In this document: positions 1 through 64,000 of the stretch, one piece after another
Numbering within the stretch: position 1 is the first letter of the stretch
How the letters are laid out: the number at the start of each line of letters is the position of its first letter
Assembly (NCBI GenBank): GCA_963740355.1
Contig: CAVUDW010000003.1
Coordinates: 480,001-544,000, forward strand
DNA length: 64,000 nucleotides
Origin: an uncultured Gemmatimonadaceae bacterium
GTDB taxonomy: Bacteria; Gemmatimonadota; Gemmatimonadetes; Gemmatimonadales; Gemmatimonadaceae
Reading direction: 5' to 3'
Notes under the pieces: generated by a model
The model's input: only the letters and a program-made list of their open reading frames with translations
The model's database searches: none
What the model was told of the DNA's origin: nothing
Program-made: the position numbers and the translations under genes

Positions 1-420
1 CATCAGGGTGATGTGTCGGACCCTGAATTCGGCGCGCAGCGCGCCTGTTCCACCACCGAGCCGCCAGCACAGAAGCTCGGTGCACACGTGGCCGCCATCG
101 GCATGACTTTTTACACCGGCACCATGTTTCCCGCGCAGTATCGCAACGCGGCGTTCATCGCGCAGCATGGCTCGTGGAATCGCTCCAAGCCAAGCGGGTA
201 TCGCGTGATGGTCGCCCGCACCGACGGACGTCGTGTGACCGCGTATGACACGTTCCTCGACGGCTTCCTCGGCGGCCCGCGCGACAGCATGCCTGGGGGC
301 TGGGAGGCAGGTCGCGCGGCGCGTGGTCGCCCGGCCGACGTGCTGCAGATGCCTGACGGCGCGCTGCTGGTCAGCGACGATTCCGGCAATCGCCTCCTGC
401 GCATCAGCTATCGGCGTTGA
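1..420 (+). CDS. PQQ-dependent sugar/sorbosone dehydrogenase family protein, 5'-truncated by window
   Basis: Motifs AHVAAIGMTFY, AQHGSWNRS, GRPADV...PDGALLVSDD; frame open from base 1. Confidence 0.85.
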   Translation, partial: HQGDVSDPEFGAQRACSTTEPPAQKLGAHVAAIGMTFYTGTMFPAQYRNAAFIAQHGSWNRSKPSGYRVMVARTDGRRVTAYDTFLDGFLGGPRDSMPGGWEAGRAARGRPADVLQMPDGALLVSDDSGNRLLRISYRR

Positions 421-492
421 GGCATGCGGCGCCGCGCACACGTGAACGCGTCCAGCATCCTGATCATGCCGTCCATCTCCACCACGCGAGCC

Positions 493-1380
493 ATGTCTAC
501 GATCCTTCGCGCACTCGGTGTCGCCGGTCTCATGTCGGCGACCAGCCTGCACGCGCAGGCCCGCACCACCATCACGCTCAGCGACACGGCCGTCTCGCCG
601 GAGAACGTCACGTCGAGCCGAGACGGCACCGTGTACTTCGGCAGCATGACGAAGGGCACAATCTATCGAGCGCTGCCCGGTGCGGCGCAGGCCGAGCCGT
701 GGATCCTCGCCTCCGCCACCGGGCTCACGCGGGTGCTCGGTGTGCTGGCCGACGACCGCAGCAACACGCTGTTCGTCTGCCAGAACGCCACCGACGCGCG
801 CGGCGGTGCGCCCGCGTCGGGGCAGACAGCGCTGCGCACGTTCGACCTCAATACCGGTGCCGCGAAGGGTACGTATCCGTTCCCGGCGAACAGCCGCATC
901 TGCAACGACATCGCGGTCGCGGACGACGGCACGGCGTACGTATCCGAGTCGTACGGGGGCAAGGTGCATCGGCTCAAGCCCGGGGCGACGGCGCTCGAGG
1001 TGTGGGCCAGCGACGAGCAGATGAACGTGATCGACGGGCTCGCGCTGCTGTCGGATGGGCTCTACGTGAACGACTTCGCGAAGGGGGCGCTGTTTCGGAT
1101 CCCGATCAAGACTGATGGCAGCGCGGGTGTGCTGGTTCCGATCCAGGTCTCGTTGCCGCTGGGCCGGCCTGATGGGCTGCGCAGTGTGGGACCGCGCACG
1201 CTGGTGCAGACCGAGCAGGCAGGTCGCGTGGCGGAGCTGACGGTCACGGGGGATCGTGCGGAGGTGCGGGTGTTGCGGGAGGGGCTGACGCGCGCGTCGG
1301 GGGTGACCCGGATCGGTGATGGCCTGCTGGTGCTGGTGGAGTTCGCGCGTGCCGTGGTGGTGCCGTACACACGGCGCTGA
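493..1380 (+). CDS. Secreted SMP-30/gluconolactonase-like beta-propeller protein
   Basis: Signal peptide after ATG 493; propeller blades PENVT, CNDIAVADDGTAYVSE, IDGLA, RPDGLR. Confidence 0.75.
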   Translation: MSTILRALGVAGLMSATSLHAQARTTITLSDTAVSPENVTSSRDGTVYFGSMTKGTIYRALPGAAQAEPWILASATGLTRVLGVLADDRSNTLFVCQNATDARGGAPASGQTALRTFDLNTGAAKGTYPFPANSRICNDIAVADDGTAYVSESYGGKVHRLKPGATALEVWASDEQMNVIDGLALLSDGLYVNDFAKGALFRIPIKTDGSAGVLVPIQVSLPLGRPDGLRSVGPRTLVQTEQAGRVAELTVTGDRAEVRVLREGLTRASGVTRIGDGLLVLVEFARAVVVPYTRR

Positions 1381-1724
1381 CGGACTGACGACTCGGAAGC
1401 TCGGTCAGGGTGCAGTCTAGCCTTCATCGCGTGACCATCCGATGCCACGGTCGTTGCGCGCCCACGCTTGTCGCTCACTCGCGGGGCACAGGTGCGAAGG
1501 GACAAGAACACGCCAGACAATCGGGCCTGCTTGTGCCATGGATGCAGCCAACCTGCGGGGTGTCGCCTATACCCGACCTGAAGCAGCGCCTCACGCCGTT
1601 GTACTGTCTTGCCCTGCGCCGTCTGCGCGACTGCATCATCTCTGCCGCAGCCAATCGCCGGCCTGCAGCCCGACGCATATCGCCCGCAGAACTCAGCGTC
1701 GCAGCGCGCGGATGACGACGCCCG

Positions 1725-1865
1725 CCGTCACCATGCCAATCCCGACCCAATCGCGTGCGCTCGGCCGCTCGCGACTACGAGGTCCAGCTGAAGACCGGTA
1801 TCAGGCTGCCCGTGAGCCGGTCCCGGCACACCGCGCTGGAGCGGTGGCTCGGGCTGTCGCGTTGA
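1725..1865 (+). pseudogene. C-terminal remnant of a LytTR DNA-binding domain
   Basis: Manual translation DYEVQLKTGIRLPVSRSRHTALERWLGLSR* (TGA 1863-1865) matches the LytTR end motif (L..G..LPVSR); no intact 5' part. Confidence 0.55.
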
Positions 1866-2153
1866 CATCCGTTGGCTACGGTGCGAGCGCGCGAATCCAC
1901 GGGTGACTGATCGCATCGGCAGCGCTGCCGCAGACCTCGCTGGGTGCGGCCGAGCGCTCGGATGCGCCGGCTGCCGCGGTCCCCGTGAGGGCAGGTGCGA
2001 AAACGCGCGACCGACCAGGTTGTAGCCTTCACCGGCGAGTTCGCCGGTCGTGCTGAGGAGGCGCTTCGGGCACCTACGGTCCGCTGACCGCGGTCCGTGT
2101 CGTGTGATAGCGCCCCCACGGTTGTTGTCAGCGGGCCAAGCTACCATTCGTGC

Positions 2154-2975
2154 ATGAACCACGTCCCGCAGCAGCCACCCGCCCCTGCCCGACCGCGGCG
2201 GCAGTTCGATTCCTCCCGGACCCGCGTCGGGCCGGTGTTCGGGGCTCTCGCCACGCAGTGTGGCGAAGATGCGTGGGTTTGTCGACTGCTCGATCTCGCC
2301 GCCGGTCCAGGCGAGCACTCGTGGCACGACCAGGATCTGCGGATCATCGAGCGCCACCATCAAGCGCCGCCCGGCGCTGATTCACCGACGGAGAAAGGGC
2401 TCGCACCGCCTGTCTCGCTGCTGTCGTGGCTCCTCGATCACTTCACCCCGCCCAAGAACGGCAAGTACGGGTCGGGCATCGTTGGCGACAAGCGACGCGC
2501 GCTCGCCGACCGCGACCCGCAGGTGATCGCGGAGGCCCGCGAAGCGCTGGCGCGGTCGCGCGCCGGGAAGGCGTGGTACGTCCTAGAAGGCCACACCTCG
2601 CCGGACGTGTATTTGGTGACGCCGGACGCCTTGATCGTCGTCGAGGGCAAGCGCACCGAGGCGGGACCCACCACGTCCACGACATGGATGGCGGGACGCC
2701 ATCAGATACTCCGGCACATCGACGCCGCGTGGGAGATCCGTGGCAACCGGGCCGTCTACGGCATGTTCATCGTCGAGGCCATGCCGGGGACCGAGGACGT
2801 CCCGGAACTCTGGAAGCAGGCGGCGAAGGACACGCGCAGCGATGCGGCAATCGAGTCGAGCCTGCCACACCGCTCTGCGGAGGACCGGGAGGGCATCCGC
2901 AACGCGATGGTCGGCGTCACGACGTGGCAGCGGATTGTGTCGGCATTTCAGCTGCCGCCAACTGAGCTGCCATGA
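2154..2975 (+). CDS. PD-(D/E)XK-family putative nuclease
   Basis: EGHTSPDVYL...LIVVEGKRTE (PD...ExK) followed by a Q-containing helix (RHQILRH). Confidence 0.6.
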   Translation: MNHVPQQPPAPARPRRQFDSSRTRVGPVFGALATQCGEDAWVCRLLDLAAGPGEHSWHDQDLRIIERHHQAPPGADSPTEKGLAPPVSLLSWLLDHFTPPKNGKYGSGIVGDKRRALADRDPQVIAEAREALARSRAGKAWYVLEGHTSPDVYLVTPDALIVVEGKRTEAGPTTSTTWMAGRHQILRHIDAAWEIRGNRAVYGMFIVEAMPGTEDVPELWKQAAKDTRSDAAIESSLPHRSAEDREGIRNAMVGVTTWQRIVSAFQLPPTELP

Positions 2976-3083
2976 CGGTGTCGGTCAGACCGTCCTTTCC
3001 TACCAACCCTAACTCCCCATGGAGCCATGTCACCACAGCGCTATGCGATTCTGCCCTGCCGCTCACGATCACAGGCGGCGATC

Positions 3084-3539
3084 ATGACGGCCTTGATCAC
3101 GCAGCTCACGTCCGAAGGATCGGAAGACTTGCGCCGACTCGCGCAGATGCGGGAGTCGGTGCAAGGAGTCCGAGGCACGTGGCACGTCGACGGCACTAAG
3201 CTCGGCCTGCGGTTCTGGACCATCAACATCTCCGCCGCGATGGCAGACGATGGCGGCATGATGCGTGACTTCGCTCACGCGATGGTATTACCAGAGATCG
3301 GCACATCTCGCGTGTACAAGATGTTCGACGTGCTCCTCACTGGCCCTGGGGTGATCGTCGAGGGCGCAATGCGGGGATACCTCGGTGGATGGGGAGCGAA
3401 GCCGTTGACTGATCCTGCGAGTGTGTTGCTGTCGCTGAACTCGAAGGGCGCAAAGTTCCTGATCAGTGACATGGCGACGACGAGATGGCCGACGGACGCG
3501 CTGCTCGGACCTCCGACCGAAGCGACGCATTCGTTGTAG
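3084..3539 (+). CDS. Hypothetical protein
   Basis: Protein-like composition; no recognised motif; start could be 3027. Confidence 0.5.
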   Translation: MTALITQLTSEGSEDLRRLAQMRESVQGVRGTWHVDGTKLGLRFWTINISAAMADDGGMMRDFAHAMVLPEIGTSRVYKMFDVLLTGPGVIVEGAMRGYLGGWGAKPLTDPASVLLSLNSKGAKFLISDMATTRWPTDALLGPPTEATHSL

Positions 3540-3686
3540 AGGGCTCAGGCTGCCGCAACCTAAGGCGGTGGTTCCGCGCATGAGCTCTGACGGCGGCAAC
3601 ACGGTGTGCCACGCATGCACGGACTCGCTGGTCGCACCTAGCGCTCGCAATCAGACGTCCGACCCCTGCCTGCGATTACGGGACCG

Positions 3687-5042
3687 CTAGGTCCGCAGAT
3701 TGCATTCGCCCTCGACCGTGATCACGTCTGGGTCGCGGTTCGTGTACACTCTGCCGCGCTCGCCCTCGAATCGGATGGACAGTGTGTCTGGGCCAGCGAA
3801 CTGGATCTCCAGCCTCCGCACGAACTGCACGGTGCGCGTCAGCACGAGCCACATGCTCGCGACCAGCTTTGCAACGGCGAGGAAATCATTTCTGCCGTTC
3901 GCGGCAGTCTTCCATCCGCGATACAGCGCGGTGAACGGCGACCCCTCTACCGCGCCAAGGGACGGCTTGCTCCCGACAAAGGAGGTTGATCCGCTGATGA
4001 GCGACTCGGTAAGGCTATCGGTCGCTGACGGCGATGGGGCTCCATCCCCACGCGCAGACCGCGACGCGCCGGGCACTCTCCGCTCGTCGAGGAGAATGCG
4101 ACGCGCCCGCAATTCCGCGATCTGCGCCGCCGAGAAGCTGTTCACCGTCATGTCGTCGTACAGGTTCGGCTCCGCGCGCTGCGCGCTCCCAACAAGCCGC
4201 CACCTCGTCAGCCCCCCGCCGATGCGGTGCGACAGCTCACGCACGTCGAGCCAGATGGCCGTGGCGGTAGGCACTGAGCCGAAGGCGACCGCGATGTGCT
4301 GTGCGCCACGGAACGATCCCGGTTGGACGAGATGGTGCAGGCGCTGCAACTGCTCGCTTCCGCCGTCAGCCACCGCAACCAACTCGAGTGTGACCTGATC
4401 AGCGACTTCGATGCGCTCTGCGCCGAACGCGTGAAGACTGCCATCGCCGAATCGGATCACTACGACATCCCTGCCGGCGAACGTCACGCCGGGAGGCGCC
4501 GCCTGGCGATGTGGCGGAGTGAGGCTGCCGCTCGACCCAACCTGGTCCAGCATCGGCGTTCCGAGCGGAGGCATCGGAGTCGCGTGCACACCCAGCAGAC
4601 AGTCGCGTAGTTCCGTGTAACCGGATTCGTGGTCCAGCTGATAGCGCGTTGCATCTCGCATGAACACAGGGATGTGCGCCGCATCACGCCTGTCGAACAC
4701 GACGGGGAGGCAACGCCGTCCGCGCCCCTGCTCCTCGTAGAGCAACTGAGTGATGATGCCAGCCTCCCACGTGGCGCCGAGTCCCACCCCCGGCGACTCG
4801 CGACGCAGCTGTCGACGCTCATACGTCTCCGTGCACACGACGAGCACGAAGTCAGCCATGTCGATCTCGTCGTGCATCCAGATAGGCCACCCACGGTCCG
4901 GCGTGCCCGACTGATACTGGTCGATGCGCGCGTCGATGCCATCACCTCGCAACCTGTTGGACAACGCGAGCACGCGCTCCTTGTGCTCGAGCGAATCGTG
5001 GCTGTAGCTGATGAAGACGCGCGGCGGTGAGGGTTCGGTCAT
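3687..5042 (-). CDS. SEFIR (TIR-like) domain protein with unrecognised C-terminal domain
   Basis: N-terminal RVFISYSHDS..H...VL.L...LR.DGID..IDQY, W..WM..EI..ADFVLVVCT..Y, G..WE. Confidence 0.85.
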   Translation of the reverse strand: MTEPSPPRVFISYSHDSLEHKERVLALSNRLRGDGIDARIDQYQSGTPDRGWPIWMHDEIDMADFVLVVCTETYERRQLRRESPGVGLGATWEAGIITQLLYEEQGRGRRCLPVVFDRRDAAHIPVFMRDATRYQLDHESGYTELRDCLLGVHATPMPPLGTPMLDQVGSSGSLTPPHRQAAPPGVTFAGRDVVVIRFGDGSLHAFGAERIEVADQVTLELVAVADGGSEQLQRLHHLVQPGSFRGAQHIAVAFGSVPTATAIWLDVRELSHRIGGGLTRWRLVGSAQRAEPNLYDDMTVNSFSAAQIAELRARRILLDERRVPGASRSARGDGAPSPSATDSLTESLISGSTSFVGSKPSLGAVEGSPFTALYRGWKTAANGRNDFLAVAKLVASMWLVLTRTVQFVRRLEIQFAGPDTLSIRFEGERGRVYTNRDPDVITVEGECNLRT

Positions 5043-5130
5043 GAGCGCCACCAAGAGGCACCAGTTCGTTCACAGAACACGGGCTGCAGGCGTGAGCTTG
5101 GCCGCAACGCTTCGGCCGAGGTGGCCCGTA

Positions 5131-5952
5131 TCAGATCGTCCATGGCGTCAACACTTGGTGCTTGCCGTCGAACTGGAACGCGCTCCGGTTCTGAGTGAGC
5201 ACGGCGCTCGGCAGCGTGCAGGCCACCTCAGCGAGGCTCCGCTTGAATTCCCCCTGTGGCGGATCGAGTTGCACCGCGTCGAGCGCCAGTAGCAGGTACG
5301 ATAGGACATCGGCCACCTGCACCATTATCGAGTCCTTACTGTCTGCAAACGCCGCCTCTCCCAGCAGCTTCACGTACGGGTCGGCTCGCCCGAGGGAACG
5401 CCCGGGGCGCGGGTACACTGCACGGACGAACTGCTGCATCTGAACGAAGCGTGGAATCGTCCGCTTGATTTCGTTGTTTCCATCGTCAAACACCACCGCA
5501 ACGTGCGCGTGCTCGAGGACGGGCGAGAGCAGGTCCACGAGGTTCATCCAGCAGAAGAGGTATCGGTCTCCCTCCGTACGCAGCGCAACCTGTTGCGCGT
5601 GATCCATGCTGAGGCACACGCGGAAGACCGTGAGCCCTGAATTGACCACAACATCCACCACTTTCTGACACGCGATCACTTTCTCCTCATCGTCGCGGTC
5701 CGGAAGGAGGCTGACCCCGTGGAGTTCAGGTGGCGGCTCATTGATCTGCATGCCGTCCGCAATGCGAAAGCGCCGCCCCTCTCGTGTCGTGACCTCAAGC
5801 CCGCCAACGTCGACACGTTCATGCAGCAGGGCGTAGAACCGCTTACGAGCGTCGTCATGTCGGTCAGCTGGTACAAGGACGCCTGTGAGTGAGTACAGGT
5901 GCTGCCCACTCTCAAATTGCCGGTGAGACTCGTCGACGTAGAGGATGTTCAT
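5131..5952 (-). CDS. DUF3800 domain protein
   Basis: N-terminal ILYVDES, ELHG, VVFDD, C-terminal DSK.S..VQVADVLSY. Confidence 0.8.
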   Translation of the reverse strand: MNILYVDESHRQFESGQHLYSLTGVLVPADRHDDARKRFYALLHERVDVGGLEVTTREGRRFRIADGMQINEPPPELHGVSLLPDRDDEEKVIACQKVVDVVVNSGLTVFRVCLSMDHAQQVALRTEGDRYLFCWMNLVDLLSPVLEHAHVAVVFDDGNNEIKRTIPRFVQMQQFVRAVYPRPGRSLGRADPYVKLLGEAAFADSKDSIMVQVADVLSYLLLALDAVQLDPPQGEFKRSLAEVACTLPSAVLTQNRSAFQFDGKHQVLTPWTI

Positions 5953-6030
5953 GTCCGCTTTGTCAGGTGTTTGGGGGGTTGTATGGCTACGACCGCATGC
6001 CCTGTCCGTTCCCGTCCGCACGTGCGCACC

Positions 6031-7497
6031 CTAGCCACCGGTGCGAGCTCCGAGGCGTGCAGCGCTGCGGCCGAGAAGGCGCGATTCCGCCGAGCACACA
6101 ACGAGCCGATGTGCGCCTCGAGTCATCGCCACATAGAGATGCGCCGCATCCATGCGCGATGCGTCAAGGACAACCGCGATGTCCGCCTCCAGCCCCTTCA
6201 TCAACAGCGTGCTGCCAACGGCACGCCGCGCCACGCGGCGATGACCCGCGCGAATGTCGTCACGGATTGTGCGGGCGGCACTGCCGAATCGCAGCGACTG
6301 CGTCTGACTGCATGCGCGCAGCATTGCGAAGCACGCGCGCAGCACCGCCGGCCGGAACACATGCACACCATCCTGCCGATTGAGTGCCTCCAGCAGATCA
6401 GCAACGTGCTTTGCTGACGGGCTCACCTGCAGTTGCAGAGCCGCCCGCTCGGCGTCACTCGCGGCGATCCGAGCAGTCCCGCGCTCGAGAGAAGCCACCC
6501 GCGGCATGAGCTCCGCGGGCCTGACCGTTGTCATGATATCCGCCGCGAACTGAACAACACGGGTCAGGACAGCAAGACCGTCGGCATCAGCATCGAGACC
6601 GTCGGCGAACGCAATGAAGTCCTTCAGGTCCACGCTCTCGACCGTGGCCGCGCCACTGAGCTGGCTGGCAAACTGACGCTGCTGGACCGGCTTCGTACTG
6701 TCTGCAAGGATCAGCGCAGTTGCTTTCCTCCCCGGCAGCTGCGTGCGGGCAGCCCGGAGCTGAAGCTGCCTGTCGCGCGTAGCATCGCCGGTCAACTGTA
6801 CCCACTCGACACTCGGTGGCGCCGAGGCAAGGTCCACCGCGTCACCAGCGCGGAGCGGACCGCGGGTGTGGAGGAGCCACTCGCCAAGTTCTTGAGAGTC
6901 CGCGTTGATCCAGCGCCACGGCGTGTTCAGCGTCATCGCCACTGGGAACTGGCCGCAGACGACCGAGTCCCAATCAGGAAGCGTATTGCCGCCGAAGCCG
7001 AAGATGCCCTGAAGCGGATCGCCTAGCACCACCGTCGGCACCGCGTCCGCAGCGTGACAAACCAGACCATGCTGCACGACATTGCAGTCCTGGTACTCGT
7101 CTACGAGCACACGGTCGTAGGTCGACCGCAGGAGGTCCGCGATGTGCCCCTCGCACAGCAGCTGTTCTGCAGCGGCACGAATGTTTGGATAGTCCCGTGC
7201 CGGATTCCGGAGTTCGAGCGTACCGGAGCGAAGCCCGCTGCGCAGGGGGAACGTGGACGCGAGGCGCATCGCCCAGCCGTCTAGTGTGTGCACCCGGTAC
7301 GCTCGCGGACGGACACCCGCGCGCTCGAGGCGGCCGCGGAGCGCCGCGACACCAGCATTCGTGTGTGTCAGCACGAGGATCGGCCGCCTACCAGTGTGCG
7401 CAGCGACCGCATTGGTCAGGAGCTGCGTCTTGCCGCATCCCGCAGGTGCGACGACGGCGCCGCGCGTGACGTCCAGCAACGCCTCAGGCGACGACAT
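6031..7497 (-). CDS. gajB: UvrD/Rep-like helicase, Gabija GajB-like
   Basis: APAGCGKT, LTHTNAG, VLVDEYQD, LGDPLQGIF, KGLEAD, LYVAMTRG; overlaps the end of the OLD nuclease gene. Confidence 0.8.
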   Translation of the reverse strand: MSSPEALLDVTRGAVVAPAGCGKTQLLTNAVAAHTGRRPILVLTHTNAGVAALRGRLERAGVRPRAYRVHTLDGWAMRLASTFPLRSGLRSGTLELRNPARDYPNIRAAAEQLLCEGHIADLLRSTYDRVLVDEYQDCNVVQHGLVCHAADAVPTVVLGDPLQGIFGFGGNTLPDWDSVVCGQFPVAMTLNTPWRWINADSQELGEWLLHTRGPLRAGDAVDLASAPPSVEWVQLTGDATRDRQLQLRAARTQLPGRKATALILADSTKPVQQRQFASQLSGAATVESVDLKDFIAFADGLDADADGLAVLTRVVQFAADIMTTVRPAELMPRVASLERGTARIAASDAERAALQLQVSPSAKHVADLLEALNRQDGVHVFRPAVLRACFAMLRACSQTQSLRFGSAARTIRDDIRAGHRRVARRAVGSTLLMKGLEADIAVVLDASRMDAAHLYVAMTRGAHRLVVCSAESRLLGRSAARLGARTGG

Positions 7498-9199
7498 CGC
7501 GTGCCCAGACGCGGAGCGCATCCAGCGGTACACGAAGGTCGTCGCCTGCCTCCGAAAGTGCGGGGCCGACAACCGTCCGCGCAGCGACCTCCATATCGGA
7601 GACCGTCTTGAACCACGTCCCCTGCTTCGACTTGGCCGCCGCGCCGAGCACCCTACGCGCATCCTCCGTCATCGCGGCGCGGCACGCTGCGATCCCCAGA
7701 ATGTTAGAGCTGCGCGTGCGTACCTGGGCGTCGACGGTCGCCTCTGTGAGATTTTCGACGGCGAGATCGAGCAGTTCACCGACTGCCGATTCTGGCAATG
7801 CGGCGAACAGCGCATCCTCGAGCGCCTGCCCCGTGGCCCATGTGAACACGCGTCCACCGCCCTCGATGAAGGCGCCCTCGCCTGCAGGTGCGGTGCGCAG
7901 ATCACTGTCCCGCAGGATGGCTGTTGCGAAACCGAGTGACTGAAGGGCGGAGGCTTTCGGCACGACCTTGCTGTCGCCGCCACCGTCGATGTAGACGACG
8001 CCAGACGCCGAGAGTGTGTCGCGACCGCGGTCATCCTCGTGCTGGTCGAGCCCACGCAACAGCCCGACCTCGGTCGCACCCTCGCACACAACGATGGCGC
8101 GTGCGAGGAGCGCCTCGGGATATACGCGAACCGTTCCCTGAACAGCGTCCGACGAACCGACGTGACGGCAGATATGCTCACCGCTCACCTCACGGCGGAG
8201 TACGAAGAGTGCATCTCCGGACATTTCACGGATCGCGACCGGTGAGTGGGTCGTCAGGAAAACCTGCGCAGACGGCTCCCGATCTTTCGCACCGAGGGCA
8301 TCAAGTAGCCTACAAAGGCGAAACGGCTCCAGACCATGCTCGACCTCGTCGACGAGCACAATGGACGCGCCGCCGTCCAGCTCACGTTGTAGACCCGCAG
8401 CAAGGAGCCGCAGCGATCCCGTACCGAGTGCCTGCAGCGGGACGCCGTCGCTGGTGTGCAAAGCGATGGTACCGCGACCGAACGCTACGGACTCAGCGTC
8501 TAGCATGGCTCTGAGCCCGCTCCCCACCCTGATGCCAAGGCGCGTCGCCTGAGCCAGAATTGCAACGAGCGCACTCTGGAGCTCCGGCGCATTTTGGTCG
8601 CCAAAAGCGTTGCGAGCTTCGCGAGCCGCGGTGGCAAGCGCCGCGGCCGCGTTCGGGAGGTCGGTCGTCATGCGGCTGAGGAGGGAGCCGTGTCGCCAGG
8701 CAAAGTGGTATCCAGCCCCAGCCCCGATACGCATCGGCGCGAGTTGCGCGCGCTGAGCCCAAGGTAGCCCGCGCTGCTGGTCCAACGCGGCCGCACGATC
8801 CGAGTAGAGCGCCCACGTCGGTTCGAGAGACTGATCGACCGTCAGGACGAGAGTGACGACGGTCTCGTGTCCGACACCAGGCTCGTCAACGACGCGGCTC
8901 TCGGCCACGTCGAAGCCACGCAGATAAATGCCGAATGCATCGATGTCGAGGAGCGCCTCGGGCAGATCACCAACCGTGGCAGCGATCCGGATCGGCTGCG
9001 ACGCATCAAGCCCGTGGAAGTCGGCGTCTGTAAACGTCAACGAGCGTCGCGCACCAAGACAGTAGTCAAGGGCGTCGAGCACCGTCGACTTCCCCATGTC
9101 GCCCGGTCCGACCAAGCCATTGAGACCAGGGCGCGGCACCCACGAAAGACGGCGAATGCAGCGAAAGTTCTCGATTTCCAGCAGCCGAATGCGAGGCAT
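7484..9199 (-). CDS. gajA: OLD-family ATP-dependent endonuclease (ABC ATPase + TOPRIM), Gabija GajA-like
   Basis: IENFRCI, GPGDMGKST, LVDEVEHGL, LTTHSP, TOPRIM VCEGATE and RDSD. Confidence 0.82.
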   Translation of the reverse strand: MPRIRLLEIENFRCIRRLSWVPRPGLNGLVGPGDMGKSTVLDALDYCLGARRSLTFTDADFHGLDASQPIRIAATVGDLPEALLDIDAFGIYLRGFDVAESRVVDEPGVGHETVVTLVLTVDQSLEPTWALYSDRAAALDQQRGLPWAQRAQLAPMRIGAGAGYHFAWRHGSLLSRMTTDLPNAAAALATAAREARNAFGDQNAPELQSALVAILAQATRLGIRVGSGLRAMLDAESVAFGRGTIALHTSDGVPLQALGTGSLRLLAAGLQRELDGGASIVLVDEVEHGLEPFRLCRLLDALGAKDREPSAQVFLTTHSPVAIREMSGDALFVLRREVSGEHICRHVGSSDAVQGTVRVYPEALLARAIVVCEGATEVGLLRGLDQHEDDRGRDTLSASGVVYIDGGGDSKVVPKASALQSLGFATAILRDSDLRTAPAGEGAFIEGGGRVFTWATGQALEDALFAALPESAVGELLDLAVENLTEATVDAQVRTRSSNILGIAACRAAMTEDARRVLGAAAKSKQGTWFKTVSDMEVAARTVVGPALSEAGDDLRVPLDALRVWARDVVA

Positions 9200-9282
9200 G
9201 AGTGAGTCTTAGGGGTTCTACTGCACGCAGGCGATCATCGGACGAGGAAGGCACGCGGCGCTGAATCAGAGCTTGACGCTCA

Positions 9283-12200
9283 TCACGCCGCCCACCGCTC
9301 CGTCAACAACTCCGCCTGCTCGATAACCGTCTTCACCGCCATCTCCTGCTTGTCCGGCGGGTACCCGTACTTCTTCAAGATCCGCTTGACCATCAACCGC
9401 AACTTCGCCCGCACCGACTCGCGCACCGACCAGTCCACCGTCACGTTGGCCCGGATCGTCTTCGTCAGCTCCTGCGCGATCATCCTGAGCTGCGCGTCCC
9501 CCAACACCGCGACCGCGCTGTCGTTCACCTCCAGCGCCTCGTAGAACGCCACCTCGTCATCCGTCAGGCCCAGCGCATCACCGCGCGCCTGCGCCTCCCG
9601 CATCTGCTTCGCCAGCGCGATCAACTCCTCGATGACCTGCGCTGTCTCGATGGCCCGGTTCCGGTAGGCGCCGACCGACCGTTCGAGCATCTCGGCGAAC
9701 GACCGTGACTGCACGAGGTTGCGCCGCGACCGCGTTTTGAGCTCATCCTGCAGCAGCTTGCGCAACAGTTCGACGGCGAGGCTCCGCTGCGGCATGTCGC
9801 GCACGTCGGCCAGAAACTCGTCCGACAGGATGGACAGGTCGGGCTTCTGCAGCCCGGCGGCCGCGAACACGTCCACGACCCCCTCGATGGCCACGGCGCG
9901 GCTCACGAGCTGGCGGATGGCATGCTCCATCTCGGCCTCGCTCCGGCCCGGCCCGACCGTGCTCTTGGCCAGTGCTGCCTTGACGGCCTGGAAAAAGCCG
10001 ACGTCGTCCCGCACACGCAGTGCGTCGGGGTGCGGCACGCTCAGCGCGAACGCCTTCGACAGTTCCGCGACCACCTGGTAGAACCGCTGCTGCCCGTCCT
10101 GCTGCGCCAGCACGTGCTCCTGTGCGGTCGGGAGAAGCGCCAGCCGCTGCGACGCGGTGCCGGCGGCCCAGGCGCCCCAGTCGAAGCCGTGGAACAGCGA
10201 GCAGCAGACCTCGTGCTTCTCCAGCAGCACTGCGACGGCTTCGTTCTGGTCGATTGTCGCCCGCCCCTTCCCGCCCCCCTGCGTGTAGTCGGCGAGGGCG
10301 CGCTTGAGCTGGTCGGCGAGGCCGAGGTAGTCGACCACCAGCCCACCCGGCTTGTCCTTGAAGACGCGGTTCACGCGCGCGATGGCCTGCATCAGCCCAT
10401 GCCCGTGCATCGGCTTGTCCAGGTACATCGTGTGCAGGCAAGGCGCGTCGAACCCGGTCAGCCACATGTCGCGCACGATCACGATCCGCAACGGGTCTGC
10501 AGGATCCTTGAGACGCTCGGCCAGCTTCTCGCGCCGCGCCTTGTTGCGGATGTGCGGCTGCCAGTCGAGCGGATCGCTGGCCGAGCCGGTCATGACGACC
10601 TTCACGACGCCGTGCTCGTCGCCGTCGGCATGCCAGTCAGGCCGCAGGGCGATGATCTCGCGAGAGAGCGCGAGGCAGATCCGGCGGCTCATGCAGACGA
10701 CCATCGCCTTACCGTCCATGGCTTCCAGCCGCCGCTCGTAGTGGGCCACCAGGTCCGCCGCGATCTGTTTCAGCCGTGGCTCTGCGCCGACCAGCGCCTC
10801 GAGCGCCGCCCACTTGGTCTTCAGGCGTTCCTTGCGCTCGACTTCCTCGCCTTCGGTGGCCTCGTCGAAGGCCTCGTCGAGCGTGGGCTTCGCCTCATCA
10901 CGCAACACCAGCTGGGCCAGCCGGCTCTCGTAGTAGATCGGGACCGTGGCGCCGTCCGCCACTGCCTGCTGGATGTCGTAGACCGAGATGTAGTCGCCGA
11001 AGACGGCCGTGGTGCTCCGGTCATCTGCTTCGATGGGCGTTCCGGTGAAGCCGATGAAGCTGGCGTTTGGGAGCGCATCGCGGAGGTGGCGCGCGAAGCC
11101 GTCGATGAAGTCGTACTGACTTCGGTGTGCCTCGTCGGCGATCACCACCACGTTCCGGCGGTTGGTCAGCACCGGGTACGTCTCGCCCTGCGCAGCGGGG
11201 GCGAACTTCTGCACGGTGGTGAAGATCACGCCACCGGACGCCCGCTGCAGCAGCGTGCGCAGTTCATCGCGCGAGCCGGCCTGCTCCGGCTCCTGGCGCA
11301 GCAGCTCCCGACACCCGGCGAAGGTGCCGAACAACTGATCGTCCAGATCGTTCCGGTCCGTCAGAATGACGAGGGTTGGGTTCTCCATCGCCGGTTCGGT
11401 CACGAGGCGCCCGGAGTAAAAGGCCATCGTGAGCGATTTCCCCGATCCCTGCGTGTGCCACACCACGCCGACACGCCGATCACCCGTTGGCCGCGCCGCG
11501 GCGACGGTGGCGCCCACCGCCGTCTCAACGGCGTGGAACTGGTGGTAGGCGGCCAGCTTCTTGGCGGGCTCGCCGTGGGCCCCCTCCTCGAACACGATGA
11601 AATGCCGTAGGAACGTCAGCAGCCGCCTGCGGTCGAAGAGCCCGCGGAGCAGCACCTCGAGCTCCGGCAGGGTGCTCGGCGCCAACGTCGCGCCGTCCAC
11701 GGTGCGCCATGGCATGAAGCGCTCGAAGTCCGCCGTGAGCGACCCGACACGTGCCTTCAGACCGTCTGACGCGACCAGCAACGCGTTGTGGTGGAAGAGC
11801 GACGGCAGCTGGGACTTGTAGGTCTGCAGCTGCTGGTAGGCGCCGACCACGGTCGCCTTCTCGTCGGCCGGGTTCTTCAGCTCGACGATGGCGATGGGGA
11901 GACCGTTGAGGTACACAATCACGTCGGGTCGACGCTTGTGACCGCTCTCGACGACCGTGACCTGGTTCACCGCAAGCCAGTCATTCGCCTCTGGGTTCGT
12001 GAAGTCCGCGACGCGCACGAGTGCCCCGCGGATGGAGCCATCGGGACGCACGGTCTCCACCGGCACGCCGTGCACCAGGAGATGGTGCAGCGCGTGATTC
12101 GCGTCAACGAGAACGATGGCGTCGGAGCGCGTGAGCCGGCGATGCGCTTCGGTGAGCGCTGCCGCAGGCAGACCGGGGTTGAGCCGGGCGAGTGCTGCTC

Positions 12201-12369
12201 GGAGGCGGTCGATGAGCACCACGTCACCGTACGATGCGCGCTCGGGTGCCGAGCCGTCCGGGGCGAGGTCGGGGCCATGCGCGATGGCGTAGCCGAGGTC
12301 CGCGAGCAGGTCGAGAGCGACGACCTCGACTTCCGACTCGGTGAAGAACGACGGGGAGGCGGGGGTCAT
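9283..12369 (-). CDS. hsdR: Type I restriction enzyme subunit R
   Basis: RPD...[50 protein letters not shown] overlap with hsdS. Confidence 0.96.
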
Positions 12370-13595
12370 GGAGTTTGCGCGAGCTCGCGTTCTTCGTAGC
12401 GGACGCGAAGGTCGCCTGAGAGGAGGCACGGCAGCAAAGTGTCGCGCAGCTCGGCAAGGGTCCGGTTCTCGTCCCGTGCCTGCTGGATGCGCTCAAGAAG
12501 TGGTGCTCCAACGGCGTCGAACTGGGCCAGCGCCAGTCGTGAAGGAAGACTGACGTGAATGGCGAGTACATCATCCGGGCGCACTCGCTGATGGCTGTTG
12601 GAGGTACCCGTGACCGTCGAGCACAGAGCAGTCCGAAACGGAGTGCTTGTGAGTAGTCCGTACAGATAGGCACGCGTCGCGCAGCTCTGCGGGACGAACA
12701 CCAAGAACTCGGTGGAGCAAACTGCCGCGTCAGCATCGTTGACGTTCGGCACCCACACGCGCTCCGTGCTCGGATTCAGCTTGGAGAGGAGCACACTTCC
12801 GGCAGGAACCACGAACTTGTTGCTGAGAATGGCTGCACCGGTCTCGCGCACGGGCTGCAGTTCAGCATCGAAAGCCGGGATGCTGAAGTGCGAAAACATG
12901 CGATCAGGTTCGCGACCAGGAGAGACTCCGTCACGAACTAGTTGCGCGATGTCACCAAGACAACGTGGAGGTCTTGGGCTGTCGTGCTCCAATTCCATTC
13001 GCGCGAACAGCATGCGAAGCATACAGTCGAGCGTGTCTATCGTGCGCCAGTTCAGTTCGATCTTGTCGTCGAGCGCACCAAGGACCTCCGCTATTCGGCG
13101 CTGTTCAGCGAGCGCCGGCAGCACTAGTGGCAGTCGACTGATCACGTCCGTGTTCAAATTCGGCATCACAGCGCCAACTGCATGTGCCTTGAGCCAGTCG
13201 ATGGCACTTCGATCCGCAAGCGCGAACGAAACGAAAGACGGATCCACTCGCTGACGATCAACACGAAGAAGGATCGCACCTGTGCCACACAGCCATCCCG
13301 CGTGACGGCTTTGCACCAACGCTGACAGCCCTGTGGCCTGCACGCCTCGTCGCGCGAACAAAATGTCTCCGTCGCGGACAACGTGGCGAGCGAGCCGCTC
13401 CACTGTTGCCGGCGAGACTTGCGGCAGGCCTTGCTCCATCAGCGTGCGCCTGCCTATGGCCTCGGTCGGTATGACTGGGGTGCCGGAGGCGACATAGTCG
13501 TGCGCATGCAGCTGTGAGCCGAACGGCCCCGTCTGCAACGACGCTGCGCCCGATGCGATCATGTCGCCGATGGTAGTTTCGCGCCAATCGCTCAT
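12366..13595 (-). CDS. hsdS: Type I R-M specificity subunit S
   Basis: Two TRDs; conserved P...[17 protein letters not shown] and [13 protein letters not shown]. Confidence 0.95.
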
Positions 13596-15205
13596 GCGCT
13601 CTCGTCCATCGACGTCGCACGCGCCGATGACGGTCGTATGGGCAGCGAAAAACCGACCGACGCCAGCCCATGGCGCAACCGGTCATTCAATGCCGCCGCC
13701 AGCTCAAGCTGTGTGGCGAGCCGGTAGGTGAGTTCGGCCATGCGGGTCTCGGTTGACTCAGGGTCTTCGTCCATCACCGACGTACCGACGAACCGGCCTG
13801 GCGAGAGGGCATACCCATGCTTCCGCACTTCTTCGAGCGTAACCGCCCGACAGAAGCCCGCCGTGTCCGAGTACATCGCCGCGCCCGTGTCACCGCGCCA
13901 TGCATGGTACGCCCCGGCCACCAACGCTACGTCTTCCGCGGTCAACTCTCGGTGGACCCGTGACGCCATGCGCCCGAGCTGCCGAGCGTCGATGAAGAGC
14001 GTCTCAGTGCGCCGATCCCGAAATCGTGGGTCACGCTTGTCGCGCGCCAGGAACCAGAGACAGACTGGGATCGGCGTCGAGTAGAAGAGCTGACCCGGCA
14101 GCGCCACGATGCAGTCCACTAGGTCTCCCTCGACGAGCGCCTTTCGGATCTCTCCCTCCCCGCCCTGCTGCGTGCTCATGCTACCGTTGGCGAGCACGAA
14201 TCCAGCGACGCCGCGCGGCGCGAGGTGATGCACGAAATGCTGCACCCAAGCAAAGTTCGCGTTCCCGGCTGGCGGCACGCCGTACTCCCACCGCACGTCC
14301 TTTTGGAGGAGCGGCTGCCCCCAGTCCGAGATGTTGAACGGTGGGTTCGCGATGACGTAGTCCGCGCGCAGGTCACGGTGCAGGTCCTCGTGCAGCGTGT
14401 CCGCGGGCTTCAGCCCAAGGTTGGAGTCGATCCCGCGAATGGCGAGGTTCATCTGCGCCAGCCGCCACGTCGTCGAGTTCAGTTCCTGCCCATAGACGCT
14501 GATCGCGCCCACACGCCCACCGTGCGCCTGCACGAACTTCTCGCTCTGCACGAACATTCCGCCCGACCCGCAACACGGGTCGTAGATGCGCCCCTCGTAC
14601 GGGGCAAGCATCTCCACCAGCAGCTGCACCACGGAACGCGGCGTGTAGAACTCGCCGCCGTTCTTGCCCTCGGCACTGGCGAACTGCCCCAGGAAATACT
14701 CGTACACGCGCCCCAGCAGGTCCTTGGCGCGGCTCTCGGCGTCGCCCACCCCCACACCCGAGATCAGGTCCACCAGCTCGCCCAGACGGCGCTTGTCGAG
14801 CGACGGGCGGGCGTACTCCTTCGGCAGCACGCCCTTGAGCCGCGGGTTGACCAGCTCAACGGCGTGCATGGCGTCGTCAAGCAGCGTCCCGATCTCCGCC
14901 GTCTTGGCCTTCGCCTGAAGCGCCGACCACCGCGCCGCGACCGGCACCCAGAACACGTTGTCTGCGGCGTACTCGTCGCGGTCCTCGGGGTCCGCGCCGT
15001 TCGCCGCGTCGGCCAGCAGCGCGTCGTACTTCTCCGCGAAGGCATCGGAGATGTACTTCAGGAAGATCAGGCCGAGGACGACGTGCTTGTACTCGGCAGC
15101 GTCGAGGTTGCCGCGGAGCTTGTCGGCGGCGGCCCAGAGGGTGGCCTCGAGGCCGAGGGGGGCGGCGGCGCTCCCATTCTTGCGACTGCTGGTACGTGGC
15201 GGCAC
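13592..15205 (-). CDS. hsdM: Type I R-M N6-adenine methyltransferase subunit M
   Basis: [34 protein letters not shown]; probable GTG start at 15205. Confidence 0.96.
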
Positions 15206-15417
15206 AGGCGTGGCTGATGGGGACGGTTGCGGCGAGGACGACCGTGTGAAGGTATCCGGCGGCGGCGCGCCCCACAGCCTCGTCGCGGGCGCTTTCGGAT
15301 GTAAATGCGCCCTGTCGGAAATCGTACATTGGCGGTCGCCGGCCATGTCGATAGGAGGGATCCCGCCGGGCAATCGCGTTCGGCGATCCTCCCAGACGGA
15401 ATCCTCGCAGCGGAGCG

Positions 15418-15591
15418 ATACCGGTACAGCCGACCGCCGCAGAGGGGTATGACGCCGCGTTCGTCTCCGAACCGGTACGGACTGCAATTGAGCCGTGAAA
15501 GAACGCGTACCGGTATGACGGACGTCCCGAATTCCGGTACGCGGGTGGCTGTACCGGTACATCGTGACGTCGGCTGCAAGCGTACCGGAAC
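15418..15591. repeat. Cluster of six (G)TACCGGTA(C)-type palindromes
   Basis: CCGG cores at 15421, 15472, 15510, 15534, 15554, 15585; perfect TGTACCGGTACA at 15550-15561. Confidence 0.85.
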
Positions 15592-15830
15592 GACGCGGCA
15601 GCGGGAGCGGCTGTGCTCGCTATCGGGGAGCCTGTATTGTCGCGCTCGGTTGAAGGACGGCTGCACGTCGCCCGGACACTCGGCCGCCCACCTCCATGCG
15701 CAGTGAGCCAAGCATAAGAGGGGCGCACCGACCCATGGGACCAGCCCGCCGGAAGGACCGCGCCAGCCTGCCCCCCACCACCGACTCCTAGGCTCTCCGC
15801 ACGAGGTGCCCCCTACCGGAGAGTCGCACG

Positions 15831-16469
15831 ATGAGTCGTCCCCCCAATATCCCGACCACAGTCTTGCTCGCCACGGCGCGCTGGCTCAAGTGCGTCGCCA
15901 AGCTCTCGGTCCGTGCCCTGCGCCTCTGCCACAATCGCACCGCGACTGACCGGATCGCCGCCGTCTGCCGCTTCGTGAAGGACGAGGCCCGGCAACGCGT
16001 GCAGGATGCCGTCGCACACGGCGTCATCGCTGAACGACCCGCGCGCTCTGCGGCGCGTCGGCCCGCACGCCCTCGGCCCACAGCGCAGGCACCCGCGCAG
16101 CGCGCGCGATCCCCGAGACACACGATGCGCGCGCAGCGCCCAGCACCCGCCCCCCGCAACGCCGGCGCTCCGCATCGCGCGGTGCCGTCACCCTCCGGAC
16201 CACGCGACGCGGTGATTGCCGCGCTCAGCGCCCAGGCGAAGGTCGCACATGAAGAGCGGCTCAAGCAGATCGCGGAAGAGCAACGCCGGCTGCGCGAACG
16301 GATCGATGGCATGCAGCGTCAGATCGCTGCGTCGACGCCCTCGCCGATCATGCAACCTGTACCCACGGCGCCGATGGTGACGACGAGGGCCGTACTGCCT
16401 GCGCTAGTTCGGCGGGGCATCGCCCATGCGCGGTCAGTCCTGCGATTCATCTGGGGGACACGCCCCTGA
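15831..16469 (+). CDS. Hypothetical protein with basic linker and coiled coil
   Basis: GGAG upstream of ATG; heptad-like EERLKQIAEEQRRLRERIDGMQRQ. Confidence 0.5.
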   Translation: MSRPPNIPTTVLLATARWLKCVAKLSVRALRLCHNRTATDRIAAVCRFVKDEARQRVQDAVAHGVIAERPARSAARRPARPRPTAQAPAQRARSPRHTMRAQRPAPAPRNAGAPHRAVPSPSGPRDAVIAALSAQAKVAHEERLKQIAEEQRRLRERIDGMQRQIAASTPSPIMQPVPTAPMVTTRAVLPALVRRGIAHARSVLRFIWGTRP

Positions 16470-16574
16470 CAGCAGTGGACGCCACCGCACGGGACGCGCG
16501 ACGACGCAGTACACCGGGTACGAACGGACCCGTGCGCATCAATGCAACCGTCGCCGGCGTCGGCACTAGCGACG

Positions 16575-17062
16575 GATTTTTCCGGCTTCGGCGGAACGGG
16601 TGGCACCGTGCCGCCGGTAGGATTCTGATCCCGTGCGGCTTGGTGGCGGCGCTCTCCGGGCTGTGGATGGCACGGTCCAGTCCATGGCCTGCTGGCGACG
16701 GCCAGATCCTGTATGTCGAACGTCTTGTCTTCGGCTCGGCGATGGTGCTGTCGATTGCGCTGAGCGTGGTAGCGGTCAGGCGCATCAACTTTCGGGCGCA
16801 CGGCCGATGGATGTTGCGCGCGTACGCCATCGGACTTGGGTCAGGCACGCAGGTCCTCACGCATCTGCCGTGGTTCCTGATCATGGGCGACACGCCAAGC
16901 GAAACCCCGCGCGCCGTGTTGATGGGCGCCGGCTGGGTGATCAATGTTGTCGTCGCAGAGTGGATCATTCGCCGCGAAGTCGCACGTCCAGTGGCCGTAG
17001 CAGGACCCGAGCGCTGGGATGGTGAGCACTGCCCAAAGGTCGTGCGAGGTGCGGTTCACTGA
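16575..17062 (+). pseudogene. DUF2306-type membrane protein, 5'-truncated fragment
   Basis: WHR..GRI...GL..ALSGLWM and H..WM.RAYAIGLG.GTQ; N-terminal helices missing. Confidence 0.6.
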
Positions 17063-17189
17063 CGCGTGTCGCGTGATCTGAGTCGCACGCACTGCGCACG
17101 CCATGTGCACACTCGGATCGCCCGAACGTCCTGCCAGCCGAGAGTCAGCGCAACCGGAAGGTCGGCGAAAACGGGTGCAAGCCAGCAGC

Positions 17190-18026
17190 TTATTTCACCT
17201 TCGGAAACTGGTCGTCCTCGGTCGCGCGCGTGTTGCGCCATAGCAATTCGCTTGACTGCACGTCCTTGCGGCCCGCCAGGAACAGATTCCAGCCATTGAT
17301 GATCATCGCCGCGACCGACGGCCCGCGCAGCTGCGTCTTGGCGCCCTTGCCGCGCATGCTGAGGAGCCGCTTCCGCAACTCGAACGCTGGATTGCCCTTC
17401 CCGATGTTCTCGCCTTCCTGGATCAATTCGATCCATTCCTCGGCCCTCCTCGCGTGTTTCTCGTGCGCGAGACAATACACCATCGCCAGCTGCGCATGCG
17501 GCTGGATCACGCTGCTCTGCACCACCTGCTCCACGGCATCGGGCAGGAACGGGTGCGCCTTGATCGTGCGCTGCAGGGCGGCATACGACACCGCCGGTCC
17601 ACTACTCGCCAGTTTATCCAGGTCGTAGTAGTAGAGCGATTTGGCGGCGGCTGCCAGCTTCCTCGCATTGGCGACGCCGTTGATCTGCATCGCATCCGCC
17701 ACCGACCGCGGTTTGTTGGTATCGATGACGGCCATGGCGCGCGGATCAAGATTTCGGGCCACGTAGACGCTGATCGACCGACCGCTCTGCACGACCGCCG
17801 TCAGCCGGTGCTGGCCGTCGATCAGCTCGCCCTTTCGGTTGAATCGCACCGGGTCAAAAGTCTGCCGCCAGTCGCCGCGGCGAATGTCGTCGGCGAGCCG
17901 GTCCACATGCGTGGCGTTCAGACGACGATTCGCGCCCATGGTCGACAACCACTCGGTCGCGAGTTCCGGCGTGACCTCGACGAGTTCGAGGCTTGCATCG
18001 GTGCTTGCAGGGGGCACGGTGATCAC
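17190..18026 (-). CDS. ParB/Srx-like N-terminal (DGQHR) domain protein, phage/MGE type
   Basis: VTPELA.EWL...NRRL...HV..LA.DI..G.W...G.LIDGQHRL.AVV.SG; start uncertain. Confidence 0.8.
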   Translation of the reverse strand: MITVPPASTDASLELVEVTPELATEWLSTMGANRRLNATHVDRLADDIRRGDWRQTFDPVRFNRKGELIDGQHRLTAVVQSGRSISVYVARNLDPRAMAVIDTNKPRSVADAMQINGVANARKLAAAAKSLYYYDLDKLASSGPAVSYAALQRTIKAHPFLPDAVEQVVQSSVIQPHAQLAMVYCLAHEKHARRAEEWIELIQEGENIGKGNPAFELRKRLLSMRGKGAKTQLRGPSVAAMIINGWNLFLAGRKDVQSSELLWRNTRATEDDQFPKVK

Positions 18027-18717
18027 CTGAGCGTGGGGTGGTTGGCCGCAGCGAGACCGGCTGCGTATGACCGCGCCGACACTGGGGACGCTGTCATGCT
18101 CGCAACGTACGGCGACGCACGTCTGCCGGTCAATTCGCGGCGCGAAACGAAGCCCGCAACCACCACGACGGCTCGCAGGCGACAAAGCCGCTGTCTCAGC
18201 GATGATTGCGGCCTGGCGCTCAGGAGACATCGCCGTCTACAGACCTGGTATGCGTCGAATCACGTGCGCGGGAAGGTCACCACAGAGCCAGGTCGCGACG
18301 GCATGGAGGCCCATCGTCTCGGTGGCGACGCGCGTCGAATGCGCGCGGCTGGCGCTCGCGCCCGCCAGCGATCACTGCATCATCGGGGCAACGCGACGAA
18401 TCCGCCGTGTGTGCACGCCGCGCGGCGAGCCTCGAATTCCACGCACAATTGCAACGTGTTGCGTGCCTTTGACTTACCCTACGAGTCCCAACGTGTCCTC
18501 GCGAATGTGTGCGGGATTCAGTCGCTGAATACGACCACGATCAACGACTCGACTCCGCACACGGCGACGCTGTAAGTCCCCGTATGTCCCCGTGTGTCGC
18601 GTCCACGTGACGCCGATTGCACATACGATGGCCGCCCTCGTGCAGGGCACCGCGGCCCCCAGCGGCCTGCACACAGCCTCCGGTACGCTCGCCGTACAAC
18701 CCGATCCGAGGCTGATC

Positions 18718-21201
18718 ATGCAGACCACGCACGCACCGCTCGACCCGTCGCACCCCATCACGCTCCCGATGCTGCGCGTCGCGGCGTCCGTGCTCGACGA
18801 AACCGTCATTGCCGCCGCAACGCGGCGCTCCGCACTCTCCGATCTCGAACATACGCTGGCCACGCAGCTCAACGCCCATCTCCAACTCGGCTCTGAACCC
18901 GAAGCGCGCATTCAGTTGGACCCACCTGCGCATCTGGGTCGCGCACCGATGGACATCCGTGCCTTTCTGCCTGGCAGCGCGATGGCCGCACACGCCCGGG
19001 CGAAGCGGCTGAAGCACGAGCGGCCCGACAACGCGCGTCGTCGGATCGAACGACTGCTGACGGCGCTCGCGCCGTGGGCGCTGTCCGCACGCGCGTCGGC
19101 AACGCCCTGCCCCGTGCTGACGGAGTTCCACACCCTCGCCAACCGCGTGGGAGACGTGAGCGCGGTCACCGGGAAAGAGCAGCGCAGGATCGGACATCTG
19201 CAGCTCGGCATGCGCCGTTTCGCGCGCATCGCGGCTTCACACGGCGTCATCACCGTTGCGGAGCTCCCGACGACCACCGATGCGATGATCACGATGCTCG
19301 CCACGTGGGGCCTGGCACCCTCGCTGCGCAACCACATGATGTGGACGCTCCGCGCCGTACGGCGGCTGCTCGCTGACGACATCGTCGCGCCACGCCTCCC
19401 CTCGTGGTCGCCGGTGTCCATCGGCGACAATCAGCAGCAGCGCATCGATGAGCGACTCCCTGAACTGGCGCGCGACGTGGAGACCTGGGAGTCGCTGTCG
19501 TCGATGAAGGTCGGCGACCGCGCCGCCGGGAATCGCTCGCGCACGGCGCATGAGGCGCTCACCGCCAAGACGCAGTACGTATACCGCGCCGCCATGCGGC
19601 AGTGGGCGTCCGCGCTGCTGACGCTCGTCGACCGTGGACTGCTCACGATTCCGGACCTGCCTGCGCTGAACGTCGAATCGTTGTGGTCGACCAGCGCTGA
19701 AGGGAGCGCACCACGACCGCTGCCAGGCAACGCGGAGGCGCTGTTGGCGGAACGTCGTGCGCGCCGTGGGCGGCCCACAAATCGAGCGGACGTTCGCGTC
19801 GTCCGCCCCCTCGCCCTCGCGGTGATCGATCTGGCACTCGACCATGGCCTGTTTGAGCGCGCCGCGCGCGATGCTGACGGACACTGGCCGAAGTCTGCGG
19901 CGCAGATGGCATTCCGACTGTGGAGCATCACGGAACGGGTCGCGCTCGGCACTGATGGCGACGAGGCATCGGAATTGCTCGCGCTCCGAGCCATCTGGAC
20001 GGCACACCTGCCATCGATGAAGGACATCCTTACGAAGGAGTCGTTTGTGAAGGATCACGTTCGCATGCTGCAGATGGTCACGCTGCCGCAGGTCGTCTGT
20101 TTGATCCTCCCGTGGTGGACGCTGCACGAACTCCCTCGTCTCGAGCGCGAGGCAATCCAGCTGCGCATCCGTGCCTCACGGCCGGGTGCATCCCAGGCGT
20201 CAGCGGCCCGTGCACGTGAGGCGCATGAGGCATTCATCGCTGGGCTCGATGCGTACATCGCCCTCGCGACGTTCGTGGCCGAGCCGAGCCGGATCACCAA
20301 CGTCACAAATGCACGCACGGGGAAGGAGGTGATGATCGACGCGGAGTGGTCTCACAGCGGTGACCTGCTCGCATTGCACGGCATCGGGACGAGCTTTCCC
20401 GGTCGTGATGAAGGCGAGATCGCCGAGGTGACGACCAAGACTGGTGAGGCCCGGCCGACGTGGCGCTGGTCGCCGACGATCATCGACCGGCGCTGGTTCG
20501 CGCGGTACCTCAAAGAGTCGTGGCTCCCCGCGTTGCGCGCCACAGGACACGTGAAGCACGACGAGACGCTGCAGTCCGCGGTTGCCAGTGGACGATTCGC
20601 GTGGTTTGCCAATGCCGACCCGCGCAGTGATCGCGCACAGGCCGTCGCGGGTGCGTTCCGCGCCACGAGCAGCGTGGCGGAGCGATTCGGTTACGCCCTG
20701 CTGCTGGGGCTGCGCGCGATGGGTCGCACCGATCTCCCGACCAGCGTCGACACGGCAGCAGTCGAAGGATACGCGTACATGTTCCGCCCCCATGCCGCTC
20801 GGCTGTGGTGGGGCACGTACTGGTTCATGCGAGGCGAGCACGGTCCGAAACGCGCACGTCCTGATGGTGGCGTCGATGCGGTGTCGGGCTGGCAGGTCGC
20901 GATGCGGGCGACGTGCGACAAAATGGTGACGCTGGAGAAGCACTATGTGAAGCTGAGCGCCACGATGCAGGAACTGATGCGAAGCCCGCTCACGTCGGTT
21001 GAGCATCCCAACGCGTATGATCATCTGCTCGACCGGACGTGGTGGCACGATGCGCCAACCGATTGGAAGCGCGTCTGGCGCGACCCGAAGACGGTGTTGC
21101 CCGGCAACCTTCGCGCACTGGTTGAACGCGACGGAGCGACACCACCACCGTCTCGGCCGTCGTGCCGCAGCGGCACCCGACGCCGAGCTATGGCGGCGTA
21201 A
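18718..21201 (+). CDS. Large, divergent tyrosine recombinase-like protein
   Basis: Ordered catalytic-like residues R (EPSRITN, 20290), K (TTKTG, 20437), HxxR (PHAAR, 20791-20802), Y (TLEKHY, 20944); GAGG RBS before ATG 18718. Confidence 0.65.
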   Translation: MQTTHAPLDPSHPITLPMLRVAASVLDETVIAAATRRSALSDLEHTLATQLNAHLQLGSEPEARIQLDPPAHLGRAPMDIRAFLPGSAMAAHARAKRLKHERPDNARRRIERLLTALAPWALSARASATPCPVLTEFHTLANRVGDVSAVTGKEQRRIGHLQLGMRRFARIAASHGVITVAELPTTTDAMITMLATWGLAPSLRNHMMWTLRAVRRLLADDIVAPRLPSWSPVSIGDNQQQRIDERLPELARDVETWESLSSMKVGDRAAGNRSRTAHEALTAKTQYVYRAAMRQWASALLTLVDRGLLTIPDLPALNVESLWSTSAEGSAPRPLPGNAEALLAERRARRGRPTNRADVRVVRPLALAVIDLALDHGLFERAARDADGHWPKSAAQMAFRLWSITERVALGTDGDEASELLALRAIWTAHLPSMKDILTKESFVKDHVRMLQMVTLPQVVCLILPWWTLHELPRLEREAIQLRIRASRPGASQASAARAREAHEAFIAGLDAYIALATFVAEPSRITNVTNARTGKEVMIDAEWSHSGDLLALHGIGTSFPGRDEGEIAEVTTKTGEARPTWRWSPTIIDRRWFARYLKESWLPALRATGHVKHDETLQSAVASGRFAWFANADPRSDRAQAVAGAFRATSSVAERFGYALLLGLRAMGRTDLPTSVDTAAVEGYAYMFRPHAARLWWGTYWFMRGEHGPKRARPDGGVDAVSGWQVAMRATCDKMVTLEKHYVKLSATMQELMRSPLTSVEHPNAYDHLLDRTWWHDAPTDWKRVWRDPKTVLPGNLRALVERDGATPPPSRPSCRSGTRRRAMAA

Positions 21202-21202
21202 G

Positions 21203-21244
21203 CCGGCACCGTGCCCGCAGTGCATTCTGCGGGCACGGTGCCGG
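21203..21244. repeat. Perfect 18-bp inverted repeat with 6-bp spacer (terminator or recombination site)
   Basis: CCGGCACCGTGCCCGCAG-TGCATT-CTGCGGGCACGGTGCCGG. Confidence 0.9.
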
Positions 21245-21289
21245 TCTCACTGGTGCTCCGCGCACGGCTTGTTGCACGTGCCGCGAACG

Positions 21290-21553
21290 TCAGAGGCTGT
21301 CGTCGACTCCGCGGATCGTCGACAGATGCTGTCGGATGAGGCTCGCATCACCATGTACCAGACCATGGACGCCCGTCTTTCGTTTCTTGAGGTCGAGCGC
21401 CTGCACCCAGTAGTGACGCAGCGCCGCATCATCGGAGGGAAGGAGCCGACGGCGGAGCGTCTTCACGCACACGCCAACGAGGACTGCGATTTCAGACAGC
21501 GTGAGTCGGCCTGGGCCGGCGGAGCGCCTGCGGCGCGGATTCTGTGAGGGCAT
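21290..21553 (-). CDS. Small HTH DNA-binding protein (excisionase-like)
   Basis: LTLSEIAVLVGVCVKTLRRRL HTH pattern; 87 aa, basic; convergent with the recombinase. Confidence 0.55.
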   Translation of the reverse strand: MPSQNPRRRRSAGPGRLTLSEIAVLVGVCVKTLRRRLLPSDDAALRHYWVQALDLKKRKTGVHGLVHGDASLIRQHLSTIRGVDDSL

Positions 21554-21630
21554 GGTGAGGGTGTACGGGGGCTGACGGGCTCACCGCAACAGTCACCCGG
21601 TCCACGCGCTCGAGGGGGCGCAGAGGCGCG

Positions 21631-21909
21631 TCAGCTACGGGCGCGACGGAGCACCATGTTCCATGTCGTCGCGCCCAACAGCGCTGCGGCACCGGCGTAA
21701 ATCATATGCATCGCCGGAAAACCGTGGACGAGGATCACCCCGCTTGCCATCGAGACTCCACCCGCCGTGCCAAGCAGCAGCGGGCCGACCTTTCCATGAC
21801 AGCGTTGCCCGTGCCAGAATCCCCATGTCGCAACGACCAGCGAGGCGAGCATCAGCGGCCAGAGCACCGCATCGTTCCGCAGAAAGTCGAGCCCCAGCGC
21901 CGTGACTAA
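21631..21909 (-). pseudogene. MerC-like membrane protein, 5'-truncated
   Basis: LVTALGLDFLRNDAVLWPL...HG..GPL.LG; in-frame stop just upstream, N-terminal Cys-containing helix absent. Confidence 0.55.
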
Positions 21910-22034
21910 TCGTCAGTGCGTATCGCGAACCCTGCAACGAAAGGGCAACGGAGTTCGAGTGCGCCGGTTGGACGCTGAGGCGCATCGCTGCAGGAGCGTA
22001 TCGGCCGCATGGACCGATGCGCCCCTGAACTCGA

Positions 22035-22406
22035 TTACGCCGCCGCCATCGTGCGGCAGGCCTCCGCGCACTTACGGCATGCTTCGGCACAGATGCGGCA
22101 ATGGTCGTGCTGCGCCGAGTGCTTCTCGCACTCAGCCGCGCAGGCATCGCACGCGTCGGCGCACGCGGCACACATGATTGACGAGAGTGGGCCGCCGCGT
22201 GCCATCACACGTACAGCGGCCGAACACACCTCGGCACAGTCGCGGTCGAGACGGATGCACGCGAGCAGCATGGCGTTATCCGACTCCGCCAGACAGGCGT
22301 CGGAGCACATTTCGCACGCGACGAGACACGCTACGCACGCCTCGATGCACTCATGGTTCTTCGCTCCAGCGCCGTGCAGATACGTCTTGAGTTCGATTGC
22401 CGTCAT
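22035..22406 (-). CDS. Cys-rich four-helix-bundle copper storage protein (Csp3/DUF326-like)
   Basis: Repeated CxxxCxxC (CIEACVACLVACEMCSDAC; CAACADACDACAAEC; HCRICAEACRKCAEAC). Confidence 0.9.
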   Translation of the reverse strand: MTAIELKTYLHGAGAKNHECIEACVACLVACEMCSDACLAESDNAMLLACIRLDRDCAEVCSAAVRVMARGGPLSSIMCAACADACDACAAECEKHSAQHDHCRICAEACRKCAEACRTMAAA

Positions 22407-22477
22407 GAAATGCTCCGCAGTGAATCGTGATGTGATGTCGCTCTATGTGGTACGAGCACCGCCGTGATCAGACTGTA

Positions 22478-23005
22478 CTACTTCCTGTGCTTCATGGCCT
22501 CCTCATGGATCGCGGCGAGATGCGTGATGCGCATCTCGTGCGCCGGCATCATTGCAGCCAGCCCCGTCGCACTCATGCCTGACATCTGCTTCAGATCGGT
22601 ACGGAGAGAGTCGCTGAGCGCACTCCACGCTGGCGTGCGGGTCATCTTCATGCTGCGCATCTGCTCGGTCATCTGCGACAACATGCCGTCGACCATCTTC
22701 TTGTGGTCCGGCAGCATGGACTTCATCATCGCATTATCGGCACCCTTCATGGCGGCCATGTGCGCGGTCATCGCGGCGGACATCCCAGGCATCGACGACC
22801 TGGACGACATTGCAGACATGCTGTCGGTTCCGCGTGGCGGCATCATGCCATTCATGCCACCCATGACACCCGAATCGCCGCGCATGCTATTCGCGGACAT
22901 CGCTGCTCCGCTGTCCGTTCGCGCGCCATCGTTCTTGCCGCACGCGGCCATCAGCGGCAGCACCGCGACAATCGTCCAGCTGAGAAGGCTTGATCGTGCC
23001 ATCAT
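22478..23005 (-). CDS. Met-rich lipoprotein, putative periplasmic Cu/Ag binder
   Basis: Lipobox LMAAC; very high Met content; paralog at 33316-33825. Confidence 0.7.
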   Translation of the reverse strand: MMARSSLLSWTIVAVLPLMAACGKNDGARTDSGAAMSANSMRGDSGVMGGMNGMMPPRGTDSMSAMSSRSSMPGMSAAMTAHMAAMKGADNAMMKSMLPDHKKMVDGMLSQMTEQMRSMKMTRTPAWSALSDSLRTDLKQMSGMSATGLAAMMPAHEMRITHLAAIHEEAMKHRK

Positions 23006-23125
23006 GTTATTCTCCGGTCAAAAGACTGCGAGACCGCATTGCCCGAAGGCGTCAGTATGACGCCGTGCGTCGACGGCAGGTGCGATGCCTGGCAGGGAGA
23101 TCCACGCTCGCCTCGACATGCTTCT

Positions 23126-23140
23126 TTTACGACGCATAAA
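23126..23140. promoter_or_regulatory. Operator TTTACG-ACG-CATAAA
   Basis: Matches five other copies; about 120 bp upstream of the Met-rich lipoprotein. Confidence 0.7.
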
Positions 23141-23619
23141 CGCGGCCATCGCTTCACATCCGTACATGTGCACCGGCCCCATGTGTCCGTCACGGCATCG
23201 GTCCGCATCATGTACGCACGCCGAGATAGGTGCGCTCCGGCATGCGTCTGGTGTGCTGGGACCTGAGACGTGCAGCACGTGCACACCGGAAGGCCGAACG
23301 GCGAGCCGGCATCGGTGACGCCAACGCTGCGCGCGACGCACAGCGAACCTCGTATCGCAAGTGCATATGGACATGTGCGCTGGGGAGATCGCGACCACGA
23401 GCGCGGATGGCTTTGGCGTTGACCACCGGCGTCAGCAGCACACCAATGGTGCAGGCGCAGACGCAGCAAGCGGAAGCGCAGCATGAGTGAATGGTGCGTC
23501 GCGCACGAGCGCATGACTCATCATCTCGTTGACGAGTACGGTGACCGACGTCAGTGGTGGTACGATTCGAGTATGCCTGCCCTATTGCCTCATGGGACGA
23601 TTCGCCCACCGACTACCGT

Positions 23620-24960
23620 GTGACGACGACGGTAGCTCAACCCGACATCGACGACGCGCTGCTCGACACGATTGAATGCCGCGCTCTCTGCTACTTCCTC
23701 GACATGGCACATCCGCTGACCGGCTTGGTCGCGGACAGCACGATGCCCGACACCGTCTGCAGCATTGCGGCGGTCGGCATGGCCCTCGGGGCGTACCCCG
23801 TCATGGTGGAGCGTGGACTGCTGTCGCGGGACGAGGCGGTCGAGCGTACCCTGCGCGTCCTTCGCTTCTTCCGCGACAGCCCGCAGGGCGAGGCTGCGGA
23901 CGCGACCGGGCATCGGGGCTTCTACTACCACTTCCTCGACATGGAGACGGGCCGACGGGCGTGGCGCTGCGAACTCTCGACCATCGACACGGCCCTGCTC
24001 CTCGCTGGTGCCCTTGCCGCTGCGTGCTACTTCGATGGGGACGCCGGGGGCGAGCCGGAGATTCGCACCGTCGCCGACGCGCTCTACCAACGAGTGGATT
24101 GGCACTGGGCACTGAATGGCGAACGAACGCTCACACACGGATGGCGACCGGAGTCGGGTTTCCTGCCCTACCGCTGGCGTGGATACGACGAGGCGCTGAT
24201 TCTGTACGTCCTTGCACTCGGCTCGCCGACGCACCCGATTACCGCCGACTGCTACACGGCGTGGTGCGCGACGTATGCGTGGAAATGCATCGACGGCCAC
24301 TGGCTGCTCTACGCCGGCCCGCTCTTCATTCACCACTTCTCCCACCTCTGGATCGATTTCCGTGGGATCCACGACGCGTTCATGCGTGACAAGTGTGCCG
24401 AGCTCGGCACGCCGTTCGACTATTTCGAGAATTCCCGCCGCGCCACACTCGTCCAAGGAGGCGTACGCCGTCCGCAACCCGCTCGGCTTTGCCGGCTATT
24501 GCGACTGCTGCTGGGGATTCACTGCCTGTCATGGCCCCGGCCCGGTCACGGAGGTCGTAGACGGCGTGGAGCGCCGGTTCCTCGGGTACAGCGCGCGCGG
24601 TGCGCCGTACGGGCCGGACGACGGTACGATTGCGCCGTGGGCGGCGGCCACCTCGCTCCCATTCGCCCCGGAGGTCGTGCTCCCCACGCTCCGCCGATTT
24701 CATGCGCTCCATGTTGGGGAGCGCAGCCGCTACGGGTTCGAGTCCGCATTCAACCCCACGTTTCCGGGGCAGGATGACGACGGAGGCGGCTGGACATGCC
24801 CCTGGGTCTACGGCATCGACCAGGGCGCGCTCGCGCTGATGTTCGAGAACCACCGCACGGGGCTCGTCTGGGATCGGCTACGGCGCTCGCCCCACCTGCG
24901 GGCCGGACTCCGTCGCGCCGGGTTCGACGGCGGGTGGTTGGACGCGCTGGCCGACTCCCG
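23620..24960 (+). pseudogene. Glycoamylase-like (GH144-related) protein, frameshifted near 24458
   Basis: SIAAVG, GFYYHF, ELSTIDT, W.GYDEA, GPLFIH, then second frame WGFTA, DDGTIAP, YGIDQG. Confidence 0.8.
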
Positions 24961-25042
24961 CCAGCGCCGTCAGTCCAGCTGCACAACCATCGCACTCGAC
25001 CTTGTCCTCGTCATCCTCACCACTCCTTCAGGCTCCATCGCC

Positions 25043-26122
25043 ATGACTGATCCTCGAACCATCCGCGTCGCCGTCAACGGCTACGGCGTCATCGGCAAGC
25101 GCGTCGCCGACGCAGTCGCTCTTCAGAACGATATGACGCTGGCCGGCGTCGCCGACGTGGCGACGGACTGGCGCGTCGCCGTGGCCCGCGCCAAGGACTA
25201 TGCACTATACGGTGCAACGCCCGAGCACACCCTAGCGATGACGGAGGCCAAGCTCGACCCGCCGGTCCCCTCGATGACCTGCTGAACGCTGCTACATCGT
25301 CGTGGACTGCACGCCGAAAAAAGTGGCCGCCCAGAACATCGCGCGCTATCGCGAGCGCAAGATTCGATTCATCCTGCAAGGTGGCGAACAGCACGCGGTC
25401 ACGGGGCACTCGTTCACGGCCAGAACGAACTACCACTCCGCACTCGGGCGCCACAGCACGCGTCGTGGTCGTGCAACACTACCTCGACGGTACGGACGCT
25501 CGCCGCGCTCAAGCGGCAGGTCTGCTCAAACGAGCGCGCGGCACGTTGCTGCGCCGTGCCACCGACCCGTGGGAGGCCACGCTCGGCGGCATCGTGAACA
25601 CCCTCGTCCCCGAGCCGGAAATTCCCAGCCATCAGGGTCCCGACGCGCAAACCGTCGACCCCGATCTCGATGTGGTGACGATGGACGGTCGAGGTGCACG
25701 GAGACCGTTGCGCATCTGCACTACTCTGGGCCGTGCAACTCACGCGAACGGCCTCGAAGGATGAGGTGCTCGCTGCCTTCCGCACCTCGACCCGCATTGC
25801 GTTCATGCACACGTCCGACGGTCTCGTCGCACTGAATTCAGTCAAGGAGCTGATGTCTGATCTCGGTCGACCCAACGCCAACCTCTACGAGGTCGCACTC
25901 TGGGCGGACATGCTGACTGTGCAGGGGGACGAGGCGTTCTACGCGTACATGGTCGATAATCAGGCCATCGTCATCCCCGAGACCATCGACGCCATCCGAG
26001 CGCTCACGGAACAGGAGGCGGACGGCGCGGAGTCGATCCGGAAGACCAATGCCGCCCTCGGTATCACGGGGCGATTGGTGCCCGAGTCAGGGCGTCACGT
26101 GGGCCCAGCGACGGTGATCTAG
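25043..26122 (+). pseudogene. Type II (archaeal-type) glyceraldehyde-3-phosphate dehydrogenase, several frameshifts
   Basis: VAVNGYGVIGKRVADAV, VDCTP, QGGE, SCNTTS (about 25470), RRATDP, PSHQGPD, NQAIVIPETIDAIRA spread across frames. Confidence 0.85.
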
Positions 26123-26162
26123 CCACGACTACCCCGCGTTCGATGCCAGCATAGTCGTCGTG

Positions 26163-28440
26163 TCAGCGGCTCTGCCACGGCGTCCACCGCCAGTCGCGCA
26201 CCTCTTTCATATCCTCGCCATGCTCGATCACGTACTCCCTGTGGCGGGCGATGGTGGCATCGTATCGCGCCGTGGCCCCGGCAACGAGATGCTGCAGTCG
26301 TGGAATGCGGCGGATCGCGTCCAACGCCAGGCGGTAGCGATCGACCTCGTTCAGCACGACCTGATCGAACGGTGTCGTCGTCGTGCCTTCGTCGATGTAG
26401 CCGCGAACGTGAATGTTCGCGTGGTTGGTCCGGCGATGCGTCAGCTTGTGGATCATCGCCGGGAAGCCGTGAAACGCGAAGATCAGGCGTGTCGGTCGTG
26501 AACAGCGCGTCGAACTGGCGATCGTCCAGGCCGTGGGTGTGCTCGCTGCCCGGCTGGAGCACCATCAGGTCGACGACATTGACGACGCGGACGCGCAGGT
26601 CGGGGACATAGTCGTGCAGCAACATGACGGCCGCCAGCGCCTCAAGCGTCGGCACGTCACCGGCGCAGGCCATCACGACCTCGGGCTCGCCCGCATCGCT
26701 GGCCCAGTCCCAGATACCCGCGCCCGCGGTGCAGTGGCGGACCGCTTCGTCCATCGTCAGCCACTGCCATTCGGGCTGCTTGCCGGCGATGATCAGTTGA
26801 CATAGCCTCGGCTGCGTAGCGCGTGATCGGCGACCGACAGCAGGCAGTTCGCATCCGGCGGCAGATAGATACGCGCGACGTCGGACGTTCGGTTGGCGAT
26901 ATGATCGATGAAGCCGGGGTCCTGGTGCGACTGGCCATTATGGTCCTGTCGCCAGACGTGAGAGGTCAGCAGATAGTTGAGCGACGCGACGGGCCTGCGC
27001 CACGCGATCCCGTTGCTGACCTTCAGCCACTTCGCATGCTGGTTGACCATCGAATCGACGATGTGGACGAACGCTTCGTAGCACGAGAACAGCCCGTGCC
27101 GCCCGGTCAGCAGATACCCCTCCAGCCAGCCCTGGCACAGATGCTCGCTTAGTACCTCCATCACGCGGCCATCCTGCGCGAGGTTGATATCAAGCGGCTG
27201 GGTTTCGGCCATCCACGTCTTGCCCGACACGGCATAGGTTGCGTCAAGCCGGTTCGACGCGGTCTCGTCAGGGCCGAACAGGCGAAAGTTTGCCGCGTCG
27301 AGGTTGAGCTTCATGACTTCGCGCAGGTACGAGCCGAGCACTCGGGTCGCCTCAGCCGACGTCGCGCCGGGCGCAGGGAAGCGCAACCGCATAGTTTCGA
27401 AAATCGGGCAGCGAGAGTGGCTTCAGCAGCGTCCCGCCATTGGCATGCGGGTTCGATCCCATCCGCCGTCGTCCGGTTGGCGCGAGCGAGGCATAATCCT
27501 CGCGCGCCTGTCGTCGTCGAACAGCTCGCCGTGCCTGTAGCTTTGCATCCAGTCTTCGAGCAACTCCAGGTGGCCGGGCTTGCTGAAATCCGAGATGGGT
27601 ACCTGGTGCGATCGCCACGTGCCCTCGACCGGCTTGCCGTCGACAAACTTCGGGCCGGTCCAGCCCTTCGGCGTTCCAAAGACGATCATCGGCCAGCGCG
27701 GGCGTCAGCGCAACTTGTACCGATCCCGGCCCAAGCGCCCGGCTGACTCGCGCTTATCTGCGCCAGTACGATGTCGAGTGTTCCGGCCAGCTGTTGGTGG
27801 AAGGCGTCGGATCGTCCCTTCAACAAAATGCGGCTCATAACCGTAGCCGCCAAACAGGGCGATCAGTTCGAGGCGGGGGATACGCTCAAGCATCGTCGGA
27901 TTGGCGATCTTGAAGCCGTTGAGTGCAGGATCGGCAACACTGCACCATCGCGGGCTGGGTTCAGGAATTTGTTGGAGTGCCAGCTGCCGGCCAACGCAGC
28001 CGTCTCAGCCTCGCCGTCACCAATAACGCAAGCGACGATCAGGTCCGGATTGTCAAACGCAGCGCCATAGGCATGCGCAAGCGAATAGCCGAGTTCGCCA
28101 CCTTCATGGATAGATCCGGGAATTTCGGGCGACACATGGCTCGATACGCCACACGGCCACGAAATTGGCGAACAGGCGATGCATACCGTCGCGGTGGCGC
28201 TTGATCGCCGGATAGGTCTCGGTATAGGTGCCCTCGAGATAGGTATTGGCGACGAGCCCCGGGCCGCCGTGACCGGGTCCGATGACGTAGATCATGTCCA
28301 GATCGTGCTCGACGATCAGCCGGTTGAGATGGACGTAAAGCAAGTTGAGACCCGGCGTCGTACCCCAGTGGCCGAGCAGACGCGGCTTGATGTCGGCCAG
28401 CGTCAGCGGCCGTTCGAGCAGCGGATTGTCGCGGAGGTAT
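26163..28440 (-). pseudogene. xfp: Phosphoketolase (xfp/xpk), many frameshifts, N-terminus lost
   Basis: [82 protein letters not shown] in alternating frames. Confidence 0.9.
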
Positions 28441-30642
28441 CGCGACGACGATGGTGCTCACGGACATCAGAATGGCGCCGACCGCCGGCGTCAGCACGAT
28501 GCCCCACGGCGCCAGCACACCCGCTGCGAGCGGAATCGCGACAATGTTGTAGCCCGCCGCCCACCACAGATTCTGGCGCATCTTGGCATACGTGGCGCGC
28601 GAGAGGTTGATGATGCGCGGCACATCGCGGGGATCGCTGCGCACCAGCACGATGTCGCCTGCCTCCACCGCGACGTCGGTCCCCGCGCCAATCGCGATAC
28701 CCACATCAGCCGTCACCAGCGCCGGTGCATCGTTCACCCCGTCGCCGACCATCGCCACGCGCTTGCCCTGCGCCTGCAGCTTCTGAATCTCCGCCGCTTT
28801 GCCTTCCGGCAACACCTGAGCAAGGACCGTGGTGATGCCAACCTCGTGTGCCACGGCGTCGGCGACGGCCTTTGCATCACCCGTCATCATCACGACCTCG
28901 ACACCCGCGTCCTGCAGCTGCTTCACGGCATCTGCGGCCTCTGGACGAATCGCGTCGGCCACGGCAAAGCTGGCGAGGACGACCGTGCCTTCGACGAGCG
29001 ATATCACGGCTTGCCCGAGTGCCGCCGCCTCGGTCGCGAACTCTCCGAACTCCGGTGCCGGCGAGACCTTGAGATCCGCCAGGAGGTTGGGGCCACCGGC
29101 CGACAGCGACCCGCCGGACACAGTGGCACTCACGCCACGGCCCGGAATCGTCGTGAAGTTCGTCGCAGCAGGCACCTCGAGCTTCCGATCCGCCGCGCTC
29201 TGCACGATGGCCTTCGCGACGGGATGCTCGGCATCGCGTTCCATGGAGGCTGCCAGACGCAGCGCCTCGTCCTCGCTGAGTCCTGACGTCGTGCGCACGC
29301 CCACGACACGGTGCTGGCCAAGTGTCAGGGTTCCCGTCTTGTCAAACACCACCGCCGTCAGGTTGCGCGCCTCTTCGAGGCCACGCCGGTCGCGAATCAA
29401 CAAGCCGTTCCTGGCGCCCATCGTCGTGGAAATCGCGAGCACGAGTGGCACCGCGAGGCCGAGCGCATGCGGGCACGCAATCACAAGCACCGTCACCAAT
29501 CGCTCGACGGCGGTGGCGAGCGTCGCACCGGACAGCAGCCACGCGGCGAAGGTGATGGCTCCGGCACCGAGCGCGACCCAGGTCAGCCAGAACGCCGCAC
29601 GATCCGCCAGCACCTGCGCGCCCGACTTCGACTTCTGTGCCTCAGCGACGAGGCGCATGATACCCGCCAGCGCGGTACGATCACCGGTACCCGTCACCGT
29701 GACCCGCAGAGAGCCGGCGCCGTTCACCGTACCGGCAATCACCTTCGCCTGTGCGGTCTTCTCGACCGGTGCCGATTCACCAGTGATCAGCGACTCATCG
29801 ACCTTACTCGTGCCGGACACCACCACACCATCGGCCGGCACATTCGCGCCCGGTCGCACGAGTACGGTATCGCCATCGTGCAGCTCGCTAATCGGCACGT
29901 CCTCGGTGGTCTCGGCACTGCCTTCACCGGTCACACGGACGGCCGTTGTCGGCAGCAACTTCGCGAGTTCGCCGAGGGCGCCTTCTGCCTGCGCCACCGA
30001 GCGCATCTCGAGCCAATGCCCGAGCAACATGATCGTGATCAGTGTTGCCAGCTCCTCCCACAACGGCATGGCGGGAAAGCCGAGGGCGACTGCTGCGCTG
30101 AATACAAAAGCCACGCTGATGGCGAGCGCAATCAGCGTCATCATGGCGGGCTGGCGATCCTTGATCTCGCCGACAGCACCGCGCAGAAACGGCGCGCCGC
30201 CGTAGACGAACAGCGCCGTGCCGAAGAGCGCCGGGATCCAGTGCGACCCAGTGAACGACGGCGGTGTGAAGCCCAGCGCGTCCGGGAGCATGTGCCCCCA
30301 GATCAGCGGCGGAATGGTCAGTGCAAGCGAAATCCAGAACTTGTCGCGGAACATCGCGACCGAGTGGCCAGCATGCTTGTCGTGGCCAGCGTGTTCGTCG
30401 TGCCCACCGTGCCCGGCGTGCGGATCAGGCGTCGTGTGCGTCGCCCCCCGTTTCATGCCGTGATCGGTGGCCATCTCGTGGCCCGCGTGCGTCTCTTGTG
30501 CGGTGTCGGTGTTCGGACTCGCCGTCGCGACCGTCTTCGGGGCCTCGGTGTGCCCGTCATGATCCGCATTCGGCGACACGCCGGACGCATCGACCGTCGA
30601 CGGAACGTCAAGCACGTGCGGTAGTCCATCTGGCTCACTCAT
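28441..30642 (-). CDS. copB: His-rich P1B-type copper ATPase (CopB-like), last about 10 residues replaced by fusion into xfp
   Basis: His-rich N-terminus, [28 protein letters not shown], MSxST. Confidence 0.88.
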
Positions 30643-30868
30643 GCGCTCGCCACCGGCAGAAGAACATGATGCGCGTCGTGCGGCCAGAATGCTCGGCGCG
30701 CGACGGCAGCAAGACTACCAGTCTACACGATGACGAGACGCATCCTTGGCTGTGCTTGCCACACTCACGCGCGAAGATGCGTCGCGGAGACTTATCGGTG
30801 TAGGTGCGCGAGTGCGTCCACGTCATCGCGCGCGACGACGACCGGATCGACGGGACGAGCACATTGAT

Positions 30869-31138
30869 TCATCGCCCCTCGATATCCCGTTCCCCTGGGA
30901 CGACACGCGTACGCCGGCCTTCGCCCGGGTGACTGATCGCCTCGTACAGGCGTTCACCTTTGAGCAGCAACTCCTGCATCAAGCCGGTGAACTCGACGGG
31001 CGTGAGCTCGCTGGCCGTTTGGGGGACCAGGCCTTTGAGCAGCGCGATTCGGTCCGCGAGCGGGAGTTGATTCGCATGGTCGATCAGCGCACGCAAGGCG
31101 GTGTAGTTGAGATTCGCGGTCTCTGCACTCGTCGTCAT
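30869..31138 (-). CDS. Hypothetical helical protein
   Basis: 89-aa ORF co-oriented 6 bp after copZ. Confidence 0.6.
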   Translation of the reverse strand: MTTSAETANLNYTALRALIDHANQLPLADRIALLKGLVPQTASELTPVEFTGLMQELLLKGERLYEAISHPGEGRRTRVVPGERDIEGR

Positions 31139-31144
31139 CGTCGC

Positions 31145-31351
31145 TTACCCCGCCGCGACGGCAAATCCCGCCTGCACAATCGCGTCACGCAGCGCGGCAG
31201 GATTCGTGGATTCGGGGTCATACGTCACTGCGGCGGCACCAACTGTCACGTTCGTGTCGGTCACACCGGGCACGTTCGTGAGCGCGCGACGAACACTGTT
31301 CACGCACCCGCCACAACTCATTCCTGTGATCGATATTGTTGTCTGCTCCAT
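31145..31351 (-). CDS. copZ: Copper chaperone (HMA domain)
   Basis: GMSCGGC motif; 68 aa; GGAG RBS. Confidence 0.92.
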   Translation of the reverse strand: MEQTTISITGMSCGGCVNSVRRALTNVPGVTDTNVTVGAAAVTYDPESTNPAALRDAIVQAGFAVAAG

Positions 31352-31631
31352 TGCTGTCTCCGGTCGTGACGCTGGATGAGCGTACAGGCACTAACACGGC
31401 TCTCGCCTCAACAAGGTACCGTCTGCAGCATTACCCGCTCGTCACGAGCTTCGGTCCACGACGCATCATCCGCGGTCATGAACAATGCATGTGCACGCTG
31501 ATCTGGCGACGCGTCGACGGCGAACGAGCCCTACCGCTGGAATCGCGTATCGGTACGGCTGCCACGTGGAATACCCGCAGCGGTGGCCGGCAGCATCGTC
31601 GCGCACAAGACGACGCGAGGCTCTCCAGCCC

Positions 31632-32087
31632 TCAGCGGTCGAGATCGCGGATCAGTTCCTTCATCTCGGCGATCTCGCGCACCTGTGCCTCGATGATCCC
31701 GTCGGCCAGTTTCCGGACGCGGGGATCGGAAATGTGCGCGCGCTCGCTCGTCAGGATGGCAATCGAGTGATGTGGGATCATCGCCTTCATCCACGACACA
31801 TCTGTCACCGTGGCCTGGCTCCGCACGAGCCAGAGCGCGACGGTAAACACCAATGCGCTCCCGCCAAGGATCCAGGCGTTCAGTCGAGTATAGCTGTACA
31901 TGCCGCGCATGGACACGAGCATGATCACTGCCATGGTGGCGCCCATCACGACTGCCATCCAGGCGCGTGTCTGGCTGAAGAACACATGGTCCAGCGCATA
32001 CGTATTCAGATACATCAAGCAGAACATGACCACGGTTGAGACCGTGATCATGCCAGCGAAGCGCCGGTACGGATTCGTTGAATTCAT
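31632..32087 (-). CDS. DUF305 domain membrane protein (copy 1)
   Basis: MIPHHSIAI...LA..II.AQ.REI.EM; N-terminal TM helices. Confidence 0.88.
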   Translation of the reverse strand: MNSTNPYRRFAGMITVSTVVMFCLMYLNTYALDHVFFSQTRAWMAVVMGATMAVIMLVSMRGMYSYTRLNAWILGGSALVFTVALWLVRSQATVTDVSWMKAMIPHHSIAILTSERAHISDPRVRKLADGIIEAQVREIAEMKELIRDLDR

Positions 32088-32175
32088 CCGCTAACTCCTT
32101 TGTATCGTCGAGGGATGATTGCGTGCCGCTGGCGCACCGAGCCAGCAGTGCGGTCGAGTGGCCGCTGGTGGGACG

Positions 32176-32338
32176 CTATAGCTCAGTGCGCCGCAGCAGT
32201 TGCACGTTCGCAGCCACGATGATCGTGGACGGTGACATCAGGCCGGCAGGTATCTGCAGGCGCTGTTGCGTGAGACATCGCGTGTCGCGCGTGCGTGTCG
32301 CATGTCATGGTGCTCTCGTACATCGCATGATCCTCCAT
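32176..32338 (-). pseudogene. Internally deleted copB remnant (first about 30 and last about 20 codons only)
   Basis: MEDHAMYESTMTCDTHARHAMSH resembles the copB copy 2 start MDEHAMHGHSMPADTPMGHGMSH; followed by LMSPSTIIVAANVQLLRRTEL*. Confidence 0.8.
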
Positions 32339-32345
32339 CAACGTT

Positions 32346-33319
32346 TCAGTGTGCGGGGGTGCCGAGCGGCGCGGTGATACCGGCGGCGAGTACCGACGCG
32401 ATCTGGGCGCGCACCCATCCCTGATGGGTGAGTGGTAAATGATGCGTCGCACCATGCTGCACCCGAATGACACAATTCGGGTGCACGGCCTGCAACTCGA
32501 CCATGCGCTGCAGCGGCGCGCTGTCATCCGCATCGCCATGCAGGCAGAGGAACGGCGTCGTCGCCGGGATCCGGCGGACGGCGGCCGCGCGAGATCATAT
32601 CCGTAGATCACTTCCCAAATCGTGGACGTCGAGGACCGCCATGTCATTTGTGTGAGATCCTCGGCGACCTCGCGCGGCACACTGCTGATCAGGTAGGGGA
32701 ATGCCCAGCCGAGCAATCGCCGACTGAACAGGCACATCAACGCCATCGGCACGAGATGCGTCCAGATCCAGCCATTCGCGCCCTTGTCGCGGAAGAAGCG
32801 CTTCGCCTGCTCCGCGTCGCCGAAGAACGGAAGGCTGACCAGCACCAAACGCTCGATCTGCTCCGGATAGCGGGCGGCGTAGGCAATCGCGAGCCGCGCG
32901 CCGAGCGAATGTCCGACGAGGATGATGCGCCCGACGGGCGCGAGAACGCGGTGGAGTTCGCTGATGTGTCGCTCGACGTCATACGTCGTCCACGGCTTCG
33001 GTGACCGACCGAATCCGAGCAGGTCGATCAGCAGATGACGTCCGGGGAGCGATGGACCGGCGCCGGTCGTCAGGACGTACGTCCAGAAGCGCGTCGTCGC
33101 GCCGATGCCGGGCAGGAAGACGATGGTCGGCGTGCCGTCGCCGTCCACGGTCGTGAAGAGCGGACGACCGCCGTCCGTACCGCGATCCGCGTCCACGACC
33201 GCGAGCGCCGCCGACGCCGTCAGGAGTACCCCTATCCCGCCACCGACCCGACGAAGCATCGTCCGCCGCGACAGTCGCCCTTCTTCCGCCACGGCCGCCA
33301 GCGGCTCGGGCCCGGTCAT
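32346..33319 (-). pseudogene. Tat-signal alpha/beta hydrolase, frameshift near 32587
   Basis: SRRTML, DLLGFGRS, GHSLG; alternate frame gives LHGDADDSAP and ATHHLPL then stop at 32346. Confidence 0.8.
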
Positions 33320-33825
33320 TTCATGCGGGCCATCATGCCAGCGTGCAACGTGCCTAGCTGACGAACACGCGCCGTATGCGCAGGCATCATGCTGCGGAGC
33401 GACTCCCCGCTCTGGTCGGGCATCATCACCAGATCCTGCCGAACAGAGTCCACGAGCGCTGTCCAACCGGCATCCGCAGGCATGTGCATCTGGCGCATCT
33501 CGCCGTTCATCTGGGACAGCATGGTGGCGACCATCTGCCGATGACCCGGGATGAGTGTACGCATCGTCGCGGCGTCCGCGGAACCCATGCTGCGCAGTTG
33601 GCTGTCCATCTCCGGCGAGAGTCCGTTCATCATGCCGAGCATGCCCGGCGCCGAGTCCGGCTCACTCGTCGTCATGCCGCGCATGCCGTTCATCGGCCGT
33701 GCGTCCGCCGCTACCATCGGCGACTTATCCCCTGCGGCACGATCCGGCGATGTCTTCGAGCACGCCATCACAAGCAGCACAGATGACGCGACACGGCAGA
33801 TCCTGACAGCCCATCGATTCGGCAT
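33316..33825 (-). CDS. Met-rich lipoprotein (paralog 2)
   Basis: Lipobox VMAC; shares H..MV..MLSQM..M, W.AL.DS.R.DL, MMPAH with 22478-23005. Confidence 0.72.
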   Translation of the reverse strand: MPNRWAVRICRVASSVLLVMACSKTSPDRAAGDKSPMVAADARPMNGMRGMTTSEPDSAPGMLGMMNGLSPEMDSQLRSMGSADAATMRTLIPGHRQMVATMLSQMNGEMRQMHMPADAGWTALVDSVRQDLVMMPDQSGESLRSMMPAHTARVRQLGTLHAGMMARMK

Positions 33826-33848
33826 TCGATCTCCAGTGGAGTGTGGTG

Positions 33849-36800
33849 TCACTTCGCTCGCTCAGTGGCAGACGTCACGGCCGTCACGTGCGCCCGCCCA
33901 ACCGCGCGTTCTCGCCAGATCGAGTAAATCGCGGGAATGACCAGCAGCGTCAGTACCGTACTCGTCACCATGCCGCCGACCATCGGCGCGGCAATCCGTT
34001 TCATCACGTCGGCGCCCGTTCCGCTGCTCCACAAAATCGGCACCAGCCCGGCGGTGATCGCAGTGACCGTCATCATCTTGGGCCGGACCCGCTCCACGGC
34101 TCCGTGCGTTACGGCCGCGTCGACGTCTGCCCTGCTCTGCATGGCACCGGCGGCGACACGGTCACGATATGCATGGTCAAGGTATACCAGCATGATGACG
34201 CCGGTCTCCGCAGCGACCCCGGCCAGTGCGATAAATCCGACCGCGACTGCCGTGCTCAGGTTGTAGTGCAGCAGCCACATCAGCCACACGCCACCGACCA
34301 GCGCAAACGGCAGCGACAGCATCACGATGCCCACCTCGACCGCATTCCGGAAATTCAGATACAGCAGGCCAAACACGATGAGCAGCGTGACGGGCACGAT
34401 CAGCGCCAGCCGCCGCGACGCCCGTTCCAGTGACTCGAACTGACCGGACCACTCAAGCCGGTAGCCCGCTGGAATCGCGAGTCCCGACGCGACGCGCAGC
34501 TTCGCTGCATCGACGTAACTGCCAATGTCCCGTCCGCGCACATCGACGTAGACGATGCCCGTGAGTGCTGCGTTCTCGGACTTGATCAGCGTGGGCCCGG
34601 GCACGATGCGGATCGACGCCAGTTCGCCGAGCGCCACCTGCGCACCCGTCGGCGCCATGACGAGCACGTCGCGCAACCGCTGCGGATCATTCCGGAAGGC
34701 ACTCGCGTACCGCACGCGAACCGCATAGCGATCACGCCCGCGAAGGACCTCGCCGGCATCGCTCCCACCGACCGCAGTCGCCATTGCGTCCTGCACCGCA
34801 TCGACGGTCAGGCCGTATCGCGCGGCGGCGTCACGGTTCACTGTGACGTCGAGATACCGCCCGCCCACGGCGCGCTCCGCGAACACGCTCCCGGTTCCTT
34901 CGATGTTGGTGAGCAATCCCTCCAGATCACGGCCGATGCGATCCAGCGTGTCGAGGCTCGGCCCGAAAATCTTGATGCCGACGGCGGTCTTGATGCCGGT
35001 CGCGAGCATGTCGAGGCGATTCCGGATCGGCATCGACCACATGTTCGCGACGCCAGGCGTCACGACGCGCGCATTTGCCTCACGCACGATGGAGTCGTAC
35101 GTGACACCGGGCCGCCAGTCGCGTTCGTCCTTTAGCACCGCAATGGTCTCGATCATCGACATCGGCGCCATGTCCGTCGCCGTCTCGGCCCGGCCGATCT
35201 TGCCGAGCACCGTCGACACTTCGGGGATCGAGGCCAGCGCCTGGTCACGCTGGCGCAACACGGCTTTGGCCTGTTCGCTTCCGATGCCCGGAAACAACGA
35301 TGGCATATCCATCATGGCCCCCTCATGCAGCGCCGGCATGAACTCCCGGCCGAGCTGCATCCACGGCAGCAACGAAATGGCGAGCACGGCGGCAGCGAGT
35401 GCCACGGTCGTCCAGCGAAATCGCAACACGAGCGCGATCACCGGTCGATACGCCCGTACGAGAATGCGATTCACCGGATTCGCGGCTTCCGGCCGCACAC
35501 CCTTGCGGATGAAGGTGCCCATCATCACCGGCACCAGCGTGACCGACAGGAGCGCCGCCGCGGCCATGGCCAGCGTCTTCGTCCACGCCAGCGGCTTGAA
35601 TAGCCGCCCTTCCTGATCCTCTAGTGCGAACACGGGCAGAAATGACGCCGTAATGATCAGCAGCGAGACGAACAACGCCGGCCCAACCTCCTGTGCCGCC
35701 TGTACCACGAGCGACCAATGCGGCTGCCCCGCACTGCCCCCCGCTCGCTCGGCGACGTCACGTTCGATGTGCTTGTGCAGGTTCTCCACCATCACGATGG
35801 CGGCGTCGATCATCGCACCAATGGCAATCGCGATTCCACCGAGCGACATGATGTTGGCGGACAGGCCAAGACCGCGCATCGCGAGGAAGGCGATGCAGAG
35901 GCCGACCGGCAGCGTGATGATCGCGACCAGCGCACTCGATACATGGAGCAGGAAGACGAGCGCAACGACTGCGACGATGATCGATTCTTCGAGCAGCTTT
36001 GACCGCAGCGTGGCAATCGCGCGCTCGATGAGCGACGACCGGTCGTACCCGGTGGCAAACGTTACGCCCACCGGCAGTGCGCTTCGTAGCGCCGACATCC
36101 GCGCGGTGACGCCACGGATCACGTCGCGCGGATTGGCGCCGTAGCGCATCACCACCCAACCCGTCACGACCTCGCCCTTGCCGTTCAAATCCGTGATACC
36201 GCGACGCAGTGCGGGACCATCGTTCACCGTCGCCACGTCGCCCAACTCGACCGGCACGCCGCTGGATTGCATGAGCGCGACGTGGCGCAGCTGCTCGAGC
36301 GACTGGAAACGGCCACGACCTCGCACGGTGTACTCCGTGCCGCCCATCTCGAGCACGCGACCGCCGACATCCTGATTCGACGCGCGGACGGCGTCGGCCA
36401 CGGACGACATCGAGAGCCCGTATGCCAGCAGCTTGTCGGGATCGACCTGCACGTGATACTCGCGCTCGAATCCACCGAGCGAGGCGATCTCCGCGACACC
36501 CGGCACCGACGTCAGTGCCGGCTTGACGACGAAGTCTTGCAGCGCGCGCAATTCACCCGCGTTTCGCGCGCCAGTCGTATCCGTCACGATGTATTGCATG
36601 ACCCAACCGACGCCGGTGGCGTCAGGTCCCAGCGTCGGTCGCGCGGCATCCGGGAGCCGATTGCGGACGCCGTTCAGGTATTCGAGCACGCGGCTCCGTG
36701 CCCAGTACAGATCCGTACCGTCCTCGAAGACGACATAGACCGCCGAGAGTCCGAACTGACTCATTCCACGTACGACCTTCGTGTGCGGCACCTTCAGCAG

Positions 36801-37016
36801 TTCTGTTTCGAGCGGGTATGTGATCTGATCTTCGACGAGCTGCGGTGCCTGTCCCGGCCACTCGGTCATGACGATGACCTGCACATCCGACAGGTCGGGA
36901 ATCGCATCGACTGGCGTGCGGAGCACCGCGACGGCCCCGGCGACGGTCAGGACGAGCGTGATGAGGACCACGGTGAATCGATGCGTCACCGACCACGCGA
37001 TGAGACGTGCGAGCAT
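33849..37016 (-). CDS. cusA: CusA/SilA heavy-metal RND efflux pump
   Basis: DAIPDLSDVQVI, GPDATGVGW, AIGAMIDAAIVMVEN, RLDMLATGIK, ERVRPKMMT. Confidence 0.95.
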   Translation of the reverse strand: MLARLIAWSVTHRFTVVLITLVLTVAGAVAVLRTPVDAIPDLSDVQVIVMTEWPGQAPQLVEDQITYPLETELLKVPHTKVVRGMSQFGLSAVYVVFEDGTDLYWARSRVLEYLNGVRNRLPDAARPTLGPDATGVGWVMQYIVTDTTGARNAGELRALQDFVVKPALTSVPGVAEIASLGGFEREYHVQVDPDKLLAYGLSMSSVADAVRASNQDVGGRVLEMGGTEYTVRGRGRFQSLEQLRHVALMQSSGVPVELGDVATVNDGPALRRGITDLNGKGEVVTGWVVMRYGANPRDVIRGVTARMSALRSALPVGVTFATGYDRSSLIERAIATLRSKLLEESIIVAVVALVFLLHVSSALVAIITLPVGLCIAFLAMRGLGLSANIMSLGGIAIAIGAMIDAAIVMVENLHKHIERDVAERAGGSAGQPHWSLVVQAAQEVGPALFVSLLIITASFLPVFALEDQEGRLFKPLAWTKTLAMAAAALLSVTLVPVMMGTFIRKGVRPEAANPVNRILVRAYRPVIALVLRFRWTTVALAAAVLAISLLPWMQLGREFMPALHEGAMMDMPSLFPGIGSEQAKAVLRQRDQALASIPEVSTVLGKIGRAETATDMAPMSMIETIAVLKDERDWRPGVTYDSIVREANARVVTPGVANMWSMPIRNRLDMLATGIKTAVGIKIFGPSLDTLDRIGRDLEGLLTNIEGTGSVFAERAVGGRYLDVTVNRDAAARYGLTVDAVQDAMATAVGGSDAGEVLRGRDRYAVRVRYASAFRNDPQRLRDVLVMAPTGAQVALGELASIRIVPGPTLIKSENAALTGIVYVDVRGRDIGSYVDAAKLRVASGLAIPAGYRLEWSGQFESLERASRRLALIVPVTLLIVFGLLYLNFRNAVEVGIVMLSLPFALVGGVWLMWLLHYNLSTAVAVGFIALAGVAAETGVIMLVYLDHAYRDRVAAGAMQSRADVDAAVTHGAVERVRPKMMTVTAITAGLVPILWSSGTGADVMKRIAAPMVGGMVTSTVLTLLVIPAIYSIWRERAVGRAHVTAVTSATERAK

Positions 37017-37018
37017 GG

Positions 37019-38299
37019 TCAGCGCCTCGCCGGCGCAGGTGTCGTCACCCGTGCCGCAGAGGCGCCGCCCATGTCCATGCCCTTCATGTCAGTATCGACG
37101 GTCATCGCCGCGCTGCCCATACCGAGCATGCTGCGCATGACGTCGGCCAGATTCGATTCGGACTCCAGCAGATATTGCGCCGATGTCACGACACGCTGGC
37201 CGCCATTGAGCCCGGCCAGCACTTCGACGAAATCCGACGTCGTCGCGCCCAGCTCGACCTCGTGCGGCATCAGCCGACCGCCGCCCATGTCCACGAACAC
37301 CACCGACCGTTCGCCGGTCTCGATCACCGCGGCGCGCGGCACGGTGAGCACGCGGCGACCAGGCGACGCCATGGCCACCGTGGCGAACATGCCTGGCTTG
37401 AGGACCCCATCATCGTTGCGCACCAGGACGCGCGCGCTGAGTGTCCGTGACTGATCACCGACGGTCGGATAGATGTACGACACACGACCGGTGAAGGTGC
37501 GACCCGGCACGCCGCTGACGGTGTACGTCGCGAGCATGCCGTCGCGCACACCTCCGCTGCTGCCAGCAGGGATGCGCACGTCGATCCACAGCTTCGACAG
37601 GTCCGAAATCATGAACAGCAGCATGCCAGCCTGCACGGCCTGCCCCTGGCTCACCAGCCGTTGCGTGAGGACGCCCGAGATCGGCGCGACGAGTGTGGTC
37701 GTCCGCTGCACGCTCTGGGTTCGCAGCACCTCGTCGATCTGCACGTCGCTCACATCGAGGAGACGCAATCGTCGGCGTGCAGCGCTCAGCAGCGTGACAG
37801 ATCGCGTCGTGTCACGGTCGCTGGCGCGCTCCGCCGAGGTCGAGAGTCTGGACGCGACCAGCAGTTCTTCTTCAGCGACGAGGATTTCCGGTGCGTAGAT
37901 CGCCGCCAACGGTGCGCCGCGCGTGATGCGCTGCCCGGTCACTCTGGCGTCAAGGCGCTCGATGAAACCGCCGACCTTCGTCGTGACCGCGACGACACCG
38001 GATTCGTCGGCGGCGACTGTCCCGACGGTGCGCAGCGTGCCTTGCAGCTCGCGCACTGCCGCCGTGTCGAACGTGACGCCGAATTGCTTGATCGCTGACG
38101 CCGAGATCAGCGCCGACCCATCACTGCTCATCTGCATGCCCGGCATCCCGGGCATCGCTGTGCTGGCACCGTATCCACCAGCGGTGTCCGCCGTGCGGCC
38201 AGACGCAGCAAGCCCCGTATCCTTCCCTGAGCACCCTGCGAGCACCACCGCAAGCGCGAGTGTTGCGCGGAACTTCACGTGCGGAATGGACGCGTTCAT
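37019..38299 (-). CDS. cusB: CusB-like periplasmic adaptor
   Basis: Lipobox LAGC; GFIERL, APISG, YIYPT, LKPGMF, VVTSAQYLL.SES. Confidence 0.9.
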   Translation of the reverse strand: MNASIPHVKFRATLALAVVLAGCSGKDTGLAASGRTADTAGGYGASTAMPGMPGMQMSSDGSALISASAIKQFGVTFDTAAVRELQGTLRTVGTVAADESGVVAVTTKVGGFIERLDARVTGQRITRGAPLAAIYAPEILVAEEELLVASRLSTSAERASDRDTTRSVTLLSAARRRLRLLDVSDVQIDEVLRTQSVQRTTTLVAPISGVLTQRLVSQGQAVQAGMLLFMISDLSKLWIDVRIPAGSSGGVRDGMLATYTVSGVPGRTFTGRVSYIYPTVGDQSRTLSARVLVRNDDGVLKPGMFATVAMASPGRRVLTVPRAAVIETGERSVVFVDMGGGRLMPHEVELGATTSDFVEVLAGLNGGQRVVTSAQYLLESESNLADVMRSMLGMGSAAMTVDTDMKGMDMGGASAARVTTPAPARR

Positions 38300-39720
38300 G
38301 GCAGTACCTCCGATCCCACGATGAGTTCGAGCGCCGAAACACTCTTCGCGAAGTCCGACAACGTCCGGGCGAGTGTCACGCGGTCGCCACGCTCCGCCGC
38401 CTCAGCGCTGAGCACCTGCGTGAGCGAACCCGCATTGCCTCGGTAGCTTGCTAGTGCGGCGTCGACGGCTGCGCGACGCGCGGGAAGCACCGACCTTGAA
38501 TACAAGGCGATCTGCGCCCGTGCGCGCTCGGCGGTCGCATGCAAGCGTGCAATCGATGCGTAGACGTCGTTGCGCTGCGCATCGTGCTCGGCCTCTGACG
38601 CGAGAACGTCCGCGTGTGCCGCCGCGATCACCGCACCCTGCTTCGTTCGTTGCTGCAGCCGCAGTGGAATCGCCAGCTGCAGCGTGACCATGTCGGGCAG
38701 GTTGTTTCGTTGACCGTACTGCAGCACCACGTCGACGTCCGGTCGCGCTTCGATGCGCGCGAGTGTCACGCGCTCCTGCTGCGCATCGATCTCACGCTGG
38801 TGACTGATCAGCATCGGACCGGACTGCATGGCGCGCATCTGCAGCTCATCAAGGGGCAGGAGCGGCGACGACGACGAATCAGTGTTCTCACGCTCCGCGG
38901 CACGGCGGATGCGCGCAGAAACAGTGACTGGCAGTACCGGCGTGTCACTGGCACGATCCAGCAGCGCGTTCAGTGCGGCCACGGTTGCGCTGCGTTCGCT
39001 GAGCACGCCGGCCTCATCGTCACGCAACTTCATCGCATCCACACGCGCGGTCAGCACATCAGCCTGCGAGCCGACCCCCGCGTCGTACCGGGCCAATGCG
39101 ACGGCCGCCACCTCGTCCAACGTCGCGCGTTGCTGCCGTGTCAGCGCCAGCGCCGCGTCGAGGTAGGCCAGGTCATACCACGTCGCCTTGATCGCCGACA
39201 CGAGCTCCGCGCGCACGGTGCGATCCTGCGCGATCACGGCGTCCGCCTCTCGAACGGCGACATCGCGCCGTACGCGCAGCTTGCCAGGAAAGAGCACGGT
39301 CTGCGACACACCGATCATCTTCATCGTCATCCCGTCCGTGAATCCCGGAGCGAGGAGCGGGAAGTTCTGCAGGCCCGCCATCAGCATCGGATCGGGCCGA
39401 GCCCCGGCAGGGCCGATCCTCGCGCGCGCGGCGGTGGTGCGTGCCGTCGCGGCGCGCACACGAGGACTCGCCGCCATCGCACGCGCGACGAGTGCCAGAA
39501 GCGCGGGATCGTCGTCGCGGCGCGCGGCGGCAGACTGCGCCGGGAGGTATACCGGTACCAACAGCAGCAGTGCAGCTGTGCAAACATGCGAGCGCCGGGC
39601 ACCCCAACGCAGCAAAAGGAATCGTTCGATTGTCACGTGACACGCCGAATCTTGGCGTACGGCAATCGCACCCACGGAAGCGGGGTGGTTGACGTACGAC
39701 ACCAGCGGCGCGACCGTCAT
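38296..39720 (-). CDS. TolC-family outer membrane factor (CusC-like); start uncertain
   Basis: PDP.L, Q...FPGK, ARY..G...Q.DVL repeats; ATGA overlap with cusB. Confidence 0.85.
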   Translation of the reverse strand: MTVAPLVSYVNHPASVGAIAVRQDSACHVTIERFLLLRWGARRSHVCTAALLLLVPVYLPAQSAAARRDDDPALLALVARAMAASPRVRAATARTTAARARIGPAGARPDPMLMAGLQNFPLLAPGFTDGMTMKMIGVSQTVLFPGKLRVRRDVAVREADAVIAQDRTVRAELVSAIKATWYDLAYLDAALALTRQQRATLDEVAAVALARYDAGVGSQADVLTARVDAMKLRDDEAGVLSERSATVAALNALLDRASDTPVLPVTVSARIRRAAERENTDSSSSPLLPLDELQMRAMQSGPMLISHQREIDAQQERVTLARIEARPDVDVVLQYGQRNNLPDMVTLQLAIPLRLQQRTKQGAVIAAAHADVLASEAEHDAQRNDVYASIARLHATAERARAQIALYSRSVLPARRAAVDAALASYRGNAGSLTQVLSAEAAERGDRVTLARTLSDFAKSVSALELIVGSEVLP

Positions 39721-39783
39721 GATCGCGCGCGTCAGGTCAGCAGGCGTCTCGGTGCGCTACACGGCGACGAGACGCTGCGGCGC

Positions 39784-40161
39784 TCAGGCTCTCGGTGGCG
39801 GGAGTTCGGGGGCCACGACGTACGACATCGGCGTCCGCTCGCTGATGCCTTGGACGTCGGACACTGCGCGAGCTGCGCCGACCGCCAAGGTCATCGACGT
39901 CGGCGCGTCGAGCGCAAACGCGCAGATGATCATCGACGCGCAATGCTGATCAGCTGGCGCGGGCGTGCGCGAGCCCTGCTTCGCTGGCGGGCAGTGGTCG
40001 TCGGCACCGGCAGTTGCCGGCATGCCGGGCATTGCGCCCACCTCGGCCGAACCAACAGCCCGTGCCGCTGCGGCCACGCACGCCGCTCCCCCGCTGACCA
40101 GCGAGAGCTGGAGCGCGAAAAAGCTGAAGAGGATCGTCAGGGCGCGGCTGGCGCTTCGCAT
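39784..40161 (-). CDS. Exported Cys/His leader protein ending PELPPPRA (DUF2946-like)
   Basis: N-terminal hydrophobic segment, HC and HCASMIIC, Pro-rich C-terminus; first gene of the cus operon. Confidence 0.65.
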   Translation of the reverse strand: MRSASRALTILFSFFALQLSLVSGGAACVAAAARAVGSAEVGAMPGMPATAGADDHCPPAKQGSRTPAPADQHCASMIICAFALDAPTSMTLAVGAARAVSDVQGISERTPMSYVVAPELPPPRA

Positions 40162-40549
40162 GAAAGGAAAGGTACATGTGCCGTGACGGCCTCCGGCACC
40201 CGAGGACACGACGCCGAACACTCCGACCCGGCCCGCTGTCCGGCTCTGTCGACCCCCATGAATGGAGGGAACCCGGGGTCCTGCCGATGAATCGCGCTCG
40301 GGCCGTCCGGTGATTCGCACGGGCGCCCGCGGCGAATGCGCGGACAAACCGGGATTCCGCGGCCGTCACCCGGGACGCAAGGCAGCACCGCGTGCGCCGT
40401 CCTCGGCAGCCGCTTCAGTGTCAGCGGCGTCCGTCACCGAAGCATCGCGGCCGCCGAGCCCCCCAGGAACACAGCGGACACTCGCGCATCGCTGCCACGC
40501 AGCGTTGCGGACGCCACCATCGGCGCCGCTCCTGTTGAAATGGAGCCGC

Positions 40550-41164
40550 ATGTCCACCCCCCCGCCTTCCCTCGGTGCGCTGCTCGCGGCCGTCACCGCC
40601 GCGTGCACTCCCGCCGACCGCGACGCCGCCGTTAGCGCCCTCTTCGTCGCGGCGCGGCCGGTCCTGATCCCGGTCTGCGACGCCGTGCTGCAGCGCGCTC
40701 CCGGCGCGCATTGGCACTCGGCCGAGGATCTTGCCCAGGATGTCTTGGTCGACACCCTCCCCGCCCTGCAGCGCGGGGCGTGCCCGACGACGACCAACAA
40801 TGGCCTCGTGCGCTTTCTGCGCACGGTGGCCACGCGTCGCCTCATCTCGGCCGCACGGCCGCAGACGGGTGTGACGCCATTCGACCTCGCGGAGGTCGTG
40901 CTGGCGCTGCACGCCGCCAATGCGGTGGGGGATGATGCCGATGATCCCGACGCGCAGCGGCGCGCCGAAATCCGCCAGCTCTACAACGTCGTACTCGGCG
41001 AAGTACCAGAGGCGTTCGCGACCACGTGGCGCGTCGTCGTCGAACAGGAACTGCCGAAGACCGCTGCCGCCGCCGCACTCGGGATCGACCGCGGCACGGT
41101 GCACCGCCACGTCACGGCGGTCCGTACGCATCTCGCGTCTCGGCTCAGCGCCTTCGCGCCGTGA
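40550..41164 (+). CDS. Divergent ECF-type sigma-70 factor
   Basis: Region 2 SAEDLAQDV...FLRTVATRRLI; region 4 HTH AAAALGIDRGTVHRHV. Confidence 0.7.
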   Translation: MSTPPPSLGALLAAVTAACTPADRDAAVSALFVAARPVLIPVCDAVLQRAPGAHWHSAEDLAQDVLVDTLPALQRGACPTTTNNGLVRFLRTVATRRLISAARPQTGVTPFDLAEVVLALHAANAVGDDADDPDAQRRAEIRQLYNVVLGEVPEAFATTWRVVVEQELPKTAAAAALGIDRGTVHRHVTAVRTHLASRLSAFAP

Positions 41165-41266
41165 TGGAGCACGTCAGGCGGGCACGCGGACCACCGCGAC
41201 CGCAACACCGGTGCGATAGGAAGGTGAAGCCACTCCGGCTCACGCCACCACTCGCACCCCACGGAC

Positions 41267-42310
41267 ATGCCCCACGCCGAACCCTCGGACGACGCCGACG
41301 CAGGCGACGAACCGTCGCCACCGTCCGCACTTCCCGCGCACGCGACACCGCTGGTGGACCCAGATGACGATCCGCGCGCCACGCTGGCGCGCATCCTTCA
41401 GCACTTGGTCGTCGCCTTCGGCGCCGACGCAGGTCCACAGGTAGATGGCATGCTCGCGCAGCTGGCGCTGTCGCTGACACGCTATGTCCACGCGCCCTAT
41501 CCGATGCGCGCCACGATCATCGGACCGACCGGCGCCGGTAAGACCCGCCTGTTGAATCTTCTCGCGTCCATCGTGCGCGTTCCCGCAGTCGTCATCCCGA
41601 TCACCGACATCAGCGAAACCGGATGGAGGGGAGCCCAGATTGGCGAGGTGTGCCGAGTGCTGCACCCGTCACTCTTCGTGCACGACCCCTTCACGCACCG
41701 AGTGCAGGTGCCACTTCGTACAGTGGCACTCCCGTCCATCGTGATGCTCGACGAGATCGATAAGGTCGCACTCGTTCACGATGCCGTACGCCTCGAGGGA
41801 TCAGCTGCCGCTGCACGCATCGGCAAGATGCATTCGCTCATGCCCTTGCTCGATCCCGAGAGTGAGATGGTCGTGCAGTACGACGACGCGCGGGCACCGT
41901 TTCGGTTCACCCTGAGGAACAGCATCGTCCTGTGCGCGGGTGCCTTCAGCATGGCACCAGCACATCGTCCGCTCACGCCGACAGATCTGGTCGACGTTGG
42001 GCTGACCAGGGAGCTGGTCGACAGGATGGGACCTGTGTGGATGCTTCCGACGCCGGGGCACACGCTGCGAGCCACCATCGCGCGCGAGGCGCTCCGCGAC
42101 GTCGAAGCGTTCGCGCTGCGCCTCGGCGTCACGGTTACGGGCATCGAAACGTTCGTCGCGGCGCAGCCAGCCCCCGACAACAGTCGCGACTACATCGGAC
42201 TGCGCGGACTACTGCACTTCGTCACGCAGCGTGTGCTGGCGGCCGTCGCCGACGCGCTCACGCAGCAGCGCACGCACATCGATCTGATGGCACTGCGAGG
42301 TGACGACTGA
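41267..42310 (+). CDS. ClpX/HslU-like AAA+ ATPase
   Basis: GPTGAGKT, SETGWRG pore loop, MLDEIDK, LCAGAF, RELVDRM, GLRGL. Confidence 0.8.
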   Translation: MPHAEPSDDADAGDEPSPPSALPAHATPLVDPDDDPRATLARILQHLVVAFGADAGPQVDGMLAQLALSLTRYVHAPYPMRATIIGPTGAGKTRLLNLLASIVRVPAVVIPITDISETGWRGAQIGEVCRVLHPSLFVHDPFTHRVQVPLRTVALPSIVMLDEIDKVALVHDAVRLEGSAAAARIGKMHSLMPLLDPESEMVVQYDDARAPFRFTLRNSIVLCAGAFSMAPAHRPLTPTDLVDVGLTRELVDRMGPVWMLPTPGHTLRATIAREALRDVEAFALRLGVTVTGIETFVAAQPAPDNSRDYIGLRGLLHFVTQRVLAAVADALTQQRTHIDLMALRGDD

Positions 42311-42510
42311 TGCCCACCACAGCGCTCGAGCGTCTCGTGGATCGTCCGTATGAACGTGCACCGTGGTTGCCGCGCGCGCCGTGGTGCGCCGCCGTCGTGA
42401 AACGGACGGGCGCACCGCACCCCCGCCGCAGCCGCGACACGCTGCGGCATCCGTCGACAACTCGACGGTCGTGAAGACACCGCACCGGCGCATGCCGAAG
42501 GAGCACACGC

Positions 42511-42897
42511 ATGACCCTCATCCCGATCACATCGTCGAAGCCGCTCACATCACTGCTCGCCATGCAGCACGACGCACTGTCGCTGGATGCTTACGTCGGA
42601 ATCCCGGCAATGACGTCGTTCCTCCAGTGCTGGCGCACGCACGTTGCGCGCACCGTCTCCTTTCTCCATCGAGGGTTGCGCTGTCCGCGACTCACGTGTG
42701 AGGAATTCACGGAGGAGGCGCTTGTCATGGTCGCCGCACAGCTCCATGACTGCACGGCGCGTTCTGACTCCGCGCTGCACGCATGGGTGTCGGTTCGCAC
42801 AACGCAAGCGGTGCTGGAGTTGCAGTTCGATGCTCGGAGACACGCACCTGCCGAAAAGCGCGCACACTGTGATGGCGGCACAGGCTGGGCCGCGTGA
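42511..42897 (+). CDS. Hypothetical protein, sigma region-2-like only
   Basis: AAGGAG RBS; EEFTEEAL..V...L..C...LHAWV resembles sigma region 2. Confidence 0.5.
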   Translation: MTLIPITSSKPLTSLLAMQHDALSLDAYVGIPAMTSFLQCWRTHVARTVSFLHRGLRCPRLTCEEFTEEALVMVAAQLHDCTARSDSALHAWVSVRTTQAVLELQFDARRHAPAEKRAHCDGGTGWAA

Positions 42898-42925
42898 TGC
42901 AGACCACGGTGTGCGTGAGGCATCG

Positions 42926-43396
42926 ATGACGCACCGACGGGGAACACATCCGGCCATGCCTGCGGCCGCGTCCGTGCGGCCTGTACCACGGACGTCGGCG
43001 CGCAAGCGCGAAGCGTCGGAGCTCGAAGCGAAGCTGCTCGACGCCTTCAAGGTGCCGCCACCGCACTTCGTGGAGCAGACACCGGTGGTCCCGCTGGGTC
43101 ATGTGCCGGACGAGGCGCCACGAGTGACGGCGCTGCCGACGCGGCGTGCATGCCTGACCGTGACGCATCAGGACGCGGCGCTGCTCGTCGTGGCCCTGGG
43201 TGCAACGCTGCGGAACGGTGCTGGTGCCAATACCACGCTGAGCGCAGAGGAGGTGACCCGCGTACGACGCGTCGCTGCACTGCTCCACCGAATCCTGCCT
43301 TCGGCGGCACGCGATGCCATCCGGCAGCGTGCGGCGCGTATGTCGCCCGACTCGCACGCGCGAGCGCCGAGTGTCGCGGGTAGTGGCGCCCGCTGA
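42926..43396 (+). CDS. Hypothetical protein
   Basis: GAGG RBS, co-oriented within cluster. Confidence 0.45.
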   Translation: MTHRRGTHPAMPAAASVRPVPRTSARKREASELEAKLLDAFKVPPPHFVEQTPVVPLGHVPDEAPRVTALPTRRACLTVTHQDAALLVVALGATLRNGAGANTTLSAEEVTRVRRVAALLHRILPSAARDAIRQRAARMSPDSHARAPSVAGSGAR

Positions 43397-43428
43397 CGAC
43401 GACGGCACCAGCGAGGACAAAGATCGCA

Positions 43429-43653
43429 ATGACGAGACAATGCCACACCGCCGCGATAACACAGTGGAAGGACAGCGATGCGCACCTGCATCGCGTCGAG
43501 CGCCTGCGTACCCGCGCGATGGCCACGAGGGCTGTCTGTCCGGGAACGAGCGAGATGCCGGAACATCGGCATGATCTGAGAGACAACGCACGAATCGCCG
43601 ACGCGAGCGTCGGGACAGTCGTCACCACACCACGCATGGAGTTCATCACATGA
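43429..43653 (+). CDS. Hypothetical small protein
   Basis: ATGA overlap with the next gene; no motif. Confidence 0.3.
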   Translation: MTRQCHTAAITQWKDSDAHLHRVERLRTRAMATRAVCPGTSEMPEHRHDLRDNARIADASVGTVVTTPRMEFIT

Positions 43654-44387
43654 CCGCTCGAATCCCGTCCGGCCCCGCACTCTCACGCGTGGATGACACG
43701 CAGCAGGCCGTCAATCGCGGCGTCGCCGCACTGATCGAGGAAACGCAAAGCGCATTGCGTACCGTCGCCGGCAGCCTGCTCGCGAGTCTGCTCGAGTATC
43801 CCTACTTTGGGCTGGCGCACGGGCACGCCACCCTGCGCGAGACGATCAGTCACGAGTGGCGCGGAGGACCGGCCGTCACTGGCATCCACCTGTGGCTCCG
43901 CCGCGTGGTCGCACACACGCTCGCGGTGGCGGATGCCGTCACGGCGGCCGACCGGGATACTGCAGTCCTCGCGGCAATCTGTCGCGAATTCGGCGCGTGT
44001 GCCGTGACACCGCCCGATGGCATCACGGTCTTCTCGCTCGCCGATCATGGGCCGCTGCCTGGCGCTGCGGCCTTCATGACGCGCCTGCAGGAGGCGATGA
44101 ATCGGCACGATCACATCGCCGCGGCCGAGGATGACGAGCTCACCAGGGTCATCGCGACGGTGCGCGAGCTCGAGCTGCATCCGTGGGTTCCTGTCACGTC
44201 GGTGGCCGCTGCCGTCGCAGTGGCTGGCCGCGCGAGTGCTGCGGCGCTGATCGGCGTGGCGGAGTCCACGGGGCCGCTCCGGCTGTCACGTCGTCACTCG
44301 CTCGCGAAGATCTCGTTCGGCCCACTCGGTGCAGTCGACACGCCTGCGCTGCAGACGGCTGGCGCGTCAGAGGCGCTGCCGTTCTGA
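43650..44387 (+). CDS. Degenerate HD-domain-like (YhaM-like) protein
   Basis: HEWRGG...AHTLAV...DRDTAVLAAICREFG aligns by eye to HH..GGL..H...DRDLL.AG.LLHDIGK with HD replaced by RE. Confidence 0.5.
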   Translation: MTARIPSGPALSRVDDTQQAVNRGVAALIEETQSALRTVAGSLLASLLEYPYFGLAHGHATLRETISHEWRGGPAVTGIHLWLRRVVAHTLAVADAVTAADRDTAVLAAICREFGACAVTPPDGITVFSLADHGPLPGAAAFMTRLQEAMNRHDHIAAAEDDELTRVIATVRELELHPWVPVTSVAAAVAVAGRASAAALIGVAESTGPLRLSRRHSLAKISFGPLGAVDTPALQTAGASEALPF

Positions 44388-44467
44388 GGGTCGCGCGCAC
44401 CGTCCGGTCGCCACGACGGACGGTCCGTACCCCCACGGAGCGCGGCTCATCCTGCGATGTCGGCGTG

Positions 44468-44746
44468 ATGTACACGCCGAAGATCTCTCACACAGGAGCG
44501 CGCTTGGCAGACGAAATGAGTTCCGCAGGATCGCGTGCAGGTCGCGTGGTGCCGCAGGTACGGTACGCTCGGCTCTGGAAGTCGCTGGTGTCGGGAAGCG
44601 TCCCGCCCCGCTCGGCGGACGTGGCGCAATGGTATCGTGCCGCGCAGCACGTGCTTGGTCCGGTGCTGCACGAAGCGCAGGTCGAGCGCATCGTCGAAAA
44701 TGGCGACGGTCGGCCCATGTGGGACGAAACGCAAACCGCCGCCTAG
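44468..44746 (+). CDS. Hypothetical protein
   Basis: 92-aa ORF closing the cluster. Confidence 0.4.
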   Translation: MYTPKISHTGARLADEMSSAGSRAGRVVPQVRYARLWKSLVSGSVPPRSADVAQWYRAAQHVLGPVLHEAQVERIVENGDGRPMWDETQTAA

Positions 44747-44901
44747 TACGACGGCGTTGAAAGTGCGCAGCTCCCCGATGTCAGGGCCACGAGGGCTCTC
44801 GTCGTCGGCCGGCTGCGCGCTTTGCGTTGCGCCGGATTCGCAGCGCGCGCTGACATGCTCTCGCGCTTCGGCTGGGTGGGCCCTTTCCCACGCGCGACCG
44901 A

Positions 44902-44932
44902 AGGGTACACCTCGTAGTCACTCCGAGCTCAA
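44902..44932 (-). promoter_or_regulatory. Orphan MerR-type promoter
   Basis: -35 TTGAGC, 19-bp spacer, -10 TACCCT; dyad CTCGTAG-TCA-CTCCGAG at 44911-44927. Confidence 0.65.
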
Positions 44933-44948
44933 GGAGCGGATCATCGCG

Positions 44949-45030
44949 GTGGCTCCCTCAACGACGGCAAGCGACCTCACAATCGGCGTGCTGGCGGCCC
45001 GGACCGGCTGCACGGTGGACGCGATCACCT
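44949..45030 (+). pseudogene. MerR-family regulator N-terminal remnant
   Basis: LTIGVLAARTGCTVDAI, then similarity is lost. Confidence 0.6.
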
Positions 45031-45122
45031 CGACTCGCTGGTTTGCACGGGGCGTCACGCGGAATACGTGCGGCATTCGCTGGAATCATCGTCGCGCAAA
45101 GGTGCGGGTCAGGTAAACAGCT

Positions 45123-45578
45123 TTATCGGTCGAGATCACGGATCAGCGCCTTCATCTCGCCGATCTCGCGCACCTGTGCCTCGATGATTCCATCGGCCAG
45201 CTTCCGCACGCGAGGATCGGAAATGTGCGCGCGCTCGCTCGTCAGGATAGCAATCGAGTGATGTGGGATCATCGCCCTCATCCACGACACGTCGCCCACG
45301 GTCGCCTGGCTGCGCACAAGCCAGAGCGCGACGGCGAACACCACGGCGCTGCCGCCGAAGATCCAGGCGTTCAGTCGGCTATCGTTGTACATGCCGCGCA
45401 TGAACACCAGCATGATCACCGCCATCGTCGCGCCCATCACCAGGGCCATCCAGGCGCGCGTCTGGCTGAAGAACACATGATCCAGCGCATAGGTATTCAG
45501 GTACATCAAACCGAACATGACCACGGTTGAGACTGCGATCATGCCAGCGAAGCGCCGGTACGGACTAGTGGAATTCAC
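45123..45578 (-). CDS. DUF305 domain membrane protein (copy 2)
   Basis: Near-identical to copy 1; GTG start. Confidence 0.88.
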   Translation of the reverse strand: MNSTSPYRRFAGMIAVSTVVMFGLMYLNTYALDHVFFSQTRAWMALVMGATMAVIMLVFMRGMYNDSRLNAWIFGGSAVVFAVALWLVRSQATVGDVSWMRAMIPHHSIAILTSERAHISDPRVRKLADGIIEAQVREIGEMKALIRDLDR

Positions 45579-45761
45579 TCTTTACGTCCTGTGCATTGTT
45601 GAGTGACGATTGCGCGACGCTGTTACCCGGTGGCCGCTGTTCGAGTGTGTCTGGTGGCAAGCCTTGCGCCAGTCGCAGACGCATCCGCCCGGACGGCTTC
45701 CGGGTGCCGCGCAGCTACCACACCAGGCGAGCGCCACTGTCGAGAAACCTGCGGTGCCACG

Positions 45762-47868
45762 CTACAACTTCGCGCGCCGCAGGAGTTGCGCGTTCGCGGC
45801 CACGATGATCGTGGAGAGTGACATCAGACCCAGCCGCCATCGCCGGCGTCAGCGTGAGTCCCCACCGCGCGAATACCCCAGCCGCAAGCGGAATCGCGAC
45901 GACGTTGTATCCTGCGGCCCACCACAGATTCTGTACCATCTTCCGATAGCTGGCGCGTGAGAGCGTGATGATACGCGCCACATCGCGTGGATCACTGCGC
46001 ACCAGCACCACGTCGCCCGCCTCGACCGCGACGTCGGTGCCGGCACCAATCGCGACACCGACGTCAGCCGTTACCAGCGCTGGCGCATCGTTCACGCCGT
46101 CGCCCACCATCGCGACGCGCGTTCCGGCCTTCTGCAGCGCTTCGATCTTCGACGCCTTGTCCTGTGGCAGCACCTGCGACAACACGGTCGTGATGCCGAG
46201 TGTCTTCGCGACGGCGTCGGCCACCGCCTTCGAGTCGCCAGTCATCATCACCACGTCGATGCCCGCCTTCTGCAGCGCCATCACCGCGGCAGCCGACTCA
46301 GGCCGGACCGCGTCCGCGACCGCGAAGGCCGCGCGCGCCTGACCACCTTCGACCAGGTAGATCACGCCCTGGCCCTTCGCGGCTGCATCACGCTCGAACG
46401 CCGAGAGGGCCTGAGACGGCTGGACCTTCAGCTGTGCCAGCAGGTTCGGCCCGCCGACCGAGAGTGCACGACCTTCCACAGTCGCGCTGACACCGTGCCC
46501 AGGGATGGCCATGAAGGTCGTCGCCACCGGCACGTCGAGCTTTGCATCAACCGCACTCTGGACGATGGCACGTGCGACGGGGTGCTCGGCGTCGCGCTCG
46601 ACGCTTGCGGCGAGGCGCAGCGCATCTGCCTCAGTCATGCCATCGAGCACCTGCGTCGCGACCACGCGGTGCGCGCCGAGCGTGAGCGTGCCGGTCTTGT
46701 CGAAGACTACGGTCGTGAGATTCCTCGCGTCCTCGAATCCGACGCGATCACGCACCAACAGCCCATTCCGCGCGCCGAGCGTGGTCGAGATCGCAAGCAC
46801 CAGCGGCACGGCGAGGCCGAGGGCGTGCGGGCACGCGATCACGAGCACCGAGACCAATCGCTCCACCGCCATGGCCGGCCCGGCACCGAGGCTGATCCAG
46901 ACCACGAACGTCATTAGGCCGCATCCCAGCGCGACCCAGGTCAACCAGAATGCGGCGCGATCCGCCAGTGCCTGTGCGCGCGACTTCGAGTTCTGCGCCT
47001 GCTCCACCAGCCGCATGATCCCCGCGAGCGCGGTGCGGGTCCCGGTCCCAGTGACCTCGATTCGCAGCGACCCGGAGCCGTTGACCGTGCCCGCCAGCAC
47101 CTTCGCCCCGACCGTCTTCCCGACCGGGGCCGATTCGCCCGTCACGAGTGCCTCGTTCACGGCGCTTTCGCCGGCGCGCACCACGCCATCGGCAGGAATC
47201 GCTGCCCCAGGGCGGACCAGCAGCATGTCCGCATCGAGCAGCACCGTGACCGGCACATCCTCGAGCGTCTCGGAGGGGCCCTGCCCCGTCACGCGCGTCG
47301 CCATGTCGGGCAGCAATTTCGCGAGCTCGCCCAACGCGCCCTGCGCCTGATTGATCGAGCGCATTTCGAGCCAGTGGCCCAACAGCATGATCGTCACGAG
47401 GGATGCCAACTCTTCCCATAGCGGCATACCGGGAAATCCGAACAGCACTGCCGCGCTGAATGCGAAGGCCACACTGATCGCGAGGGCGATCAAGACCATC
47501 ATCCCAGGCAGGCGGTCGCGGACTTCCTGTAGCGCGCCTCGGAGAAACGGAAGGCCCCCATAGGCGAACACCGCCGAGCCGAACAGCGCCGGGACGTACG
47601 TGACGCCGGGGAACGCCGGCGCCGTGTAGTGCAGCGCGCTCTGCAGCATGTGGCCCCACACCAGCGTCGGAATCGTCAGCACGAGCGAGATCCAGAACTT
47701 GTCCCGGAACATCGCCACGGAGTGACCGGCATGCCGACTGTGCCCGCTCGCCATGGCGTCGTGGCCACCGTGCGGCTCGGGCGTTCCGCTGGGTGGCGAG
47801 TGAGACATGCCATGCCCCATCGGCGTGTCGGCGGGCATTGAATGCCCGTGCATCGCATGTTCGTCCAT
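45762..47868 (-). CDS. copB: CopB-like P1B ATPase (copy 2), +1 frameshift in CCC at 45829-45831 near the C-terminus
   Basis: [20 protein letters not shown]; removing one base restores LMSLSTIIVAANAQLLRRAKL*. Confidence 0.88.
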
Positions 47869-47951
47869 CGATCTCCTCCGCGGCGGGCGCGCCGGTCTGT
47901 GGACGCGCCGGTTCAGCGCTTCCTCGGCACGCTCTTGAGAAGTGCCGGGCA

Positions 47952-47966
47952 TTTATGCATCATAAA
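47952..47966. promoter_or_regulatory. Operator TTTATG-CAT-CATAAA
   Basis: Dyad between the divergent copB copy 2 and the BlaI-like gene. Confidence 0.75.
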
Positions 47967-48007
47967 GGATCGCGTTCCTTCCCGCGCCGAACTCTCGAGG
48001 TCCCTCC

Positions 48008-48499
48008 GTGGTGAAACGCAAGTCCCCCAGCGCCGGAACCGGCGGCTCGGCAGGATCACCCGCAGCTCGTGTACCCGTGACTCCACAGTTGCAGGACACG
48101 GTCCGTCTCTCCGCGGCAGGGCTTGCGAAGGTGCTTGGCGATCTCGAGGCGCGCGTGATGCGCGCCGTGTGGGCGCTCGCGCGTCCGGTCAGCGCTCGGA
48201 TCGTGCATGAGGAGGTTGCACGCACGCACGCCGTCGCGCTGCTGACGGTGGTCACCGTACTCAACAAGCTCGTGACCAAGCGCATGCTCATTCGCAAGTC
48301 ACAGGATGGGCTGTTGCACTTCGAGGCGTTGATGAGCGAGCAGGCGTTCATGGCGCATGCCAGCCGACGCGTCGTGGAAGGGATCCTGTCATTCGATCCT
48401 GATGCCGTGGCTGCGTCGTTCGTCGACGTCCTCGCGTCGCGCGATCCCGCGCAACTCGAAGAGCTCGCGCGCCTCATACAGCAGCGCTTGGCGCCCTGA
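48008..48499 (+). CDS. BlaI/MecI/CopY-family transcriptional repressor
   Basis: LGDLEARVM..VW...TV.TVLNKL..K winged HTH; no cysteines. Confidence 0.9.
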   Translation: MVKRKSPSAGTGGSAGSPAARVPVTPQLQDTVRLSAAGLAKVLGDLEARVMRAVWALARPVSARIVHEEVARTHAVALLTVVTVLNKLVTKRMLIRKSQDGLLHFEALMSEQAFMAHASRRVVEGILSFDPDAVAASFVDVLASRDPAQLEELARLIQQRLAP

Positions 48500-48536
48500 C
48501 GGCCACGCCGAGCCGAATACTGTGACGCCCCCCGTC

Positions 48537-49580
48537 ATGCGCCGCGAGTTCCTCCGCCGGACCGTGGAAGGTCATGAGGCGCGACATCGGCGTCGCGTGC
48601 TGGTCGTGACCGGCATCCTCACACTCGTCGCGATCAGTCCGGTGCTAGGGCACCACCTGACCACACGACTGACCTCCGCGTTCGCGGGCTACGAGCACAT
48701 TTGGATCGTGTGCCTCGTTGCGCTGCACGAGTTGCTGGCGCCGGTGCATACGGCATTTCACATCTTGCTGCTGGCTGGGATTACTTACGCCGTGGCCGAC
48801 CGCACGCGAGCATGGTACCGCGTTCGGCGAACGCTGCGGGTGCTCGAGTCGCGACCGGCGACGCCTGACGACACCGTCTGGTCGGCCAGTGAAGCGAGCG
48901 GCATCCCGGTTGACGTGCTCCGACTGGCGAGCGGGCTGCCGAATCCTGCATTCACGACTGGCTGGCTAAGCCCCGTCATCTACGTCGATACGCAACTTCA
49001 ATCGGCGCTGACGGAGCGGCAACTCGCCGCGGTCCTGCTGCACGAGTATGCGCACGTGCTTCGTCGTGACCCTGCGCGACTGACACTGTTGCGCGCGCTC
49101 GGCTGCCTGTTGTTCTGGCTCCCCGCGTTACGCCGCCTCGCACGGGACGTCGCCGACGATGCCGAGATTGCGGCCGATAATTTTGCAGCGCGAGGCGACC
49201 CGGTCGTGCTGGCGTCAGCGATCCTGCGGCTCGCACAGTGGCCTTCACTCGACGGGCGACAGGCACAGTCCGACCTCCCCGACAACGGGCGCAGCGTCGT
49301 CGGATTTCAGCGCGACGTGATGCTGGACCGCCGCATTCACCGACTGCTCGGCAACGACGCGCCGATTGTGACGCATGTGACGTGGCGATCCATCTTTGCG
49401 GCCAGTGTCGGGTTGATGCTTGCCTGGTCGTCGGGGATGGCAGTCGCCCATCCCATGACCGACGCGAGCAAGCACTGCACCCATCAACATGAGTGGGCGT
49501 ACGAGCACCTGTTCTGCCTTGCGGAGCGCCCGGATGGGCAGGATACGATTTGCCCGCACGAGCGCCGCCTCGCGCCCTGA
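48537..49580 (+). CDS. M56 (BlaR1/MecR1-like) membrane metallopeptidase
   Basis: AFTTGWLSP.I, LLHEYAHV.RRDP, E..AD, L..RI.RL; His/Cys-rich tail; no penicillin-binding domain. Confidence 0.88.
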   Translation: MRREFLRRTVEGHEARHRRRVLVVTGILTLVAISPVLGHHLTTRLTSAFAGYEHIWIVCLVALHELLAPVHTAFHILLLAGITYAVADRTRAWYRVRRTLRVLESRPATPDDTVWSASEASGIPVDVLRLASGLPNPAFTTGWLSPVIYVDTQLQSALTERQLAAVLLHEYAHVLRRDPARLTLLRALGCLLFWLPALRRLARDVADDAEIAADNFAARGDPVVLASAILRLAQWPSLDGRQAQSDLPDNGRSVVGFQRDVMLDRRIHRLLGNDAPIVTHVTWRSIFAASVGLMLAWSSGMAVAHPMTDASKHCTHQHEWAYEHLFCLAERPDGQDTICPHERRLAP

Positions 49581-49677
49581 ACACCGTCGGAGCGGTCAAC
49601 GTGACATCAGGCTCGCGACACAAAGCTGCTACATCCGGATCACCCCCTGCCGTTCAACCATCTCGCACGAGTTTTCA

Positions 49678-50205
49678 ATGCTCGCCCTCCTCGGCATTCT
49701 CGCGGCGCTCAGCGCTTCGTCCGCCCATCCCACTGCTGAGGGCATGCCCCGCGCGTCAGCAACGGCGCCGCGCCTCGGTATGATCGCCACGGTTGTCGCG
49801 AGCTCAACCGCCCTGGCCGTCAGTGATTCCGCAGACGTGGCTCAGGTGGTCGCGGCCTTCCATGCCGCCCTTGCCGCCGGCGACGGCGCGGCAGCGCTCC
49901 GGTTGCTGGCTCCCGACGCCATCATCCAGGAGAGTGGTGGCGTCGAGTCTCGAGCCGACTACGAGAGCCATCACCTGTCCGGCGACATCGAGTTCGCGCG
50001 GGCCGTGCCGTCGACGCGGAGCGCACTCCGTGTCGTCACCGACGGCAATGTTGCATGGATCTCGAGCACCAGCGTGACGAAGGGCACGTTTCGCACTCGC
50101 GCCATCAATTCGGTCGGCGCCGAGCTCATGATCCTGTCACGCACGAGCGGCACGTGGCGCATCCGAGCGATTCACTGGTCGTCTCGAGCAGCCAAGGGGG
50201 CGTGA
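49678..50205 (+). CDS. Exported NTF2/SnoaL-like (DUF4440) protein
   Basis: V.AFH.AL..GD...LLAPDA.I.E.G..E, W.I.AIHWSS. Confidence 0.8.
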   Translation: MLALLGILAALSASSAHPTAEGMPRASATAPRLGMIATVVASSTALAVSDSADVAQVVAAFHAALAAGDGAAALRLLAPDAIIQESGGVESRADYESHHLSGDIEFARAVPSTRSALRVVTDGNVAWISSTSVTKGTFRTRAINSVGAELMILSRTSGTWRIRAIHWSSRAAKGA

Positions 50206-50240
50206 CGACCGGTCGCGTGTAGGAGCAATCCTCCGCACGC

Positions 50241-50281
50241 TTGACGCGGCGTAAAGGGCTCAATAGTTTAGGCACCGTAAA
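50241..50281 (+). promoter_or_regulatory. Sigma70 promoter overlapped by two operator copies
   Basis: -35 TTGACG (50241), 17 bp, -10 TAGTTT (50264); dyads TTGACG-CGG-CGTAAA and TTTAGG-CAC-CGTAAA. Confidence 0.65.
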
Positions 50282-50403
50282 GCCGGATGGGTTCGCTTGC
50301 CTCGACGTTCGTGAATCGATGTGCAGGAATCCAGGCACGCGGTATCGGTCATCGCAGCGTGGTGACCAGCGTCTGACGGCTTCACGTTCGCGCGGAGAGC
50401 GTT

Positions 50404-51204
50404 ATGAGCTTCTCGTCTGCTGCTGCAAGGTTGGATGCGATTGCGCCGTTGAATTCCCTGCTGCGTCTGCGATATCAGCGGCGGTTCCGTACAGCACATG
50501 GGGCAGGTTGCTGGTCCGGCGTATACCCGAGCTTTTCCACGGCGCTCCAGGCTGCGCCGCGATCCGCACCTGTGGGATACGATCACTCGAGCGCCGCCAC
50601 GCTCTACGATGACATGCTGGATCGCGTGCAGCCGAAGGACTATCCAGTGCTCTACTGGCTTCGTCGCTGTCTGCGCCCGGGCGCGTCGCTCTTCGATTTC
50701 GGTGGGAGCGCTGGCGTCTCGTTTTACGCGTATCGTCGCTATGTCGCCGATCTGGCACCTGATCCATGGATCGTGTGCGACACGCCCTCTGTCGTAGAGG
50801 TGGGCCGCGCGCGCGCCGCCCGTGGCGATGCGAATCAACTGCGATTCACGAGTGAGTTCGCTGACGCAAGTGGATGCGACGTGCTGTTTACTGCGGGCAC
50901 ACTTCAGTATGTGGAGCCGTCATTCCACGACATGGTGACAGGGCTTCCGCGAAAGCCGGATCACATCATCGTGAACATGCTGCCAACGCTTCCCGACAGA
51001 ACGATCATCACGCTGCAGAACATCGGTGTGAGTTTCTGCCCTTACCGAATCATCGAGCGAGGCGCGCTTGCTCAATCGCTTGAATCCGTGGGCTACGCGC
51101 TCGAAGATTCGTGGGTGAACCCCGAGGGGCGTACAAAGCTTCCGTATGCGGAAGGGGTGCCGGAGATCACGTGGATCGGCCAGTATTTCAGACGCACAAG
51201 CTGA
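50404..51204 (+). CDS. Putative SAM methyltransferase (TIGR04325-like)
   Basis: DYPVLYWL, FDFGGSAG..FY, W.VCD.P, GTLQY, TLQNIG. Confidence 0.75.
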   Translation: MSFSSAAARLDAIAPLNSLLRLRYQRRFRTAHGAGCWSGVYPSFSTALQAAPRSAPVGYDHSSAATLYDDMLDRVQPKDYPVLYWLRRCLRPGASLFDFGGSAGVSFYAYRRYVADLAPDPWIVCDTPSVVEVGRARAARGDANQLRFTSEFADASGCDVLFTAGTLQYVEPSFHDMVTGLPRKPDHIIVNMLPTLPDRTIITLQNIGVSFCPYRIIERGALAQSLESVGYALEDSWVNPEGRTKLPYAEGVPEITWIGQYFRRTS

Positions 51205-51247
51205 TCTCCTCGCGCGCGCGGTCTGTGATTGCCTTCGCGCCGTTTCG

Positions 51248-51742
51248 CTATCTCGGCGCGGCAGTCTGCGGCCTCGGACAGGGATGCGAGTAGTGGATGT
51301 GTCGCACCACCCACGTCGAGTCGCGACGCACCCACACCATAGTCTCATTGCCGGCGGCCGTGATCGATTTACCCTTGACTGTCGCGCGGATGTCGTACTC
51401 GCGCGTGACGAGCGCCATGTCCGGTCCCGCGGTGACGCGCACGTTGCTGAAAGTCGCGGTGGCGTTGTCGAACTCCTCGACTTCGGGACGGAGGTGATTG
51501 TCCCAGACATCCTGCAGGCCGACGTTGCGGACGCTGTGCTCGTACAACACGACGTCGTCGGCCAGCATCGCCTTCAGAGCGACGAGATTCTTCGATGTCA
51601 TCGCGACGTTCTAGCGCTCGACGGCCGCCCGCACCGCCGCCTCTGGGGCTTGCGCACCGAGCCTATCGCCGGTCGTACCAAGCACGGCGGCTCCGAGGGC
51701 AAGGACCAGTGCGCGATGGCGAAGGAATTGGCGACTCGACAC
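51248..51742 (-). pseudogene. Exported NTF2/SnoaL-like protein with in-frame TAG at 51611-51613
   Basis: GGAG RBS + GTG 51742, signal peptide, AAVRAAVER*NVAM, then DVVLYE, GNETMVW, W.V.HIHYS. Confidence 0.75.
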
Positions 51743-51789
51743 GGGGACGCTCCAGGGCGACGGGGGAACTTCGGCACGACACCAGGTGT

Positions 51790-51886
51790 TTTATGCGCCA
51801 TAAACTCGCTGGCGGTTCTGCGCATGTCAAGCGACGCGGGCGCATTGACGGCGGCAGCGTCAAGATACTATTTTATGACGCGTAAA
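51790..51886. promoter_or_regulatory. Two operator copies in the divergent promoter region
   Basis: TTTATG-CGC-CATAAA (51790-51804) and TTTATG-ACG-CGTAAA (51872-51886). Confidence 0.75.
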
Positions 51887-51956
51887 GCTGTGCGCCTGAT
51901 CGTGATTGCGCCGGTCGGCCGAAATTGCTGCTCCCTTTCTGCCCCTCGTTGATCTG

Positions 51957-53405
51957 ATGGTCGTTTCGATATCTGTGCGACGGAGCCGTACGGCCGCACC
52001 GTTGATATTGCCGGGCCTGCTCGCGCTGTTCGTGGTCGGGTGTGCCTCGGTTCCGGCGCAGAATGGGCTGGAGAGCGTTCAGCGCGATACTCGGCAACGC
52101 AGCGGCTTGCGGGTCGACTGGATCCATGAAGCGCGCGCCGACTCCGCGCTGACGGCGTGGGCCGCCCGAACCCTGAAGGGTGAAGTCAGCGTCGATTCGG
52201 CCGTGCAGGTTGGCCTGCTGCGCAGCAAGCGCCTGCAAGCCTCCTTCGAGGATCTGGGCCTTGCCCGGTCGGATCTGGTGCAGGCCGGCCTCCTGGCGAA
52301 TCCGGTCGCCACGGCTGGCGCGGCGTTCGCGCGCGGTGGCGGTACGGGCATCACGTCATTCGGCGTCGCGCTGCCGTTCATTGACTTCCTGCAGCGTCCA
52401 CTGCGGCGACGCGTCGCCGAGCAGCAATTCAATGCGGCACGGGCGCGCATGAGCGCAGCGGTGGTCCAGCTTGCCGCAGAGATCCGGACCGCGTACGTCG
52501 ACGCGCAGGCGGCGCAGCAGATGCTGGAACTGTGGCAGGGCGTGAGCGCGACCCTCGACGCGAGCGCCACGGCCGGCGAGGCGCTGCACGCGGCGGGGAA
52601 CTTGTCCGACTTCGACCTGGCGCAGCAACGTGCCCTGGCGGGAGATGCGCGGCTGGACGTGTTCACGGCGGAGGCGGAGGTGCGGACGACACGCGCGGAA
52701 CTCGAGCGCGTGATGGGCGTGAGCGGCGATCAGGCCTGGACTCTGACGCCGCGACTCCTCGCTCCGACGGATTCAAGCCGTGACATTACCAGCCTGATCG
52801 AGACGGCGATGGGCCGGCGACTCGACCTGCGCGCCACCCGAAGCGACGCGAACGCCGCAGCGCAGCGGCTCGGCCTCGCACGGGCCTTCGCCCTGTTGCC
52901 CGACGGCTCACTTGGCGCGACGTACGAGCGCGATCCGGATGGCACGTTCGTGGGCGGCTCGATCTCGGTGCCCGTGCCGCTGTTTGATCATGGGCAGGGC
53001 CGGATCTCACGCAATCGGGCGCTGCTGCGGCAGGCGCTCGCGCAACACGATGCACTTGTGCAGGACATCGTCGGTGAAGTACGTCACCTGACGGCGAGGC
53101 TCGTGTCCGCTCAGGCCCGCGAAGAACACCTCCGTCGCGTCGTACTGCCCCTCCGGCATCAGGCCGTGGTCGAATCGCAGAAGTTCGCCAACGCGATGGA
53201 GCACAGCGTCTTCACGGTGCTGATGGTCAGGCAGGCGGAAATCGATGCCGGCAGCGCCTACATCGCGTCGCTGCGCGACTACTGGAACGCGCGCGCGTCG
53301 CTCGAGCGTGCGGTGGGCGGCTCGCTGGCCCCACTGAGCACCGAGGAACGTGCCGACCTGACCGCGCGGCCCGACAGTACCGGGCGAGCGGCCCCACCAC
53401 GCTGA
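51957..53405 (+). CDS. TolC-family lipoprotein of a copper-oxidase operon
   Basis: Lipobox VVGC; LQA.FE.LG.A.SDLVQAGLL.NP, PLFD.GQ, LRDYW.AR. Confidence 0.88.
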   Translation: MVVSISVRRSRTAAPLILPGLLALFVVGCASVPAQNGLESVQRDTRQRSGLRVDWIHEARADSALTAWAARTLKGEVSVDSAVQVGLLRSKRLQASFEDLGLARSDLVQAGLLANPVATAGAAFARGGGTGITSFGVALPFIDFLQRPLRRRVAEQQFNAARARMSAAVVQLAAEIRTAYVDAQAAQQMLELWQGVSATLDASATAGEALHAAGNLSDFDLAQQRALAGDARLDVFTAEAEVRTTRAELERVMGVSGDQAWTLTPRLLAPTDSSRDITSLIETAMGRRLDLRATRSDANAAAQRLGLARAFALLPDGSLGATYERDPDGTFVGGSISVPVPLFDHGQGRISRNRALLRQALAQHDALVQDIVGEVRHLTARLVSAQAREEHLRRVVLPLRHQAVVESQKFANAMEHSVFTVLMVRQAEIDAGSAYIASLRDYWNARASLERAVGGSLAPLSTEERADLTARPDSTGRAAPPR

Positions 53406-53417
53406 GCCGAGGACTTC

Positions 53418-54776
53418 ATGACCGATTCACCCATCTCCCGACGCGCACTGCTCGGGCAGGGCCTCACTGCGCTGACGGCAGGTGCCGCCGCGGCATCGCT
53501 CGTCCAGGCACAGCACGTTGGCATGGTGATGCCCCCGGCCGCCGCGCCTGCCCCGGCGCCGACTGCGGGACGGGCGCTACGACGGCGCCGCGCGTTCACG
53601 CCAGGGCAGCCACATCGCGACTACGCGCCGGTCATCACGCCGAACGGGGTCACGCTTCCGTTTCGCATCGTCGACAACGTCAAGGTGTTTCACCTGATCG
53701 CCGGCCCGGTCGACCACGAGTTTGCGCCAGGCCTGGCCGCCTCATGCTGGGGCTACAACGGGCGCACCATCGGTCCCACGATTGAGGCGGTGGAGGGCGA
53801 CCGCGTGCGCATCTACGTCACGAATCGCCTGCCCGAGCCGACGAGCGTGCATTGGCACGGCATCATCCTGCCCTCCGGCATGGATGGCGTGTCCGGCGTC
53901 AGCCAAGCACCCATCCCGACTGGCGAAACCTTCCGCTACGAGTTCGATCTCGTCCAGCACGGCACGTTCATGTATCACCCGCATTACGACGAGATGACCC
54001 AGCAGGCACTCGGCATGATGGGAATGTTCGTGATCCACGAACGCGGCGCGCGTCGACGGCCAGACAAGGACTTCGTCCTGCTCAGCAGCGAATGGCGCGT
54101 GAAGCTCGGCACGTCGCGTCCGGACCCGAACGAAATGACCGACTTCAACGTGCTCACGTTCAACAGCAAGGCGTTTCCCGGCACGGCACCGCTCGTCGCG
54201 CAGCTGGGTGACGAGGTGCGGATCCGGCTGGGGAATCTCAGTGCGATGAGTCACCATCCCATCCACGTGCATGGACTGCAGTGGCGCGTGACGGCGATGG
54301 GCGGCGAACCTCTGCCTGTTGCCGCGCAGAGCTCGGAAGTCACCACGCTCGTGCCGGTCGGTACGACACGCACGGTGGAGTTCACCGCTACGAATCCCGG
54401 CGATTGGGCGGTGCATTGCCACATGACGCATCACACGATGACGCAGATGGGGCACAGTGGCGTGAACCTGATCGGCGTCGATGAGACGAAGATCGATGCG
54501 GCCACGGCCTCCGTCCTGCCCCAGTACATGACCATGGGTCAGACTGGCATGGGAGACATGGGCGCGATGGGTATGTCCGTGCCGAAGAACTCAATCCCGA
54601 TGCTTGGCGCACGCGGACCCAAGGGTCACATCGACATGGGCGGCATGTTCACCATGATCAAGGTGCGCGAGCGAGTCACCGGCCAGACCGATCCGGGCTG
54701 GTACGCCGACCCACCTGGTACTGTCGCGCAAGCGGCGACGCCGGACGAATTGCGACGGGATGGCATCGTCGCGTAG
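53418..54776 (+). CDS. Tat-exported multicopper oxidase
   Basis: SRRALL; HWHG, MYHPH, HPIHVHG, HCHMTHH. Confidence 0.93.
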   Translation: MTDSPISRRALLGQGLTALTAGAAAASLVQAQHVGMVMPPAAAPAPAPTAGRALRRRRAFTPGQPHRDYAPVITPNGVTLPFRIVDNVKVFHLIAGPVDHEFAPGLAASCWGYNGRTIGPTIEAVEGDRVRIYVTNRLPEPTSVHWHGIILPSGMDGVSGVSQAPIPTGETFRYEFDLVQHGTFMYHPHYDEMTQQALGMMGMFVIHERGARRRPDKDFVLLSSEWRVKLGTSRPDPNEMTDFNVLTFNSKAFPGTAPLVAQLGDEVRIRLGNLSAMSHHPIHVHGLQWRVTAMGGEPLPVAAQSSEVTTLVPVGTTRTVEFTATNPGDWAVHCHMTHHTMTQMGHSGVNLIGVDETKIDAATASVLPQYMTMGQTGMGDMGAMGMSVPKNSIPMLGARGPKGHIDMGGMFTMIKVRERVTGQTDPGWYADPPGTVAQAATPDELRRDGIVA

Positions 54777-54875
54777 CGCGCACGCGACGAGCGTGCAGCC
54801 CATTTTTAGTGCAAAGCCCAGGCACGGTCGGCGTTCCGTCGTCGCACCATCGCATTTCACTCCAGCCCCTTTCCG

Positions 54876-55262
54876 ATGACACGCTCTTCCCTGCTCACGC
54901 GCGCTGTGCTCCTGTCTGTCGCCATCGCGGCTCCGCTGTTCGCCCTCGCGCACCCGCGACTGCTCGCGTCACTGCCTGCCGCGAACAGCCGCATCAAGGC
55001 CGCGCCTGCCGTGGTGCGCCTCACCTTTCAGGAGCGGCTCGAACCCGCGATGAGCCGCATTTCCGTGGTGCACGCGGGCACGCACACCGTCACGATGGGT
55101 GCCGTCACTTCCGACAGTGCGGACAACAAGACGCTCGTTGCGGCACTCAAGACGCCGATGGGCGACGGTACATACGTGGTGACGTGGCAGGCGGCGGGGG
55201 CGGACGGGCATCCGATGCGCGGCACCCTTACGTTCACAGTCGATGCCGCGGCACCGAAGTAA
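54876..55262 (+). CDS. copC: Copper resistance protein CopC
   Basis: Mature N-terminal HP.L..S.PA; G.Y.V.W....DGH...G. Confidence 0.92.
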   Translation: MTRSSLLTRAVLLSVAIAAPLFALAHPRLLASLPAANSRIKAAPAVVRLTFQERLEPAMSRISVVHAGTHTVTMGAVTSDSADNKTLVAALKTPMGDGTYVVTWQAAGADGHPMRGTLTFTVDAAAPK

Positions 55263-55319
55263 CGTGCGCGTCCGACCCGTGCTGCGGGGGCGCTCAGTGC
55301 GACCTGCGCCGCGCTCGAG

Positions 55320-56260
55320 GTGACCGAACCCTTCGGCGTCGAGGCGCCGGGCTACGTCACGATCCGATTCCTGCAGTACGCCGCGCTGCTCGTCGTGATC
55401 GGCGCTACGGTCTTCGGGACGGCGGTTCTGAGCCGGATCCGGACTGAGCTTCCACAAGAAGTGGTGGATGCTGCGCGCGGAAAGTCCGCACGTATTGGCT
55501 TCGTCGCCGCGCTGGCGCTTGGCGTGACCGTGATGCTGCGATTGGTCGCGCAGTCGTACGCCATGGGCATGGAGAGCGTGACGGCGGATCGTGCGATGCT
55601 GGTCACGATGATCACGGCGACCGAGTGGGGACGCGCGTGGCTCCTCGAAGCGGGGGCGATCATGGTCGCCATGGTCGCATTCATCGGAGCGCGCCGCGGC
55701 CGACGCCTCGATTGGCGAGTTGCCGTCGCCGCATGCTGCGCCCTCGCAGTCGCGATGGCGATGTCCGGCCACGCTGCCGCCATGCCGAACCGGCGTTGGC
55801 TCGCGATTCTCGCGGACGCGCTGCACGTGCTCGGTGCGGCCGGCTGGCTCGGCAGCCTGCTCATCCTGGTGATCGTCGGCCTGCCGACAGCGGGAAGCGG
55901 AGATACAACGGGCCGCAGTCGCCACGTCGCAACGCTCGTGACGGCATTCTCGCCGGTGGCGCTCACTCTGCCGCTCTGACCGCCCTCACAGGCAGCTTCG
56001 CGGCATGGATTCACGTGGCCGCGCTTCCTGCCCTCTGGCAGACGCGGTACGGCCAGGTCCTGCTACTCAAGCTGGCATTGCTTGCCATCACGGCGGGCAT
56101 TGGCCTGTACAACTGGAAGCGGGGCACGCCGTCGCTCAGCGCTACCGCGCAGGGCCCGCAGCACCTCCGGCGAGCTGCCACTGTTGAGCTTGTCGTCGGC
56201 GTCGGCGTGCTGCTGGTGACGGCGATCCTCGTGGCGACCCCGACACCAATGGATCTCTGA
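55320..56260 (+). pseudogene. copD: Copper resistance protein CopD, frameshift near 55965
   Basis: SGHAA, D.LHVL.A.GWLGSL, FS..AL, then next frame TRYG..LL.KL, N, E. Confidence 0.82.
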
Positions 56261-56622
56261 CGTGCCTGCCCCCGGAACGATGGCTCGAACCGCGAGCGCG
56301 TCCCGCGATATCCGCCATGGATGCGGTTCGACAGAGGGTGACACACACCCGTTCTAGCTTTCAAGCTGCGCACAAATCAGGTCGCACATTCCAGCCCGTG
56401 CGCTCCGCCTATTGTCACCCGCACTCCGGCACCGTGGTACTGCCACGCCAATTCGGGGGGGGGCGCTGGCCCGCAGGGACGCGTTCGGGGACACAACGGT
56501 GCCAGCAACGTCGCCACGGGACGTGTCAAACATCCGGCCTCACAGGCGATCTTTCGGCCTCGACCCAGAACCGTTTCTGGCGCCCAACGGCGTCGCGCGC
56601 CAGCCTCACCCGCCCTCCTGCC

Positions 56623-57237
56623 ATGCACCGCACGACACACTGGGACACCGTCTACCAGACCAAACCGTCTGACACCGTGAGCTGGTTCGAGCCGGCCCCC
56701 ACGCGCTCCATGGCCCTTCTCGCAGAGGCGGGATTGACAGCGACGAGCGACGTCGTGGATGTCGGTGGCGGCGATTCCTTGCTGGTGGACTCCCTGCTCG
56801 CGCATGGTGTCGGGCACGTGACGGTCCTCGACATTTCGAGCGCGGCGCTCGCGCGCGCGCAGGCCCGTCTCGCGGAGCAATCGTGCAACGTCACGTGGAT
56901 CCCGGCCGACATCACGACCGTCGAGCTGCCGCTCGCCGCGTACGACTTCTGGCATGACCGCGCCGTCTTCCACTTTCTGACCGATGCCGAAGATCGCGCA
57001 CGCTACGTGACCGCCGCCGCACGCGCCGTGCGGCCTGGTGGTGCGCTGATCATCGCCACCTTTGCGGCGGACGGTCCGCAGCGGTGCAGTGGACTTGAGG
57101 TCGCCCGCTACACCCCCGAAGAACTCGCAGCGACCTTCGCAGACGGCTTCACCCTGGAACGGGGGTTTGTCGACTCGCATCACACGCCGAGCGGCGCGGA
57201 GCAACGATTCGCGTTCGTGATCCTGCGCCGGCGCTGA
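56623..57237 (+). CDS. Class I SAM-dependent methyltransferase
   Basis: HWD.VY.TK..VSW, DVGGGDS, WHDRAVFHFL, GP.RCSGL. Confidence 0.9.
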   Translation: MHRTTHWDTVYQTKPSDTVSWFEPAPTRSMALLAEAGLTATSDVVDVGGGDSLLVDSLLAHGVGHVTVLDISSAALARAQARLAEQSCNVTWIPADITTVELPLAAYDFWHDRAVFHFLTDAEDRARYVTAAARAVRPGGALIIATFAADGPQRCSGLEVARYTPEELAATFADGFTLERGFVDSHHTPSGAEQRFAFVILRRR

Positions 57238-57349
57238 CCGACCTCCATCGCAGGTGGCCGATGTTACACCTGGCCGTTGAGCCGCCGCTTGAAGCGCACT
57301 TCTGTCAACGGCACTGGAGCAGTTGCTCTCTTGAATGCCGGGCGTTGCG

Positions 57350-58231
57350 CTATGTCGCGCGTCCCGCGTACGCGAGTTCATTCCGCGGCGGGAGTGGGCG
57401 GGCCTGGCGGCGGTGCTGCGTCGACGGCAGGAAGCACCACAGCGCGGAGCAGCGTCGCACTTCGCGCTCAATCGTCGGCCAGCTCATCGCCAGTCCGACG
57501 AAGAGCGTCGCGACCATCATGGAACGCCATGTCGCCCGCGAGGGCCGCTTTCCCGTGCGGACGCTCTGCACCGCGACGTAGAGCCAGCCGGCGAGCGTGA
57601 GCGCGACCGCGGCGTACGTCATCCAGCGATACGCGCCAGCAAATAGCGCGACAGCTCCGCCGACACTGGTCAACGCAATCGCCGGGATGGCCAACGGCAC
57701 GACACAGCACACGCCGCACGCCAGCGCGACCGCCGCCGCGCTGCCGGCCGCGGTGCTTGGCAATCGACCCGCCCAGCCCCGCCGGTCGGCTCCCGAAACA
57801 TCAGGGCTATCAGCCCCATGTCGACTCTCGTGCGGCTCAGCGGCGCAGCGCGTGTCGCGCGTCGCCGTGCTGCAGTCACAGTCGACCGCGCAGGACGCAG
57901 CACCGGTCGCATCGACCGGCTCACCCGGCGCACCAACGAGGAACGGCGCGAACAGCGCGTCCATCGCCGCCGGCGGCACGTCTGGCGCGAGAATCGCCAG
58001 TCGCGTCGCGTCGACACGCGCCTCGACCGTGAAGTGCAGGAACGCGCAGCATTCCCGCTCCAGCAACACCAGCGTATCGACGCGCTCGCGCATCGCCGGC
58101 GCGAATGTCAGCGTGAGCGTTCGTCCCGCGCGCTCGACGTCGCGCAGCCCCTCGGCGTTCATCGCCGCGATGGTGAGCGCGCGAATCCTCGCCGCGGTGT
58201 CATCGAGCGTACAGGCTATCGGTGCTGTCAT
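57350..58231 (-). CDS. MerT-like metal transporter fused to an N-terminal Cys domain
   Basis: PIACTL...ERECCAFL.F; CAVDCDC linker; TM ACGVCCVVPL. Confidence 0.65.
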   Translation of the reverse strand: MTAPIACTLDDTAARIRALTIAAMNAEGLRDVERAGRTLTLTFAPAMRERVDTLVLLERECCAFLHFTVEARVDATRLAILAPDVPPAAMDALFAPFLVGAPGEPVDATGAASCAVDCDCSTATRDTRCAAEPHESRHGADSPDVSGADRRGWAGRLPSTAAGSAAAVALACGVCCVVPLAIPAIALTSVGGAVALFAGAYRWMTYAAVALTLAGWLYVAVQSVRTGKRPSRATWRSMMVATLFVGLAMSWPTIEREVRRCSALWCFLPSTQHRRQARPLPPRNELAYAGRAT

Positions 58232-58305
58232 CTGGCGCTCTCCCGTCGGACGCGAGCCACACGGTGGTGCGGGGTGCACCCCATGTATTGCGTCGTACGA
58301 CGGGA

Positions 58306-58336
58306 AGCGTACATCTTCAAGTTACTTGAAGTTCAA
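58306..58336 (-). promoter_or_regulatory. MerR-type promoter/operator
   Basis: -35 TTGAAC, 19-bp spacer, -10 TACGCT; perfect dyad CTTCAAG-TTA-CTTGAAG at 58315-58331. Confidence 0.85.
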
Positions 58337-58386
58337 GCCCCCCACCACGCCCGTCGGCAGCAGCCATCACGGCGGAGAGAGACCAG

Positions 58387-58857
58387 ATGGCATCGTCCGC
58401 GGAGCGCGACGCGCTGCGAATCGGCGAGCTGGCCGAGCGCACCGGCACCAACACGCCCACCATCCGCTACTACGAGGAGGTCGGCCTGCTGCCGCATGCC
58501 GCGCGTCAGGCCGGCGGCCAGCGCCGGTATGGCACGCCGGACGTCGAACGGCTGCAGTTCATCCGGCGCTGTCGCGAGTTCGGCTTCCCGCTCGAACAGG
58601 TGCGCGAGCTCGTGAGCCTCTTCGGTGATTCGCGGCGCAACTGCACCGATGCACGCGACATCGCGCAGGCGCATCTCACGCAGGTGCGCGCGAAGATGAC
58701 GGAGCTGCGCGCGCTCGAACGCGACATCGCGGCGTTCGTGCACCGGTGTGACGCCGAATGTGTCGGCGGGCCGGGGCCTGACTGTGTGCCCCTCGTGCAG
58801 TTGGCCGCGCAGGGCAGGACGCACCGCACGCGACCGACCCGGCGCGTGCACGCATGA
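58387..58857 (+). CDS. MerR-family metal-responsive regulator
   Basis: IGELA.RTG..TIRYYEE.GLL, L.FIRR.R..GF, Cys in NC and C...C......C. Confidence 0.92.
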
Positions 58858-59192
58858 CCCGCACGCTGCTGGTGTACGTCGTCGCAGCACTGGCGGAGAT
58901 CGGCGGCTGCTTTTGCTTCTGGATCTGGCTGCGTCAGGGCCGCAGCGCCTGGAGCGCCGTCGCGGGTGTCTTGTTGCTGACACTCTTCGCATGGGCGCTC
59001 ACGCGCGTGGGCAGCGCGTTCGCCGGCCGCGCGTACGCCGCGTATGGCGGCGTCTACATCATCACGTCGCTCGCGTGGCTGTGGAGCGTGGAGGGCGTGC
59101 GGCCGGATCGTACCGACGTCCTCGGCGCCGTGCTCTGTCTCGTCGGCTCCGGAATGATCCTGCTCGGCCGCGGCGCGTCGAGCGGGCCCTGA
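58854..59192 (+). CDS. ynfA: YnfA/UPF0060 small membrane protein
   Basis: [30 protein letters not shown]. Confidence 0.9.
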
Positions 59193-59546
59193 TGCGCTGA
59201 CGCGCGCGTCGGTCCGGCGACATCACGGCTCGGTTGTCCGCCGGAGCCGCTTCAAGCCGAAAGAACGCGCGCGCCCTGTGAAACGTACCCAGCACTCCGC
59301 TGCCGTCCTGCCGCCGCTCCGACGCCGGTCAGGCCGCGTGCGAGCCAACGCGTACCAGTCGGGGCCGACGAGCGGCAAGGTGACCGAGCGTGCGGACGGC
59401 ACGGATGAGCCTCGCGATCAGCGCAACGGCGGCGCCGGCGGCGATACTCGTCGTGGTACGTCGTGACCCGTCGCCGTCGCGCGTCGACTGCAGCACGCGA
59501 TCAGGCGGTGACCATCGCCCAGCAGCACCGCCGCAGCGCCGCAGCG

Positions 59547-60188
59547 CTACAGATGCTCGTCGATGCGCGCGTAGGTGCCAGTGGTGATGAGCGTGATCAG
59601 CACATCACTCGTGCCGCGATTGCGCCAGTACCACCCATGGTTTCCGTTGAACCGAGCGGCCAGATCGCCGGAATCAGCGGCTGCAGCCTGCCCCTTCTTG
59701 TAGCTCACGAACCAGTTCTTCGGCGCATTTGTGGAATCACCGTGCATGTCGAAATTCACCACGCCCCCGGTGACGGTCCATCGGTAGCCGGTCTTCGTCC
59801 CGGCCGGCATCACGAGCTTGATCTCGCCACCCTTGTTCGGCGGCAGCGTCACGCGTGTGGTGTCGGTGCGGACGGCCAACGTCCCGGCCGCCGCAGGCAC
59901 GGACGCCGCATCAGCCGGTGATCCGCGACCCGCTTCCGCCGCCGCAATCACCGAATCGGCGGACGCCTCTGCCGCGGCGTTGCTCGCGGCCTCCTCCGCC
60001 AGCGCGAGCTTGACCTCGCCCATCTGCGTCAGGCCGAGCATCCGACCAATGCCTGTTGGGTCCTTGCCGTACTCCGCCGGCAACACGCAGGTGATAAGCA
60101 GCACCGCCGCCACCGCCACGGCGAGGAGGGTCGAGCGGAGCAGCGACGCACTGGACGGCGCCACCGGAGTCGAGGGCGATGCGGTCAT
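59547..60188 (-). CDS. Membrane-anchored protein associated with HupE/UreJ
   Basis: VLPAEYGKDPTGIG..LGL; FDMHG, G.HGWYWRN. Confidence 0.75.
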   Translation of the reverse strand: MTASPSTPVAPSSASLLRSTLLAVAVAAVLLITCVLPAEYGKDPTGIGRMLGLTQMGEVKLALAEEAASNAAAEASADSVIAAAEAGRGSPADAASVPAAAGTLAVRTDTTRVTLPPNKGGEIKLVMPAGTKTGYRWTVTGGVVNFDMHGDSTNAPKNWFVSYKKGQAAAADSGDLAARFNGNHGWYWRNRGTSDVLITLITTGTYARIDEHL

Positions 60189-60889
60189 GTTGTGGGTCGC
60201 ATGATGAAGAAGCCGGCGAGTTGAAAGCCGACAAGGATGAACCCTGCCGTCATGATGGCCACGTTCGCACCGTACGCCAGGGTGCGAAAGCTCTGCGTAC
60301 GCCGCCAGTGGTTCATGAGGATGAGGATCGCACTCAATGCCAGCACCTGGCCGATCTCGACGCCGACGTTGAACGCCACCAGGTTCGGCACCAGGCCGTC
60401 CGACGACATGTGGAAGTCGAGGATCTTCGTGGCAAGACCAAAGCCGTGAAAGAACCCGAAGATCAGCGTCGCCGCCCGCGCATCGGGTGTGATGCCGAAC
60501 CACGCGGGGAACGCACCGAGGTTGTCGAGTGCCTTGTAGACCACCGAGAGCCCGATGATCGCGTCAATCAGGTACGCATTGACGCTCACGTGCATCAGCA
60601 CGCCCAGCAGCAGCGTCGTCGAATGCCCGAGGGCGAACAGCGTCACATACAACGCCACGTCCTTCAGGTGATAGAGGAAGAAAACGACGCCCAGCAGGAA
60701 CAGCAGATGGTCATATCCCGTCACCATGTGCTTTGCGCCAAGGTAGACGAAGGGGATCAGCAGCCGGCCACTGGTCTGCTGGATGAATCCCTTATCCCCC
60801 GCCGCGACGCCGTGCGCCAGCAGCTCGGATGACATGCATCCAAGCGCCAGCACGATGACGCCCAAGCGGGACCGGATGCGCCAGCTCAC
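60185..60889 (-). CDS. HupE/UreJ-family metal transporter
   Basis: HMVTGYDHLLF, GHSTTL, FHGFG, FNVGVEIGQ. Confidence 0.9.
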   Translation of the reverse strand: MSWRIRSRLGVIVLALGCMSSELLAHGVAAGDKGFIQQTSGRLLIPFVYLGAKHMVTGYDHLLFLLGVVFFLYHLKDVALYVTLFALGHSTTLLLGVLMHVSVNAYLIDAIIGLSVVYKALDNLGAFPAWFGITPDARAATLIFGFFHGFGLATKILDFHMSSDGLVPNLVAFNVGVEIGQVLALSAILILMNHWRRTQSFRTLAYGANVAIMTAGFILVGFQLAGFFIMRPTT

Positions 60890-61704
60890 TTCACCGCGAA
60901 CGTCAGCGAACCCCACTTCGATGCATGATTCGCCTCGGCGTCGCCGGTCAGGCGCACCATCGAGATGAACTTCACGTAGTACGGGCCAGTGCGGTCGAGC
61001 GGGATGCGCACCAGCCCAGCCGCGTCGCTGCGGATGTTCCGCTGCGCTACGCGCCCGCCGGACGTGGTCAGCCCGCCGTACTGCACGAACTGGTTCGCCA
61101 CCGGCTTGCCGTCCACCAGCACGCGCACTGACAGCACCGACCCGATCTTCATCTCGTACGGGTTCGTCATCGGCACCAGCTCGGCGGGATATCCAAGGAC
61201 GCTGTTGAAGGCACTGCTGGGCGTGGTCCCGACCTGCACGAGTGCCTTGACGTGCTTCTGGTAGCGCTCCTTCGCGCGCTCATCAAGTCGCTTCTGCGCG
61301 CGACGCGCGGCCAGTTCGTCCGGGATGCCGTCCGAGCGCAGGTAGGCGTTGAACTCCGTGCCCGACATCTCGAGCACGCGCGGCTTCGTCGAGACCCCCA
61401 GCACATATGTTCCCGCCGCACCCGTGCGCAGCGACAGCACGCTCGTGTCACCCGCCACACTCCACTGCGCGACATCGACCTTGGTGCGACCCGACGGTGA
61501 CACCATCGCGATGTCGGCCAAGCGATCCGGCGTGATCGAGTTCGACGACAGCACGAACGTTCCATTGAAAAGCCGTGCCGTGACGGCGGCATTCGGCGCG
61601 ACGAAATAGTCGTCCAGACGCAGGAACATGTCGTGCGCCAGCAGCGGAAGCGCGACGAGCAGGGCACAGCCGAGGAACAGGACATGCCTGAGGCGGGTTC
61701 GCAT
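60886..61704 (-). CDS. DUF4198 periplasmic protein
   Basis: Signal + AHD.FL; F..YL..DG, E.Y..HVK, ELVP..NPY, W.SLTF. Confidence 0.85.
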   Translation of the reverse strand: MRTRLRHVLFLGCALLVALPLLAHDMFLRLDDYFVAPNAAVTARLFNGTFVLSSNSITPDRLADIAMVSPSGRTKVDVAQWSVAGDTSVLSLRTGAAGTYVLGVSTKPRVLEMSGTEFNAYLRSDGIPDELAARRAQKRLDERAKERYQKHVKALVQVGTTPSSAFNSVLGYPAELVPMTNPYEMKIGSVLSVRVLVDGKPVANQFVQYGGLTTSGGRVAQRNIRSDAAGLVRIPLDRTGPYYVKFISMVRLTGDAEANHASKWGSLTFAVK

Positions 61705-61905
61705 GCGGGGCTCGGGAGGAGTGTGCGACGAGTGATGTATCAGGGCGACTGATGATAACGCACGCGCAGCTGACTCTGTTGGCGATTAAGCGACCACTTC
61801 CGACCACCTCACGTCCAGGCTCAAGTCAGTAGTATGAAGGGCAGATACTCTGATCCGAGCCGACTCGCGCGCTCACAGCCCGTGCCCAGCACCTCCGGCC
61901 CCTCG

Positions 61906-62313
61906 ATGCTCCGACGCCTCTCTCGCCAACTGCTCAGCCTGCTCGCGCTGGTATCGGCGTTTGGCGGACCAGTCGTAAGCGTCATGCATGGGATAGCTCA
62001 CGCGGCTGAGTTCGCTCAGTTGGCGCGGCCCGTTCGGACGGCGAACGACGTGACGGCCGAGTCCAAGTCAGGCGAGCACGGCGCTCCCATGCTCGAGGCG
62101 CGCGACCACGATGCCCTGCACGCTGCGCTCAGCAGTGCCAGGCGCGCCATCGCGAGCGGCGTGCCGTCGCTTGCTACGCCGGTAGCTCCCACCACGATTG
62201 ACCGCGTCGACCTGGTGAGCAGTCGCACCATCGAGGCTCGACGGAGCGACTGGCCGCCACCGCGATTCTGGCCGACATCGCCAGACGACGCGCGGGCACC
62301 ACCGCGCGCCTGA
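61906..62313 (+). CDS. His-containing exported leader protein ending RAPPRA
   Basis: Signal-like N-terminus, HGIAH, HDALH, C-terminal ARAPP. Confidence 0.65.
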   Translation: MLRRLSRQLLSLLALVSAFGGPVVSVMHGIAHAAEFAQLARPVRTANDVTAESKSGEHGAPMLEARDHDALHAALSSARRAIASGVPSLATPVAPTTIDRVDLVSSRTIEARRSDWPPPRFWPTSPDDARAPPRA

Positions 62314-62467
62314 CCCTTCGGGCTCCGCGCAGCCTGCGCCGCGGCCCGAAGAGATTCGCCTGACATCCGTTGGCGCAGCCGAGCCCTGCTCGCGCACGCC
62401 TCCCTCACCGGTGACATGGGTGCATTGCTCCTGCGTCCCGTGGTGTTTCATCCATAACATCGCCCGA

Positions 62468-63889
62468 ATGACCCTGCACGCCTTCTTCACGGGGCGGCCC
62501 GCCGCGCGTCGCGCGCTCCCGCGCCATAGCGTCACTTACGGCGTCCTCGCGACGCTGCTCGTCACAGGCGTCGCCGCGCCGCAATCGCCACCGGCGCTGA
62601 CGCTCGACGCGGTGCTGTCGTCGGCCGCTCGGCAGCACCCCTTGCTCGATGTTGCGCTCGCGCAAGTCGCGGCCGCACGCGGAAGCCGCCGCACCGCCGG
62701 CACTCTGCCCAACCCGGTCCTCACGTACTGGACGGAGAGCGCGCCGTTCCCATTTCAGGCCGCGCGCCCTGAACTCGAACGCGAGACACAGGCGTACGCC
62801 ACGATGCCGCTCGAATTCCTGTACCAGCGCCGACCCGCCGTGCGAGGCGCGGATGCGCGGATCAACGCGGCCACCGCTGACCTCTCGCGTGCGCGGCAGA
62901 CGATTGCGCTCGACGCGGCGCGCGCGTTCTACCGTGTGGCCGCGGCGCAGGTGACGGTCGATGGCCTGCTCGACGTGCGCGCGCGCGTAACCGACCTGAT
63001 CGCCTACAACACCGCGCGCGTCCGCGAAGGCAAGACTGCCGAGGCGGATCTCATTCGCACACAGGTCGAGGAGGATCGTGTTGATGCGACGCTTGCACTC
63101 GCGGGGACGGAACTCACGACCGCGCGCGCCATGCTGATCCCGTTCCTCGGCGATCCGACCGCAGTCACCGACTCGGTGCGTGTGCGCATCGATGACGACT
63201 CAACGATGCGGGTCGGCACGATGCCATCGCCCGCGACGTCACTGGCATCCCTCATGGCCACGGCGCGGGCCGCGAGACCCGACATTCTCGCCGCACGGGA
63301 GCGCGTTGCAGCCGCCGACGCCGACGCGGCATATCAGCGTACGCTCTCGCTTCGCCAGGTGGGGGCGACCTTTGGCAGCAAGCGGACGGCCGGCATCACC
63401 TCGATGATTGCTGGATTCACGCTGCCGTTTCCCCTCCTCGACCGCAATCGCGGCGCCGTGGAGCAGGCCACGGCCATGCAGCGCGCCGCGACGGCGGAGC
63501 TGGCGTGGACGGAACGCCGCGCGGCATCTGACGTGCAGGCGGCGTACGCCACCGCGCAGGCGCTGTCCGCACAAGCGACGCGCCTGCGCGGTTCCATGCT
63601 CTCGCGCGCCGAAGAGTCGCAACGCATCGCTCTCGCGGCCTATCAGGAAGGAGCGATCAACCTCCTCCAGGTGCTCGACGCATCGCGAACGCTGGCCGAC
63701 GCGCAGCAAACATGGTACAGGCTGCTCTTCGCCGAGCGCGAGAGTCACCTCGCGTTGCGCGCAGCCATCGGCGATGCGACACTCGGCGCGCCGCCCGACG
63801 ATCCCGCTCGCTCGAAGCGCGCAGATCAATCCGGCGCGACACCAGCCACTGCGCCATCACACACCCGCCCCACCGGAGAACGCCCATGA
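62468..63889 (+). CDS. TolC-family (CzcC-like) outer membrane factor
   Basis: LPNP.L, PLLDRNRG, AYQEG...LL.VLDA.R. Confidence 0.88.
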   Translation: MTLHAFFTGRPAARRALPRHSVTYGVLATLLVTGVAAPQSPPALTLDAVLSSAARQHPLLDVALAQVAAARGSRRTAGTLPNPVLTYWTESAPFPFQAARPELERETQAYATMPLEFLYQRRPAVRGADARINAATADLSRARQTIALDAARAFYRVAAAQVTVDGLLDVRARVTDLIAYNTARVREGKTAEADLIRTQVEEDRVDATLALAGTELTTARAMLIPFLGDPTAVTDSVRVRIDDDSTMRVGTMPSPATSLASLMATARAARPDILAARERVAAADADAAYQRTLSLRQVGATFGSKRTAGITSMIAGFTLPFPLLDRNRGAVEQATAMQRAATAELAWTERRAASDVQAAYATAQALSAQATRLRGSMLSRAEESQRIALAAYQEGAINLLQVLDASRTLADAQQTWYRLLFAERESHLALRAAIGDATLGAPPDDPARSKRADQSGATPATAPSHTRPTGERP

Positions 63890-64000
63890 GGCGAAACGTG
63901 ACTTTCCGAGCGCCCGGCACTGCCGCGCATCACAAGCACCACCTCCTGTTCGCCGCCCTGATTACGGCATCGGGCATCGGATGCGCGAAGTCCGACGACG
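63886..64000 (+). CDS. Probable RND periplasmic adaptor lipoprotein, 3'-truncated by window
   Basis: ATGA overlap with the TolC gene; GGAG RBS; lipobox GIGC. Confidence 0.5.
   Translation, partial: MRRNVTFRAPGTAAHHKHHLLFAALITASGIGCAKSDD

Follow-up and report, generated by a model that had tools for sequence, protein, structure and literature searches.

The inverted repeat TTTAYG-N3-CRTAAA is very probably the operator of a BlaI/CopY-family repressor that is encoded, together with a membrane protease, in the copper-resistance island of an uncultured Gemmatimonadaceae bacterium. The prediction comes from comparing motif and gene distributions across genomes. The window analysed was a stretch of 64,000 nucleotides (GCA_963740355.1, contig CAVUDW010000003.1, positions 480,001 to 544,000). 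The motif is a 15-base palindrome, and its exact copies in this genome are confined to the island. We consider likely a fuller reading, in which copper triggers cleavage of the repressor by the protease and the regulon is thereby derepressed.

A pattern search of the whole genome (5,447,502 bases) returned four exact copies, at 23126, 47952, 51790 and 51872. All four lay inside the window. Two further sites, at 50241 and 50267, had one mismatch each and were spaced 26 bp apart. The sequence-only reading had listed six intergenic sites; all were recovered at these positions, and none fell in a GC3-supported gene. The expected number of exact copies per genome was 0.126 under a zero-order model, and the 250 left and 262 right half-sites of the genome would give 0.012 pairs at N3 spacing. 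Shuffles of the window gave expectations of 0.00 and 0.01 matches. With a spacer of 1, 2, 4 or 5, the same half-sites had no match in the whole genome. A weight matrix trained solely on 29 sites from relatives placed all six sites among the seven positions scoring >17 bits in 5.45 Mb, the sites at 50241 and 50267 being the weakest (17.8–18.0 bits vs 22.7–28.0 for the other four).

Table 1 Features of the predicted copper regulon in the window.
Feature	Position	Strand	Evidence and remarks
Csp-type Cys-rich copper storage protein, four-helix-bundle (DUF326)	22035..22406	-	Pfam 40.6 bits (cut-off 20.4); TIGR04401 44 bits, under cut-off 100; no signal peptide in translation
Met-rich lipoprotein	22478..23005	-	175 aa; lipobox-like LMAAC; no Pfam or NCBIfam match
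Predicted operator copy 1, TTTACGACGCATAAA	23126..23140		Exact; 23.8–24.0 bits
CopM/DUF305 protein	45123..45578	-	Downstream of copB
copB-type P1B ATPase	45715..47952	-	His/Met-rich N-terminus, CPH motif; probable start 47868; last ~25 codons run on in another frame
Promoter-like site of repressor operon	47935..47963	+	TTGAGA-17-CATCAT
Predicted operator copy 2, TTTATGCATCATAAA	47952..47966		Divergent copB/blaI intergenic region; exact; 27.7–28.0 bits, top score of genome
BlaI/CopY-family (Penicillinase_R) repressor	48008..48499	+	163 aa; PF03965 70 bits (cut-off 22.6)
M56/M48 BlaR1-like membrane metalloprotease	48537..49580	+	347 aa; Pfam; HEYAH
snoaL_A, DUF4440/SnoaL_3	49489..50205	+	Pfam; signal-like N-terminus; probable start 49678
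Predicted operator copy 3, TTGACGCGGCGTAAA	50241..50255		Between snoaL_A and methyltransferase gene; 1 mismatch; 17.9–18.0 bits, rank 6 in genome
Predicted operator copy 4, TTTAGGCACCGTAAA	50267..50281		1 mismatch; 122 nt before methyltransferase ATG (50404); 17.8–18.0 bits, rank 7 in genome
TIGR04325-family methyltransferase	50404..51204	+	NCBIfam 181.7 bits (cut-off 80)
snoaL_B, secreted DUF4440/SnoaL	51248..51742	-	Pfam; broken by in-frame TAG at 51611-51613
Predicted operator copy 5, TTTATGCGCCATAAA	51790..51804		Exact; 22.7–22.8 bits
Promoter-like site of tolC operon	51845..51874	+	TTGACG-18-TATTTT
Predicted operator copy 6, TTTATGACGCGTAAA	51872..51886		Exact; 25.3–25.5 bits
tolC-MCO-copCD operon	51906..55979	+	Pfam, NCBIfam
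tolC-like outer membrane protein	51906-53405	+	
Multicopper oxidase (MCO)	53418-54776	+	
copC	54876-55262	+	
copD	55320-55979	+	

The sequence-only reading had proposed that the repressor at 48008 binds the dyad, and four comparative lines now favor this assignment. With one mismatch allowed, 14 of 17 loci in relatives had the motif no more than ~150 bp ahead of the repressor orthologue. Eleven of the 17 relatives with an orthologue had the exact motif, vs 0 of 23 without one, although such presence/absence counts overstate independence because the relatives are kin. All 21 exact copies in these 11 relatives preceded blaI-blaR1, tolC-MCO-copCD or the Met-rich lipoprotein-csp pair. The divergent neighbour of blaI varied (a copB-type ATPase, abhydrolase-copM, or the lipoprotein-csp pair) while the motif stayed, so the motif tracks the repressor gene, not any single neighbour. 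Across a sample of the phylum, 17 of 25 protease-bearing genomes had the exact motif (the unpublished G185 counts in both figures), vs 6 of 276 that lack the partner protease; for the reversed control pattern the counts were 3/25 and 25/276. Where genomes of other genera had both motif and protease, the two lay ≤7 kb apart in 14 of 16. The three other BlaI paralogues in this genome had no motif site beside them, and the presence of the window's MerR- and ECF-like regulators in relatives did not parallel that of the motif.

The association has exceptions. Six of the 17 relatives with an orthologue had no exact motif; at the repressor locus, four of these had a copy with one mismatch, which in three was just ahead of blaI, and in L017 and L018 no motif was found at up to one mismatch. 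In the phylum sample, eight of the 25 protease genomes had no exact motif, and six genomes had the motif and no protease.

We give almost no credence to the idea that the motif is an AT-rich promoter element, a mobile-element end or a chance occurrence instead of a protein operator. It is true that the AT-rich half-sites look like −10 hexamers, that part of the dyad forms the −10 of blaI, and that a 124-bp tandem repeat on contig 2 contains motif-like words. These words, however, are off consensus (TTTTCG) and sit inside the repeat units. Strict dyad symmetry and spacing, four copies where 0.012–0.126 were expected, and the lack of association between the reversed control pattern and the protease all speak against this idea, as does the retention of the motif in 12 genera or more despite divergence of the sequence on either side.

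A highly improbable alternative is that another regulator binds the dyad, with blaI merely co-regulated. The island also encodes a MerR/CueR-like metal regulator (58387) and an ECF-like protein (40262), and an unlinked factor of the same phyletic distribution would be compatible with the comparative linkage. However, the MerR-type protein has a 95% orthologue in G016, which has neither the motif nor a repressor orthologue, and close orthologues (≥74%) in only two of the 11 motif-bearing relatives. As for the ECF-like protein, a copy occurs in the motif-free G014, and a search at E ≤ 1e-20 gave no match in seven of those 11. MerR regulators typically bind a dyad inside a long −35/−10 spacer. 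The motif here has 6-3-6 dyad symmetry and overlaps the −10 or borders on it; it resembles neither that arrangement nor the −35/−10 pair of an ECF sigma factor, and its proximity to blaI-blaR1 in other genera also disfavors this explanation.

Two of the sites had been described as overlapping a −35/−10 pair, and this was confirmed. Our promoter scan of positions 47800-52000 gave two matches vs 0.8 expected. Operator copy 2 encloses the blaI −10 (CATCAT). The tolC promoter-like match overlaps the site at 51872 by 3 nt, copy 6 following directly after its −10. From copy 2 it is 41 nt to the GTG of the repressor (48008) and 83 nt to the probable ATG of copB, which GGAGGAG precedes; the counterpart of copy 2 in relatives is kept with a −35 TTGnnn at a fixed 11 nt upstream. 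The predicted operator thus overlaps the repressor's own promoter, as in BlaI/BlaR1 and MecI/MecR1, which implies that blaI would be autoregulated. The third gene of this operon is snoaL_A, and the order blaI-blaR1-snoaL_A is kept in relatives. Between copy 6 and the TolC start (TTG 51906, or ATG 51957, which is 57 nt into the frame) there are 19 to 70 nt, and an exact motif also stands ahead of tolC-MCO in G001, G003, G017 and G019. Copy 5 is 47 nt before the GTG of snoaL_B; in other genera, SnoaL_B-like genes adjoin blaI with motif-like sites.

Copy 1 is 120 nt before the ATG of the Met-rich lipoprotein, the first gene of the lipoprotein-csp pair. The orthologous site lies 117–122 nt ahead of the same gene in G001, G010, G013 and G019, and in relatives the motif is followed by lipoprotein orthologues with 66–96% identity. 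Around this site, no sigma-70-like promoter turned up, so repression there is an assumption. The placement of the sites upstream of the genes named in the sequence-only reading agreed with our coordinates and distances, with the methyltransferase as the least secure case. Copies 3 and 4 have no counterpart in G009, the sole relative with the same snoaL-methyltransferase arrangement, where the methyltransferase orthologue has no site upstream. Its membership in the regulon is doubtful.

The gene content fits the earlier label of a copper regulon: copB with its CPH motif and His-rich N-terminus, the multicopper oxidase, CopC, CopD, CopM and Csp. The cusCBA-abhydrolase-copM-ATPase block (28039-39720) has no site in this genome, and the regulon therefore falls short of covering the whole island.

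The repressor might also work in two directions, as described for PetR of Synechocystis, whose site lies at the −35 of petJ, which it activates, and between the −35 and −10 of petE, which it represses (bioRxiv 10.1101/2020.07.31.226407). The blaI and tolC sites would then repress, and the sites ~100 nt or more from their gene (lipoprotein-csp, methyltransferase) would activate or be functionless relics. The missing promoter-like match near 23126 and the degenerate copies at 50241 and 50267, not conserved in G009, are in line with this. Yet the lipoprotein-csp site keeps its constant distance and is near-consensus in five loci, which argues for function but not for its sign, and all targets are expected to be needed together in copper excess, fitting one sign of control. 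We regard dual control as unlikely.

Orthologues of the repressor conserve the recognition region T..TVLN.L..K, and its nearest solved relative is 2G9W (E 8e-6). Its likening to CopY in the sequence-only reading was inexact. CopY/TcrY of the Lactobacillales belongs to the same Pfam family, uses a short dyad operator and represses a copper P-type ATPase operon including its own gene, as repression is proposed here. As CopY is described, it senses Cu(I) directly via a C-terminal CxCx4CxC or CxC and binds TACAnnTGTA. The repressor at 48008, in contrast, has no cysteine at all and hence neither CopY motif, no cysteine is conserved among 31 orthologues, no TACAnnTGTA box occurs in the window, and a partner protease is present. 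CopY_TcrY was its best NCBIfam match, a weak one (29.9 bits, cut-off 121.95).

These differences bear on the proposal that the dyad is indeed the operator of this repressor, which would sense copper itself and leave DNA on metal binding like CopY, the M56 protease having another role or only tuning repressor turnover. Shared family membership and the CopY_TcrY match point that way, and His and Met residues could in principle bind metal. Besides the missing cysteines and box, the protease gene stands against it: in all loci inspected it comes immediately after the repressor gene, and its product carries an invariant His/Cys set. We judge direct sensing by the repressor to be very unlikely.

The preferred reading assigns sensing to the protease, the putative sensor and anti-repressor. 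Compared across 40 homologues (46–74% identity), it keeps HExxH and invariant H39, H40, H54, C59, H71, H75, H305, H313, C314, H324, C327, C339 and H341. These include an HH...DH loop between membrane helices 1 and 2. The protein ends 44 residues past its last membrane helix, in a 44-aa C-terminal His/Cys tail. Loop and tail are probably both periplasmic; residues 180-198 have a borderline hydropathy of 1.5, and a periplasmic tail requires that this segment does not span the membrane. The structural model (pLDDT 76.7; only 52–59 in the tail) had its best PDB matches with S. aureus BlaR1 (8EXP and others, E 4e-4). The NCBIfam BlaR1 models scored ~20 bits, with cut-offs of 400–1200, and the protease lacks a beta-lactam-binding domain.

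The mechanism we propose runs as follows. A repressor dimer on or beside the −10 elements would keep five promoter regions off: its own blaI-blaR1-snoaL_A operon (divergent from copB-copM), lipoprotein-csp, snoaL_B, tolC-MCO-copCD and perhaps the methyltransferase. The signal would be read by the co-transcribed protease and not by the repressor, which has no metal-binding cysteines. In the protease, the short tail with its invariant His/Cys would replace the beta-lactam-binding domain of BlaR1. Copper on the tail and HH...DH loop would activate the cytoplasmic HExxH protease, which would cut the repressor and derepress the regulon, as modelled on PetR/PetP.

By analogy, the closest known counterpart of the pair appears to be PetR/PetP of Synechocystis sp. 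PCC 6803. BlaI/BlaR1 and MecI/MecR1 of Staphylococcus and Bacillus likewise pair a repressor with a membrane zinc protease, and the model of the protease resembles the BlaR1 cryo-EM structures. Their proteases have a penicillin-binding sensor domain, absent here, and the neighbours here are copper genes, not beta-lactamase or PBP2a. According to the available account of PetR, this BlaI-family protein is degraded in a PetP- and copper-dependent manner, its operator is the dyad GACA-N3-TGTC, with three nucleotides as the core spacer, and the PetRP regulon comprises four genes, none of them for copper homeostasis (bioRxiv 10.1101/2020.07.31.226407). As there described, PetR/PetP and the present pair share one operon with a BlaI/CopY-family regulator lacking the CopY Cys motif followed by a membrane M48/M56 protease, an inverted-repeat operator with a 3-nt core spacer, and a copper response, which we infer here. 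In its published description, PetP also has no beta-lactam sensor domain.

The two systems differ in operator sequence and in targets, genes for copper export, oxidation, storage and binding here vs petE/petJ in the PetR account. The reported PetP features are two conserved Met within the loop between helices 2 and 3, whereas the HH...DH loop and His/Cys tail are the proposed ligands here. The genes are described as overlapping there and are 37 nt apart here, and the phylum here is Gemmatimonadota. What would be new relative to PetR/PetP, judging from these comparisons, is copper resistance in Gemmatimonadaceae as the target, with another operator and another sensor module. These results suggest that soil Gemmatimonadaceae may switch on their copper defence by cleavage of a repressor, a strategy that cyanobacteria use to a different end.

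Exact matches of TTTAYGNNNCRTAAA were found in the window at 23126, 47952, 51790 and 51872, and one-mismatch matches at 50241 and 50267. These are the six positions from which a sequence-only reading had proposed an operator, TTTAYG-N3-CRTAAA, of the BlaI/CopY-family repressor encoded at 48008. Dinucleotide-preserving shuffles of the window gave an expectation of 0.00 exact and 0.01 one-mismatch matches. The window has a G + C content of 66% and the word is AT-rich, making such shuffles a weak null, and therefore we scanned the whole genome (5,447,502 bases, 65% G + C, five contigs, with the window at 480001–544000 of contig 3). The exact dyad occurred four times in the genome, all four inside the window, and identical half-sites with a spacer of 1, 2, 4 or 5 nt were absent from the whole genome. 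A zero-order model predicted 0.126 genome copies, and the half-site counts (250 and 262) predicted 0.012 pairs at the dyad spacing. The dyad is thus real and far beyond chance. The stricter core TTTAC-N5-GTAAA did not occur in the window, because no exact site is without a TTTAT half. An inverted-repeat scan of four promoter regions found no other dyad common to them, and Rfam at gathering thresholds gave no matches in the window.

A weight matrix built from 29 sites of relatives, with the sites of the own genome left out, scored seven genome positions above 17 bits. Six were the sites of the sequence-only reading. The seventh, position 1758432 of contig 2 (18.5 bits), was rejected as an operator, as was a weaker neighbor of 14.2 bits: both carry the off-consensus TTTTCG and lie within tandem repeat units of ~124 bp. 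This intergenic array, outside the window at ~1758300–1758650 of contig 2, contains atcaaggggtcagagatcttgatcg in each unit and the two weak motif look-alikes. A position at 217833 of contig 3 reached 16.3 bits, at a stop/start junction between two metabolic-looking genes. The next position in the window had 8.1 bits and lay within cusB.

Genes were called by third-position G + C content, and then by Pfam and NCBIfam. All six sites were intergenic, as the first reading had stated. The probable start of copB is 47868, behind GGAGGAG, and a second CopM gene was found downstream of copB.

Genes of the copper island in the window
Feature	Position	Strand	Remarks
Csp/DUF326 Cys-rich storage protein	22035–22406	minus	downstream of Met-rich lipoprotein
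Met-rich lipoprotein	22478–23005	minus	from gene calls
Second block	28039–39720		cusCBA, Met-rich protein paralogue, alpha/beta hydrolase, CopM/DUF305, two small ORFs, P1B ATPase
copB-type ATPase	45715–47952	minus	His/Met-rich N-terminus, CPH motif
Penicillinase_R repressor (blaI)	48008–48499		divergent from copB
M56/M48 protease (blaR1)	48537–49580		after repressor, divergent from copB
DUF4440/SnoaL protein	49489–50205		after protease, divergent from copB
TIGR04325 methyltransferase	50404–51204		from NCBIfam
Second SnoaL gene	51248–51742	minus
tolC-MCO-copC-copD	51906–55979		end of the listed genes of the island

Several genes of the island were broken. In copB (minus strand, 45715–45800) the expected C-terminal helix is missing, and the conserved ending LMSLSTIIVAANAQLLRR... 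resumes in the +1 frame. The other P1B ATPase (867 aa; minus strand, 28039–28500) also misses its C-terminal helix, and has ~140 low-complexity residues instead. Both ends look like the result of single-base indels, which may be genuine decay or errors of the assembly. A glucoamylase-family gene split across two overlapping frames (23554–25285) and a phosphoketolase (XFP) gene left as four minus-strand fragments (26119–27689) add to the broken genes within the same island. The second SnoaL/DUF4440 gene has an in-frame TAG (51611–51613, minus strand) between a signal-like peptide and the domain, which is either a nonsense mutation, a base error or read-through. This gene still has an exact operator copy 47 nt upstream. 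Upstream of the island, at 9283–15562, we found type I restriction-modification genes (hsdR at 9283–12429, hsdM at 13592–15562) and a UvrD-like helicase fragment, and the island may have been acquired or shuffled by mobile DNA. At the right end of the island (57350–59192), the genes of a MerT-like membrane protein and a MerR/CadR/CueR-like regulator diverge from each other, and ynfA follows. No copy of the dyad was found in this metal module.

A scan for sigma-70-like promoters between 47800 and 52000 gave two matches, compared with 0.8 expected, and both overlapped operator copies. In TTGAGA-17-CATCAT, the promoter-like site of the repressor itself, the -10 CATCAT is within the dyad at 47952–47966. 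The 3′ end of TTGACG-18-TATTTT reaches 3 nt into site 51872. The earlier statement that two sites overlap a -35/-10 pair was thus borne out, for 47952 and 51872. A scan around site 23126 found no sigma-70-like promoter.

The dyad very probably belongs to the 48008 repressor, as the first reading had proposed; the binding is predicted from position, presence/absence and proximity in a comparison of sequences. We searched 40 relatives for the repressor, and 17 had an orthologue, with 56–79% identity and E-values no worse than 1.4e-44. In 14 of these 17 loci, the ~150 bp upstream of the repressor gene held a site that deviated at no more than one base. Another locus (L014) had a two-mismatch version upstream of the repressor and a one-mismatch site behind the protease gene, and the upstream search gave no dyad at the remaining two (L017 and L018). 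The own genome has four PF03965 genes, and the loci of the three paralogues of the repressor had no dyad site. The divergent gene varied among relatives, being a copB-type ATPase, abhydrolase-copM, or Met-rich lipoprotein-csp, so the motif tracks the repressor operon and not one given neighbor. In the upstream regions of the relatives, aligned by eye, a -35 TTGnnn preceded the dyad at a constant distance of 11 nt. The blaI-adjacent sites had CAT as their middle triplet, which together with the right half-site forms the -10. The spacer is conserved at the blaI sites and variable elsewhere because this CAT belongs to the -10.

The exact motif was confined to relatives with an orthologue, where 11 of the 17 had it; none of the 23 others did, four of which belong to the same genus (G011, G014, G016 and G018). 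A reversed control pattern occurred in 1 of 41 genomes of this close-relative set. We further surveyed an even sample of 301 genomes from the phylum, detecting the partner protease by a profile of 40 homologues (E ≤ 1e-30). It was found in 25 genomes, including 22 of 69 from the family of the window, besides the own genome, and two of four from one other family. None of the 227 genomes outside these two families had it. The exact motif was found in 17 of the 25 protease-bearing genomes (16/24 without the unpublished G185) versus 6 of the 276 others, and the reversed control in 3/25 versus 25/276. In 14 of 16 motif- and protease-bearing relatives (13/15 without G185), the motif was at most 7 kb from the protease gene on the same contig. 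Protease and motif also occur together in G098 and G165, two single-contig genomes from another genus of the family. The relatives are kin and not independent, and these counts stand without a P value.

Two other regulators in the window were considered as binders of the dyad, and their phyletic patterns led us to reject both. The MerR-family regulator at 58387 has an orthologue of 95% identity in G016, a genome with neither motif nor repressor, and only two of the 11 relatives carrying the motif have a close orthologue. For the ECF-like protein at 40262, an orthologue was present in the motif-less G014, and the search found none in seven of the 11 motif-bearing relatives. Neither is thus predicted to fit as the binder. 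The matches to the ECF-like gene (40262–41164) in five relatives (G001, G014, G019, G009 and G006) contained one to three in-frame TGA codons, which could be due to a frameshifted alignment, two genes or recoding. The copy in the window is open.

To describe the regulon, all 21 exact copies from 11 relatives were placed by gene context. Twelve were in the intergenic region before blaI-blaR1, four before tolC-MCO(-copCD) (G001, G003, G017, G019), and five before Met-rich lipoprotein-csp (G001, G010, G013, G015, G019). In other genera of the family, the repressor-protease pair was flanked by MCO, copC/copD, tolC, snoaL, copM or ATPase genes, and 18 of the 23 loci inspected there had sites with at most two mismatches, frequently between copC and the protease gene. 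Among the targets first listed, blaI, tolC-MCO and lipoprotein-csp have conserved sites, and the methyltransferase does not. Homologues of the latter were found in six relatives, with synteny only in G009 (61% identity), and no site with at most two mismatches was present upstream of this orthologue. Six other homologue loci had no site either, and a paralogue in the own genome had one two-mismatch word, inside its coding region. We rejected the methyltransferase as a conserved target, and it is the weak point of the regulon.

The second block (28039–39720) had no site in the own genome. In several relatives, the abhydrolase-copM-ATPase part of this block is the direct neighbor of blaI, and the motif lies in between. 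In five loci (23006–23125 in the window; L008, L010, L034 and L041), operator and start codon of the Met-rich lipoprotein were 117–122 nt apart. This constant spacing suggests a conserved leader, for which Rfam gave nothing. The secreted SnoaL-fold (DUF4440) proteins were steady neighbors of the repressor-protease pair and copC in several genera (L049, L057, L058, L062–L065, L071). We know of no role of this fold in copper biology.

The repressor belongs to PF03965 (Penicillinase_R, the BlaI/MecI/CopY superfamily; 70 bits versus a cut-off of 22.6, residues 43–159), and its nearest solved relative is 2G9W (E 8e-6). The dyad overlaps the repressor's own predicted promoter, as expected from the autoregulation in this superfamily, and the arrangement is kept in relatives; the binding itself is predicted. 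The BlaI/CopY likeness first noted held for the family, and the following features of CopY were missing. The repressor has no Cys in its 163 aa, and no Cys was conserved across 31 orthologues, so that the C-terminal CxCx4CxC (or CxC) metal site of CopY/TcrY is absent. The CopY/TcrY model TIGR02698 gave 29.9 bits versus a cut-off of 121.95, and the cop box TACAnnTGTA was not found in the 64-kb window. For these reasons, direct sensing of copper by the repressor in the manner of CopY is unlikely. Passages of a 2024 review (PMC11672702) treat CopY as confined to a few Firmicutes.

The partner protease (347 aa) has an M56 domain with HExxH, here HEYAH (PF05569, 48.5 bits versus a cut-off of 31; also PF01435). 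In an alignment of 40 sequences (46–74% identity), H169, E170 and H173 were invariant, together with H39, H40, H54, C59, H71, H75, H305, H313, C314, H324, C327, C339 and H341. The AlphaFold model (pLDDT 76.7, pTM 0.72) was confident in the core and poor in the tail, where residues 301–347 reached a pLDDT of only 52–59. Its top Foldseek matches were the cryo-EM structures of Staphylococcus aureus BlaR1 (8EXP, 8EXS, 8EXT and 8EXQ; E 4e-4 to 8e-4, TM about 0.43 on the query), and ZMPSTE24 came next. The penicillin-binding sensor domain of BlaR1/MecR1 is absent, the protein ending 44 residues past the last hydrophobic segment, and the NCBIfam BlaR1 models gave 19.5–20.9 bits versus cut-offs of 400–1200. 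Judging from hydropathy and charge, the N-terminus (8 Lys/Arg in 20 residues) and the protease domain would be cytoplasmic, a 16-residue loop with HH...DH would lie outside, and a last helix at 285–304 would be followed by an outer 44-residue tail with six His, three Cys and one Met. We infer that this tail stands in for the beta-lactam-binding domain of BlaR1, on a topology that fails if residues 180–198 span the membrane. By their source names, the homologues come from Gemmatimonadota/Gemmatimonadaceae, and their annotations go no further than “M56 family metallopeptidase” or “Zn-dependent protease with chaperone function”.

Bacterial transcriptional responses to copper are attributed to CueR, CsoR, CopY, CusRS/CopRS and CorE. 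To our knowledge, the cyanobacterial plastocyanin/cytochrome c6 switch is the one case in which proteolysis of a BlaI-type regulator has been documented as a means of control. In the mechanism we propose, periplasmic copper would be sensed by the membrane M56 protease, and not by a two-component system, CueR or an ECF sigma factor. The His/Cys tail, in the place of the antibiotic-binding domain of BlaR1, would act together with the HH...DH loop. Metal bound outside the cytoplasm would lead the protease to cut the Cys-free repressor inside. This would release from one 15-bp operator a copper resistance regulon of the efflux ATPase, TolC-multicopper oxidase-CopCD, Csp, the Met-rich lipoprotein and the secreted SnoaL-fold proteins. 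We lean toward this full sequence of sensing, cleavage and derepression. That Gemmatimonadaceae in general read periplasmic copper through the tail and the loop of an M56 protease, derepressing the whole regulon, is a proposal on which we are evenly divided.

The nearest known analogue is the copper switch PetR/PetP of Synechocystis. Passages of the preprint on PetRP (bioRxiv 10.1101/2020.07.31.226407) and of a PNAS commentary (PMC7896320) describe PetR as a member of the BlaI/CopY family that lacks the copper site of CopY, and PetP as an M48/M56 protease in which the BlaR sensor domain is missing. Degradation of PetR depends, in these accounts, on copper and PetP. The PetR operator core is given there as GACN5GTC (GACA-N3-TGTC), and the regulon as four genes. 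Likewise, in the window a regulator without the CopY Cys is next to a putatively co-transcribed M48/M56 protease without a beta-lactam domain, and this gene order was kept in all relatives examined. The system would work like PetR/PetP, and is neither CopY nor a beta-lactam BlaR1. The two differ in operator, proposed ligands, targets and phylum. TTTAYG-N3-CRTAAA lacks GACN5GTC and shares with it only the 3-nt core spacing. PetP has two conserved Met in a short extracytoplasmic loop that precedes its protease domain, whereas the loop here (39–54) is without Met, and has the invariant H39, H40 and H54 and a nearly invariant D53. According to passages of a 2023 review (PMC10141476), PetRP does not control copper homeostasis genes, and the role of the BlaR homologues of heterotrophs is still to be elucidated. 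A BlaI/M56 pair controlling copper resistance, or the dyad operator, was not described in the literature covered, which included few subscription papers.

The proposed system leads to direct predictions for six sites, five promoters and 13 invariant His/Cys residues, and would give synthetic biology a compact, orthogonal switch that responds to copper. With it, the Met-rich lipoprotein and the secreted SnoaL/DUF4440 proteins would find a place in copper biology. If true, it would give a function to the heterotroph BlaR homologues called unexplained in the passages of the 2023 review (PMC10141476). In a widespread and little-studied soil phylum, the PetRP logic would then govern a complete copper resistance regulon through a well-defined operator and a metal-binding module of another kind, adding one more paradigm for how diderm bacteria sense metals at the envelope.

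What the first reader, a model, noticed from the sequence alone, without database searches (positions are those of the whole stretch)
47952..49580. Candidate protease-based copper sensor: Cys-free BlaI repressor plus M56 protease with a His/Cys tail
Seen: the BlaI/CopY-family repressor has no cysteine, so it lacks the C-terminal CxC metal site CopY uses. Its partner M56 peptidase (HEYAH) has no penicillin-binding domain and ends, after a hydrophobic segment, in AHPMTDASKHCTHQHEWAYEHLFC...ICPH. The pair is divergent from copB inside a copper island. Known: BlaR1/BlaI and MecR1/MecI signal by proteolytic inactivation of the repressor. Inference: the tail senses extracytoplasmic Cu/Ag and triggers derepression, a copper-sensing mode distinct from CueR, CsoR, CopY and CusRS.
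Basis: partly seen in the sequence, partly recalled or inferred. Interest (0 to 1): 0.85.

Follow-up and report, generated by a model that had tools for sequence, protein, structure and literature searches.

The report
Protease-based copper-resistance switch in Gemmatimonadota
A repressor and a membrane protease related to the staphylococcal penicillin sensor, with conserved cysteines and histidines in place of the penicillin-binding domain, likely switch on copper-resistance genes through a 15-base DNA palindrome; cyanobacteria already have a copper switch of this kind, so this is a new variant, not a new principle.

Summary
The Cys-free BlaI-family repressor (48011-48499) and the M56 protease (48537-49580, BlaR1-like fold) are conserved together, almost only in Gemmatimonadota. 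Six tail His/Cys residues are invariant in 120 of 120 homologues. Copper-specific genes flank the pair in 41 of 53 long loci, against 2 of 256 tiles of the own genome. A palindrome, TTTAY-N5-RTAAA, precedes the repressor in 51 of 70 loci. Its looser form TTTA-N7-TAAA occurs only five times in the 5.45-Mb genome, all in this island: before copB, the TolC-oxidase-CopC-CopD operon and a Csp-like gene. Across genomes it tracks the pair. In distant relatives, Patescibacteria among them, one loop Cys plus one tail Cys persist (38 of 42), so the sensor is likely loop plus tail. The mode is not new: cyanobacterial PetR/PetP is a proven copper-triggered BlaI/M56 switch. What differs is the resistance regulon, the operator and the Cys/His site. 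Copper binding and repressor cleavage are untested, and a disulfide switch is the main rival. This scan noted the system before on other genomes.

The parts
48011..48499 (+). BlaI/MecI/CopY-family repressor, no Cys; start GTG 48008 or 48011, conserved core from about 48083
   Evidence: 0 of 74 near-complete family repressors have a Cys in the last 40 residues
48537..49580 (+). M56 membrane zinc protease, 347 aa, three predicted membrane spans (about 21-38, 70-87, 286-304), BlaR1-like fold
48651..48761 (+). Predicted extracytoplasmic loop, residues 39-75, with H39 H40 H54 C59 H64 H71 H75
   Evidence: 112-120 of 120 each; C59 54 of 56 in 50%-identity representatives; outside location inferred from flanking Arg clusters
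49041..49055 (+). HEYAH zinc-binding motif; with E210 and D214 invariant
49449..49577 (+). Predicted extracytoplasmic tail, residues 305-347, with H305 H313 C314 H316 H324 C327 C339 H341
   Evidence: low model confidence, pLDDT about 50
47952..47966 (.). Predicted operator TTTATGCATCATAAA between copB and the repressor; overlaps a weak -10 match at 47958-47963
51790..51804 (.). Predicted operator, first of two in the divergent region before the TolC-oxidase-CopC-CopD operon
51872..51886 (.). Predicted operator, best score in the genome; overlaps a weak -10 match at 51869-51874
50241..50281 (.). Two operator-like sites (50241 near match, 50267 TTTA-N7-TAAA) before a TIGR04325 methyltransferase gene; target uncertain
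23126..23140 (.). Distant predicted operator, 25 kb from the pair, upstream of a Met-rich lipoprotein and a Csp-like gene
45715..47868 (-). CopB-type Cu P1B-ATPase, divergent from the pair; 3' end frameshifted as assembled
45123..45578 (-). DUF305 gene downstream of copB
49675..50205 (+). DUF4440/SnoaL-like gene after the protease; relatives in 33 of 81 loci
51248..51601 (-). Second DUF4440/SnoaL-like gene, divergent from the TolC operon
51906..56260 (+). OEP/TolC, multicopper oxidase (53418-54776), CopC (54876-55262), CopD-like gene (55320-56260, frameshifted as assembled): predicted target operon
22035..23005 (-). Met-rich lipoprotein (22478-23005) and Cys-rich Csp-like copper-storage protein (22035-22406): predicted targets of the 23126 site
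   Evidence: TIGR04401 E 2.5e-11, below its cut-off

Best explanation
This is likely a PetRP-like proteolytic switch for copper resistance: the Cys-free repressor is predicted to bind the TTTAY-N5-RTAAA palindrome before its own gene and the copper genes, and copper outside the membrane would activate the protease so that it cuts the repressor. Shown here: the two gene families, the intact catalytic motif, the BlaR1-like fold, invariance of the loop and tail His/Cys, linkage to copper genes, and a palindrome that tracks the pair. Inferred: that the repressor binds the palindrome; that loop (C59 and His) and tail (C314, C327, C339 and His) face the periplasm and meet to form one metal site; that copper binding there relieves autoinhibition of the cytoplasmic zinc site; that the repressor is then cleaved and copB, the TolC-oxidase-CopC-CopD operon, the Csp-like gene and the pair itself are derepressed. 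I put the regulon alone at about 0.85; the full mechanism with direct copper binding is lower.
For: Tail: six residues 120 of 120; C314 52 of 56, C327 52 of 54, C339 47 of 54 among 58 representatives at 50% identity. Loop: H54, C59, H71, H75 120 of 120. Context: copper-specific markers in 51 of 80 loci and 41 of 53 with at least 8 kb of flank, 19 of 24 after dereplication at 60%, against 2 of 256 own-genome tiles; the four other M56 hits of the genome lie 28-576 kb from any marker. Of 35 neighbouring P1B-ATPases, 21 carry CPH and 7 more the YN motif (motif meaning recalled). Operator: 51 of 70 upstream regions against a shuffle mean of 0.035, and 0 at nine other spacings; 93 further sites, none inside an annotated gene. 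All 5 genomic TTTA-N7-TAAA lie in this island. At least 2 sites in 12 of 13 genomes with the pair, against 1 of 32 without. 4 of 5 genomes picked by operator count carry the protease among the sites. Fold: BlaR1 is top, Z 13.2, rmsd 5.4, 213 aligned. Precedent: PetR loss needs PetP and copper, and a PetP outer loop is the proposed sensor.
Against: No binding, cleavage or expression data. The tail is modelled at pLDDT about 50, so loop-tail contact is not shown. Four outer Cys could simply form two disulfides. Met, the usual periplasmic Cu(I) ligand (recalled), is not conserved in the tail. In distant relatives the His are mostly lost and 11 of 22 sit beside thiol-disulfide enzymes. G097 has five sites but no pair was found, and the two sites of G138 lie far from its pair. 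12 of 53 long loci lack a copper-specific marker. CsoR (8 of 81 loci) and MerR-family genes (5 of 81; one here at 58387) offer other regulators. The genomes are related and are not independent.
Confidence: 0.6

Rival explanations
1. Same repressor, operator and regulon, but the signal is the redox state of a loop-tail cysteine pair (C59 with a tail Cys): a disulfide switch that reports periplasmic thiol stress, which copper causes.
For: The deepest-conserved feature is one loop Cys plus one tail Cys, 38 of 42 distant proteins, often with no His. 11 of 22 distant loci carry DsbA, DsbD/CcdA or redoxin genes. The local protein has an even number (four) of outer Cys.
Against: In the Gemmatimonadota clade DsbD-type genes appear in only 6 of 80 loci, while targets are export, oxidation and storage genes. 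Nine outer His are kept at 112-120 of 120, which a pure redox switch would not need. Several relatives have three outer Cys.
Confidence: 0.2
2. The pair controls the copper regulon, but the cysteines are structural disulfides and copper is read elsewhere: by the His alone, at the cytoplasmic face, or through an accessory protein such as CopC/CopD or the DUF4440 neighbour.
For: PetP responds to copper without any such tail. CopC (39 of 81) and DUF4440/SnoaL (33 of 81) are frequent neighbours.
Against: Cys spacing in the tail is variable and the tail is short; no accessory gene is present in all loci.
Confidence: 0.1
3. The switch answers a different or broader metal signal (Ag, Ni, Co, Zn) through its many histidines.
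For: His-rich sites bind several metals (recalled). The window lies in a wider metal island with a HupE/UreJ-family gene; two distant loci carry cation-efflux genes.
Against: The operator precedes CopC, oxidase, CopB-type ATPase and Csp genes, and the recurrent neighbour families were copper-type or unknown. Ag(I) cross-response cannot be excluded.
Confidence: 0.06
4. The pair is a passenger in copper islands and the palindrome belongs to another regulator such as CsoR or a MerR protein.
For: G097 has five sites and no pair found. CsoR and MerR genes occur in some loci.
Against: The palindrome sits at a near-fixed distance before the repressor in 51 of 70 loci, tracks the pair across genomes (12 of 13 against 1 of 32), and has the N5 spacing of the PetR box GAC-N5-GTC.
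Confidence: 0.04

Closest known systems
PetR/PetP (Slr0240/Slr0241) of Synechocystis sp. PCC 6803 (Garcia-Canas et al., bioRxiv 10.1101/2020.07.31.226407; commentary PMC7896320)
   Same: BlaI/CopY repressor without CopY metal sites, followed by an M48/M56 membrane protease (same two Pfam families) without a beta-lactam domain; palindrome with a 5-base spacer; copper link; outer loop before the catalytic domain proposed as sensor.
   Different: PetP has four predicted spans, no outer tail described and two loop Met as candidate ligands. This protein has three predicted spans, loop Cys/His and a Cys/His tail. PetRP controls four photosynthesis-linked genes, not copper resistance. Box GAC-N5-GTC against TTTAY-N5-RTAAA. 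Phylum differs. I had no PetP sequence to compare.
BlaR1/BlaI and MecR1/MecI of Staphylococcus aureus
   Same: Fold of the membrane and zinc-protease part (Z 13.2, model 5-261 on BlaR1 24-289); repressor family (MecI hit, E 0.036).
   Different: No penicillin-binding domain; NCBIfam BlaR1 scores 20-21 bits against cut-offs of 400-1200; no beta-lactamase among the recurrent neighbours; operator spacing differs from TACA-NN-TGTA.
CopY/CopR one-component copper repressors (PMC7253601)
   Same: Repressor fold and a TAC/GTA-type half site; control of a copper ATPase.
   Different: No C-terminal CxC (0 of 74); TIGR02698 30 bits against 121.95; N5 in place of the KACA-NN-TGTA core; always paired with a protease.
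Non-canonical BlaIR systems: C. difficile CenIR (PMC13492132) and mycobacterial BlaI/BlaR
   Same: Sensor protease without transpeptidase domain, adjacent BlaI; best PDB hit of the repressor is 2g9w, E 7e-6 (that it is M. tuberculosis BlaI is recalled).
   Different: Their signals are unknown and the CenIR paper does not mention copper (0 hits); here the tail has invariant Cys/His and the predicted regulon is copper resistance.

Membership tests
BlaI/MecI/CopY repressor family | Pfam Penicillinase_R over the cut-off | tested here: met
   70 bits against 22.6, full model covered
CopY copper repressor | C-terminal CxC metal site | tested here: not met
   no Cys; 0 of 74 homologues with a Cys in the last 40 residues
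CopY copper repressor | TIGR02698 cut-off and cop box KACA-NN-TGTA | tested here: not met
   30 against 121.95 bits; the enriched dyad is TTTA-N7-TAAA
Peptidase M56 | Pfam M56 over the cut-off, HExxH and downstream Glu/Asp | tested here: met
   49 against 31 bits; H169 E170 H173 E210 D214 120 of 120
Peptidase M56 | BlaR1-like membrane protease fold | tested here: met
   BlaR1 ranks first by Foldseek (E 7e-4) and VIA-align (Z 13.2, rmsd 5.4, 213 aligned)
Canonical BlaR1/MecR1 | C-terminal penicillin-binding domain | tested here: not met
   43-residue tail only; no such Pfam hit
BlaIR-type signalling pair | Repressor gene directly upstream of the protease, with an operator before it | tested here: met
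   repressor in 76 of 81 loci; the five misses have at most about 100 bases upstream of the protease; palindrome in 51 of 70
BlaIR-type signalling pair | Signal-dependent cleavage of the repressor | not testable with these tools
   needs an experiment
PetR/PetP | Cyanobacterial, linked to petE/petJ, GAC-N5-GTC box | tested here: not met
   loci are Gemmatimonadota by title, one labelled Acidimicrobiia; targets and box differ
PetR/PetP | Two conserved Met in the outer loop | tested here: not met
   no Met in residues 2-261 of the protease; loop has His and Cys
PetR/PetP | Orthology by sequence or tree | not tested
   no PetP sequence was returned by any search
PetR/PetP | Copper-dependent degradation of the repressor | not testable with these tools
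   needs an experiment

The most novel reading that the evidence does not exclude
Short M56 proteases with one cysteine in the outer loop and one after the last membrane span form a cross-phylum class of extracytoplasmic copper/thiol sensors, from Gemmatimonadota to Patescibacteria, in which a two-cysteine clamp between loop and tail replaces the penicillin-binding domain. The Gemmatimonadota form adds two more Cys and about ten His and runs a whole copper-resistance regulon. It would be a general copper-resistance regulator beside CueR, CsoR, CopY and CusRS, and would give a signal to a large branch of the M56 proteins that have none assigned.
Probability: 0.4. Interest if true: 0.78.

Novelty: new variant of a known kind. 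Interest (0 to 1): 0.58.

Why it matters
About 94% of M56 sensor proteases lack the penicillin-binding domain and most have no known signal (PMC13492132). How PetP senses copper is open, and the role of its relatives in heterotrophs is stated as unresolved (PMC10141476). This family gives named candidate ligands, a predicted operator and a target list, so both questions become testable with a two-gene reporter. If right, proteolytic copper sensing extends from a photosynthetic switch to copper resistance in a common soil and freshwater phylum.

Tried and rejected
Loop-tail contact: a complex prediction of residues 10-240 with 280-347 plus zinc gave no verdict. The single-chain model leaves the tail at pLDDT about 50 and gives no coordinates. 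Expression: no RNA holder listed. Plasmids: no tblastn match among 72,556 records. Using the metagenome loci L104-L183 as a copper-free control failed, because they proved copper-linked themselves; the controls kept are own-genome tiles and the four other own-genome M56 hits. My first neighbour map was contaminated by antisense ORFs and was redone with single verified queries; there the U8 query was out of frame, so U8 counts are too low. The first operator count (53 of 73) held two mis-cut regions and was replaced by 51 of 70. Promoter matches are weak: 2 found against 0.8 expected. No single operator stood out among 53 distant repressors; some carry a TAC-N5-GTA core, not tested against shuffles. 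Rejected: a CopY-type sensor (no CxC), a beta-lactam sensor (no domain, no beta-lactamase among recurrent neighbours), and Met as tail ligand (58 of 120). Literature searches listed no paper on this family in Gemmatimonadota; most subscription journals are not in that library. PMC13677706 gave nothing on the autocleavage residue.

Full report
Observation. The finding is in the sequence as described. A 162-residue BlaI-family repressor without cysteine (48011-48499) is followed after 37 bases by a 347-residue M56 protease (48537-49580) with HEYAH at 169-173. The divergent gene is a copper P1B-ATPase starting at 47868. A multicopper oxidase, CopC, two OEP/TolC genes, DUF305 and a CusA/CzcA-family pump lie nearby. 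copB and copD are frameshifted as assembled; several other genes in the window are too, so assembly error is likely but not shown.

Conservation. The homologue search gave 468 hits; I aligned the 120 listed, query included. Tail H313, C314, H324, C327, C339 and H341 are each 120 of 120, H305 119 and H316 107, while D309, E319, W320, E323, E330 and D333 are at 4-46 and M307 at 58. Among 58 proteins of at least 290 residues (the query plus 57 top representatives at 50% identity), C59 is 54 of 56 non-gap rows, C314 52 of 56, C327 52 of 54, C339 47 of 54, H324 48 of 53 and H313 only 38 of 56. The tail pattern is in 76 of 77 complete genome-contig proteins.

Topology and fold. Family-averaged hydropathy gives spans at about 21-38, 70-87 and 286-304, each with an Arg cluster on the side that puts residues 39-70 and the tail outside (inference from the positive-inside rule). 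The AlphaFold2 model has mean pLDDT 78.9, but about 55-60 in the loop and about 50 in the tail. S. aureus BlaR1 is the best structural match (Foldseek E 7e-4; Z 13.2, rmsd 5.4, 213 aligned, model 5-261 on chain 24-289). Range ends put conserved G256/F257 near BlaR1 283/284; that this is the autocleavage loop is recalled, not tested.

Neighbourhood. The repressor is upstream in 76 of 81 loci including the window. Copper-specific markers (oxidase, CopC, CopD, PcoB, cupredoxin, Csp) occur in 51 of 80 loci and 41 of 53 with at least 8 kb of flank; after dereplication, 32 of 39 at 70% and 19 of 24 at 60%. The same markers hit 2 of 256 21-kb tiles of the own genome, one being this island, and the four other M56 hits of that genome lie 28-576 kb from any marker. 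Gene order varies widely. Of 35 neighbouring P1B-ATPases, 21 show CPH, 7 others YN, 1 CPC only and 6 no captured motif. The family was found in 35 of 401 phylum genomes, 32 of 95 in the own family (five candidates scored per genome; the tally includes the unpublished G155, on which no other claim rests).

Operator. An unbiased dyad count upstream of the repressors gave TTTA-N7-TAAA, mostly TTTAY-N5-RTAAA. It is exact in 51 of 70 330-base regions and within one mismatch in 57; shuffles give a mean of 0.035 and a maximum of 1, and spacings 3-6 and 8-12 give 0. 93 further exact sites lie in the loci, none inside a gene I had annotated: before an unknown probable outer-membrane gene U7 (24), DUF305 (10), DUF4440 (9), CopC (9), U18 (8), TolC (6), Csp (4) and P1B (4); 19 have no assigned gene. 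The 5.45-Mb own genome has five exact sites, all in this window: 23126, 47952, 50267, 51790 and 51872. The first precedes a Met-rich lipoprotein and a Csp-like gene. Two overlap weak -10 matches. In five chosen genomes with the pair, 13 of 16 sites lie within about 8 kb of it; the two in G138 and one in G134 do not. Among genomes shared (handles up to G400, leaving out G000 and G155), 12 of 13 with the pair have at least two sites, against 1 of 32 without. Four of five genomes picked by site count carry the protease among their sites; G097 has five sites and neither gene was found. Some of these genomes may also be among the 80 loci, and kin are not independent.

Distant relatives. A metagenome scan with catalytic-domain patterns kept 80 of 304 loci. 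68 had near-complete proteases, in 42 clusters at 70%. 40 have a Cys in a 25-column window around C59, 38 a Cys at or after the end of the last span, and 38 both; six equal cytoplasmic windows give 1-15 of 42. None of the 36 partner repressors printed has CxC. Of the 22 clusters with at least 5.9 kb, counted by hand have a copper marker and 11 a DsbA, DsbD/CcdA or redoxin gene; the two proteins lacking both Cys have no copper gene nearby. Neighbour ORFs were scanned in part (205 of 288 picked). Two loci are Patescibacteria by source label. The query itself carries these Cys, so a small ascertainment bias is possible.

Mechanism. I commit to a PetRP-like switch. The repressor likely holds the palindrome; copper in the periplasm would bind a site made of loop and tail, the loop Cys and first tail Cys being its core; the protease would then cut the repressor and free the copper genes and its own operon. 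The gene families, fold, conservation, linkage and palindrome are shown; binding, metal coordination and cleavage are inferred. The main rival is a disulfide switch, favoured by the thiol-enzyme neighbours of distant relatives and disfavoured by the conserved His and the export-type targets here.

Comparison with what is known. In Synechocystis, PetR degradation needs the M48/M56 protease PetP and copper; PetR lacks CopY sites, binds GAC-N5-GTC, controls four genes, and two loop Met of PetP are proposed ligands (bioRxiv 10.1101/2020.07.31.226407: I read part 1 of 6, search passages and the Discussion; its supplement, with the PetP alignment, was not seen and bears on the loop comparison). The commentary PMC7896320 (main text) calls the sensing mechanism open. 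PMC10141476 (passages) says PetRP does not drive a copper-homeostasis response and that the role of relatives in heterotrophs is unresolved. PMC13492132 (passages) finds a transpeptidase domain in about 6% of M56 proteins. PMC7253601 (passages) gives the CopY CxC and operator. The system therefore works like PetRP but fails its defining features, and is neither CopY nor canonical BlaR1. Eight searches (listings only) showed no description of this family.

Earlier notes of this scan. After I had the PetRP reading and the operator, look-ups showed the same family reported on another genome (e1-5273281, e1-5273280, same palindrome), and related two-cysteine or copper/thiol readings elsewhere (e1-4260517, e1-1567403). 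These are unchecked AI notes and are not counted as support.

Verdict. A real, well-supported regulatory module; a new variant of a known kind. Interest 0.58: the principle is published, but the resistance regulon, operator and Cys/His site are not in the literature I could search, and they make the sensing question testable.

Noticed in passing
L032:11115-11981, L015:8262-9635, L074:433-2082 and relatives: Three unannotated genes (U7, U18, U8) recur behind the operator in relatives; U7 is the commonest target (31 of 81 loci) and its Atlas look-alikes carry PF13557 in 23-32% of members. The own genome has a U7 copy at G000:C3:2356590 beside CsoR and a P1B-ATPase.
   Followed up: partly
window 45830 region, 55976 region, 28039-30642, 26119-27392: Several genes are frameshifted or split as assembled (copB, copD, a second copB, a probable phosphoketolase), likely long-read assembly errors.
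   Followed up: partly
window 28039-30642 and 31632-32087: A second CopB-type ATPase and a second DUF305 gene, close paralogues of 45715-47868 and 45123-45578, without an operator match.
   Followed up: no
window 50241-51204: Two operator-like sites precede a TIGR04325 methyltransferase in a lower-GC stretch; it may be an insertion that separates the sites from their original target.
   Followed up: partly
window 57350-58857: MerR-family regulator divergent from a Cys-rich membrane protein with no Pfam hit.
   Followed up: no
   Followed up: no
L107:8936-9712 and L182:8608-9405: Distant BlaI/M56 pairs are directly followed by lipoprotein-modifying genes, Lit and Lgt; a copper link for such genes in Firmicutes is recalled, not checked.
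   Followed up: no
L140, L145, L154, L166, L168: Low-GC loci (two labelled Patescibacteria) carry the pair with DsbA, DsbD-cupredoxin, HMA and copper-ATPase genes; several have a TAC-N5-GTA palindrome before the repressor.
   Followed up: partly
G097: Five operator matches but no repressor or protease found in a 210-contig assembly.
   Followed up: partly
window 59547-61704: DUF4198, HupE/UreJ-family and an unannotated gene, a possible Ni/Co uptake unit in the same island.
   Followed up: no
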